Of a stretch of DNA of 64,000 nucleotides, positions 1 to 64,000 are shown in pieces (the stretch's first letter is position 1; each line of letters begins with the position of its first letter). The stretch is from Camelus ferus. Lineage: Eukaryota. A program made the translations under genes and the position numbers. The stretch covers positions 85,438,001 through 85,502,000 of the forward strand of contig NC_045696.1 of the NCBI RefSeq assembly GCF_009834535.1, read 5' to 3'. The notes under the pieces were generated by a model, which saw only the letters and a program-made list of their open reading frames with translations, did not search any database and was not told where the DNA came from.

Positions 1-339
1 TGAAAGAGAGTTATGCATAGGAAATTAGCTTACATTGGACTAGTATCTCTAGGACACAGAGAGAGAGTGGCAGGGAACAAGACTAGGTAACCAGTTGTCT
101 GAAATGAAGGTGTGACGTGTAAAAATCCTTTTTATGCTATTAATGGTGTTATGACCCATCAAAATTTGATCATTAAATTAAATTGACCTCTTTGACTATG
201 GATCCATAAAGAAAAAAATAATTTAATCATTATTTATAGGAAGACCCAAAGTTAAGTTGAATAGTAAATCAAAAATTTAACTGCATAATAATATACTGTC
301 TAATACAAAAATATTAGAACAGAACATAAATTTGTGTAA

Positions 340-770
340 AGAGATTTATTTTAAAAATTGGCTTATGCAATTATGGAAGCTGAGAGGTCTCAAGATCTGC
401 AGTCAGCAAGTTACAGACCTAGAAGAGCTGAGGTGTAGACCAGGCTGAGTCCAAAGGCCTGAGAACCAGTATTGCTGAGGGTAAATGTTTCAGTTCAAAA
501 ACTGGCAGTCTTAAGATCCAAGAAGAGCCAATGATTCAATCTGAATCCAAAGGCTAGAAAGGAACAATGTCCAGCTCAAACAGTCAGGCAGGAGGTGTTT
601 CCTCCCTTTCTCAGCCTTTTTGTTCTATGCAGGTTTTCAACTGATTGGAAAAGGCCCACCAACATTAGGGAGGGCAATCTGTCCTATTCAATCTACTGAT
701 TCAAATGTTAATCTCATCCAGAAGCACCCTCATGACAAACCCAGAATAATTTTATCCCAAATATCTGGGC
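340..770 (-). mobile_element. MLT2-type (ERVL) LTR fragment
   Basis: Reverse-complement MLT2 hallmarks: 'ggcttatgcaattatggaagctgag...ccaaaggcctgagaacc...caaatgttaatctcatccagaagcaccctca'. Same motifs recur at 51778-52239. Confidence 0.8.
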
Positions 771-859
771 TCAATAACATAAGACTTTATTTAAAATTAC
801 GGACAAGTATTTTCACCAACTGTACTATAAATATAAGACAAAGATGTATGTATTTACTA

Positions 860-1412
860 ATTTCTTGAGGTAAATTTTACATACACTTAAATGCATAGAT
901 TTGAAGTGTACAATTCAATGAGCTTTTATAAATGTACACCTGTGAAATCATCACCCCAACAAAGAAGAAGATTTCTATCATTCCAAAAAGTTCACTTGGA
1001 CCTCTTCCAACCAATCTCTCCACTGCTGGGTAATAACTTTTCTAATTTCTATCCTTACAGATGTCCTTTGCCACTTGTTGAAATTCATGTAATGGAAATA
1101 TACAATATGTACTTTTTTTGTGAATGGCTTCTTTTATTTAACATAATGTTCTTGTGATTCATGCAAGTTGTTGTATATATTAGTAGTTCATTTTGTTTTT
1201 AAATACGAAATGGTTTTCCACTGTAAGCATATGAGACGTTTTACTTATACATTTACTAGTGGATGGACATTTGGGTTGTTGTCAGTTTGGGGTCATTAAT
1301 GCAAAAGCTGCTTCTTTGAACCTTTTTATACAAGGCTCCTTGCAGATATATGTTTATATATATCTTGGGTAAATACTAGAATTGCTAGTTCATAAGCTAG
1401 ATATGCATAATT

Positions 1413-1459
<47 letters not shown>

Positions 1460-1620
1460 CTTTAAAAGGAAATACAAAACAGTAAAGTTGTTAATCCATT
1501 TTAAACATCCACTAGCAAAATATGAGCACTATTACACATCTTTACCAAATTTTGATGCTGTCAGTATTTCTAATATTAGTCATTCTACTAGGTGTGAAAT
1601 AGAATCTCATTGTGGTTACA
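860..1620 (-). mobile_element. Old L1 (L1ME/L1MC-like) 3' end, antisense
   Basis: 'gaagtgtacaattcaatgag...ggatggacatttgggttgtt...gtgtgaaatagaatctcattgtggtt' is typical antisense L1 3' UTR/ORF2 tail. Confidence 0.75.
1416..1454. repeat. (TA)n microsatellite
   Basis: Pure TA run, read directly. Confidence 0.95.
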
Positions 1621-2619
1621 CAAAAATTTTCTCAATAAATCAAATAAATGTGCTGACACATTAAGTGTCAAAAAACAGAACTTGCAATACCTAGTGGCAA
1701 ATTCCCTAATTATAAATGTTAGTCTTTTGAGTAAAGAATATAGATCTTGACTATTAAAACTGCAAATTTAAAACTAGTGATAAATTCACTGATAACTTAG
1801 ACTACATATCTGAGGCCTTCAAAATAAGCACTAACTTTTTTTCCTTTTTCTTTCTTTTTTATAGAGTTTGCCATAAATCTCATTTTTTGCTGGATCTTTA
1901 TGATTATGAAAATAAAGTTTTTGAATTTGGTTGTACTTATTAATTGAAAGCAAATACTACTGCAGTATTTTGCTTAATGTTTAATTGGTACATATTTTCT
2001 GACAAATAAAATCACAGATGACTTTTTGTTGAAGGTATTTTCTAATTAAAACACAAAAAAAACAAAAAACTGAAATAATTTATGAACAAGGATGACAGAT
2101 TAGTCTGAATTTTGTCAGACAGGAGTAGGAGAATTACATAGGGCTTTATATGATCTTTAGATTAAATTTTAGCTTCTCAAGTGTTAGCTAGTGTTTACAT
2201 AAAAAAATGCATGCAGATCAGAATTGAACAAGTCAGTTTTTACTTATCTAGTTTAAAATCAATTGAATGACAGCATTCTTACCTGCGGTCCTATAAAGTT
2301 AGGAAGGACTTTGTGACTGATTGAATTCAGACATGCTGTGTTTGACTTGCACAGTGTTTAACATTTTTAAAAATTCCAAATTAAAAAATTTGGATATTTA
2401 ACATAAACACCCTGATCTGGCTCCCTTGAAAGACAGGAAGATCTGATTGGAATGGCAACTATATTCAGGCCAGAAAACAACTGAGGTGGGTAGTGACTTC
2501 CACCTGCAAATGAACAGCATTCCTTTGTCTCTACCTGCCTCAAGCACTCCCATTTCCTCATATTCCAGTTCATTAATTTATGTTACATATCTAGGCCAGT
2601 AAGCACTTGAGTATGAGAC

Positions 2620-2900
2620 CTTCAAGTAGAACATCTCTCAGATTTTACAGATTAGAAATTGAGTCCTAGAGATATTATTATTATTACTAATACTTAATAT
2701 CACTTTTACTCTATATCAGGCACTATTCTAAGATATCAATATCTATTTCCAAATTTAGTCCTCAAATTAACCCTATAGGGTAGTTATCTTTATTATTCCC
2801 ACTTTCAAGTTAAGGAAACTGAGTCACAAATAGCTTAAGAGACTTGTCCATGGTCTCACATTGGGTTTGGTGCTGGAGATAGGTATTATAATTCTCAGAC
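2620..2900 (-). mobile_element. MIR SINE fragments
   Basis: MIR core 'attattcccactttcaagttaaggaaactgagtcaca...gacttgtccatggtc'. Confidence 0.7.
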
Positions 2901-4365
2901 TGTCAGATTGTCATTGACATCTTAGATGTAGTCCTTTCCTCACTGATTTAGCCCTCAGCAGAGAACTGATACATTATGTCCAGCCATGTAAGCTGAGGTC
3001 GGAAGATGACTAAATCTAGGAGATGGGTTATTCAATAATGCAATTTTTAAAAGTCCCAGGAAAAGGCAAGTACACTGTATTTTATTTGTCTAGAAAGAAT
3101 CTCCCATTTCTGATATCAGTCCCACCTTATCTTTTTGACCACAAAGATGCATACATGACTCAGGCTTTTTTTAGACCCAGTTAATGGCCCATATACAAGC
3201 ATCTAACCCAGGAGCTACAGTTCTTTACTGGCATTGATTTCTAGGTGCTGGTGAAGAACAGTTCTCCTTCTGCTTCTTCCTAGGATGCTAAATAGGCAAA
3301 CCTGAATTTGCTGCTGGTAGTGGTCACTTTTTCTCAAAGTAGGGAAAGATCTATCTGCAAGATGTAACCACAGAACTATAGAGAAAAGTAAAGACCAGGA
3401 AGGTGAGGGGTAGGGGGAAGCCATGGAAACCACCATTTCCCCTGTAATTTTGCTTAAGCTATTTTACTTTGGAATTCGGCCATTTGTCATTGCCATAGTC
3501 CTGATTAATAAAGGAGGAAATCAGACAAGCTGAGACTCTTGGGAAAGCAGCTGACAGTCCTAAAGTTAAACTTGTATAAAGCTAAAAAATGTAATTACCA
3601 GTCAAATACAAAGACCTAGAAAGATCTAGTTCAGAAGATTCATGACTAGGGCCCAGATCCAGGAATTCAAAGTAGGGACATCAACCCTGAACTCTGGGCA
3701 CAATGGCTAGAGGAGGATACAGCCCCCATGATATTAACCAATACTAGCTTGTGTCTTGAGATCACAGTTAGCACTTCCCTAAGACATTAGTTACCAAGAG
3801 CTAAAAAGAAGAGCCCACAAATTTTAAAAATCAGAGTGATAGGCTGCTTTCATATCCACCTAGCAACACCACAGCAAATCCACCTTCAGATAACATGAGA
3901 AGATCTGGCGTTGTACTAAGCTACTATCATTCATTTATTTATGAAGTAACTGCCAGTAAACAGCTATACACACTTCTGCAGAATAGCTGGAAAAGGGTAA
4001 CAGCCTGTTATATACTAACATATACTAATGACTGCATATCATTTAAAAAATAAAAACAAAAGTAACATCTTTGACCTCCAGCTTGATTTAAAAAAAAAAA
4101 TTCTCAGAAGTATTATGGAAGGCAGTTGAAAATAAACATCAAATCCCCCTAAACTGGTCTCATTATGGCAAACTCAGTGATATGGCATAAAAGGATCCCT
4201 GCCACTTGCCTCCAAGCTGGTGGTGTGTTTCCAAAACTTAACCTTTTTTCCATCTATTTTAACCCTCGCCACACATAGGTCTCCTAAAAGTCTGATTTTG
4301 ACTCTTAACCATCTTTTCTTGCTTTGATTCTATTGGGTTTTGTGGTCAGTGTTTACTTTAGTTAC

Positions 4366-4437
4366 CTTTCGTACGTGTAGTAAATGTCAACTCCCTACCA
4401 TGCTCTTTCGATTGGGTCATCAGTCCTGTTTCCTTAT
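4366..4437 (-). other. Candidate 72-nt internal exon (phase 1-1), reading xKETGLMTQSKEHGRELTFTTRTK; gene unidentified
   Basis: Minus strand: tttactcaatcttcttccctccttaatAG|ATAAGG...ACGAAAG|GTaact. Length divisible by 3, one open frame, 3 CpGs in CpG-depleted surroundings. Confidence 0.4.
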
Positions 4438-7149
4438 CTATTAAGGAGGGAAGAAGATTGAGTAAATATGAATATAGATTTACAAAACAACAACAACAAC
4501 AACTAAGAACAATACAAAAAAAAATGAAACTGGACCTAAAAATTAGCAAATAAGACAATTTTTCCTCTTTCAGATACAGCTAGGAAATCCGAGAAAGAAA
4601 AATCAAAAGCACACAAATGAAACTATGCAGTGAAGACAATTAATGTTGTTTTTTTTTTTATTTCAAAATAAGCAAAATAAATTCCAGCTGAGAATTGTTC
4701 ACTTAAATTTAAGATTTTTAAGAATTAATAAAAGACCGTCAATGAACTCTTCTTAATGGCTAAAATGCCTCTATTGGCGTTTTGAGTTGTGTTCATTCTC
4801 AGTCCCTCTTAGAGGTTATTGAAGAGAAACAATGTGTCTGCAAGCTTTTAAGAGAACAAAGAGTGTATCTGTCAGTTCTACCCATGATTTTAGGCATTGG
4901 TGCCTCTGATCATCAATTTACTTTAGCTTTGCTCCTGACTCACAAGAATGTTAAGTACTCAAGGGATTAAATTCTAGTCTCTTGAGGTTCTGTACACAAA
5001 TAGGCTGATTTGGTCTAGTAAGCAAATGAGATTTGTTTTACAAGTAGATACCAGCACAATTACTGAAACTAAACACAAATAGAAAGAGGAGAGAGTTGCT
5101 AAGCCAAGAAAAGTGTCAGTGTTTTAGAACAGGGAGATAAAAGACTAATAGGGCATCCCCTATGAATGAGACCAGTATCTGACCAATTCTAGAAGAATGA
5201 CCTTGGCTAAAATCTTCCTAGTGTTTAAGACACTAGATATTTTATGAAATACAGTGATACAACCCTATCTGAACTCCCATTTTCTTTTTTTTTATCCTTA
5301 CAAACAAACCTAGCTATAGCTTAATTCAGCAGTATAGAGATTCCCAGAATTGTTTACAAGTTAAAAAAAAATCTCAAAATGTGAGAGAAACTATCAGAGA
5401 AATATAAACAATTCTTGTTTGTATTTTAATATTTTTTTCAATATCTTGTATTTTTCTAATTCACGCTTACATCCAGGAACTGTTGAAGAGGGAAAAGAAA
5501 TGAAGTTCTATTAATTACCTTGCACATAGATCTCAGCCAAAAGCTAGAAAATTTAATGTTAATTTATTCCACGTATTAGCCTAGTGCAATGTATACTGGA
5601 AAATTTGTAAAATAATATATAATTTTACAATCATGAGGCTTATAAATACAAAAGGAATGTATTTATCAATATGTTATAATGATGCTTATAGAGCAATAAG
5701 TGACATAGTAATAAATGATGAGCCTAATAGCGTCAAAGTAATGTTCAACTTACATATATTTCAAGCAAAATAAAAATTTAAAAAGATCCTTTTTGTATAT
5801 GTTATGATTTTGATGAATTAGAAACTAAGCATATATTGAGGTATTAAATTCTTCTCAATTTTTCCCTGACTTTCATCTAGGAATTGCTGAGTGATTATTT
5901 TTCTTACTGAGAAATGTACAAAATCTGTTTTAGAGCTTCTTATAAAGGAAAACTTTTAAAAATTGTGCAACCGTTTTTTAAACCTCAACCAACAACTATG
6001 CAAATATCTGTGGAAATTTAGCTGGAAACTTATCATCTTTGATGATTTCAATTAGTTGTTCTTATACACTAACAGGCTTTGTTTAATACTTTTTAAGAAA
6101 TATTTTCTTAAAATCTACTTATAGTTTTCTTCTGTTTGAGTTTTGAACAAATTAGAAAATCCTGAATGCCAAGGTTTGATTGTTTTAAATTTAAACATAT
6201 TCTTTAAAGATAACATACTTAACATTTTTTCCAATAAATTTCATGGTGACAGAAAATTCTCCAAAACTGTATAACATGACTTTTTTCCAAAAGCACTTAC
6301 TTTTGCTATTGTTTAAAACTTCACTTTTACATTGAAGGGACAGGTTGTGTTTATGTTTTAGAAAATATTTTCTAGTTATTATACAACAAAACCCACTTTT
6401 CATGATAGATCAGGTTTTAAACAATTTCATATGTAAATTAGTAGCTCACCTTTAAACTCAACAAATTATTTGATACTTTTTCCCAGTACACATCTAAACA
6501 TCTAAATTACCAGCAAACATCTATGTCATCTATGTGTTCAGATTATTTTTATGGTGTTAACTATCTCATTACTAAGAATCGGAATTTTTTTTTTTTTTAC
6601 TATTTAAGATTATAAAATCTATAAATCTATTTAGTGGACAAAATCTACTGAAAGTAAATCAACCCTTTTTTATTGTGGAAAGCTCACCTTCTCTCAGGCC
6701 TACCTTGTTTACTACCTAAGGCTATCATGCTTGATCATCTGATAACTGGCACAAGAAAAAGCACCAGTGTTAATAGCCTGGTAGTATTAAATATTAGTAA
6801 GTATAAATGTGTTCCTTAACTTTAGAGAAGATAAATAGAAATACTAAGATATTATTTTTTAACTCAATGGATTTTCTTACTTGGAGACCATTAAAGTAGA
6901 AAAACAAAGTTCTGGGCTAATGGAAAAAAGAGATACTAGAGAAGAAAGATGAAAGATAATTAAAGAAGTAATAAGGACTGAGCAGAAAAGAGAGTAAGGA
7001 AAAAGAAATCCTGAATATTAGTGGCATTCTCTCAGTACCAGGCTCAACACAACATTCAACTCTAGAATGAAAACTTGATGTATAAATATTGGAAATCAGG
7101 TTTATACTCAAAGAAGGCAGAGATAATCACAATTGAAAAAAAAAAGAAA

Positions 7150-8220
7150 AAAAAAAAGGAAACTTGGTATGTCTCTTACTCTATCACTCTGATTAGATTT
7201 TCTAAGGTTGGATATATGCATATGCAAAATCCAGCATTCAATTTAATTATATCCAGGTATGAGTTCTCTTTCACGTAACATGATGCTTTTGAGATTCATC
7301 CATATTTTTGTATTAGAGTCCTACTGCTGTTGTAACAAATTAGCACAAATTCACCAGATTAAAACAACATAAATGTATTCCTTTACAGTTCTAAGAGTCC
7401 TTTGCCCAAAACAGTCTGAAAGGGCTAAAATCAAGGTATCAGCACAGGTAGTTCCTTCTAGAGTTTCCAGAGGAGTATCCATTCCTTCTTGCTTCCAGTA
7501 TGCACAGGCTACCAGCATTCCCTGTCTCCCGGTTACATCACTCCAATCTCTGCTTTTGGGATCATATCTTCCTTTATTTCTTTCTCTCTCTGATCTTTTG
7601 CCTCTCTCTTGTAAGGACCTCTGTAACTACATCCAGATAATCTAGGGTAATCTCCCCATTCAAGATTCTTCATTTAATTACATCTTCAGAATCTCCTTTG
7701 CCAGATAAGAAAGCATTCAGAGGTATTGACAATTAGAACTTGGCCATCTTTGGGAAAGAGGGAGGGCATTATTCAGTCTACCACACTGCACTTGCCAGTG
7801 GTTTGTTGTGGTTTATTGTTGAGAAGTTTTTCATTATATGAATTTATCTCAATTTGTTCATCCATTCACCTGTGGATGGATATTTATATCTGTCCCAATT
7901 TTTTGGTTATTGTGAAAAAGCTATTGTAAACACTAGTGCATAAGTCATTGTGTGGACATACTGTTTTCATTAATCTTGGATAAGTACTTAAGAGCGAGGT
8001 TCCTGGGTTGCAAGTAAGTATATGTGTCATTTTGTGTGCAGGAACCATATTGTTTCCCATACTGGCCATTTTCCAGTCTCCTCAGCAATCTATGAGCATT
8101 CCACTTGCTCAGCAATTCAAATTCTCAGAGAACTTTTCCTGTCATTTGTTTGTTTGTTTGCCATTCCAGTAGGTATGTGGCTGCACCTCACTTGACCTTT
8201 TAATTAAATTTCTCTAATGG
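7150..8220 (-). mobile_element. Old L1 (L1ME-like) 3' fragment, antisense, split by an MLT1 LTR
   Basis: 'tttgagattcatccat' before the LTR and 'tccattcacctgtggatggatattt...gtgtggacatactgttttcatt' after it. Confidence 0.65.
7309..7785 (-). mobile_element. MLT1 (MaLR) LTR, MLT1C/D-like
   Basis: TG...CA ends; 'tgctgttgtaacaaattagcacaaa...aaaatcaaggtatcagca...ggcattattcagtctaccaca'. Confidence 0.85.
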
Positions 8221-8224
8221 AGCT

Positions 8225-8500
8225 ACTTGCACTCCTTCTTGCAGGATGACATATGCAAAGGAAGCTTGTCTGGAGAAAGCAAAATCAAAAGAGATATGAA
8301 GTAGAGAGATGAAGAGAGTACTCCCAGAGTTTCCAGTCATCTCCAGAGAGACACATGCTTCAGATTCTGAGGTCCATCACTCTACTTCCCTTGATTTTGT
8401 AAAATTCTTAGTGAATTTTAGTGACTTAAGGTCGATTCCTATAATAAACACTGTTTTGTTTGCTTGTATATACTAGTTTGAGTTGCTAATTATGTTTCAC
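8225..8500 (+). mobile_element. Degenerate MLT1-like LTR fragment
   Basis: 'ccagagtttccagtcatc...aataaacactgttttgtttgcttg...tagtttgagttg' resembles an MLT1 3' end. Confidence 0.4.
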
Positions 8501-8569
8501 CAAAATTCCAAATTAAATGCCCAAAGTTTGAAGTTGTAGGGGCTAGATTACCTCAGTATATAAAAGATT

Positions 8570-10855
8570 ATTTTGTTGGGAGATATTTGATTCAACCTCC
8601 TTACTAGTTATAGGTCTAGTCAGATTTTCTATTCATGATTCAGTCTTGGTTGGTTGTATAATTCTAGGAATTTATCAATTTGCTATAGCATCAAAAAGAA
8701 TAAAATACTTAGAAACAAATTCAACCAAGGAAGTGAAAGAGCTGTACATTGAAAGCTACCCAAAATGATTAAATAAATTGAAGACACAAATAAACGGAAA
8801 GCTATTTTATAATTATGGATTGGAAGACTTAATAATGTTAAAATGTCCATACTACCCAAAGTGATCTACAGATGCAATGCAATTCCTATCAAAATTCCAA
8901 TGGCATTTTTCACAAGGAAAAAAACCCTAAAATTTTCCTTGTGGATTCATATTGAAACTCAAAAGACCCTGAATAGTCAAATCATCCTTGAAAAGAAGAA
9001 TAAAACTGGAGGTATCAAATTTCCTGATTTCAAACAATATTATAAAGCTACAGTCATCAAAACAGTATGATATTGGTATTAAAAAAAGACACATAGATCA
9101 AAGGAACAGAACAGAGAATCCAGAAACAAACCCACACATATACGGTCAATTAATGGCTGACAAAGGAGCCAAGAATAAACAATAGGGAAAGAAGAGTCTC
9201 TTCAAGAAAAGGTGTTTTGAAAATTGGATATCTACATGCAAAAGAATGAAATTAGACCCTTATCTTACACCATACACAAAAATCAACTCAAAATTTGTTA
9301 AAGATACAAATGTAATACCTGAAACCATACATCTCCTAGAAGAAAACATAGGGAAAAAGCTCCTTGACATTGGTCTTGGCAATGATATTTTTTGGACTTG
9401 ACACCAAAAGCAAAGGCAACAAAAAGAAAAATAAACAAATGAGGTTACATCAAACTAAAAAGCTTCTGCACAGCAAAAGAAACCATCAACAAAATGAAAA
9501 GGAAATCTATGAAATGGGAGAAAATATTTGCAAAAAAAATTGCAATAAAGGGTTAATATCCAAAATGTACAAGGAACTCTTACAACTCAACAGCAGAAAA
9601 ATAAAATAATCCAATTAAAATTGGGCAAAGACTATTAAATTTAAAAAGCTAGAGATCTAATCTGTTCTTAGAGACAATAATTAGTACATACATGAAAACT
9701 AGAAACAATGTGCAGTATACTGTATATATGTACTTACATGCAATATAATGTGTATGTGCAGTCGAACTGTAATAATTCTACATAATAAAGCTGAAAAGGG
9801 GGAGAAAATAGGCAAATACCCTGAATAGACATTTTTCCAAAGAAGACATGAAAATAGCAAACAGGTACATAAAAAGGTGGTCAATATTATTAATTATCAG
9901 GGAAATGCCTACTCAAAACCACAGTAATATATCACCTCACCCCTGTGAGAATGGCTATCATCAAATCGATAAGCAATTAACAAAAGCTAGCAAAGATGTA
10001 GAGAAAAGGGAACCCTTGTACACTGTTGGTGGAAAAGTAAACTAGTACAGCCACTATGGGAACAGTACGGAGGATCCTCAAGAAATTAAAAATAGAATTA
10101 ACATATGACCTGGCAATCGCACTTCTGGGTATATATTCAAAGGAAACAAAACCATTCTCTTAAAGAGATATCTATATTCCTATGTTCATTGCAACATTAT
10201 TCACAATAGCTAGGGATGGAAACAGTCTAAGTGTCCATCAACTGATGAATAAAGATAATGTGATATATATATACACACACTCACATATATATTTAGTGTA
10301 AATGTAGCATTATTCAGTCTTAAAAAGGAAGAAATCTTGCCATTTGCTGCAGTATGGCTGAACCTAGAGAACACTATGCTAAGTAAAGTAAGTCAGAAAA
10401 ACACTGCATTGTACCACTTATATGTGGAATGTAAAAAAACCAAAATCAAAACCAAAACCAAAACCAAAACCAAAAAAAGAGAAAATGTCAAACTCAGTAG
10501 AAACAGAGAGTAGAATGGTGGTTGCTAGCAGCTGGAGAGTGGTGGAAACTAGCAAGGGGTTGGTAAAAGGTTGCAAGCATTCAGTAACAAGATAAATACG
10601 GTCTGAGATTTAATGGATAACAGGATGACTCTAGTTGATAATAACTGTACTGTATAATTTAAATTTGCTAGAAGAGTAGAACTTAAATGTTCTCATCAAA
10701 AAGGAAAAAAGATAAATATGTGAGGTGATGGATGGAACTTAATTAACTTGATGGTAGAAATCCTTCTACAATGTATATGTATATCCAATCATCATGTTGT
10801 ATGCTTTAAATATATGACAATTTATTAATACACCTTAATAAAGCAGAAAGAAATA
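8570..10855 (+). mobile_element. 5'-truncated L1 (L1MA9/10-like): ORF2 C-terminal part plus 3' UTR, with an inverted 5' segment at ~8570-8680
   Basis: ORF fragments such as [23 protein letters not shown] and KRHIDQRNRTENPETNPHIYGQL match L1 ORF2. L1MA-type 3' UTR ends in aataaag near 10840. Confidence 0.92.
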
Positions 10856-11529
10856 TTAATAAGGTAGTCTGTTCCCTAAATTTCATCCATAAAATATAAT
10901 CCTATTTTACCATTTGATTTTAATGATGTGAACAAAAACTTTAGTCACTAAGAAAGTAATAGGCTATATATTGCAAGACTTTGTTAATGATAATACTTAT
11001 AAAGATAAATTATTTCATAATCTATTGACTGTTTCCCCAGTGGAAGCTGTGAGGAAATCTGGAGCAAATATTGACGCTTTCAAGCAAATAGATTAAAATG
11101 AAATACATTGGAGTAAAGCTTTGTTGAATATGATTTTATACTGAATTATGATGGTTTTAATTTAACTTTATACTTTTCTGTGCTTTTTGCTTGCAACAAA
11201 CATAATAATTTTTAACAATAAAAATAAACATACCCAAATCTACACCTATGCAGACACACACATACACATTCACACACACACACATGCACGCATACACCAG
11301 CTGGTCTGTTATTCCTCTGAAAAATCATTAGCTATTATTACATAAACAAATCTCTAGGGCTGTTCACTCTATAATATGCTACTGAGAGTTGCTCCTATTG
11401 TAAACAAAGCAGTTGAAAATCATCAGTTTGCAATTTTGAGCATCTGCCTTTGTGACTTTGATTTTGGGGGCTCAGATTTCAATCGCCAATTTCTTTATCT
11501 GTCCATGATTTCCTTTTCTTTTAAATTGA

Positions 11530-11640
11530 GGTTTCATAGGTGTATATGTCTATCAAAATTCATCAAATTGTACATTTGAAATATGTGTAGTTTACTGTAC
11601 AGAAATTATACCACAATAAAAGTGTTTAAAAAATAAATAG
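11530..11640 (+). mobile_element. Old L1 3' terminal fragment
   Basis: 'caaaattcatcaaattgtacatttgaaatatgtgtagttt...aataaaag'. Confidence 0.6.
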
Positions 11641-12229
11641 ATAAATTGAGCTATGGCTTGCATCATTTAGCAAGATGCACAAACCACAAATGAATATTTA
11701 AATAGATTTTTATATACTTATTCATATGCCCTTATTAACCACAAGCCACATTTTAGAATATTTCCAGCTTCCTATCTGGCTCCCTCGCACTCTTTACCAG
11801 TCGACACCACCACTTCACTCCTGAGATAATGGTCATGACATTTTAATACACATTGTCTCTTTCCATAAGCATAAAACTTTTCTTATAATTGCCTCATGTC
11901 TGGCTGTTCAAGTAAATGACTGCTTTTTAAGTTGCTTTCAGACTTTAGCATTCAAATGAATTCTGTATACTTCACATAGTACATAATTTAATTCTTACCA
12001 TTCCAAACATATTCACTAAATTTGATAAGAATTTAGGTTCATTTTTCAATGTTGTTGGATGACTGCTTTCTCTTTTAAAGGTGTCCTTGAGCTCCAAAAA
12101 CCCAAAATGGAGTATGCTAATACCCAGTTTTGAAGACAGCCCCTCCTAATCATACTGTCCAAACATGGTAACAATATATCTAGCTGATTTCTAATGAGGT
12201 GATAACAGATAAAAAGGCTGAAATTTAGA

Positions 12230-12670
12230 CATGATATATGTTAATTTATATTATATCTATACTATCTGTAGAACAGATGTCAATCCAAAAAGGACAAATT
12301 CTTACAGAGAAGTTGAAGATGGTAATGAGATAATAAAAGGATTTAGAGTAGAAGAGAAAAAGCTGAGGTGTAACTTAATAATGATTTCATAAATACGAAT
12401 ATTATCAGTACAAGACGGAGAAAGTTTGTTCTTTACCTCTAATGGAGCCAGAGCCCAAATCATCATCATCATCTGAAACTGAAACATGAACATTTTATGT
12501 TAGGAGTAATTAAACATTTTTCACAGTAAGAATAGTTAAATATATAGAACTTTTCTTTCTAGAGGTCTATATAAGTAAAAAAGACACCAATCTGTCAGAG
12601 ATGATTTACTTGCAGTACTTTCTGGAAACTGAATTAATAACCTCTAAAAAACCCTTTTTATCCCTAGGAC
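12230..12670 (+). mobile_element. L3/CR1 LINE 3' fragment
   Basis: 'gaagagaaaaagctgaggtgtaacttaataatgatttcataaatac' and 'taggagtaattaaacatttttcacagtaag...acctctaaaaacccttttta' follow the order of the CR1/L3 3' region. Confidence 0.55.
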
Positions 12671-15600
12671 ATTTCAGTTCATTTTTAATGACATGCTTTA
12701 AAGAAAGTATTAAAAAGAAAGTTTATCTTTAGCAAGTTGGTATTAAAAAATCAACTTATATATATAATTTTGAACTTCCTTCACCTTGTTAATATCCAGT
12801 TCATAGCATACTTATATGGGGTTACAAAATGAGTCACAATTAAAAAGATCAAAAATTCAGATTTTGCAAAATGAGAGAGATGCCTTTATTTGGTACTAGA
12901 TAAAATGCTGTAATGTTAACAGTAATTTGTGATTGTTTGACTAATTATGAGTTACATATTTTGTAGTACAAGATAAAATAGTTATCAAAACAGCAATAAT
13001 TGCAATAATGATTTCAATAGTAACAGAAAATCACTTTCTGGAAACAGATCATGAAGAAAGAAAATGAATGAATGAATTAAAGTTTGTAAAACAGATACAA
13101 GTGAAAATTTCTGTCAAAAAATATCAATGAAACCTAGTATACACCTGTATTCTAATGCAAAGAGACACTATGTAGCTGCTGTCACCAGAGAGGAGCACAA
13201 CAACAAGACAGCCTGAATTCAAAGGATAAAATCTAAGTATGAGACCTTGCACCAAGAATTGGTGTGGTGGATTGGAATATGCCAACCAGGTAAGCACAAT
13301 TTTCAGACCTCACACAAAACAGAAATGATTACCTTACACAGATATCCCTATACCCAGTAAAATGCTATATAAACATGGTAATTTCCTGGAAACATTCTGT
13401 CATAACATGACTAAAATTATCTCTAATAGATTAATCTTCTGGTAAACTCACCAGCCTAGGGGAGCTCTGAGTTTGTGTGTTTGTGGGGGTGAAATTAAGC
13501 ATGAAAATTATATAATGGACCTCTAAAAACTGAAACTCTGTATCTATTGTTCATTGTCCCTGAAAAAATAAGTTGTTTAATAACAAATATGAACACAGGA
13601 ATAACTGTATAATGAATTGTTATTTATGATGTTTCAACAGGAAAAAAAAAAAAAGAGCACTGCAGAATACTGATGGAGGTCTTTACCACTCTGTGAGGCA
13701 CAACTGTAGGTAGGTAGCAAATTCTGATAACCATAGAGTTTTGATGTATTATCTGTAAATTTCTTGCTTTTACTGAGTTGTATTCTTTACTGCTTTTGTA
13801 CTAAATATATCCAGTAATTAGTGGTTCAGTCCAAAGCCATAAAATCCTTGAACTAAATGTTTTTCAATAGCATTGTGGATTCAGTGAGTCCAGAATTATA
13901 GGAAATTATTACAAGAAAATGTTCAAAGAAGATCGACTCACTTTCAAAGTTAGTGGCATTCAAACAGGATGCACTTTCACATACTCAAGGAACATGATAC
14001 AAAAAATCCTTTGTCTTTAAAAGCAATGCTGCTTTTTTTTTAAAAAAAAAAATCTCTGAGAGTATGATCTGATTCTCTATGAGTCGCACAGTGCAGAAAA
14101 GTGGGCTCAAGAACACACTGTGCACACCTCTTGGTGCACAGTATCATCAAATTCCATGTGTGACAAGACTAATGATAGATGACTCCAAAAAAACATGCAA
14201 AAGCTCCATAACCCATATAATTTAATAATACTAAACCACAGGGAAATTCCTTTTCAACTAAAGTTTAGGCAGTAATCCCCAGAAGCACAATACTTACTTC
14301 ATCCTAATTATAGACACAATTTTACTTTATATAGACCTCCTCATCTCCTAAATTTTTTTGTCTTAATTATACTACAGCATCTCTCAATGGCTCAAAATGC
14401 TGCATTTATCTTTCTAAGCAACATTATATTCCCAAATGGTGAATTTAACAGAGATCTACACAAAATTCCTACCCCAGCAACAATGATAACAAAAATTATA
14501 ACCAGAAAAATGCCAAAAATGCTTTAGAAACAAACACTATTATAAGCAAAGCACTGACTGTGAAAAATATGTACATGACACTTAGTTACACTTTCAGTCC
14601 TATAGCCACTCAAGGCACTTACTGAATTCACTGCATGATAGATTACGTTGTTAACATTTGGATATACCTTAATTATGAAAATATTAAAATTGTGATCATC
14701 ATCATCATCAAAAATCTTTCCAAGTATTTTTAAGTACATGATAGGAATATATGAAAATTCATCATTTCTTCTTAGGTACTATTTAAAATTTTTTTAATCT
14801 TAAAATATCTTCAAAACATTAATTTGTAGTAACTAATTCACATTAACCAAACTGATATTCACATTTGCCCTATCATGCTTAAGAGTTTCACACTAGTAAA
14901 TGATTGTCTTAACTTTATACCCTTAAGCATAAACTTTCTGGTCACTGGTCATAACAGAGCAATTGAGTTGAAATGCTTATTATATAGTATCAGTTAGAAT
15001 GTAATCTTCAATGGAATAGATCTACTCTGCCTAACATTCATGGGAATGTTAGTCAATCTGTGACATAATACATGAAATCAACTTATACGTTTCACAATAA
15101 AAGGCTATATTTTTTTTTAAAAAGAAGATCAAGATATCCGCATGATTGCCACTATAAACAAAAATTTTATTTTTAATATAAATTAAAAAGTTAAATTCTA
15201 TTTGATTTATAAGAGTTGCAGCTTTAAGAGTTGCCAAAAGAGAGTTAATCTCAAAATTCTGTCAGCCCTACCCCCATCACTGCCACCCCCACAAATCACC
15301 CAGTCTTTACTGGCATTGACCCTAGACATGAAAGTTTCTTGGGTTAGGTAATGTGATGTTATTTCTGTGCTTAAGAGTAATATCACAGGCAAGTCTTTAT
15401 TAATCAGATGAGTAAACATTTTCCATTCTGGTGATTCAGTCTTTCAGTTCAAATGTTTGCTTTTTTCTCAGTCACACTTTCAAACTGTTCAACATAAATT
15501 TTTAAATCCACAAACACAAATTTCCCTCAAGGACTTTTCTTCTTATATTAAACCACATCTAGAAATTACAAATGTCAAAATTATTTCTACTCTGCTGAAT

Positions 15601-16124
15601 CAGCCCAAGAACAAAATTGCATTTTGAAGACAAAATTAAAATGATTTTTTCTCTTCACATATCTGAAGTATCTTAAAGATATGTTGAATATATATAGAGA
15701 TTCAGTAAGTTTTATAAAACCTAATTCACCTTTTAAATCTTCCTAGCAGAGTGAACTGACAAGTCATGTAAATTTCACTTTCATAATTTAATGCTTTTGA
15801 AATATACACATATAAATACTTTCAGAAAGCTAACTTTCAAACAGTAACCCTGGCAAAGGGTAATCGAACTGTTTACTTTTCTATATAAACAATGAAGTTT
15901 AGATGAACATTTGAAGTTCATTTGAAATGTGTTAGCTATTCTGACTGTAAATCAAGAACTGTAGTTACTCCAGATCCCATGATATCTCTTCATGAATCAG
16001 AATTGCATGTTATAACCCTAACACTAATATAAACAAATTACAATATATAAGATATACTTTTTCTTAGGTTGTGTTAAAGTATCAATTTTGTAGATGAATG
16101 GTTCCAACTTCACTAGTAATGTAA

Positions 16125-16260
16125 GGCACCACTTCTCAAACTGCACTGGGTATAAGGACCATCTGGGGATGTGTGAAGATGAAAATAACGATTCTGTTGG
16201 TCTGGGTTCCAGCCTGAGAGTCTGCATTTATAACAAGCTCCCAGCTGAGGCATTACTGTT
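16125..16260. mobile_element. MER5A-like hAT MITE fragment
   Basis: 'ttctcaaactg...gattctgttggtctggg...cctgagagtctgcatttataacaagctccca'. Confidence 0.7.
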
Positions 16261-16591
16261 TATTGGCTAATCTAATAAATGTTTCTAGTTTCTTTAGAGT
16301 GATGCCCCATTCCTAGTCCCTTGTCCCTCTATTACACATACATTTAAGTAAGTGGCTGGGGAAAGAAGGAGAACCTGAGAAGTATTTTTTTTAATTCCTT
16401 GGCATGTAAAAAATGGTGGAAATAAGGCAAAATTCAGAAGTAATTAAAGTAGATACAATATTTCCTAGGCCATTTTCTATCCAATGACCCTCTCTCTATT
16501 ATAAATTTTTAACTCCCTTTCCTACTTCTGGTTTCTGAGTACAGAAAACTCTCCCACAATCCAAATCCACAATATAGAAGATGCTTCCCAT

Positions 16592-17118
16592 TGTATTTGT
16601 TAACTATAGTTGTGTAACAGATTTCCCAAAACTTCATTGTTTTAAATAAAGCGTATTTATTATCTCTTGGTTCTTTGGGGTCAGGAATTTGTGTACTGCT
16701 TAGATCAGTGGTTCTGACTTAGAGTCTCTCAAAAACTGCACTCCAGGGCTGTAGTCATTTTAAAGTTCAACTTGGGAAAGATCCCTTCCAAACTCATTCA
16801 TGTGGCTGTTGGCAGCCTCAGGTCTTCAGTGGCTCTTGGCTGAAAACATCAGTTATTTGCTGTATGAGCTCCTCACAACATGGTAGCTGGATTCTCCCAG
16901 AGCAAATGAGTGAGACTGCAGTAGAGGGCACCCAGATATAAGCACAGTCTTTTTGTAACCTAATCTCAGAAGTGACAACCTATCACTTTTGCCTTATCCT
17001 ATTCATTAGAAGCAAGTCAATAAATCAGCCACACTCAAGGGGAGGGAAATACACAGAGTACAAATATCGGGAGGTGGGGATCACTGGAGGCATCATCTTG
17101 GAGACTGCTGCTTACACC
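16592..17118 (-). mobile_element. MLT1 (MaLR) LTR, older subfamily (F-J type)
   Basis: 'tgtgtaacagatttcccaaaactt...cacaacatggtagctgg...cacttttgccttatcctattcattagaagcaagtca'. Confidence 0.8.
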
Positions 17119-17189
17119 CATGTTCCAAAAAATGAGTTCTGGTACCACTCCTCAATTAAGTATTATCTTAGAGCTGAAATAGAAAATTA

Positions 17190-19950
17190 CCTTGTTTATT
17201 GAGTGTCTACCATGTGCCCTGTTTAGGCTCTGGTGAAAGGGTAGAGATAGCTATAGATAGCTTTCATCCTAGAGAAAGGAAAATAGAAAAATCAGAAGTC
17301 AATAATACAAGTGCCATAAAGAAAAAAATCAAAGAGTGATAGAATAAAATGGATGATAGGATGAGGGACTAATTATTATCATTATTATTATTATTATTTT
17401 TTAGTTAGGAGAAGTTTATCTGAAGAAGTACTTTTGAGATGAGAACTGAATGGTAGAGATGAACTAGCCTCATGGTCTCACTGGCACAGAATATTGCAGA
17501 CAAAGGGGAGAATAAGGGAAAACATTCAAGGATATGAAAACCATTGACAATTAGGAAAGCTATGGGATGTCCTTGAGACATAGGAAGTTAAAGGACCAAA
17601 TCATACAGAATCTTGTACACCATGGTAAAGATCTGGACTTAGTCAAAGTACAGTGGGAAATCACTGTTCACTGAGTCTTCTAAGTGGTTGGATATCAATG
17701 TTTTTTAAAAAGATCATTCTAAGTTACTGTGTGGAAAATGTGTGGAACAGGGGGAAATATGGCCATAGAAGAACAAGCAGCTATTTAAGTGTTCCAGCAA
17801 AGAAATGATGGTAACTTGAACTAAAGTGATGCAGTGAAGCTAAAGACACAGATGGATACAAGATATATTTTGAAGGTAAAGCAGAGTATTCTGTAATATA
17901 TTCAATCTGGAGAGGTGTAGTGAACTTTTGTCACATTTAAGTCTCCAGCACCTTTGAACAGATTTCTATTTTTTTAAAAAATTGCCAATTATGAGTCCCC
18001 TCTGACTAAAAGATAAGTCTACAAGGCTACTCTCCCACCCCTCTTTGGAGGTGACATTCACGTGTGTGAATTTCTTTCTGCCAATCAGACATACAAAAGG
18101 CAGACTGATACAGAAAAGCAAATCTGAAATAAGCAATACAAATGTGTTATCCAAAAAGTCAAGAAAAGAGAGTGTTTCCAGAAGGCAGGCAGATTCAATT
18201 CTGCTGAATGCTGTTGGGAGGTCTGAATATAGATGACAAAGATGTGAGTGTTCTTTTGGCAACCAAAAAGCCATCAGAGGCAAGGGACAAGTGTAAGTGG
18301 AAGCCTTATTTGAGCTAGATACAGCAGAGATGAGACGTTAGGAAAATGAAACAGTAACGACGAAGAGATACCTTTTACATGCTATCAAAGGAGCATAGAA
18401 AGTGGGTCGTGAGCAGGGGGAGTTAAGAGATTTAAGGGATATTCTTATTTTTAAGGTGAGAGATTTTAAAATCATGTTTGTATGCTGATAGGTACGAGAT
18501 AAATCTCTAGAAAAGAGATAAATGCTGATAATGCAAGAGAGATCATATTCATTATTCATTTTTCAGCAAATAATTTCTTGACTATTACATACCAGGCCCT
18601 GTTCTAGACCTGGGAGATATGGAACTTATTTTCTAGTTTGGAGAAAACAATAAAGATTACTAAGTAAAATATAAAGTGTATCAGTTTACCAAGGGAAAAA
18701 AAATTCAGGCATTTTAGATAGGGTGGACAGGGTAGGACTCACTGAAAAAAATTAAGTTTGAGTAGAAGTCTGAAAAAAGTTAGGAACTGTATTATGTGGA
18801 TATCTGAGGGGAGAACTTTCAAGAAGAGGGAGCAGCAAATGCAAAGTTTCTAATTTCGGGAGGATGCCTGATATGTTTGAGGAAAGGCAAGAAGGTAAAT
18901 GGAGCTGAAGTCAAGTAACAAGAGCAAGGAGAAAACATCAAAGGCGTAATAGAAAGTCAGATCTGGGAGGTTTCGTAGATTATTTAAGGATCTGTGTTTC
19001 TATTAAGAATGGGAAAAGAAGCCATTGGAGGATACTGAGCAGAAGAATAGCATAATTAAGGCAGAGTTGTTGATGTGTCAAATACAGGATGTGAGGAAAA
19101 GAAATCAAGTATGACATATAGGTTTTTGATTGAGTACCAGAGAAATGGCGTTGTCATGTACTGAGATGTGAAAGACTGAGGGTGGATCTATTGGGGATGA
19201 ATGTCATGAGATCAGTTTTGAAGATACTAAGATGCCTATTAGACATTTAAGTAGACATTGATTAGGTAGTTCTGTATTAAAGTCTATAGTTCAAAGAAAA
19301 CATCTAGAATAGAAATACAAATTTTGGAGCCATTAGCAGACAGATTTGTGAAACTGGATGATTAAGTAGGGAGTAAATGCAGATATTAAAAAGGATTCCA
19401 AGGCCTAAGTCCTGAGATATATATATATATATACCTCAGGGAATATCAAGGAATATACATATTATACATATCAAAGAAATGAAATCAGCAAATGAGACTG
19501 AAAGGGCATAATCAGAGAAGTGGGAGGAAAATGAAGACAGAGTGCTTTCCTGGAAACTAAGCAAAGGTTCAGTCATTGTACAGGGTCGGGGAGACAGGGA
19601 GCCAAGTAAAGCAAACATTTCAAAAAGGAGAAAGCATATAATTGCATCCAGTGATGCTAATGGGCCAAGTTAAATGGGAGATGAAAGGTGATCATTGCTT
19701 TTAGCAATGAGGATGTCATCGGTGACCTTAAAAAGAGCATGTGTATTGTTGGAACAAACATCTGACTGGAGTGTTTTCAAGAGAGAATTGTAAGAAAGAA
19801 ATTGGAGACAGCGAGAAAAACCTACTCTTTCAAGAAGTGTTGCTTGATGGAAAAAATATGTAGTGAGAGCTGGAGAAAAATGTGGAATCAGTGTGGGTTT
19901 CTTAATGGAAAAAATATTAAAACATTTGTATGCTTATAGAAATGGCCAAG
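17190..19950 (-). mobile_element. L2 LINE fragments, antisense (at least two nested copies; 3' ends near 17190 and 18545)
   Basis: L2 tails 'tttattgagtgtctaccatgtgcc' and 'tcattcatttttcagcaaataatt...ccaggccctgttctag'; purine-rich antisense L2 body. Confidence 0.75.
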
Positions 19951-19959
19951 TAGATGAAG

Positions 19960-21200
19960 TCTTCTTCCTACATTTTTGACCGTATCGTCTCAGTTTCCTT
20001 TGCTGTCTCCCATTTCAACTCCTTGATTTCTAAATATTGGAATGGCCCAAGTCTCAGTCCTTGAATCTCTTTTCCTTCACCTTTTAACCAATTTTCTATG
20101 TGACTTGCTCCAGCCTCATGGTCTATATGATGATAGCCCCCAAACTTACATCTCCAACCCAGTCTCTTCCCTGAACTCTAGACTCATACATACAATTTTG
20201 TTTTCAGTATCACTACTTAGATGTTTAAACATAGCATGTTCAATCATAGCATGTCTAATACTGAACACTGATTCACTTCCACCCTTACCCAGGACAACCC
20301 CTGACCAAATTGTACCTTCCACAATCTTCTTCCCCATTATTTAAATAAATGATGGTTCATTCCATGTTCAGTTGTTTAGATCTACATACTTGGGATTATC
20401 CTTGAAGTGTTCATTTCATAACCTTCATCCAAATCACCGGTGAACGATTCAGTACTATCTTCAGTACTATATAAAATGATTCCAATCACTCTTCTCTACT
20501 GCTACCCTTGGCTCAAACCACCATTTCTAACTTGAATTATTACAGTAACCTCTAACTGGGCTCCCTTTATTCACACTCACTCACTTACAGGCTGTTGTCA
20601 AGCAATAGCCAGAGTAATCCTATTAAGACATAAGTCATATCATGTTTTCCCTATTTTTAAAATTTCCAAAAGGCAACTCATTTCACTGAGAATAAACATT
20701 AAATAACTTGCAAATGCCTGCAAGGTCTTACACATTCTGGAGATCTACTATTTCTCTATCCTTTTCTCCCACTGCTCTCCCCTCACCCACCCTGATCTCC
20801 TTGCTGATGCTGAAACATTCCACACACGCACACAACACAGGATATTTGCATTTGCTATTTTCTTTTCCTATAATATTCTTTAACAAGATAGTTGTATAGC
20901 TTTTTTTCTACACTTCCTTGGGCTCATCAGTCAAATGGAAGCTTCCTAGAGATGTTTCCCAAACTACTCTACGTAAAATAGTAGCCCTCCTCCTTTTGGC
21001 ACTATATTTCCTCTGTTTATTATTTTCCATATCATTTCACCATCTAAACCTCTATATATTTATTGCTTTTTAAAAAATTTCCCATTTTAAGGACATAGAT
21101 TCTTTTTTGTCCTGTTGCCTCTTACATTCTTAGTTCTTGGAACAGAGCCTGACTCAGAGTAGGAACTCAACAAATAATTGTTGAATAAATTAATAAATGA
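19960..21200 (+). mobile_element. L2 (L2a-like) 3' 1.2 kb
   Basis: 'catctccaacccagtctcttccctgaactctagactcatac...cagagtaggaactcaacaaataattgttgaataaat'. Confidence 0.85.
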
Positions 21201-21289
21201 ATTTTCTCAAACACTATCTCCATTACATTGCCTTAATTGAAAATTGGCTTTCCAAGGAGCTTGTTGATAAAGATAATAATGCTGTATAT

Positions 21290-23045
21290 GTGAGTATCAT
21301 TATCGACTGTTCTGCCCATTTGGCACTTGTTTTGATTTTTCATTCTTGAAAGTCTCTCCTTCCCACTCCTGGGATTCCTTGTAACTTTCTCTTACCCACC
21401 ATTCTCAGTTTTCTTTGAGGGTTCAACTTTCTCAGCCAATCTATTTAATGTTTATCTTTTTTTTCAGGGTTCCATTTTTGACTCTCATAATTTCCTACTC
21501 TACCTAGCTGAATTCATCTGTTCTCACAGTTTAAAAAATATTATACTTCCATGTGTTTGGATTTTCTGCAAAATCTTTATAAGCATGACTCTAAGTTGGT
21601 CTATGAACTACTTTTCAGTTCTGGGACACAGGGTTTGAGAATCACCAATTAGGGAATATGTCTCTGAAAGCTTGATTTTTAACAAGAGCTTCTGGTGTTT
21701 TGTGCATGCTAGAATCTGAGAAATACTGGCATATGCCTTCATATCTAACCTATTTTCTGAGTTTCACACTCAAAAATCCAACTATCTGACATTTCTGCCT
21801 GGATGTCTCTAAAGCAACTCAAATTCTATATGTCTAGTGCTAAAGTCATCATTTTATCTATTTCCCAAGTTCTCCCCCTGCTATACTCTTATCTTGACGA
21901 CTGGTATAGCTACCTACCCACTGGACTGGGGCAGAAATCAGGATATAACTACCCTCTCCTTTCTTGACTTTGCCCCCACATTCAACTACTCACCAGATCC
22001 TATTGTGTCTCTACATTCTTATAGATAATATTTAAATTTTTACCTCATTTCCAATTGAAAAGTATTATAACCTTCATGGTCTCATTCTTGTCCATGTTCA
22101 TTGTTTTCTTCATGCAGCTGCTGATTTTATATCAAGTTGTTACTTATAGTCATTTATATAATAAAATATCTGTTCTATTGAGGATACATTACATAACGAG
22201 CATTGTGATAGATAATTTAAATGCATTATCTCATTTAAAAACTCCAAAAGCTTTGCATAACTTTCAAGATAATATCCAAGCTTTTCTTGCGGTATGTATT
22301 GTCCTTTATCATCGGACTTCAGCTGCTTGTTATTATCTCATTTCCTTCCATCTCACATGCCACAGTTGAAATGAGTTGAATTATCTGCTGTCTTCTGAAT
22401 GGGAGATGCTGTCTTTGGAACTTTGTCTAAGCTGCTTCCTCTGCCAGTACCCACTTTCCAACCTCTCCAGGCTAGCTCCTACTCAGCACAGACCCCTCCT
22501 TTCCTGTGGTCCTTGGTTTGTGTTCAGAAGTCCTCATTGTTTCACAGGACAAGCATACTCTAATATTATCATCTCTCTATCCATCTTACTCTGAACTAGG
22601 AAATAAATTTCTTAAGGGCGGTATAATGGCTTTTTAGATATGTCAATTTGGCTAGGCTAAAGTCCCTACTGATTCAATCAAACACTAATCTATGAGTTGC
22701 TGTGAAGATATTTTGCCAATCCCTGATCAGTTGACTTTAAATAAGGGAGCTTATCCTGGATAAATTGGATGGGACTGGCTCAATCAGTTGGAAGGACATT
22801 AAAATAGGTCTGAGCTTTTCCTTGAAAGAGAGAAGAAATTCCCCTGTGGGTGAGAGCTTTAGCTGTGCCCCTGGGGTTTCATCCTGCTTGGGCCTCTTTC
22901 CTACTGGTTTTGCTTCCCTAGCTGAACCCTAACTGATATCCATGGGTTCTCCTTTGTTGTTGTTGTTGTTGTTGTGCACATCCTGTGCAAAACCCAGTGC
23001 CTGGCAAATATGAGGTACTCAGTACACTTTTAAATGAATGAAAAT
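21290..23045 (+). mobile_element. L2 LINE 3' region, interrupted by MER5-like (~21630-21730) and MLT2 insertions
   Basis: 'ctgacatttctgcctggatgtctctaaagcaactcaaatt'; tail 'cccagtgcctggcaaatatgaggtactcagtac...aatgaatga'. Confidence 0.7.
22620..22952 (+). mobile_element. MLT2-type LTR inserted in the L2 tail
   Basis: 'tgtcaatttggctaggcta...ttcaatcaaacactaatcta...gttgctgtgaagatattttg...cagttgactttaa'. Confidence 0.75.
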
Positions 23046-23779
23046 GAAAGAGTAAGTCAATTCTGGAACAACCAAGACTTCTGTCTGCAACTAGACCACT
23101 GAGAGCCCTTGGAGAATATTACACTGGTCAGTACCCCTGCAAATATATGCTCTCTAACTTCAAGGCGGTCATAAAGATTGCTTGGAAATTTTTAACAGTC
23201 TCTTAACTGCTCCCTTTCCAATTCTGCTCAGTGAAAATTTGCTGCATTTTTCTTCTGTTCCTCAACAGCCTGTGACCCTTATTATAAGCAGATAATTTAA
23301 CCTTCTATTTCATAAAGAAAATGGAGAACTCTAGGCATGAAATCCTTTACTTAAAAACATATACTTCTATATCCAACTATACTTCTTTGCCCCAAGTTTC
23401 AAAAGAAAAGTTTCTCTCTTTCAGGTCAAACCTAAATTCCAAACTTTGCCTTAAATAATCTTCTCTTTCATCTTCTATAAAATTTTGCTTCCTCACTATA
23501 CAATCTCCTGTTTTTTCCCTGATAATCTGTTCTTTTACTAAAATTATAGATAAGTTAAACTCTTTACTATGTTAACTCAGCCCCATATCATCCTCTAACC
23601 ATTGCCTTATCCTCTTTTCTTACATAAACACCAACTTCTTAAAGGAATGTTTCACACTTGCTCTTTTTACTGCTCTATTCCATACATCACTCCACTCACA
23701 TTCCTCTTACTGAGGTCAACAACCTCCTAACAAGAACAATTAGGAAGAGAAAACTCCATTCAACAAACAAACATCACAC

Positions 23780-24255
23780 ATCCATGTTCACTGCAGCATT
23801 ATTCACATTAGCCAAGAGGTAAAAGCAAACTGAATGTCCATCAGTGGATTCATGGATAAAGAGAATGTGGTATATGTATACAATGAAATATTATTCAGCC
23901 TCAGGAAAGAAGAATATTCTGTCTTTTGTTACAGCATGGTTGAAACTTGAGAGCATTATGCTAAGTGAAATAAGCCAGCCACAATGAAGACAAATACTAC
24001 ATGATTCTACATATATGAGGTGTCTAACTAGTCAGACATGCTTAGGAACAGAGAGTAGAATGGTGGGTGCCAGAAGTTGAGGTGGGCAGCTGGGAGAGAG
24101 GTTGTTCAATGGAAACAGAGTTTTAATTCTGTAAGATGAAAAAGTTCTAGAAGTCTGTTGTGCAACTATGTGCATATAGTTTACTATACTGTGTACTTAA
24201 AAATCCTTAAGAGGGCAAATGTTATGTTGTATTTTTTTAACCACAAGAAAATAAA
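23780..24255 (+). mobile_element. L1MB-type 3' end
   Basis: 'atgttcactgcagcattattcac...gatgaaaaagttctaga...ttatgttgtatttttttaaccacaagaaaa'. Confidence 0.85.
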
Positions 24256-24269
24256 CAAAAAGCCTAAGG

Positions 24270-24994
24270 AAATTAACCCCTGTGCTGTTTGTTAATACAA
24301 TATCTGACTCAACTCATAACTTGAAAAAGATGCAACTATGAAGGCATATTCATATGTGATTGCAGGTATGTCAATAGTTTATAGTGTAAAGACAAAGGTG
24401 TCATTAGTGCTAGTGTCCTTCTGTTTTGTACCCTTCTTAAAAGTGATGAACTACCCTTATCACCTACTACAACTGTTGCTCCAAAAAATAGTCATAGATA
24501 CTTAGAGGTTTGGGATCTACCTCATTTCAAATGTCTCTGGACTGAAAGGTTTTGCCTTTTGTTTGTATTCTTTAAAAGTCTTCCAAATTGCTTTGCTTCT
24601 TTGTAGTCTGGAATTTTTATGGTCACTGCTTCAAATGGTCACTGGAGGAAATTTTTCATCCATTTTACTTTTCTCTGCATACTTCTTAGATGCACCATCT
24701 GGGGTAACTGCAATAGTTTAACTGCTCTGTAATATCAGTATTGCATAAAGCTTCTTTCCTTAATATTTTGGACTTCTCTGAGTGTAGGTGATGACCATCT
24801 CCATCTTGACTAATTGTGATAAAATCTCTAGAAAATCCTTAGAATTCCTTGAAAAATGTATACTTTTTATGTTCAGCTCCTAAGAGGTCTTTTTAGGATG
24901 TGTCGAATTTTTGAATATTTAATTATATACCAAGGCATTTGGAATCCTGGTCTGAAATTTTATTTTTTCCTCATTGTCTTAGCTTCCATAATTT
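24270..24994 (-). pseudogene. Putative decayed coding exon (protein-like frames broken by stops and frameshifts)
   Basis: Acceptor ttttacttcAG at 24995-24996. Frames include GFSRDFITISQDGDGHHLHSEKSKILRKEALCNTDITEQL and TPDGASKKYAEKSKMDEKFPPVTI*SSDHKNSRLQRSKAIWKTFKEYKQKAKPFSPETFE. No repeat family recognised. Confidence 0.25.
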
Positions 24995-26059
24995 CTGAAG
25001 TAAAATTGTTTTGTAGTATGTTAAATAATAAACCATACTAGTGTTGGTTTATGTTCATTTAGTGATAGAAACAATAAATTCCTCCTAAAACAAGTTAAAA
25101 ATAAACTGCTTTTGAAATTAAAATAAAATTTAAGCCTAGGTTTATTTTTAAATAATAAACAAAGAAATAAACAAAAATTCTAAACAAATACGTTTGATTA
25201 TTTGATTAATTTTTAATATTCTAAATGTATAGATTTTATGCTTATTTCAATTAGGAGAGTAATTCATAATTATCTTCATTATAGATCTTTGTGGTCAGTC
25301 ACCCAACTAGATCATTGCCTAACCCTCTACTGGACTTCATTCAAGAGTATAGATATATCAGAGGGAATTTGTAGAAAGCTCACAGCATCAGACACAGGCT
25401 GCTAATTACCTGACAATAGAACAATAAACCTCCACAGGCTTCATATGTCGTGATTCAACACCCAATTTCTGACCAAAGGAACCGATTCTACATTTTTCTG
25501 AGGAACTTGTTTTTAATACGATATTCATGAAGCTATGCAGGAATAGTTGACGTCCACAAAGAGAAGTTCACAGAAAGGATGGGGGGATTCACTACAGGCC
25601 CATACACAGTTTCTTTGAAATACAGTGATCGTCATAGTGTTTGGACTTTTTAGATGGCATTGTTTTCCCTTTTTGGCAGATAAATTCAATTTTTCAAACA
25701 AGTCAGCCTCCACTGTCAAACCCTAAATGTAGGGGCAGCTTTATCACTTACATTTGGCATGTAAGACTGTACAAACCTATTTGGCTAATTTAATTCACTT
25801 CAAAGTGGTAATTTTCCAAATAACCTCTATTGGCCTGAAAGAGTTAAAGTCCTGCCAGGTGGGTAGTTTAGTCCTTTCTCACTGGCACAAGCATATGACA
25901 ACATAAATGAGATCTGTACCTTCGGTTTCCACACACACAAACAAGCAAAACACCTAGCCAAGCAAACAGTGCAGTACACTTCCCATGTTAATAGGCTTCT
26001 CTTAATCACTGCAACCAAAATATGTATTTAAGAATGATTTTTTATTATATTAACTATCA

Positions 26060-27520
26060 GGATTTTAAAATACTTGTACTATGAAGTACAACCCATACAC
26101 AGGGAAGTACACAAATCTGTAGTGCAACAAATTATCCCAGAGAACAATCATGTAACAATCATCCAGGTTAAGCAAGACCTCAACCAGAGAAGCCCCTTTA
26201 TGTATCTTTTCCACCTTTACCACTTCCTTCCTCCCCAAAAATAACCAATATTCTGGTATCTGGTACTAGAGTTTAAACTTGCCAGTTTTAGAATTCTTTA
26301 TAAATTGAATTGTATAGTATATATTCTTTGGTCTCTAGCTTATATACTTAAGATTCATAATTTTCTGTAGCCATAATTTATTAATTTTCATTGCTGCACA
26401 GATTCTGTTGTATGAGGGCAGCTATGAACATTTTTATATAATCTTTCTGTGCATGCCTTTCTCTTGAAATATACCCGGGAGTGAAATTGTTGGATCAAAA
26501 AGTATGCAGATTTGAAACATTACCAAAAAATATTAAACTGTTTTCCAAATTGTGTTTGTACCAATTTACCCTCCTACCAGGTACACCTAATAGTTCCTGA
26601 TTCTTCACATCTCCTACAATATTTTATATTTTTCAAATTTTACCCATTCTAGTGAATTAAAAAATGCTACCTTATAAAAGGCTTTCCTTGCATTTCCCTG
26701 AATAGTAGCAAATTATGTACATTTTAAATGATTTTGTAGGATATTTTGATACTACCTTTTGTAAAATATCTCTTCTTGTCTCGTTTGTTGCCAATTACAT
26801 GTGTTAAAAATATCTTTTCATATTTTGTTTTATGTTATTAATCTGTTAAGAGAGTTTTATTCTGAACAGATGTTCTTAATTTAATATAGTCAACCTTACC
26901 ATTCTTGCCTTTATAATTAACACTTTTTTCATACATTATTTAATTTTTTTTTTTGCTGTTGTAATACTGCGAAGATATTCTACTTTATTACCTTCTAGCT
27001 ATACATATTGCATGTCACATTTCAATATTAAAATCCACCAGGGATTGATTTAGGGATATGAAGTGATACAGAGGTCAGTTTTCTTTCACTTAGTTTTTAT
27101 TTAATCAAATTGATATTCAACCGACTCATTGAAAAGACCATCTTTCCTCCACTACTCCTCAGTAACCTCATAAATCAAGTGTCCAAGAGTATGTGGGCTC
27201 TCTATTCCATTTCATTGATTTATGTATCTAACTTTTCTTTAATACTACAGTTCCTTATTTACTGTGGCACTGCAAAAAGACTTGCTGAAATTCCTCCAAC
27301 AATGTTATTGTTCATCAAGAATGTCTTGTCTAATATTGGCCCATGATATTTCTCTATGCATTTTAGAATCAGCTTGTCAATTTTCATAAAAACGCCATTG
27401 GAGTTTTCACTCAGACTGCAGTTTATATACAAATATGCAGGGAATTTGAGACTTCTACCATGTGCAATCTTCTAATCCATAAAAAAGAGTGTTTTCATTT
27501 ATCTCTCAGTAAAGCTTTCT
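26060..27520 (-). mobile_element. Old L1 (L1ME-like) 3' region, antisense
   Basis: 'atacccgggagtgaaattgttggatc...ttttagaatcagcttgtcaattttc'. Confidence 0.75.
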
Positions 27521-28164
27521 GGGCAGAGTTCTTATCTGGTATATTAGTCAGGGTTCTCAAAATTAACTACCACATCCAGTTTTGACTATTTCAGTTCAAA
27601 GTATTTGTTATATTTTATGCACTGAAAATGCATTTTTAAATATTTAAAAGATATTTTATTTTTCCATTTGCATTTGTATGTAGCTATCAATCTTTTTATT
27701 TCAACTATTTTTCTTATTTTAAGTTATTTTTGTTAATTGTAATTTCACTGAGCTTTTGGTCTAAGAAAAGATTTCCAAATATTTATAATACCACATTAGC
27801 CTGGCTATTCTGTATTACTCAAGTGATGACTTGCACATTTCAGTATTTTCATTTTTTGACTATATTTTTCCAAAATAATCTTTTTTAGGAATGCAGTTAA
27901 AAATCACAGATTTTAAATTCACTATTTCAAATTAAAATACCAATTTGGCATAGTAAACATTTATCCATTTGCATCTATAAAATTTTGGTTTTAAGCAATA
28001 AAAAAAATTCATCATTGTTGGAATACTCCACAGCAGTTTTTGTGATATGGATTCCATTTTCATAGTTTTACTAGTTTCTATTTTAAAGTGATAATTGACC
28101 TAGCATTATTTAGTAAAACCTCTGTACTCACTATGTCTCCAATAGAATAATGCAAACCTTTTTA

Positions 28165-28425
28165 AAATTTTCATTTTCTAAATAAAAATTACATAATATT
28201 TAAGTTACACAACATGATTATTTGATCTACATAGAGAAATGGCTACTACACTCAAACTAATTAACATATTGTCTGCTCACACAATTACAATTTGTGTGTC
28301 TGTGTGTGTCTGTGCGCCTGAGATCTTTCTTCTTAGCAAATTTCCAATATTCAATACAGCATTATTAACTAGAGCTACCATGTTGCAAATGAGATCTCTG
28401 GATTTATTCATCCTACATAACCTCA
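28165..28425 (-). mobile_element. L1MA-type 3' end, antisense
   Basis: 'cttagcaaatttccaatattcaatacagcattattaactagagctaccatgttg...agatctctggatttattcatcctacataac'. Confidence 0.8.
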
Positions 28426-28429
28426 AACA

Positions 28430-29780
28430 TACCACTTCATTGTCTACTGACTTCCATTACTTTTATGAAAAGTTAGTTCCAGGTTAACTATTGTTTCTTT
28501 GAAATTAATCTGTCTTGTTTCTCTAGCTGCTGTTCAGATTGTCATTCTTCTCTCACTCTCTCCGGGAATTTTACTGTTTTACCTAGGAATTTTTTTTAAT
28601 TGAAATACAGTTGACGTACAATATTATGTTAGTTTCAGGTGTACTACATAGTGATTTGACATTTATATGCATTACAAAATGATTACTTCATTAAGTCTAC
28701 AACATACAAAGCTGTTACAGTATTATTGACTATATTCCTTACGCTGTATATTACCCATCCCTGTGGCTTATTTGTTTTATAACTGGAAGTTTGTACCTCT
28801 TAATCCTCTTCACCTACTGAAGGGGTGAACCCAACCTCCCAACACCCTCCCCTCTGGCAACAATTCATTTGTATTCCGTATCAGAAAGACAAATACCACA
28901 TGACCTCACTTATACGTGGAATCTGAAAAAACTAAACAAGCAAACAAACAGAACAAAGTGAAAACAGACTCATAGGTGCAGTTTTCTTCCCACTAATTTT
29001 GTTTGGCATTCATAAGGTCTCTGGGGTTTACTTATTTGTTGTGATCAGTTTTGAAAAATTCTTGGAAATTATGTCTTCAAAAATTGCTTCTATTCCATTC
29101 TCTCCATTGTCTTCTGGGACTCCAATTACATATGTATTTGATTTTCTCAATGTTCTGTTTGTCTCTTAAACACTCTTCTGTGTTTAACATACTTTACCTC
29201 TCCTTGGAAATTTCCATCTGACCTATTTCAAGTGCACTAATTACGTTTTTTAAAAGCATGTCTATTTTATTGTTGAACCAATCTATTAAATTCCTAATTT
29301 CAATTCTTGTTTTTCTTCATTTCTGGAGTATTCATTTGACTGTTTTTTTTTTCTTGTAGTCTTCCAAAAATTTCAATGACTTAGCTTCCTGAATATAACA
29401 GCATAGTTGTTTAAACTAATTTAATGCGGCTAGAGGTACTAGGAATCTGGAATTATCTTAATTCATTTTCAAGTTTGCTATGATTTGAAATTAGGCATCA
29501 ATCCATAGGACAGCTAAACTAATGTTGTTCACCCAAGTTTTCCCTCTAGCCTTGAGAGAGTCTCAACAGAATTGCTCAGCTTCTCAAACACTGAGCTACC
29601 TCTTTCAGAATAAGCCAACGCTCCCCAAAAGAAAGTGGCACCAAACGCCAACCATCTTCAGAATTCTACCTTTCAAATCTTGGCCTCATAACTTTCACAG
29701 TCTTGTTAGTTCTACAGTGTTTTCAAACAATTTGTTTGTAACTTCATCCAGCTTTTAAAAGTTGCCTTCAGTATGAAGAT
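28430..29780 (-). mobile_element. Old L1ME/HAL1-like ORF1 region, antisense (host of the 28590 insertion)
   Basis: 'atcagttttgaaaaattcttggaaattatgtcttcaaaaattgcttct...ctgggactccaattacatatgta'. Confidence 0.55.
28590..28975 (-). mobile_element. Laurasiatherian-type L1 3' end with an inverted 5' segment (28883-28975)
   Basis: T-tract, then 'aattgaaatacagttgacgtacaatattatgttagtttcaggtgtac', switching to sense 'agaaagacaaataccacatgacctcacttatacgtggaatct'. Confidence 0.85.
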
Positions 29781-30559
29781 CGATTCAAATTACCTAATCT
29801 GCTGCTATAAAAAATTTTAAGTCTGAACAATTAATTTTAAACTCTTCGAAGAGTAACATGAAGACAAAAGATCTTAATAACGTCATAATTTTCAGATGAC
29901 TTTTCTAAAATATGAAAAATTTCTGCAGAGTGAAAAAGCATGAATTAAATTAGTTTTTTTAAAAAACACCATAACATACGAGGACTGAAACATTCATTTC
30001 CACATATTCCTGTAACATTAAACACAGTACTTATCAAAGCTATCTCTTTTATTGTTATTGTCTTGGCAAATTAGATAGTGCCTGGTATATTGTAAGTCCT
30101 CAATACATCTTATAAAATTGAATGCATTTGATAAAAAATAAAAGAATTTTCATCAAAGAACTTGGGCTACTTTCAAGTGGCTAATTTTACCCTAGCTATC
30201 TACAAAGATGCATATAAAAATACTAAACTAAACATCAATGGAAAAATGGTATTGTTTGTTTTATAATTGGAAGTTGTACCTCTTAATCCCCTTTGCCTAC
30301 TGAAGGGGTGAACCCAACCTCCAAACCCCCTCCCCTCTGGCAACAACTCATTTGTTTTCTCTTTCTTAGGTTCTGAAGCTCCCAAATGTCAATATAACAA
30401 CACATTCAAGAAACTTACAGGGTAAATCGTATATGCTAAAAATATGTTCATGTATCCAAATGTATGAATAAAAATATAATTATTATTAATAATCTACAAA
30501 TAAAACATACATTTGAAATAGTATATAAAATTTATTAATAATTTTCTAGTATCTCTGTG

Positions 30560-31193
30560 ACAACTTGAAGCTTTAGTAATCACTCAAATTCATGGAAGTG
30601 CAAGGGTTTTCATATCTAAGTATCAGGTTCACTTGAGGATGGAGCCTCAATCATTACCCTTCCTAGATACCTGATTGGTCTCTGATTTCTTCTGAATCAA
30701 GATCCAGACTGGAGCAATCTTTTTCAGTGTACACAGTTCTGCTATGGATGACAGATACTAAAGCCACCTCTAGTTGTGTTTGATTCTATCTTGGTCACCA
30801 ATATACAGTCTAACTCCTTTAACATATGTTCAGGATACACTTAGTGGTTCAGGAGTATTGGACAGAGTTTTGTCTCTAGGTGATGGGTTAGTTAAGACTT
30901 GGGGAAATGTACTTGGAGAAACATTGGTTCTCGATCCATTTTACTTGTGGCTCTAGCCATTGAATAAAAAAGTCCTATTTCCTCTTTTTTCCCAATGTCC
31001 AGCGTCCTTTTTCTCCTTTTTTACAATCAAAGTTACCACTTGCCCTTCCACATTCTCTTCTTCTATATTCAGGCCCACACTTATCTAGTCTTAGGCTGTT
31101 CTGTAAACATGTGGCTGAATCTTTCTGTCCCGTACTTTCATGTAAGGCTTTGTTTCTGCTTATCCACAGATAAATGGAGATGAGATAAAGTGC
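30560..31193 (-). pseudogene. Putative decayed large coding exon
   Basis: Strong acceptor gtgtgttttcatgtattttcCTCACcctcttcgcgttgttttctaAG. Protein-like frames linked by shifts: ALHESTGQKDSATCLQNSLRLDKCGPEYRRRECGRASG, VSPSTFPQVLTNPSPRDKTLSNTPEPLS, PEHMLKELDCILVTKIESNTTRGG, TEKDCSSLDLDSEEIRDQSG. Possible donors at 30670 or 30657. Confidence 0.3.
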
Positions 31194-31379
31194 CTTAGAA
31201 AACAACGCGAAGAGGGTGAGGAAAATACATGAAAACACACATTAATGTTTAGAGATATAACCCTGATAGATACCTTATTTATATATCTAAAAATCCAAAA
31301 AGACAGTAAAATTGGCTTTATTTTATGCCTAGTCTGTGCCAAACAGCATGGAAAAGGTGTCATTTAACAAGAACCATGA

Positions 31380-31510
31380 TCTTGAGGTGGATGTTTATCG
31401 ATGAGGAAACTAAACTTCAGACTAAACTGATTTGCCAGATGTCACACAGTAAGTAAGAAAAACAGCCAGAATTTAAACCCAGGTCCTGCTGACTTCTAAG
31501 CTCGGTCTCT
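31380..31510 (-). mobile_element. MIR SINE
   Basis: 'gatgaggaaactaaacttcaga...tgatttgccagatgtcacacag...agccagaatttaaacccaggtc'. Confidence 0.75.
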
Positions 31511-31934
31511 GTTTTTCTATTTCATGCTTATACTTCTGTAGCAGATATAAAAATCCACATGTCTTCATCTATGTCTTTTCTCACTTTAGATGTTTCATGT
31601 AGGTTTTTTCTTACAGAAAATAGTACTTTTTTACAGGCCTCAATATCTGAAGCTGAAGAATTTTCACAGGCAATGAATTAGTCTATATAAAAACTCAATA
31701 AATAGTAGGCATTTTAATAAGGTTAATGTAGGGCCATTTTTTTCTTATCCTAGTCCCTATGCTCCAGCCAAAAGAGGGACAAAAGAGAGTTGATTCTCCT
31801 CCTGATCCACTGTGGCTGCCTTTGCAAGTGATGAGTTGAACCAGAGTACCCAAGTTACTGTATGGATGTCATTTAAATAGGATTGTTGGACAAGGGGGAA
31901 GAGGAGGCTTGTGCTAATAAAGAAGCATACTAAT

Positions 31935-32110
31935 CATATGTATATTTGATAAGCATTTACTAATGGCCAGGAAACTTAAAGAAAGCTTTGCATGTATTAC
32001 CTAATTAATAATGGTATGGGTCATTAAATCTTCACCTTAACTCTATGAAATAGGTAGTCTACTGTCATTATTTTATATGAAAAGAAATTGAGAAGGCATA
32101 AGTTACCTGT
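31935..32110 (-). mobile_element. MIR SINE fragment
   Basis: 'gctttgcatgtattacctaatt...ctctatgaaataggtag...ttttatatgaaaagaaattgag'. Confidence 0.55.
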
Positions 32111-32181
32111 AGTGGTAACTCTGAGTAGTTTAAATTTTTAATTTGGCTACTTTTCCAATTTTTGATATTGGTACTTTAGAT

Positions 32182-32325
32182 CAGTGCTTCCTAAACCTTA
32201 GGGTGCACACATCACCTGAGGATCTTATTAAAATGCAGATTCTGACTTAGTAGGTCTCAGGTGGGGTCTGAGATTAGGCATTCAAACATACCCCCACAGA
32301 CGATACTGTGAAAAATAAGGCTTTA
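32182..32325. mobile_element. MER5A hAT MITE
   Basis: 'catcacctgaggatcttattaaaatgcagattctgacttagtaggtctcaggtggggtctgaga'. Confidence 0.85.
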
Positions 32326-32589
32326 GATCACTGATTTTCTGTCAAGCTAAGTATCATTCCTAAAGGGCTTTCATATTGATTTTAATATCAGTGAAAAATA
32401 ACTTAGTATTAATATTTAGATTTATTAAATGAATGTTGATGACCAGATGTATTTCAAAATCAAAAGACTGTTTTCACAAAGACAACAGTTCAATTTAGAG
32501 AAATATTTTAAGACACACCTCCCTTTCCCCTCCCTCAGGATGCTTTCAGTATATACAAAATACACTACCATATACCCCATATACCAATA

Positions 32590-32760
32590 AAAATAGGTAT
32601 CATTTATAAAGCATCTACTGTGTGCCAGAGACTAAACTAAGAGCATTAAGTGCATTATTTTATTCAGTACTATTAGCAATCTATGAAGTGCTATTATATT
32701 CCAAATTTTACATATAGATAAGTACAGGCATTAATAGTTTAACCGTCCGATATTACTAGC
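32590..32760 (-). mobile_element. MIR SINE fragment
   Basis: 'agcatctactgtgtgccaga...ctaagagcattaagtgcattattt...ccaaattttacatatagataa'. Confidence 0.55.
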
Positions 32761-33394
32761 CCTGGGTAATTTCACTATCTTTTGATTCAATCTTTATCTT
32801 GCATTTCATGTTACTTCGCTCTCTGAATTTTGCCATATACCAGTCTCACTGCTTCTCTATACTTTACCTCCTGATACTAAGTACGGAGATCTTTCTGAGT
32901 TAGAACCTCAGCCCAGAGGTCAGGGTGAGTCTTATAAGACAGGCTGGAGCAGACAGTGGAACAAAGCAGTCTGCAGGAGAAAAATCAAAATCATAGTCAA
33001 GCTGGGTTTGGATTATGTCACAGCCAAGGTGACAGCTAGTAAAGGTGTGGCAAGGTTCAAGGCAGAAAATAAAAGAATGAGTGACAGGAACAGAATATCA
33101 CAGGATCCAGAGCAGAAAGCTGTTTGTAACAAAAACCAAGGCATAAATGACAGAGCATTGGTGGCTCGAGTGGACTGGGTGCTGGCTTGTGACCCGTCAG
33201 CACACCTGATGGCTGATAACTGAATAGATGATTATAAACTTGGTGCTTTGTCACAATGAGCCTGGCTTTCCATCTCATCAATGTCTCTAGAGACTGACTT
33301 TACTTTCCTGGCTTTATACAAATGCTGGACAATATTCCCAGTCAGATACTGCTCCACAATGACATGATCTGCTCTAGCCTCGATTCGGTTTCTA

Positions 33395-33880
33395 GAACCA
33401 CAGATTTATTATTTTACAGTTTTGTAGGTCAGAACTCTGGTGAGCTCTAGAGGAGATTCCATTTTCTTGTTCATTCAGGTTGTGAGCAGAATTTAGTTTC
33501 ATTTAGTTGTGAAAATAAGGTCTCTATTTCCTTGCTGATTTTCAGGTAAGGGTCTTTCCCAGCTTCTGGAGATAATCTTTATTTCTTATTTCATAGCCCC
33601 TTTTCTCCATCTTCAAAGCAACAGCAGACAGAATAATTATCATGCTTAAAATTCTTCCTCAAACTTCTGTCACATCTCTCTGTCTCTCTCTGAACCTAGC
33701 CAGGGAAGGTCTCTACTTTCAAGAACTTACGTGATTAAATTGGGCCCACATGGATAATCCAGGATAAATTCACCATTCCAAGGTCTGTAATCTTAATCAC
33801 ATCTGTAAACCATGCAATTTTATGTATTCACAGTTTCCAAGGATTAGGATATGGACTCTTTGGGGACAATTCTTCTAACA
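33395..33880 (-). mobile_element. MLT1E-like LTR
   Basis: 'ttcattcaggttgtgagcagaatttagtttc...gattaaattgggcccacatggataatccaggataa...cttaatcacatctgtaaa'. Confidence 0.8.
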
Positions 33881-33899
33881 CAAGCCTCTGCTATGTGAG

Positions 33900-34400
33900 A
33901 TAGGCTTATTTTTAGACAGGTTTATTAGCTGCAAAAAGAGACAAAACTAGGTGAATCAGAAAAAAATTTACTAAACAATGTACGCTAATCATCAGAAGTT
34001 CCAGGAGGACCCGACAACTGGGTTTAGAAACCATGCCACCAAAAGTAATACCCAAAACAGCACCACTAAACTATTCACAGGCTTGTTTCCATCACTGGCA
34101 AGGTGAACCATGAACACAGGACCCTACCCTCTGCAATTCTGTCACAATTGCTCCTCAAATTCAGTGTCTGTGCCAAGCTCTGCCATATTTACCAGTATTC
34201 ACCATATTCCTTAAAAAGACTGCTTCTTCTGTTTTTTCCCAGCTGACCTGAAGTATTTTGGAGATATATTTTACTGGGAGAATCTGAGTCAAATGTCTGT
34301 CTCTCAGCTGCCAAGAAGGCAAGGAAATTCGATCTTGGAATCTTCATTGGTATCAATTTTGCCAAATATACAGGGAAAATGTAAAGAAAAAATGCTAGAC
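33900..34400 (-). mobile_element. Old MLT1 (K/L-like) LTR remnant
   Basis: 'tagctgcaaaaagagacaaaactagg...aatttactaaacaatg...ctcagctgccaagaaggcaagg'. Confidence 0.45.
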
Positions 34401-37400
34401 TACAAGTGTGTCACACTATATGATCCTCCTTCTCAGATTCTAAGAGAGGTAATACTGCCCATCTAGGCTTCATCTCCAAAGCAGAATGAGAATACTTACC
34501 CAGGCCTCCTTAAAAAGCCCACGCAGAGTTCTATCTGCACTGTGCTAATAATATCTGTGGTTGCACTTTGAAATGACTACACCATTTAAAGCATCAAAAG
34601 ATCACAGAATCATAAAAGTTAAGCCCCAAATATTTAAGAGTGCCTATAATTCTGCAGCACAAGTAATTTTGATACTTGCAGAATTTTGTGTCCATGCAGG
34701 ATGTTTTTCCCCAGTTGCGGTACTCTGATGCCTGGATTAAATGGCACTGATAATAGCTTGTGTTGCAAACGTTACTTTTTAGCTTATAAATTACATCAAC
34801 TACAAGAAGTATTTTCTATCATATTTGATATTCATAAAGTACTGTGAACAATAATTTACTTATTATCATCTTTAGTTTACTATAGAATAATCACCTAAAA
34901 TTAAGTGCTTAAGTTGGGAACTAAATTTGAATTCCCTCTGTCTCATTTTCCTCATTTTAAATTGGGATGTCAAAATCTAGTTCATGAAATTTTTTCAGAA
35001 TTAAGTAAAACGCAAAACTTTATTACTATTAACTTAATACAAATTCAGAACCAGAAAGGATTTTAAAGGATAATTAAGATAACAGTGGCCCAAATGGTCA
35101 ACAGATGATTCAGGGTTCAAGATGGGAAAGGGCTAATATTTGCTCACATTCGGTCCAGGATTTTCCCACTAGAATCAAACAGGCATTTTCAACTACAGCT
35201 GGGGATACAAACTCTGTGGAAAAAGAAAGTGTCTCTGGAAAATCTCATTTTCCCTCTGAGAATTGAAATAGTGGCCCTAGCCATGAACTCTCCAGAATCA
35301 TAATACGCAGTATAAACTGTAACTTAAAGGCATTTCTGTAAATAGCACACCATAAAATCATGTCACAAGAACAGATCAAGTGATGTGGCCCAGATACTCA
35401 CTATACACATAGTTTATTCAACAGTAATTTTTGAATTCATTGAGAAATGCTATCCATGAATTTGAAGCTCATATCCTGTCACTTACAAATTCAAAACAGT
35501 CTCTAAAGCACCAAGCACAGAGTTGGCAGCTTGGGTTTGAATTTCCTTCCCTTCCAGTGACTAGGTGTGGGCCGGTGCAGTCATTCCAAAATAAGCAATT
35601 CCTTAATGAGTGACTGCCTACTATGTTAAGGCCTCATGCTAGGGATGGGGGCTGTGATTCACAAGGCAGACACCACTCCAGTCTTCACTGAGTTTATAAT
35701 CTTAAGAATGCTAGTTGCTGAAAGATAGCCATTCAACAACTAATTACACAATTACTCAATTACAGCAGTTTGAATTAAAGCTACCAAAACTAAATAATAT
35801 ACTTTCCACAATGAATCTATTCCTAATTGCAAAATCTGGAAAATATGACTTCCTCCAAAGCAAATCATATCCTATGCCATTCACTGTAAAAAGAGTAAAG
35901 TAGAAAATATACTAAGTTTGGAGGTGGTTTAAGGATGCCAGACAACAGAAAAAGAAATTAATTTCTAACACTTTACTAGTGAACCCTTTTCTTAAATACC
36001 ACTTTTAATTTGAAAGTAGCTTCTTACAACTTCTTACAGCTGGTCAGAATTTATTCCATGCTGCATTATTATGAGATGTAGGACAACAGCTTCATTGATA
36101 ACATGCAGTAATAACTGCTGTCTGGTTATCAGCAATGGCCTACGACAGCTGGGCTCATAGTTTCATTGCTGGTCTTTAAAAGTGGAGTGCATCAATACTA
36201 ATATATTCCAAAAGAGCACAGGTGAATTAAAATAGGATAAAATTCACTGGTTGCTATGGACTCCATTATTTTAATTCTCCAATTGTTAATAAATATAACC
36301 TGTCTTATTTATCTACCTATCCTAAAACAGAACTGTAATTTGGGATACTAGAATTTTGAACCCTTAAATAACTAATGTTTAGGATGACCATTTCAATAGC
36401 TAAACATTAAATATTTTTACAAAAGTAAATATGATTAGTTATACTCCATCTAGAGTATTTCACTAACTCTGTTTTGCCTATAAAATTAATCACTACACTG
36501 TAAAGTTCATTTTCTATTAAAAAATAAGTTATCTGAAAACTTTCTGGCAAATTTTCTTTCTAACTTTAAGAAATGTAATGAAATCTCTAAATAAGAATGT
36601 CTCCTTCCTTCAGATTAAGTTGCTAGTATAAAATCTAATCATTCATTGCATCACTTGTACTGATTCAACACATTAAAACTATAGAGTTCTCTGGCACTTA
36701 CACCAAGAATCATATGCTTCTCTTTAACACCGTAGTATCTCCTTTTGAAGCTGTTACATTATTACTGGAAATGGTTAGCTTGTCTATGTGACACATTTTC
36801 ATTAAAAATATCTCATTTGGAATAAATCATGGTGATTCAACTACTGTCTGCAAAAGACAATAACACACACAACCAATAAGCATTAATATTATTTTTAATA
36901 CAGGATATTTCACTTTGCTGGCAAAATAATTCTGTTTATATTAAAGAAAAGGTGCATCATTATTATTTAGTGTCACAAATATTTTGCATAATTCAAGATG
37001 TTAAACCCACTTTCAATATAAAGAAACAAAGCAATTGGCTTTTGTGATTTTTCTTGAGCATTCAAAATAAAATGCTCCTGACTTCAGAAAGAAATGTTCC
37101 TACCACTTTAATTTGACGGCATAGCCATATTTGAAAACTGCTTTAAGATTCAGCAAGTTACAAGAAAGGAGGTTTAGCTTTATAAGGGCATGTGGGGAAA
37201 GTATTTTTTCTGTCATGATATTACACAAAACTAGTACACATACTTATTTAATCACTGCAACAGATATTAGAAAAAACAGTTAAAAGAGCTTTCTGTCACA
37301 GTAATTATTAATGATGAAATCTTTATCTGCTTAGCATTGGGAGTCTGTCCAATTAGTTTCTGTGGCTCTTGAGTTCTGCATAAATACGATAAAATTTGCT

Positions 37401-37612
37401 TGTTTCCATCGTGATTTTTCTAAGGCTCTCTTTCCTGGGCGAATCTCCAGATTGGCAAGCTCAAGCAGATTTTAAAATATCCTTTCCATATATCACCCAC
37501 ACTTGTTCTGCTTGCAGATGGATTGACGTCTAAGCTCAGAGGGTTGTAACTAAGCTGCTTTTCTCGGCAGAAAAGTTCATTTTGCTTCAGCTGTTGCAGA
37601 TAGCTCCCTTAC

Positions 37613-37768
37613 CTCCCACTAATTCAGTATTTTTCAATTGTTCCAGCCTGCTTCCAACTGCTCAGGCACACTGTTCAAGGATCACAGCAAGGATTGCCAA
37701 GTTAGGGCATCTTTTCCAGAGGGCGGATCCAAAGTCATTCCTCTTTGTTGATACATTACATAACTTGT
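37613..37768 (-). other. Candidate 156-nt exon (phase 1-1) with a single in-frame TGA
   Basis: catctcacccatgtAG|ACAAG...GTGGGAG|GTaagg; reads xKLCNVSTKRNDFGSALWKRCPNLAILAVILEQCA*AVGSRLEQLKNTELVG. Confidence 0.3.
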
Positions 37769-38149
37769 CTACATGGGTGAGATGTGGTAATGTATTTCAT
37801 TTGCCATTCCAGTTCAGACAGGGAACAGTTGACAGACTGTCTGACTTAAGCTTTGTTTTTGAAATTTAGATATTTATCTTATTATTAAATCCTTAAATTT
37901 AACTTGTTAAATACTTTAAAAATACTCAAAGAACTATGTCTTCACTCCATGCACTTTGGTTCTTTTCTAAGAGCAAAGGTTTCTGAAGGAGCATAGAGGG
38001 CAGGAAAAAAGGATCTCAAATTGGAAATTAAAAATTCAGACTTTCAAACCCCAAAGTATCTGTTGCATATAAGAAGCAACCTAATGTATTTCATTTGGGC
38101 CTAATTTTGACTATTAACATACCATTAATGAGGCCGAGGTCACAAATCA

Positions 38150-38330
38150 TTGAATGTTAAAATAGACTTAGAAGGAATCTTCAAGTTGATCCAGGTCAAG
38201 ACTCCAACCTCCTCACTTTAAAAGAGAGGAAAATGGTTCTCATAAAGTTAGGTGACTTGGCTAAGGCCAAATGACTATTTATGAAACAGAAATTAAAACC
38301 TAGGACCACTGGCTTCTGTGCCATTACACT
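38150..38330 (-). mobile_element. MIR/MIR3 SINE
   Basis: 'tagaaggaatcttcaag...cctcactttaaaagagaggaaaatgg...gtgacttggctaaggcca'. Confidence 0.7.
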
Positions 38331-39329
38331 TTCTTCTAAGAATGATTATTATAGCCTATGAAATCCCTCATTAACTTCAAAATCAACCCCAGGAATATTC
38401 CCTTTGACAGAAGATCAGGATAATCACCCCCATATTCAAAATGCAAACTGCATTACTCAAAAACTGACCAAGAGGCCTGCTGAAGCACAAGATTTTCCAC
38501 TTGATCACTAAATTACATCTAATAACTGTCTACTGTTTTATGTTCACAGAAAAAAACAAGAAAATCAATGAAACACTATTCAAAAGTTCATAAGTCACTG
38601 GAAAATGTATCCAAAAAAGGTTTAACTATGTATCCAACTGTTTTAAACATAGGTGTTCAGAGTGTATTTGTTCTACAGAAAAATATGGTGCTTGAGAAGA
38701 CAATTCTGTGAGCTAGAATGACTGGGGTCAGATTCCACAGTTTTCCCACATGTAAGATAAAAGTAGTAAAAGTGCTGACCTCACAGGGCTCTTTGGGGTT
38801 AAATATGTTAATATGCCTGTGCTGTTGATATTGTTGTTGTTGTTGCCATCCTTATTATTATTTTCTTTAAAGACGTGTAATGATAAACTAGTTTAAAAAT
38901 CATGGCTATATCTTGTTCTTAATAGTTTTTCTGTATAAAGGATACATTCTTTTTAATAAAACATGTACTGGAAAATTCCATCTAAGGCATTTTCTGAGTT
39001 GAATTTTGAGCCATAAGCAATAAGATTTCAACATTAAAAATGTATTGTATATAAATGACTTTATACTGAGTTCCAACTAAAAATAATTGCTGATCAAGGT
39101 GTTAAAATATAAAGTAAAAAGTTATCTCATATATATTGTATATTATTTATTTGGCTTCTTATTCTCTTCCTCAGTTTACCTGAATGGAGATAAAGCATAT
39201 TGTACAAGATGATCACTATGAAACTTTCAGCCTAAAGGTTTATGATTGTATTCTAACATTTTCAAAGGGAGTTATTGCACTCTCAATACTAAGTAACAAG
39301 CACCTCAATCTTTGCTAAAAGATAAGATT

Positions 39330-39568
39330 GAAAAACCCACCACTATTATATACAATGGTGAAAAACTAAAAGCTTTTCCTCTAAGGTCAGGATCAAGGCA
39401 ATGATGTCCCACTCTTGCCATTTTTATTCAACCTAGTACTAGAAGTCTAGCTAGAGCAATTTGACAAGAAAAAGAGATAAATCAGAAAGGAAGGAGTAAA
39501 ATTTCCTTGTTTTCACATGATGTGGACTTATATGAAGAAAACCTTAAAGACTCCACACACAAAAACAG
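39330..39568 (+). mobile_element. Isolated L1 ORF2 reverse-transcriptase fragment
   Basis: Decayed NGEKLKAFPLRSG.RQ.CPL..LFNLVLEV...RQEKEI...F.DD..LY.ENLKDST. Confidence 0.85.
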
Positions 39569-39929
39569 CATTAGGTAATTATCTAAAAATCATGAAAATT
39601 TCTCAAATAACAGTAAATTCAGATGCCTTAAAAAGCCCTGTTTTATTAAAAAGTAGGCAGAAGACCAATATGTAATCACAGTTCTTCAGTGAATTCTGTA
39701 TTCTCAGAAAATTCACTTGATTTTAGACAATTCAGCAAGTACATTTACTGAAAGAGAACTATCACACTTGCTTTACGCATATTCAGTTTTATGATCAAGT
39801 AAAATATAAAAAAGTACTAAAATTTATTTTAAAATATGATATAATGGAAAACACTTATTTAAATAATGGCTTTCACTCTGACATATCTTAAATTTTGTTC
39901 ATCTTAGCATTCACACTGAAAACAAAATT

Positions 39930-40290
39930 TCACTTATTCAACAAATATTTTTTGAGCTTACTGCCAATTAGATGCTAGTCCCTGTTCCAGGGGCTTTAGC
40001 TAAATCATGGAGTAAAACAGACAAATATCCCTGTGGGATTATTATCTTGCTGGATACCAGAGTATAATATCTTCACTGTTTCTGGTTGGTCATAAATCCC
40101 ATCAAGCTTTTTGCCAAGGGCTGCCAAATAGGGAGCTCTTCCATTTACACAATGGTAGAAAACACTCATTCATTCGACTAATACTTACTGAGTATTTACT
40201 ATGTTCCCAGCACTGTTCTAGGCTCTTCAGACAGTGTTGCTGAAAAATACACAATACTCCTTCCTTAGTGACATTTATATTCCAGTACAG
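39930..40290 (-). mobile_element. Two L2 3' tails, antisense
   Basis: 'ttattcaacaaatattttttgagcttactg' and 'cattcattcgactaatacttactgagtatttactatgttcccagcactgttctagg'. Confidence 0.7.
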
Positions 40291-41784
40291 GATACATATA
40301 CATGTGGATCCTATCTATCTTCCTGAAAGGGTTTTGAAAAATAAATATGAAAATGAAAAAATGGCAGTAACTTAGCAATAGCATGAAGTTGATGTCCATT
40401 AAATGGTAGCTAAAAATAATCTTTGTATAAATTTGTATTAACGAGAAGAAAATGTATTTATTGCTAATACTGATGTACTGTCAAGATGAATAGTTTTATT
40501 AAGTCATTAATTTAAGATAGTATCTATTCAAATTTTATTAAGGTTATTGGTGCATAGTAGGGAGATATTAGGTGAATTTATCAAAAAACAAATTTCAACA
40601 CTTTGAAGTTATAGGAAACTAAAAGTATTTCTCCACCTGGGAACTTAGTGAATGGCAGCCTTTTTCTCATTGTGGAGTTGGCAGGTAATGACTGAGCAGA
40701 ATGCATGGTGAGATTGCCAATTAGCGACAATGCAGGCAATACAGCATTGCATGGAGTAAGACACTAATTCTGTAGGGCAAATTACTAACAGAATATGTTT
40801 CTGGTAGAAACTGTATTGGCAATTGCCTGGGAAATTGAAAAAGATCACAATGCAATTGTAGGCTGCTTAACACCAGATCTCCACAGGTAAAGGGAAAGCT
40901 CTGAATTATAGCATTTACAAATTTCTTCAGTGTTCTAATTTCATACTGTTCAATTATTATAATGACTTGTTTATTCTGTATTACCAGGGAATGAAGCAAA
41001 TTATTACTGAAACATAGATGCACCTAAAAAATAATTCATACATGAAGAAAGAGAATATATAATGAAACACTCATGTGTCGATGCCTCAGAAAGAAAAATG
41101 TTAACAGAAACATATTTCCTTTAGATAAGGGTATCTTAGTTTTGAAAACCATGTTTTCATTAAAAAAAAATTGGTTAAAGAATGTTCAGAATAAACATAA
41201 ATTAGTCCACAATTTTTGAAAAAAATCAAGACAAAAATTCTAAGACCTGGAATAGTCTTGATTATTTAATGTAAAAATAATGTAAAACTTTTTTAAAAAT
41301 AAGGTAACCCCAGATGTTATTTAAGTTTATCTATGAGTCAAAAGTATAAGGAAAAGGTACTTTCTACATTTTATACATGTATATGTGTTTTGAAGTATGT
41401 TATGAAATAACTTCTGACATCAACTACCTAGCATTTGGTCAAACTTCAAGGTTAAGGATACACTCCTCCACAAGAATAACAAATAAAATTGTAAATGTAA
41501 ATTTATAAATGTTATTTTTAAGTCCGATAGCTCTTCTACTTTTTACCCATCTGACCGGATGAAACTTATAAGCAATAAAGGAATATGTAGGGCCCTGCGA
41601 CCACAATATCTGACGAGTTCACTTAAATTTACTCAATTAATCTTTTAAACAAATCTGACTGGAAGGTGTGATTATCTGCATTTTTACAGTTAAGGAAAGT
41701 AGTCAGAAAGATTAAGTTCACATAAGTGACTACCAGAGCCTAATTTAGGTTATGGTTTTCCAGATTACTTATCTAAATGGTAGA

Positions 41785-42100
41785 GTTAGGTTAGATCAGG
41801 CTAGGTTATGCTATGGTAACAAAATCTATTAAAATCTTAGTGGCTTAACATAACAAAAAAAATCAATTTTCATTCATGTACATACAGAACCGTGGGAATC
41901 CCAAACATATTAGATACTCAGGAGCCAGGTTATACAGAAGCTTAATCATGATTCAGGTTTTCATGGAAGAGGAAAGTGGAAAATCATGAACAGTTGGAAA
42001 GTTTCTGCTTTGGTCATTAGTTTGGTTTCAAAGAGGCAACAAAGGAGGATTCTAGTGTGGGTCCAGAAGAAGAGTGGAGCATATTTAACAGGATGTAAAC
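41785..42100 (-). mobile_element. Old MLT1 LTR remnant
   Basis: 'caggctaggttatgctatggtaacaaaa...atcttagtggcttaacataacaaaa'. Confidence 0.65.
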
Positions 42101-43265
42101 AGCTGTAACGGCTACAACTTTCACCTATTTTTTGTTTGTATGAATTCAGATTACTTTGTTACACATTACTTCTGTAATGATGACAATAAAAAGCTACACT
42201 GGTGATGACTCCGGAATAAGCAAGCATCCCGTATATAACTTTAATGCAGTGCTTTAAAACACACTTATTCCCATTTCCATTTCACTAGCGTCCGCCTAGA
42301 AGATGAGTTTATCTGATGATGTAATCTAAGCAAAGACAGGCATTCGATGCCTTGATTCAAATAAATTAATGATATGAGAATTCTGGCATTGTGTTTTTGC
42401 AACCAAAGTAATATTCTGAGGTAGAATCTGGTCATATCCATATAGGAAAATCATTTAGTTTAAGGTCCAGGAACAACATGAAAATAGTAAAGCAAAACAG
42501 GCATTTCTCTATTCTCTCTCACATATATGCTTAAATAGAAGTACGAGAAGAAACATATACTTTATTGCCCAAATAAGAACCTTTTGAAGAGTGAAAGGAA
42601 ACATAATAGTTACAGGAGGACAACAAGTATTAAGCAGGACTGTTCTACATAAACTGGAATACGTTATCATCCTAAAAATGTTCAGAAAGAAACTAACTCT
42701 ATCATTTAAAAATTGGTTAGTCTTTCCTTTTCTTTCTAGGCCATGAATATATACACATAGTAGTTCCAGTTGGGAATGCATGTGTTCACCTGTTTGCTCA
42801 TTTGATGAACATTTATGTATATACTTTGTGCCAGGCATTGGCATAAAGAGAGAAGAATTAATTTGGTTTAGATGAAAATTACAAAATAGAATTACAGGCC
42901 AACAAACATGATTCATAGTTAAGAAGCATTCAGCTGATATGTTTTGTGATGCTTAAATGAAGCAGATGATGATGTCATAATTTTGTAGGATGCTCTAAAA
43001 AATTTTCCCAAAACTTAACGTTAAATTATTTACTTAATTTAAAAATCTAAAGTATTTTCCGTATACAAGAACCTAAATTTATCTGTACATATAATATAAT
43101 TTTTATGCTTAAAATTAAATTAATGAGTTAAATTTTCATCTAAAATTTTCGCTTAGTGATCTAAGTCTCATTAAGTAACTTTCAGTTATCTCAAAGACAT
43201 TGAATTTAAAAATAAGAACCCTATAATGGATAAAATCTCTTTTAAAAGTTCAGTATGATAGAAGC

Positions 43266-43742
43266 TGTAAAACAAGGAATTCTGCTCACTATCTGATACT
43301 ATAAGAATTAAGGCATTAGCCATTGCAGTCACTGACCTACAGTGCATCCTAAAAGGAATTCAGCATGAAGAACAGGATAAGGCACTCTACGCTTTAGGAA
43401 AACAAGCAAAACAGGCACTTAGATAGTTAGATACATTCTAGGAAACATGTTTATGAACCTGGTTTCTTTCATCTTCCCAAACTTAGAAAAGCACTAAAAT
43501 TATTAACCAATAAATCTGTTCCTTATGATGGCAGTAACCTTCTACCAAGATGTATGTTGAATTGCACATACTCCTTAGCTAAAAATCACATATGCACTGC
43601 CTTCTCCAGCCACTCCCCTACCTCTTCAGAGTAGCTTCTCAAAGCTGTCTGAGAGGCTGTCTACCCAGCTATAGATCTCAATAAGACAGTGAATAAGACT
43701 CAACTCACAGATCATACTTTGCACACTTTTTTCCAGTTGACA
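43266..43742 (+). mobile_element. ERV1-class solo LTR (cetartiodactyl MER41-like family)
   Basis: TGT...ACA ends, near-TSD aagc/aagt; shares 'agaaaagcactaaaat' and 'ctgtctgagaggctgtct' blocks with 46493-47014. Confidence 0.75.
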
Positions 43743-44016
43743 AAGTGTTTCATACTTGGACTTTAAATGTAATAACATAAAGATTTTTAAAGCAGTATTT
43801 TCTAGTTCTAACATTCTTAAGTCTGTATTTTTGTTTTGTGTTTTTTTTTTCTTTTGAAAAAGTAACATTTTTCTTAAATTATTTCTAATTATTTCTAGAC
43901 AAATTAATAAGACCTGGTATTGTTTGAGGTACTGAATATTAAGAAAAATTACTCTTATTTTAAAAATAGGAAGAGCAATTTTTGAAAAAAAAAGGTGAGA
44001 TTAAAAAGGGTTATGT

Positions 44017-45090
44017 GAAAGAAAATATTTGCAAATGATGCAGCTGACAAGGGCTTAATTTCTAAAATATACAAATAGCTCGTACACTGCAATATCAAAA
44101 AAATCAAACAACCCAATCAAAAAACAGGCAGAAAACGTAAATAGACATTTCTCCAAAGAAGTCATAAAGGTGGCCAACAGGAACATGAAAAGATGTTCAA
44201 CATCATTAATTATTAGAGGAAAGCAAATCAAAATTTCAATGAGGGTTCACCTCACACCAGTCAGAAAGGCCATAATAAAAAAGTCTCCAAATAATAAATG
44301 CTAGAGAGAGTGTGGAGAAAAGCAAACACTCCTACCCTGTTGGTGGGAATGTAAATTGGTGCAGCCACTATGGAGAACATTATGGTGGTTCCTTAAAAAC
44401 TAAAAATAGAGTTAACATGTGATCCAGCACTCCTGGGCATATATCTAGAGGTAACTGTAATTCAAAAAGATACATGTACCCCAATGTTCACTGCAGCACT
44501 GTTTACAATAGCCAAGATATGAAAGCAACCTATGGGTCTATGGATAGATGACTGTATAAAAAAGCTGTGGCTTATTTATACAACGGAATACTACTTGGCC
44601 ATAGAAAAGAATAAAATAATGCCATTTGCAGCATCATGGATGGACTTGGAGACTGTCATTCTAAGTGAAGTAAGTCAGAAAGAGAAAGAAAAATACCATA
44701 TGATATCACTTATATGTAGAATTTAAAAAAATGACAAATGAACTTATTTCCAAACAGAAACAGACTTACAGATAGAAAATAAACTTATGGTTACCACGGG
44801 TGGAAGAGGGTGGGAAGGGATAAATTAGGAGTTCAAGATTTGCAGGTACTAACTACTATATATAAAATAGATAAACAACAAGTTTATACAGTATGGCACA
44901 GGGAACTATATTCAGTATCTTGTAGTAATCTATAATAAAAAAGAATATGAAAACAAATATATGTATGTATATGTATGACTGGAACTATTATGCTGTACAC
45001 CAGAAATTGACACAACATTGTAAACTGACTATACTTAAATAAAAATTAATTAACTAATTAATTTTAAAAATAAAAGCTTTATTTATTTTA
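44017..45090 (+). mobile_element. 5'-truncated younger L1 with camelid-type 3' UTR
   Basis: ORF2 tail WIDDCIKKLWLIYTTEYYLAIEKNKIMPFAASWMDLETVILSEVSQKEKEKYHMISLIC. 3' UTR ends 'gctgtacaccagaaattgacacaacattgtaaactgactatactt'. Near-TSD aa(a)gggttatgt / aagaggttatgt. Confidence 0.92.
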
Positions 45091-46492
45091 AAATAAGAGG
45101 TTATGTAATTTTAAAATGACATAGGAATTTGGAATATACAGAGAATTTAATGTGTTTTGATGAATGAAATATTTTAATCACAAATCAGTTTTAGCTGTGA
45201 AGAGAATTTAAAGGTTATCTAAAAATACACTAAAGATAAACCCAAACAAAATAACCATACTAAGTGATTCCCTAAAAACTAAATAACATATATGACCCAC
45301 ATTAATAGCTAATCTAAAATAGCAGTGATAGCTTAGTTACTCATCCAGGACTTTCTGCACTTAAGAAATGAAACCAAGGCACCCAGCAAATGGACAGAAA
45401 ACCACTAGCATGAAGGATTCCCACAAATATAGCTTACAGCTCACAGCTAAATGTTGAATAGCACATGAGGAAACCTGTCTCATGAGGGTAGACACAACAG
45501 ACAACTTCAACTTTTATCTGAAATTATCTTTTAATATTACCCTGAGATATTACAAATGTATATTCAAATAGTTAACTAAGGTGCTTTGATTACAGAAATA
45601 AACAATCAGGAGAGGTGGTATTTTTTCCAGCAACAAAATATCCAAGAAGTGTCACAAGGAACAGAGACATGGCTAAGTCAGAGGTATTTGTGGCAGAGAA
45701 TTGCATAAAGCGTCAGACGTAGAGCGGTGAAAGGAGGAAGAAAATAAAGGGAAAGAAAGGAGGAGAACAAAGATGTTCAGTAACTTAATGCAAAGAGAAA
45801 AGGAAATTACAGATGTAGAGACTGTGAATTTTTAAAAAGTTACCAAAAGGATCTGATAAGAAAGACAAACGTATGTCTGTCAGTGACAATGAATGCTGCC
45901 TCTGAAAGTACTAATAACACAGAGGAGAGTCAATGGGAGAGTGGTAAGACCTGAATTCCCTTTAAAAATGCAAGGCAAGGTAAACCACAGAGGAAACACC
46001 AGAAGAAGATGAATAGAAACGAAAGTAAGTCACATTTCACATTTCCTTTATCATTTAAAACTCTTTCAGATTGCATCAAACTATCAAGTATTTGCACTTC
46101 CTCTTTTTCCTTATCCACCACTTTAACTTTCACATGCTCTTGAGTAAAATGAGAATTTTATTTTCCCTGGCATCACTCCATCTTCCTCATCCTTCTCACC
46201 TCTTTCTCCTTTTCTTTCAACTGTTATCTCTTATTAAAAAGATTCTATGCCACTCAGCATTGTGTTTTAATGCAGTGAACCTTCATTTTGTTAAGTACGA
46301 GTCTGAAAAGAAATTTTTTTAAAAGTGTAACTTCAGGTATAATATATTAACAGGGAGGTTGTTTTCCATATTTTAACATTAACATTACCACAAAACAGGC
46401 AGAGGCAGACCATCCCAATAATGTCTCTGTAAGGACAGATTATGACTGTTTTCTCAGTATTAGAAATAAAACTCGGTCGATACATACGGGTT

Positions 46493-47014
46493 TGCTAACC
46501 AAAAATTGGCCCTTGCCATCTGCCTCTACAAGGATTGAACCATGTTGGCACTTGCCATCTACCTCTGCTTGGATTAAATCATAAACTGCTGCAGCCACTG
46601 ACCTCCAGCACTCCCTGAAAGGAGTTCAGGATGGAGATCAGGAATGAGGTGCTCTGTGCCTGGGAAAACTGGCTGAACAGGCCTTCCAATTGTTAGTTAG
46701 ATATTTTCAGAAGGTTTTATGAGCCCAATTCTTGCGTCTCCTCATATCTAGAAAAGCACTAAAATCACTAACTGTGAAATCCGATCCTCGTGGCTAGCAG
46801 CAAGTCTCTGCCTAAATGTGCCAACTACATTGCCTTTGACTGTAGGTGCCCCCTTTTACTGAAATCATATATAATACTGAGTTTTCTCCCTGCTTCTTTG
46901 GAACAGTTTCTCAGAGCTATCTGAGATGCTGTCTCCCAGGCTATCGTCCACATTTTGCCCCAAATAAAACTTAACCCGCAACTCTCACATTTCGTTATTT
47001 TATTTTAGTCGATA
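46493..47014 (+). mobile_element. ERV1-class solo LTR, same family as 43266-43742
   Basis: 4-bp TSD ggtt (46489-46492 / 47015-47018); AATAAA near 46963; internal ~38-bp tandem duplication at ~46506-46582. Confidence 0.85.
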
Positions 47015-47980
47015 GGTTTGAGTATTGTGACGTTACCTATGGTGGCCTATCTTGTGTAATGTTTAAGAGGACATAATTTAACACCTTCCTGGCTGAGATT
47101 TAGACTCTGATAAACTGAGATAAAGAGAAGTGGAGGAAATTTTCCTAGAATATGTGTATATTTGTATTAACTTACTAATTTTCTCTGTGGTATGTCCTGA
47201 ACAATTAATTTTATTTTCAATTCTCATGTCTATTCCATAATTTGTATGCTTTTGTTTTGTTGTTTAAATTCAATCCAACCTAATTAAAAACTTCTGAAAT
47301 GTTATAATTAATTAACTATAGGGACGCACTCAGATTCCAGAGTTGGTATAAAGATTATTATAAAGTAAAAACATTTGAGCTGCAGAGGATCCAAAAAGAA
47401 CTCTTATCTGGATTTCCCTCAACCAACTAAAGCAGGGCCTTCTGAAAATAGGGTTGCCATTAACCCTCCTCTGAAGGAGTTTCCGTGAATTCAGCTGCTG
47501 AGAAGAGAGACTGCCCATTCCCGTTAATATCAAAAAAGCCCAGTAGCACCTTTCATACTTTCCCATTGTTGCCCTACACTTTCCCTTTTTGTTAAGTGTG
47601 GTATATACACTATTATCTCTGGCTAGTCAGTTACTTACTTATTACTGAGCAACTCTCACGTGCAAGTATAAATAAACTGTGTCTTCTCCAGTTCATCTGT
47701 CAATTGTCAGTCAACTGGCAGGCCCTCACTACCCGACCTGAGCTGGAAGAGAAGAAAGCTTTTCCTTTCAACGGTCTTCTTGACTAGGACAGGGTGGTGG
47801 GGACTCTCTGCTTGGTAAAGACTGCAGCTGAGATCTCGAGCCTCTGAATAAGCCAACAATGGTGAACTATTTTTAACAGTCTGATTCCTGGATCTCTGCT
47901 CACGGGTCTCTGCTCAGAGGCAGTAAGAGCCTCTTCTTGCATTTTCTAAAAGAGATTTTTCATGTAAAATATTGCACTAA

Positions 47981-48545
47981 TGTTAGGCAGTGAGGTAGAA
48001 ATGAGCACCAGGCAGGGGGAGAGAAAGGGGAAAGGAACAACCCAGAAAATAACAGTACACCTGTGCTCGGGATAAGGGGTTCCAAAGACTTACTTTCTCT
48101 GAGTGAGGGCCAACAAGGAAGCCAGCTAGGACTGAACACTGCAGCTGCACAGTAGAGAGAAGGACTTGGCTCAACCTGACCCAGTGCTCATTGTAATGTA
48201 ATTAACATTGCAGTTTGAGCCCCCTCCTGTTGATTTCTCTGTGTGCTTCATGGGTAAGAACCTGGACAAAAAGGATGGGCATGCCTGAGCACAAGGAACT
48301 GAGCCATCAATCAATCAGTCACAAAAGCACCCCTAAGCCAGGACATACAGGAGAAACAAAGGAGAGGCGTCATTTTTCCTCTCTTGGATCGGCCCGCTCC
48401 CAATTCTCAGGATTTCACTATATTTTACTACTTTTTTACTAATGAAATCTTGTTTATATCACGTTTTCTGTCTCTTGTTAAAAATTCATATTTTTTCAGG
48501 CGACTAAAAACTGAGGTAACTCTTATTTTCCTCCTCCTGGTAACA
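47981..48545 (+). mobile_element. Solo LTR (tgttaggcag...ggtaaca), same family as 57155-57766
   Basis: TGTTA/TAACA terminal inverted repeats; near-TSD ctaa/ttaa. Confidence 0.85.
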
Positions 48546-48632
48546 TTAATAATTGTTTATCTCTGATTACATGTTGAAATTACATCACTTTAGACACATT
48601 AGGTTTAATAACAGCTGTAATTAAAATAAAAA

Positions 48633-49175
48633 AACAGATGAATAGATAAAGAAGTTGTGGTGTGGTGTATATATATATATAATATATATATATAATGGAG
48701 TACTACTCAGCCATAAAAAGAAAGAAATAATGCCATCTGCAGCAACATGGATAGACCTAGAGATTATCGTACTAAGTGAAGTAAGTCAGAGAAGGACAAA
48801 TATCATATGACATCACTTATAAGTGGAGTCTAAAAAAATGATACAAATGAACTTATTTACAAAACAGAAACAAAATCACAAACACAGAAAACAAATTTAT
48901 GGTTATCAAAGGAGAAAGGAGGGTGATAAATTAGGAGTTTGGGATTAACATATTCACATTACTATATATAAAGTAGATAACCAACAAGGGCTTACTATAC
49001 AGCACAAGGAATTATATTCAATATCTTGTAATGATCTATAAAGGAAAAGAATCTGAAAAAAAAGATTTATATATCTATATCTCTATCTATCTATATATAT
49101 CTGAATCACTTTACTGTACACCTGAAACTAACACATCATAAATCAACTATACTTCAATGAAAAAAAATGTAAAAA
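48633..49175 (+). mobile_element. Artiodactyl-type L1 3' end (L1_Art-like)
   Basis: 'gcagcaacatggatagacctagagattatc...gaatcactttactgtacacctgaaactaacac...aatcaactatacttcaat' plus A-tail. Confidence 0.9.
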
Positions 49176-49354
49176 AAAGAGATTTTTCAAAATTTAGATT
49201 TATAGTAGAAAACTTTAGGTTAGAACTAGTTCTCTGGATATTGTGACTCTTGATGTATATATATCACTACTGTATCCTGTTTGTCCTTCTCTTTTGTGTT
49301 GTGGTTTTGTGGAGAATCATAAGGTAGAACACAGGCATACATCTTATAAGCCTG

Positions 49355-49823
49355 TGAAAGGGTTCGGAACTACCCTCCCCAAACTGTGCCATTGTGGATT
49401 GCTTTGAGTTGAAAACATTGCAGTTCTAAAAGATACAGGAAGAGCTTTTTACCTCCTCTTCAATTGTCTAAAATAATTTAGAGGGGTTCTGACTCAGAGA
49501 GAGAAAGTTATTGCCAGAGAAAACTTTTATCTAAATGACCTATGTTTATTAGAGTAAACATCTAATTACCAAATATCTGCTTTTCCCAGTGTCCTATGAA
49601 TTAACCCTCCTCCTCTTTGAAGCCCTGCAGCCCTATCCCATTCCTTAGCTTAGGATGGTGTATCAGCCTCAACTGCTTGACTGCCTTTGGGTCTCATATT
49701 TTAAAGAGGCTCCCACATATGTACCTAATTATTTTTCTCCTGTTAATCTGTCTTCTGCTAATTTGATTATTAGATCTGCCAAAGAACCAAGAAGGGTAGA
49801 GAAAAAATTTGTCCTCCTCAACA
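49355..49823 (+). mobile_element. MER34A-like solo LTR nested in the provirus
   Basis: TG...CA ends with perfect 4-bp TSD cctg; 'ttttctcctgttaatctgtctt...aagggtagagaaaaaattt'. Confidence 0.85.
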
Positions 49824-50553
49824 CCTGTTGCTTGAACCCACCTCACAGGCTGGTGAGTTTGTGGGTCACCAGTAGCACTGGATAAGGTTCTCCTTCCATC
49901 TTAATTTTATATCCTAAAAACTTGGCTTGGATCCAGAGAGAGTTCTCTTTGGTTTTCTGCTTGCCTGGGGTGGGGCTGGAGGGCAAATTGTGAGATCTGT
50001 GATTGGAGGTTAGGTTGGGGGCTGAGTTATTTGTAGCCAGCTGGGCAGAAATGTGGGCAACCTGGACAGCCCATTTGCTGCTGTCATCTTACTGATCATT
50101 GCCAGCTTTCCGGGATTTCATTTGAGCAAAAATACAAGGTCTCAGCCCATAAGGACTCTTCATTCTCTCCTGTCGCCTTTGCTTACTGCCTATAGCAATG
50201 AGTGTCCTTGCTTTTTTCTCTTTGACTATTTTTTGGTATGGGGACTACATTTTCTGTGTCCTTTGGGGACAAATTTTGTGTCCATAATTAAGCCATAAAA
50301 ACTCTTTTGGGTTGAGCCACATTAAAATGAGTATACTCTCTGAAGCTAGGTTAGAATCCCAAGCTTCTTTTTTTGGAAGAAACCTCTAAGGATAATCTAG
50401 AAGTTTAATGGCTCCTTTGAGAAATGTCATCCTCTGAAGCTGGCTTCACTAAGACCTTCCCTTCCTACTCCAGCCCCTCAATTCTCTGTAGTTACTGGAA
50501 CTTTAGGCCCCCCTGATACTCCTCAGTGAATCTCAAAGGAATCAAGGACTCTC

Positions 50554-50579
50554 AAAAAAAAAAAAAAAAAAAAAAAAAA
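50554..50579 (+). repeat. Pure poly(A)26 tract
   Basis: Read directly. Confidence 0.95.
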
Positions 50580-51777
50580 GACTTAATTGGAAACAAAATC
50601 TAGTCCACAGCCTCAATAAGAGTATATGGCAGGACAAGAGAAAATCTTAAAAGTCTCCGTAAATACCGAAGGAAAGCTCTAGCCCTCAAATTGAGCAGGT
50701 AACAACATGTTCCTTCTAGAAACACAATTCAGATTAAAATATAAAGTGGAGCAAAGATGAGAATTGACTCATACGGAAACTAGTGACTTTTGTGTTATTC
50801 TATTTATGCCTGATTCATTATTAAAATTTTCATAATGAAAGCCATAAAGATCTCTACCTGCATTTGTCTATCTGTATGTATATATGTTATATATATGTGA
50901 CATTTTCTACCTTCAAATGATATTACCAAATTAATAAAGGAGCTCTTTTCTATTGGCTTAGAGTAAAATAAGCACTTACATAAATTAAATAGTTCTAAAA
51001 TTCTCAGAAATATAAAAGGCAATCTAATTGCTTTTCAAATTCATATGATTTGGATAAACCTCTGGTGAATAAGATTAGTTTAATATTGTCAGTTTAGTAA
51101 AACTGGTATGTCTTCAGAGTTGTTAGCATTAACTATAATGAAGACAAACAGTTTTATTCCACCCGGACTTACTAGTAAAATAAGGTTATATCTACTAGAT
51201 ATTTAATTATAAAACACATAGATTTGATTTTAATCAAACTGAGTCATTATTCTGACAAACTTTATTTCCACAATAATTTTACCTTATAATATATCTCCTT
51301 AAAAGTAGTTTCCAAAATCTTTTTGGGAACTTGAAACCTTAGAGTTATTCTAAGTTATGTAATAGATACTCAATATACAGATTATTTCTAAATAAGATAA
51401 AATGTTGAAACATTAGCTATAAAAATAAGTTCAAATATATAAAATTTGACTTCTTACAGAAGGACTGAGGATATTTGAATTAGTTAATAACCATGTCCTT
51501 CCTATCACATTAAAAAATTGTACTATAAAGAAGCATATGCCTCTAGAAATTGTAAAATGATATATTCATGAAAATTTGCTAATCTACTACAGAAAGCTGG
51601 TATATGACATGACAAGCAATTCATAATTATCTATTTTCTCATTCTCTCCGTTAAGTAAAGGTTACTAATCATTTAAAAAAATGTACATATGTATACACGA
51701 AACCACTCTAAACAATAAGGGTAAAGAGGAAAAGCAAACAAACAAACAAAAAAACAAAACAACCTTTATATGAAAAA

Positions 51778-52239
51778 TGTATCTGTCAGGGTTCTCCAGA
51801 GAAAGAGAACTAACAGGATACTGATAGATAGATAGATACGATTTATTATAGAGTACTGGCTTATGCAATTATGCAGGCTGAGAAATCTCATGTTATGCCA
51901 TATGCAGGCTGCAGCCTCAAGAATGCCTGTGTTGTAGCTCTGAGAACCAGGAGAGCCAATGATGTAAGTTCCAGTAGAGGGCACAAGGAGACTGATGTCC
52001 AGCTCAAGCAATCAGACAGAGAAAATGAATTTGTTCTTACTCTGCCATTTTCTTCTATTCAGGCTCCCAGTGGGCTGGATAATGCCCAGTCACATTGGGG
52101 AAGGTAATCTGCTTTAGCTAGTTCATCAATTCAAATGTAATCTCACCCAGAAATAACCTCACAGACACAGCCAGAAATAATGTTTCATCAGGGTGCCTCA
52201 TGTCTCAGTCAAGTTAACAAATAAAAACTAACCATCACA
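51778..52239 (-). mobile_element. Full MLT2 LTR nested in the provirus
   Basis: 'tgtatctgtcagggttctccagagaaa...aactaaccatcaca'; A-rich near-TSD aaaaa/aaaag. Confidence 0.9.
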
Positions 52240-54861
52240 AAAAGTTTTTAAGGAATGTAGGATGTTAGGGGGAAAAAAGAGTAATTTTGTCCTAAAGTAG
52301 TTGTTTACAGGTTGTTTAAAGGTTGTTCCCAAATGAGGAAAATAAAGAGAGCATAGGACAAAAACCTAGATGGATATCGAAAGTTGTAAAGGGTCTACAG
52401 TAAAGAAAAGGAGACAAAGAATGACAGTGGAAGAGAGAGAGGAGGAAGAGAGGAGAGAATTTCTTACCATGTGTGATCAAGATACCTAAGATTAAATGGA
52501 TTTACTATAAGAGTTTAAAATGAGCTATAATAGCAATGTACCAACGCAGAACTTAAGCTTGGTTTTCTCTTAAAAAGACAAAGTTTCTTGAATTAGTAGT
52601 CTACTCTTAATAAGAAAGTACATGGTTTTTCTTTACTTTTTTACATAATCTGGGAAAGAAAGATTCTGTATCTTACTGTAATGGTTTTTCAAGTTTTATG
52701 TTGTCTTTACCATGTCTTCAATTATTTAAGAGAAACACATTTTCTGTTAAAGAATTTAAGTGGGTTTTTTATTTGTTTTACAGTCATATTGCCACCTACT
52801 TATACTTTCTAAGTCTATTATTGTCACTTTGGTTGAATAGATAACAAAGAATTGTTTTATTGTGACCTGTGATTCTATTTAAGAGTGTTCAAAAATTTTG
52901 ACATTTTTGACAACTTTTGATATTTTGCCTTCCTAAAATCAAATCCTAAATAAAATCTTGGTCTTGACCTGACTTTGAGATTTCCCAAAGGGCCCCTAAA
53001 AATCTCAGAGTGTGTTCTTTCACCTTGTAAAAAGAGAAATGTCTAAAAAGTCACCAGGTTTATTTGATACATTGACTGGCATGAAAAACATTGTCAGATA
53101 AAAAGAGATGCTTAACGTTTCCTAGGTTATATTTGTATAGGTAAATTTTATCAATATAAGTATTTCAGAAATTACATAAAATTTCTAGAAATGTTTCAAT
53201 GCCCTTGCTGTCCACAATATGTCCTTATGTTGCTTTGTACAGTGGTAGAAAACAATAGTATAATGTTATCATCAGTAATTCCATTTACATTTAATATTTT
53301 GTAAGCCACAGAAAACCAAATTTACCTGTAAATTACATTATTTTAATGAACTCTATTCAGATATTTAACCACAGCTATTTTAAGTCTCTTATAATCCACA
53401 GTTAGCATTTTAATCTGATGTTTTCCTGAAAACTTTTGTAACCAGCTACAAGCCAGATCCTTCATCTTCAACAAAAAGGACTGACTCAGAGTCCCATGGA
53501 AAGAACCATGACAGGTACTCTGAGATATAGTCTTTTGATAGTGTTAATTAACTTTGAAATCATAGCACTGGACTGAATAAGGACTTCTAGGATTCTGGTG
53601 AAGAAGCTGATGTGTTCATGAAACTACTAACACAAGATCAAGCAGAACAAGAATTAATTACATGGGATTAAGTGAAGTAATAAATAATTATAAGGTTTTT
53701 CTATGAACATTTTTGGAACATTGCTGGTTCTTTAATGTTCAATTTTCTAGATTTAAGAAAACCCTTTTTTTCTTTTCTCCTAAGTTATCTATAACTTACA
53801 AAAATTTAGTAGACTACACATTTATAAACAGAAATGAAACATTTATCTTTTCCCCCTATCTGATTACTCTAGAATTCAGAAACTCTCATTAAGTATTCTT
53901 ACATGGCAATACAGTTATTTGCATAAATTCAGTGAGAATCAGTTCTTGTAACAGGACATAATTGGGAAAATTGATCCTATTATCAAGGCTTTAACAGGAA
54001 TGTTATATTTGAGAATGATGTGCATAGAATCAGATGTGACTAGACAGTTTTAAGGAACTAAGGTTGACTTTATGAGCCAATGCTTATAAAGCCCTTTTGG
54101 GAAAAACTGACCTGATAATAGCATATGAGGGTTTTGGACTTACAGATAAGAGAAGGTCTCTTCCTGGCAGGCCCAGGAAACTTAGGATATTGGGGGTCAC
54201 CTTGAGAAGAGAGGAAGCCATCCAATCTCTAAGTACTGCAAGTGAAGTATGATGAGTTCCTGGCTTGGCTTCTAAAAGTCCAATCTAAGGCACCCTTTAA
54301 AAAGGTTCCAGTAAAGCAAACTTAAAAAGAAGCCTATGTTCAATTACTATTGTTGCTGCACTTATGTAAATATATAGGACAAATTTAATAAGACTAGACT
54401 TAGTTTGGAAACAAAAATAATCTTACTTTGATTATCTTTGAACAATGGGAGCTTTTGTAGAGAGAAATTTTATGTTTCAATGGAAATCTATAATCCACCA
54501 TGTGGCTTATCAGATTCTGGTCCTGTTCACCATCTCTGAGCTATTTTTCACCCCTCTGTAAACTGGATCCTGAAATCTTGAGCATTTTCCAGTAATTAAT
54601 TTGTCAATAATTAATGTTTCCAGTTTATCTCCCACTCTCTTGACTTGGTGTCACCGAGCACTAAAAACTGACTGTCGAGATCTTTTTTGAGACTCTAGGT
54701 TGTATAATAGCTGTTCTTTTCCCAAAGCTCTACAAACTGAAGTAGGACAACTTGACATAATTTCAAAGGACTTACATTACATTTGGGGGGGGGGCCAGTC
54801 TGGAAGTTCACCAGAATTCTTGCATCTTCCATTCTCTGCTCCTGAAAATAACCATGACTAT

Positions 54862-55401
54862 TGACGCAGAAAAAATGGGGCAAGGGAGGATGGCCGAGTC
54901 CCAGGTCTCAGTCCAGGCCCTGGGATGCGCCCCACCAAGTGAGGTTCCTTGGCTTCATGCAGGGAAGAATTCAGCAGTGAGCCATAGTTGAGTGAAAGCA
55001 GATTTATTCAGAGAAATGCACACTCCATAGACAGAGTGGGGGCCATCTCAGAAGGCAAGAGAAAGACCACAAGGTGCGGAGTTGTTAGTATGTATGAGCT
55101 TGGTAACTTCATATGCTAACAAGTGGGAGGACTACTCCAATTACTTTGGGGAAGGGGCATGGATTCCTGGGAATTGGGTTACAGTTAGGCTCGGAACTGT
55201 CATGGCATTTATGGGAGTGCCACTGACCACGCTAATATAGTACAATGAGCATTAAATGAAGCTCAAGGACTACTGGAAGTCAAATCTCCTGCCATCTTGG
55301 GCCTCAAGGTCTACTGGGAGTTGAATCTTCTGCCATCTTGGTGCTGACTGCTCTGCCACTCTTTTAATGATTGTGCCCTCCCCCTCTTCTCTCCTGTCTC
55401 A
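54862..55401 (-). mobile_element. Younger ERV1-class solo LTR nested in the provirus
   Basis: TGA...TCA ends, perfect TSD ctat, antisense AATAAA near 55003, internal ~40-bp tandem repeat (55262-55341). Confidence 0.88.
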
Positions 55402-56199
55402 CTATGACACTGATGCCTATGCCATCACCAAGTGCACTCAAACTACAAACCAGGGAACACACCAGATTGCTATTGCTGTCCCCACTCCATCATCTACAGA
55501 CACTTTGAACCCAGACCAATCAATATAGTTTTTTTGTCTTCTTTTTTTCTTTTAAGAAACTCCTAGAGAAGTTTCAAGTGGGGGAAATGTCAGGGCTCAT
55601 TTGGACTCTAGGAGTTGGTATAAAGATCATTGTAAAGTAAAAGCATTAAAGCTACAGAAGAGGCAGAAAGAAATCTTATCTAACTTCCTTTATCAGACTA
55701 AAGCAGAGCCTCCTGAAAATTCAGCTGCCATGAACCTCCTTCAGAGGGAGTTTCCTGAGAATTTAGTGTCAGGGAGACACACTGCCTATTTCCATTAGCA
55801 TACAAAAAAGCCCAGTAGAACCTTCCTTACCTTCCCATAGAAGCCCTAAATGCCCCCTCTCCATTTTTGTTAATTTTGGTATACAAACCTTTATTTCTGT
55901 CTATTCAGTGAGTAACTGAGTAACTTCTGCATGCGAAGTGTAAATACAATTTATCTTTACTTCTGTTAATCTGCTTATGGTCAGTTAATCTGCAAATCCC
56001 CAAACACTGGACCTAGGTAGGAAGAAGGAAAAGCTTTTCTTCCCAATACATCTTACATATAGACTAAGGGTTTCTCATGTAGTAAGAATGATATATTATC
56101 ACAAAAGATGAGTTTCTTTTAATCACTGGTAAGTTAAAAGTTGTATTCCAATATAATTCATACATTTTGCAATAAAAATAAAAATAAGAATTAGGTTAT

Positions 56200-57900
56200 G
56201 GTAGATTAAATTCTGTCTGAAAATAGCAGACTAAGCACAAATGTTTTCCTACCCTCCATTCTAAGTTTTGAATTTAAATGACATAGTTATTATTAAAAAA
56301 TTATATTAAGTTAAAAAATAATGAAACCATGATAGCAGTGGGAAAAGCAGAACTCTCATTAGAGAACTTGAAAGATAAAAGGCATACATAAGTGAATACT
56401 AGAGAAATCACAACAGTGAAATCTTATGAGAAAAACAAGGTATGTACTGTCCTTTTCAAGAGAGCTTTGGGGATGCTTCAGCCTCAGAACCAGCAAATAC
56501 ACAGAACAGGAGGCTGAGGAATAACAGCATTCAGAACAGCTGATCACTGGGCCTTGGCCCTTTTCCTTTTTATACCAACCAGCAAGAAGGGGTGGACTTT
56601 GCCTTAAGGCTTAACCCTCTGTGGAAGGAGGGCTTTTTGTCTGAAGAGGACTCTTGGTTAAAGCTCCCAGAGTCAAGAGAAAAGTAGAGCAGAATTAAGC
56701 TACTTTATCAACTTGCAAGAAATCCTAAAATAAAGCGAAAGGAAAGCCACCCTGGGGCAGATGACATTAAAGAATACCATCTCACATATCTACTTTAATT
56801 TGGAAATGGTGGATGTCACCAGTTTAACTGCCCTTGTGCTGCCCATGCATTCTACAGGAAACCATGATTATCGAAATGCACAATCCACTTACACAGAACA
56901 TACAGTCACCTTCTCATGCAAAAGTGAGATCTAGGAAGGAGATAACCCCGAATATCATAAGAAAAAACACTGCTAGTCCCATATACAAATCAACATATTT
57001 TATCCATCAATGTGAATGAAGAATCAAAGATCGTTGAACACTGGGAATAAAAGTCAATACAACGAATGTGAAGGACAAAAATGAAAAATCGAATTAGTGA
57101 CACTAAGAGACAGAAAAACTTCAGGATACAAAGATAACAAAAAATTCTAATTACTGTTACCGGGAGGAGGGGAATTAAAGTTAACCTCGGTTCTTAGTCA
57201 CCTGAAAAAAATGTATTTCTAACGGGTGACAGAGAACATGATATAAACAGAAGATTTTATTAGTGAAGTAAAAAGGTAGCAGAATATAGTACACCCTGAG
57301 AATTGTGGGTGGGCCAATCCAAGAGAGTAAAAAATGGTGCCGCATCTTTGTTTTTCCTGTTCTTACATACTAGCTTACCGGGTGTTTTTGTGATTGATTG
57401 ATTCATATCTCAGGTTCTTTCTTTGGGTGTTCAGGCTGACCGACAGCTCATGTTCCTTGTGCTCAGGCACACCCATCTCTTTCGTGCACGTTCTTACCCA
57501 TGATACACACAGAGAAACCTACGGGAGGAGGCTCAAAGTGTAATGTTAACTACATTATAATGAGCATTGGGTCAAGTTAAGCTTAGTCCTTCTCTCTGCT
57601 TCGCAGCCGCAGTGTTTGATTCTAGTCGGCTTCTTTGCTGGCCCTCATTTAGAGAAAGTAAGGTTTTGGAACCCCTCATCCTGAGCGCAGGTGCACTGTT
57701 ATTTTCTGGGTTGCTCCCCCACCCTCTCCCCTCGCCTGGTGCTCATTTCTATCTAACTGCCTAAAAACTATACTTAATAAGATTTAAGATAAGTCCGTAA
57801 AACAAGAAAATGAATAATGGAAAAAGAATAATCAGAAATAGAAAAATCCTGAAGGAAAACTAGATAAAACATGGAGGGGAACAAGATAGGTAAAACATGG
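56200..57900 (+). mobile_element. Very old L1 5'/ORF1-like remnant, split by an LTR
   Basis: A-rich, purine-skewed sequence with an L1M 5'-region character; weak identification. Confidence 0.35.
57155..57766 (-). mobile_element. Solo LTR, inverted paralogue of 47981-48545
   Basis: Reverse complement begins 'taggcagttagatagaaatgagcaccagg' and ends 'cctcctcccggtaaca'. Confidence 0.85.
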
Positions 57901-57949
57901 AGATTACTAAGTGTTCTTCAGTACAGTGTTGGGCTAGACTTTCTAGACT

Positions 57950-60900
57950 TTCTATTTACTGAGCTCTCTTACAACTCTTAAGTGTCTGAGGTTAATGTGA
58001 GAATTTTTGACTGGTAAAAATGCAAGTAATTTTTTTCTCTTAAAAAAGATCTCAAAACTTACAACTTATGGACATTAACCAGTTTGAATCAAACTCGGCA
58101 ATCTTATGCTATCATTGCCTAAACATCTTAGCTACTTAAATGCTCTGTGATAAGGCTTTATCATGGTACTGCTTTCCTCATTAACTATTGAGTGAATAAA
58201 ACCTTTGACACATGTTTATTTTATATTTGCATGAGAATCATGTTTTTTAACCTTTAACTATTGTGGAGGTCATTTACTTTGATGCCCAAATGGACTTACC
58301 TAATGAAATAAACAAAACAAAACAACAACTGCATTACTAGCAAAGTGCACCTCGTGGGCTACTTAAGCCCAAGCAAGTCTTTTTTTGACTCTCAGAGTAA
58401 AGCCCCAAATTTTACATTTCCTGACTTTCTAGTTGTGCCTTTTTTTTCCTAGTGATTTTGTGTTTTGCTTTTGCATCTAATTTGTGAACTAAGTTGTTCT
58501 CATTGATAGCTGCAGTAATTAGGAATTTGGTTTTATGGTTTGACTATTTGAAGATCTCTGTCAGACAGACGATGGTGATGTTTTTTGTTGGGTGATAGTT
58601 GACAAGGAATGTTTTGCTAGTCTTATTTGTCTATTTATGAACCTAAATCTCTTAAGAACATTGTGCCCATGGGGAAGGGAAATGGCTTTTTTATATCTAC
58701 CTGGTGGGTTTTATACTTATGGTTTACCTCTGACCTGTGACTGATGTTGTAACACTAAAACTGTAAGTTCTCTGTGTCTGTAGTTCAGATAAGCTTTTAC
58801 TTTTTCTGGTGCAAGAGTGACATCTTTTCCTACCGCCAGAGGGCATTAAAATAAATAAGATGATTAGGTTTCTGAAAGCAGCTCTACTCTGATTGTTTTA
58901 TAAAAATACATATACTTAAATATAAATCTAATGTTCCTAAAATCCACAGAAAATAAGGAAAGTGTGCTTCTAAAACCTTAAGGATGCTACACATCTTAAA
59001 CATTTTTTCTTAATGGAAACCGCTACCCCGGAAATATCTAAAAATCCAAGTACACATAATTAAGTGAATCATTGGACAAATCAGGCTTATTCAATAGTTT
59101 GGCTTTAAAAATATAAATAATATTGGCTTAGTATGATAGGAAGAAAGTAAGCATATGTTTTATTTTTAAAAGATTTGGGCTTGTTTTTCATGAGGAAACC
59201 AGGTAATCTGAACTTCCTAAACTTCTTATATTGGTATAATATAAGAAGTTAATATTATCCTTACGTAAGGTTTAAGATTATAAAAAAGTAAATTTGTAGT
59301 CAACTAAATTAAGTCATAATTATGACAAGCTTTTTATAATAGTAACTATATTTGTAGTATGTCAGACTAACCATTAATTTCAAGATTCTTGAGTAACTTA
59401 AAACTATGACTAATCATTGAAATCTTAATTTCAGAATATGATTAAATATTAAAGCACTATTACTATTTACTAAGTATCATTTTCAATTTATATACTTTTT
59501 GTTCTTATTTTTATATACTACCAGGTGGCTATATCTTTGGGTAATGATCATAAATGAGCTCATGTTTGCAACTTTAAGATGGTCAACTGATTTGTATGGC
59601 TGCATCAGTTCACCTTTGGTGGTCTGGTAAAATGCTTATACATGATAGACCCCAGTTATCTACTTTTCAGTTTGCTGTGTGAAATAGAAGTTAGTTATTT
59701 TGGCTCGAAGTTATAATTAATACAAGTGGTTGAGACTATACTAGGGACAATGGTGGCAGTGACATCGAGTATGTAGACAAAGTAAAAGAATACATTTTTG
59801 TTCATCAAGATAAAAAGAGGGTAGTTTTGTCCTAAGTTGCCCTCTAGAATGTTAAAGAGGATAGTGAAACACAAAACTGGAATAGCAATAAAAAGTTGCA
59901 GTTTTGCAGAAAGGGAAATTTTACTTGCCTTGGCTTAAAATACTTGCACGTACTAAGGTTTTGAAAAGATGCAATAATGTGTGCTAAAATTTTGCCAAAG
60001 ATTACTCTGTTTTGATCAGTTTATTCATAAGAAAAAAAGTCTACATTCTTTACTGCCAAATATTATATTTAACTTTATCTCTGTTAAAATGGTAAGTTCC
60101 TCTTAGAGTTGCTAACATAAAATGGTAAAAATTACTCTTTACCTTCTTTGTAATTTGCCCAGACAGACATGAAGCTTCTGGTCTCTCCAGAATGATTTTT
60201 CTCTACTTGGTGTTAACTTTATCATATCCTTGATTATTTAAAATAAAGACAACAATAATACACAAAACACAAAGAACAAAAGTTCCTTCTTTGTGAAAGA
60301 CTAGAGTTTCTTATAATGTAACTTTCTTCTGTTCATTTTAAAACATTCCATGACTTTGATTAAATAGGTAAACAAGTACAGTTTCTCAGGCACTTAAGAT
60401 CCTAACTTTACTAAATGACAAATCTCTTTTGATAATTCTTTTGATTTTGCCTTCTCAAGATCAGATCCTAAGTTAAAAACTGAAATAACATTTTCAGGTT
60501 ATATTTCACAGCTAAAACTATCTTTGAGTTTTCCCAAAGGACCCCAGGAAAATCACACAGATTTGTTATTTCATCTTATAAAATAAGGGTGGGTTCTAGA
60601 ATGAGTAGGTTTGTTTAATAGGCTCCATATTTCTTAATTAGCTCAATGTCACTGCAGGAACTACATGGGAAGAACTGCCAAATCAGAAGAGACACTCACC
60701 TTAGTTTAAGTTTATAGATAAACTGTTGTTAATGTTAATATTTCAGAAATCGCATTCTTTTGGAGAAGGCCCTAGAGTTTTGTAATGTCATCACTGTCCA
60801 TAAAATACTCTTGTCCTTCATGTGAAATATTGATCAGTCTTATAAAATAGTTATTTACTATACTCTAATAGAGAATTTTAGTTTTCTCTATTCTTATACT

Positions 60901-62230
60901 AAAATTTATTATAATAAATTTAGAGTCTCATCATCAAACAGGTTTCTCCTTCATGATGTTTGCCAGGAGGCTCTGCTATAAGTTACAGATTAGAATTAGT
61001 CTCTTCAACAAAGGCAATCAATCGCAGCACCTCATGCAAAGGACTATACCAGATATTCTGGACTATCAGTATGTCAATAATTCAAAGAATATACTCTTAG
61101 TAAACAGTTTTAAGCTCACACTGTTTAGACAATGTGCAGATTGCTCTAGTAGCCTGAATCAGAATTTCCTGGACTCTCGGCACTCAGGAAGTGGACATGC
61201 TTCATGAAAGTTCACTGCTGACCCCAGATTCAGTAGACAGTAATTGATTAATATAGAAATAAATAAACAGATTAAGGGAATTCTATTGTGGTTATTTGTC
61301 TGCAATATTGTTGGAATTATATTAATTTGCATTTTTTATGTATGTATGAAAGGGCTTAGTCACTTTCTTTTTCATTTATCTCTAACCCTCAATTTAGTAG
61401 ACTATACTTTTGTAAACTGAAACGAACCATTTCTAAATGGTTTCTGATTCTTTCTATCCCCTCAGAATTCACAAAGACATAGAGTCTTGTTTCTTTTCAT
61501 GGTAATATTATTTGCATAGGTTTAATAAGCATCTGTCCTATTTTAATAGGATATATTTAAACAAATTGGCTCTGTACCTAAGTCTATAACTGGCATTTCA
61601 TATTTGAAGATCTCATTTACTCAGACAGGACAAGTCTACTACTAACCACTGTTTTATTGATATGCAGACACAGTCAAAGGTGAAGAAAAGCAGCTTCATT
61701 CCTTTTCAATACTCTCCCTGAATATTTCTTTGTGGACTTTTCTTCTGCCTCCTGAATGAGGATTTTTCCATAGCTTTTTCAGTCACTTAGTGAAATTTTC
61801 TGTCCAATTTGAAAACTCCAAACTTCCATGCAATTAAAGCTTTTTACTTCTGCCAACTACGTAGCTTATATCAGATAAGCTATGATACGGAACCATGGTG
61901 ATTTTGTTTTCTTTATTTTCTTACCATAATTTATTCTTCTCTCATTAACTGTTTTAGGCCTGTCCAGTGTTAGGAGAGGAACCATGCTGATAACTTTATA
62001 AAGAATTCCCAGTGGGCCTTTTCAACTTTCTTCCTTTCATATAATTTCGAGGTGAGTAAAGATCAAAAGCCAGCTGAAAGGTCAAACAAACCCTTAATAT
62101 GTCCTTAATATGTCTAATATAGGTGAAATTGGCACCTTACTTTGGAATGAGTGGCCACTTACACCTATCATATTATTCTTGACCTTAGGGATCTCTGCCC
62201 AAACAGAAAAGTGACAGTTAACATCTTGTT
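57950..62230 (+). mobile_element. Second non-coding ERV1 (MER4-group) internal region, no LTRs recognised
   Basis: Colinear blocks shared with 50.8-54.1 kb, e.g. 'ttttgccttctcaagatcagatcctaa' vs 'ttttgccttcctaaaatcaaatcctaa', and 'aatttagtagactatac' vs 'aatttagtagactacac'. Confidence 0.65.
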
Positions 62231-63256
62231 ACCCTGATACATATTAGAGTTTATCACAAACCAAGCACTATTCTGAACACTTATTATGTATAAACTCATT
62301 TAATCCTTAAACTACTACTAAACTTCACTCATATTATCCCTGCTCTTACTAAAAGTTCATACAAATATCCCATTTAAATATAATCAAACTGTATTACTGA
62401 GACATAAAGTCATATGTCTAAGTGGAAGGGTTGAATTAAAACATTTCCCTGTACTGACTCTAAGGACAAGAAGGTCATCACATAATGAAAAAAGAGTAAA
62501 AATAAGATGTAACTATCATGATTTCCTGTGGCCTAACAGAATAATTTTAAATATATGAAATACTGAACAAAAGTAGAAGAAATTAAATTTATAGTCCAAA
62601 ACCACATGTGTCTTAGAAACGGATTAATTAAATATATCAAAAAATTAGAAGGGATATAAAAAATTTGAACCACACTATTGACAAATTAGGTATTATAGTC
62701 AATCTGAGGCCATACTTTCTTTTCATCTTCCTTAACAATGGTCCAGAAATATGTACTCTAATTACTGTAAAGAATATATGTGTGAAAAGAGATGGGGAAG
62801 AATGGGATGGGGGAGGAGCAGGCTTTAGATATACTTGAAACATTTAAAAAATTTTTAAAAAGGAAAGCAATCAGACATAAATATGATAAATCTTAACATG
62901 TTAAATGTAAATGATAGACACATTAGTGACTATAGCCTTAGGCCTTTTTTTTTTTTGCTTTGCTATATATTTAAAATATTCATAATTCAAAAAATAACAA
63001 AAAATCTCTTGGGGCAAACATATCATCTTCAGTGTTTCTGACAGCTAGAAGAAAGTTTTAGTTTTATAAAACATACAAAGTGCATCCCATTTGCCTGTTC
63101 AGAAAAGTTATTTGCATCAGTTGATTGCAGTTGTTACATATGCAGTGGCCTCCTGAAAGAAACTAAGGCTTTTACTTTTTCATTCCAAGCCATTCAGCTA
63201 GGAATAAATGCTTTGGGTCCTAAATTGGCTTCTCAGTTGGTTGTCCTTTTGCCAAA

Positions 63257-63258
<2 letters not shown>

Positions 63259-63300
<42 letters not shown>
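63259..63300. repeat. (TG)21 microsatellite
   Basis: Read directly. Confidence 0.95.
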
Positions 63301-63301
<1 letters not shown>

Positions 63302-63399
63302 TAGATGGGGAGGGAAGGTGTGCAGGGATGGAAAACAAAATTACTCATTTTTGTGTGATTCTAACATTATACATACAGGTGTATAATAACTAATTAAAA

Positions 63400-64000
63400 A
63401 TAGATTGTGGTAAGTTAAAGATGCATGTTTTTAATCCAAAGAAAAATATGAAAGATCGACATCAAGATCTCAAATGCCATTAGAGCTGATAGAATGGAAT
63501 ACTAAAAGATACTCACTTAGCTCAATTAAGTTCAAAAAAGTGACAAAAGAAATAAAATACAAGTGGGGCAAATGGAAAGCAACTGGGGATAAATCTGAAC
63601 TCATTCACATCAATAATTACATTAAATTTAAGTGGCCTAAGCCTCTGAAAGGCAGAGATTGACAGACCAAATAAAAAAGCAAGACCCAACTACAAATTGC
63701 TTAGAAGATACAAAAACTCACATAGGTACAGAATAAAAGGATACAGAAAAAGATATACTATGTAAGCACTAAGCATAAGAAACCTAATGTAGTTAAAATG
63801 GTATAAAACAAAGTAGATTTCAAAAAAAGAGGATTGTTAATGGAGAATAATTTTTATAATAGTAACACTTCAGTTCACCAAGAACAAATAACAATTCTGA
63901 ATGTTTAATGCCTAATTATTGAACTTTAAATCAATGTAGCTGAAATTGGACTAAAAGCAGAAATGAAGGCAAAAATAAACAAATTCATAATCTCAGATTT
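63400..64000 (+). mobile_element. Old L1M inter-ORF region and start of ORF2 (endonuclease), running off the window
   Basis: 'aataattacattaaat...aaaggcagagattgacagac...aagcaagacccaactac...caaagtagatttcaaa...caagaacaaataacaattctgaatgt'. Confidence 0.8.

Follow-up and report, generated by a model that had tools for sequence, protein, structure and literature searches.

Genomic Setting and the Likely Camel Counterpart of RUS/LINC01322

The window analyzed here is a 64,000-nucleotide stretch of the Camelus ferus genome (C1:85,438,001-85,502,000) that consists of AT-rich mammalian DNA with a GC content of mostly 28-42%. Family searches located a SLITRK open reading frame of 995 amino acids (aa) at C1:85,678,642-85,681,626, which we take to be SLITRK3 from synteny, and a cholinesterase tail exon at C1:85,273,231-335, which is assigned to BCHE by synteny. 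Such searches also placed the OSTN family at C1:65.7 Mb and the KCNMB family at 75.0-75.3 Mb. The camel order OSTN, KCNMB, BCHE and SLITRK3 is the order of human 3q26 in reverse, which puts the window in the interval from BCHE to SLITRK3. Within the window, positions 47983-48550 and 57150-57764 are inverted, related repeat copies 9 kb apart, with a core of 287 nt at 82% identity.

The interval between these two genes is known for the lncRNA RUS/LINC01322/Gm20754, which was reportedly studied by Schneider et al. in 2022. In mouse as in human, Slitrk3 and Bche flank RUS, and the paper concerned describes a 912-nt mouse neural transcript (Gm20754) and its exon 1 of 232 nt, the mouse RNA being reported as neural-specific (PMC9187872). 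The four camel segments discussed below, A to D, agree with RUS/LINC01322 in position, strand and flanking genes, SLITRK3 on one side and BCHE on the other (names by synteny).

Two mouse exon-1 primers (Table S2, PMC9187872) have colinear minus-strand matches 133 bp apart in the camel, at C1:85,662,250 (15/20) and 85,662,117 (14/20). Both fall within a small CpG patch, which some 10 kb separate from the CpG island of SLITRK3. Taken singly, these matches are no better than the best chance matches; jointly, the colinear primers, the CpG patch and the exon length give moderate support to a putative camel RUS exon 1 at C1:85,662,250-85,662,014 on the minus strand. Its two donors would produce exons of 199 and 237 nt, compared with 197-200 nt in human and 232 nt in mouse. 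A motif that we take to be CTCF-like lies about 75 nt upstream. The candidate is near the SLITRK3 promoter, points away from SLITRK3 and is on the strand of the segments. The highly conserved exon 2 of 113-114 nt was sought with the mouse exon-2 primer, which has no genome site within three mismatches; the exon-2 mapping left out the approximately 165 kb from BCHE to the window.

The window begins and ends 160-224 kb, and segments A-D lie 186-220 kb, downstream of the likely exon 1 on the same strand, so that A-D are found at 0.48-0.57 of the distance from this exon to BCHE. Measured to the end of the human BCHE gene, the human distal exons are at about 0.45-0.54 of the way. We take the human gene XLOC_048449 to be LINC01322, on the basis of its start coordinate plus the 113-nt exon 2 seen in supplementary file 3 of PMC5577775. 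The same file gives the offsets of the distal exons used above, 253-307 kb, and shows XLOC_048449 to be a lncRNA of several exons, the distal ones numerous and variable (Hezroni et al. 2017, PMC5577775). The resemblance to the camel window would thus be one of variable distal exons at about equal relative position. It does not extend to the exon sizes listed there (94/181, 71, 46, 237, 167 and 141 nt), none of which matches A (156 nt) or B; D (72 nt) is near the 71-nt exon in size, but its position fits poorly.

Pairing human exon sizes with camel splice pairs was rejected as uninformative and misleading. One such combination, of 166 and 112 nt and 8.4 kb apart, was dropped; its 112-nt member is in a repeat that looks to us like an LTR. 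Elsewhere in the window, on the minus strand, two acceptors share one strong donor (56012/55926-55831; 182 and 96 nt) within a repeat, an arrangement that echoes the 181/94-nt exon listed for human LINC01322. Double acceptors of these sizes occur once per strand in 264 kb (1 of 230 minus-strand and 1 of 213 plus-strand donors).

The Four Segments and Their Splice Sites

The original prediction proposed that four minus-strand segments of the window are the remains of a multi-exon gene that lost its coding potential, all bounded by canonical splice sites and all enterable in phase 1. Our splice scores come from approximate textbook matrices, not from MaxEntScan, and acceptors were ranked among the 4307 minus-strand AGs and donors among 3327. 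Segment A (window positions 37768-37613) is a candidate exon in the form of a 156-nt AG..GTAAGG pair with one TGA in phase 1, and segment D (4437-4366) is another, a 72-nt AG..GTAACT pair that is open in phase 1; both are exactly as had been described, and an open frame is present in half of background 72-mers. The donor of A is strong (rank 2 of 3327) and its acceptor modest (372 of 4307).

Segment B (31193-30672) has a good acceptor (rank 118 of 4307) and is the best candidate for a transcribed piece, with all of its frames broken. Its candidate donors would give 425 nt (ending at 30769), 522 nt or 535 nt. Phase 1 meets its first stop after 17 codons, and the 522-nt form has 12 stops where about 11 are expected. 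Segment C (24994-24522) has a weak acceptor of ordinary rank (2037 of 4307), and its best donor follows 24522. The bases at about 24270, where C had been said to end, read CCTTAGG and contain no donor. In phase 1 its first stop comes after 10 codons, and the 473-nt form contains eight stops compared with about 10 expected.

Hence the description of the segments as bounded by canonical splice sites is right for A and D, which are AG..GT pairs, and for the starts of B and C after an AG, but not for the end of C. That all four can be entered in phase 1 is an empty statement for B and C, given their chance-level stops. A residual reading frame with compatible phases, by which a pseudogene or fossil lncRNA would be recognized, was not found in the segments.

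Two other pieces of the minus strand drew our attention. One, 0.8 kb after A and missed by the earlier description, is a single-copy, exon-like piece of 146 nt (36847-36702; TTTTGCAG..GTAAGT) with stops in every frame. The other (41023-40724) is an open frame of 100 codons that immediately follows an AG rich in pyrimidines; it is in the top 0.5% of 300-mers for absence of stops, yet is one of 18 frames of at least 90 aa; it has no Pfam or PDB match.

RNA Signal at Segment B

Among the 24 sequencing runs listed, 12 contain part of the region 30500-31300, and two of these 12 are recorded as RNA. The RNA-recorded run X1 contains 0.52 of the words of this region, and an exon B of 425 nt (31193-30769) predicts a share of 0.51. 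This fit is suggestive of transcription of B as a 425-nt exon. The signal comes from one run and from word share only, and DNA carry-over or unspliced RNA could also account for it. The label of X1 is reproductive system, as opposed to the neural specificity reported for mouse RUS (PMC9187872). Runs X2-X5 (shares of 0.34-0.21) are RNA by guess only, and X6 and X7 (0.16 and 0.09) are small and were not used.

How Much Is Expected by Chance

The window has 30 strong AG..GT pairs on the minus strand and 22 on the plus strand, and a scan of 220 kb found 1.2-2.2 pairs like A and D per 34 kb for each of the six combinations of strand and phase. The original prediction had itself cautioned that AT-rich DNA produces chance splice-like sites; such pairs are on both strands and in all phases. 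One pattern goes slightly the other way: seven of the 11 minus-strand phase-1 donors in the 220 kb are inside the window compared with about three expected by length (hand arithmetic). Besides A and D, five other in-window donors belong to this group, and two of them are in repeats. We give this excess little weight because A and D themselves defined the thresholds. The pattern of a phase-1 fossil gene is mostly not beyond chance.

These densities, the lack of good sites in C and the plus-strand splice pairs that overlap B all favor an explanation in which none of the four segments is an exon, the splice-like motifs arose by chance in DNA that is intergenic or intronic and the RNA signal of B is DNA carry-over or unspliced precursor. 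We regard this as unlikely, since the word share of X1 fits a 425-nt exon, the acceptor of B and the donor of A rank high, and the position of the segments agrees with the human distal exon cluster.

Search for a Lost Protein Gene

Could A-D be decayed coding exons of a gene that was lost before or early in eutherian evolution and whose remains now lie in the RUS lncRNA? Several properties lean this way. The lengths of A, B (in its 522-nt form) and D are each a multiple of three; the segments are single-copy DNA, with no second genomic copy of any of the four found save for a 40-nt simple repeat upstream of D; and there is the mild excess of phase-1 pairs. In a crude coding-likeness test, B ranks within the top 3-4% and C, among GC-matched sequences, within the top 3% (14% unmatched), mild scores from a test of low power in which two old LINE-1 (L1) ORF controls rank at 32% and 45%.

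The protein searches found no such gene. Pfam has no family for any of eight segment frames. Among stop-free frames of at least 50 aa, it gave seven weak matches on the minus strand (145 of 146 frames), none above the curated cut-off, and no match on the plus strand (150 of 169 frames); the Pfam runs omitted five frames of simple repeats, 15 frames of the plus strand past 56.7 kb and, ahead of the counting, whatever frames overlapped one short stretch. Over six frames of B and C, the best E-value in the PDB was 0.54, while a positive control, a decayed L1 ORF1, was found with an E-value of 0.005. A word-based search with frame 1 of B among proteins of 30-96 aa only produced no candidate, and one with frame 1 of C against proteins of 423-2000 aa confirmed none of 373 candidates. 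Metagenome scans gave 296 and 545 pattern matches, none of which was confirmed, Rfam had no match, and the camel genome yielded no paralogue of the segments. The deep protein search covered frame 1 of C only; for A, D and the remaining frames, the comparison was with Pfam or with Pfam plus the PDB.

That deep search, with HMMER against 1.84 billion representatives, returned a single hit, P0004, an unnamed 77-aa ORF that forms a single-member cluster and comes from sequencing-run contigs. It corresponds to the first ~210 nt of C, so that in another species the start of C is covered by an open frame of 77 codons, which might be read as a trace of coding. Aligned to C with frameshifts allowed, P0004 agrees at 40 of 74 residues, with two compensating shifts and a stop, and its last residue is just before a camel TAA. 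A profile that included P0004 recovered nothing else (one of three candidates was confirmed, P0004 itself), and the ESM Atlas had no usable match for P0004 or for the 88-aa frame of B. Judging from this alignment, P0004 looks like orthologous non-coding DNA of another mammal.

Birds and frogs are not known to have a gene in the interval from SLITRK3 to BCHE. The human locus is present in the table of conserved lncRNAs of PMC5577775 and absent from its table of fossil-derived ones, a table whose format was checked, and one supplement of PMC10195156, searched with no format check, does not name it. A literature search turned up no published proposal of a lost gene between SLITRK3 and BCHE; PMC5297675 and PMC11780390, as far as the text retrieved goes, were irrelevant to the locus. 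The lncRNAs that PMC5577775 and PMC10195156 derive from lost protein genes resemble this locus in being conserved multi-exon lncRNAs in gene-poor syntenic intervals, but differ from it in that neither protein homology nor a syntenic lost gene came to light here.

None of the searches gave a protein hit that the segments share in colinear order, and Pfam, the PDB and, for frame 1 of C, HMMER detected no colinear match to an intact outgroup protein. With phase-1 stops at chance level and no entry in the fossil table, the protein-gene half of the original prediction finds no positive support, and an origin of A-D from decayed coding exons seems to us very improbable. We are just as doubtful of a broader version, that a fast-evolving protein gene of low complexity, once located between SLITRK3 and BCHE and lost early in mammals, survives as fossils in the distal exons of RUS/LINC01322, its outgroup orthologue having been missed by the screens as unannotated or too diverged.

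Repeats Around the Segments

A decayed L1 ORF1 remnant is present on the minus strand at 29450-28981, 1.2 kb downstream of B, and is followed by old L1 pieces at about 27500-26900. This remnant, the positive control of the PDB search, was missed by our local DNA and tblastn tests, and so these repeat tests are limited in power. The segments had been placed in repeat-free islands, and an assignment to ancient transposons, which would have spoken against the original prediction, did not result: within this sensitivity, no repeat match was found. It is highly unlikely that B and C are what is left of very old transposons (L1M, L2 or DNA elements), decayed beyond the reach of pairwise comparison, with K/E/S-rich frames reflecting a purine-rich sense strand: a same-strand L1 remnant so close to B that itself escaped detection speaks for it, but neither DNA nor protein searches of the genome gave a second copy, and six frames of B and C matched no LINE-1 protein in the PDB although the control did, in tests of limited power for very old elements.

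A Proposed Explanation

In our estimate, with a probability of about 0.6, A-D are single-copy non-coding DNA within the locus that corresponds in camel to RUS/LINC01322, a lncRNA gene. They lie inside the RUS locus and have no detectable trace of a lost protein, and so they are most likely ordinary non-coding DNA. The protein-like look of their frames would come from purine-rich, slightly GC-richer sequence. The camel locus is like RUS/LINC01322/Gm20754 in its SLITRK3-BCHE interval, its orientation, a likely exon 1 of matching length and its non-coding nature. It goes beyond the published description in one respect, as the text of PMC9187872 on the mouse transcript describes no camel distal segments, and the link of the segments to exon 1 is putative.

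As predicted from these features, transcription would start at the CpG patch, some 10 kb away from the promoter of SLITRK3, and the RUS transcript would run along the minus strand toward BCHE and across the window. Its long introns may be spliced to whichever strong acceptor and donor pairs are at hand, and the distal exons that result would be non-coding and would vary, as they do in human. Of the four segments, B would be the likeliest to serve as such an exon or at least to be transcribed; minor exons or chance motifs may be all that A, C and D are; and none of the four would descend from a protein-coding exon. The lncRNA half of the original prediction is therefore plausible, given the strand and interval of RUS/LINC01322 and one RNA run with about half of the B region, while the fossil half lacks positive support.

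Conclusions

The locus is already known, and the claim of a fossil gene is unsupported, although a very old fossil keeps a small probability, as the deep protein search covered one frame of C. XIST derives from LNX3. Should the segments prove to be fossils after all, a lncRNA whose role in neurogenesis has been tested would be added to the XIST-like cases in which a lncRNA arose from a lost protein gene, and a vertebrate gene so far unknown would come to light. As it stands, the result matters little: the likely camel counterpart of RUS has been placed, and the fossil pattern that had been proposed lies close to what chance would give.
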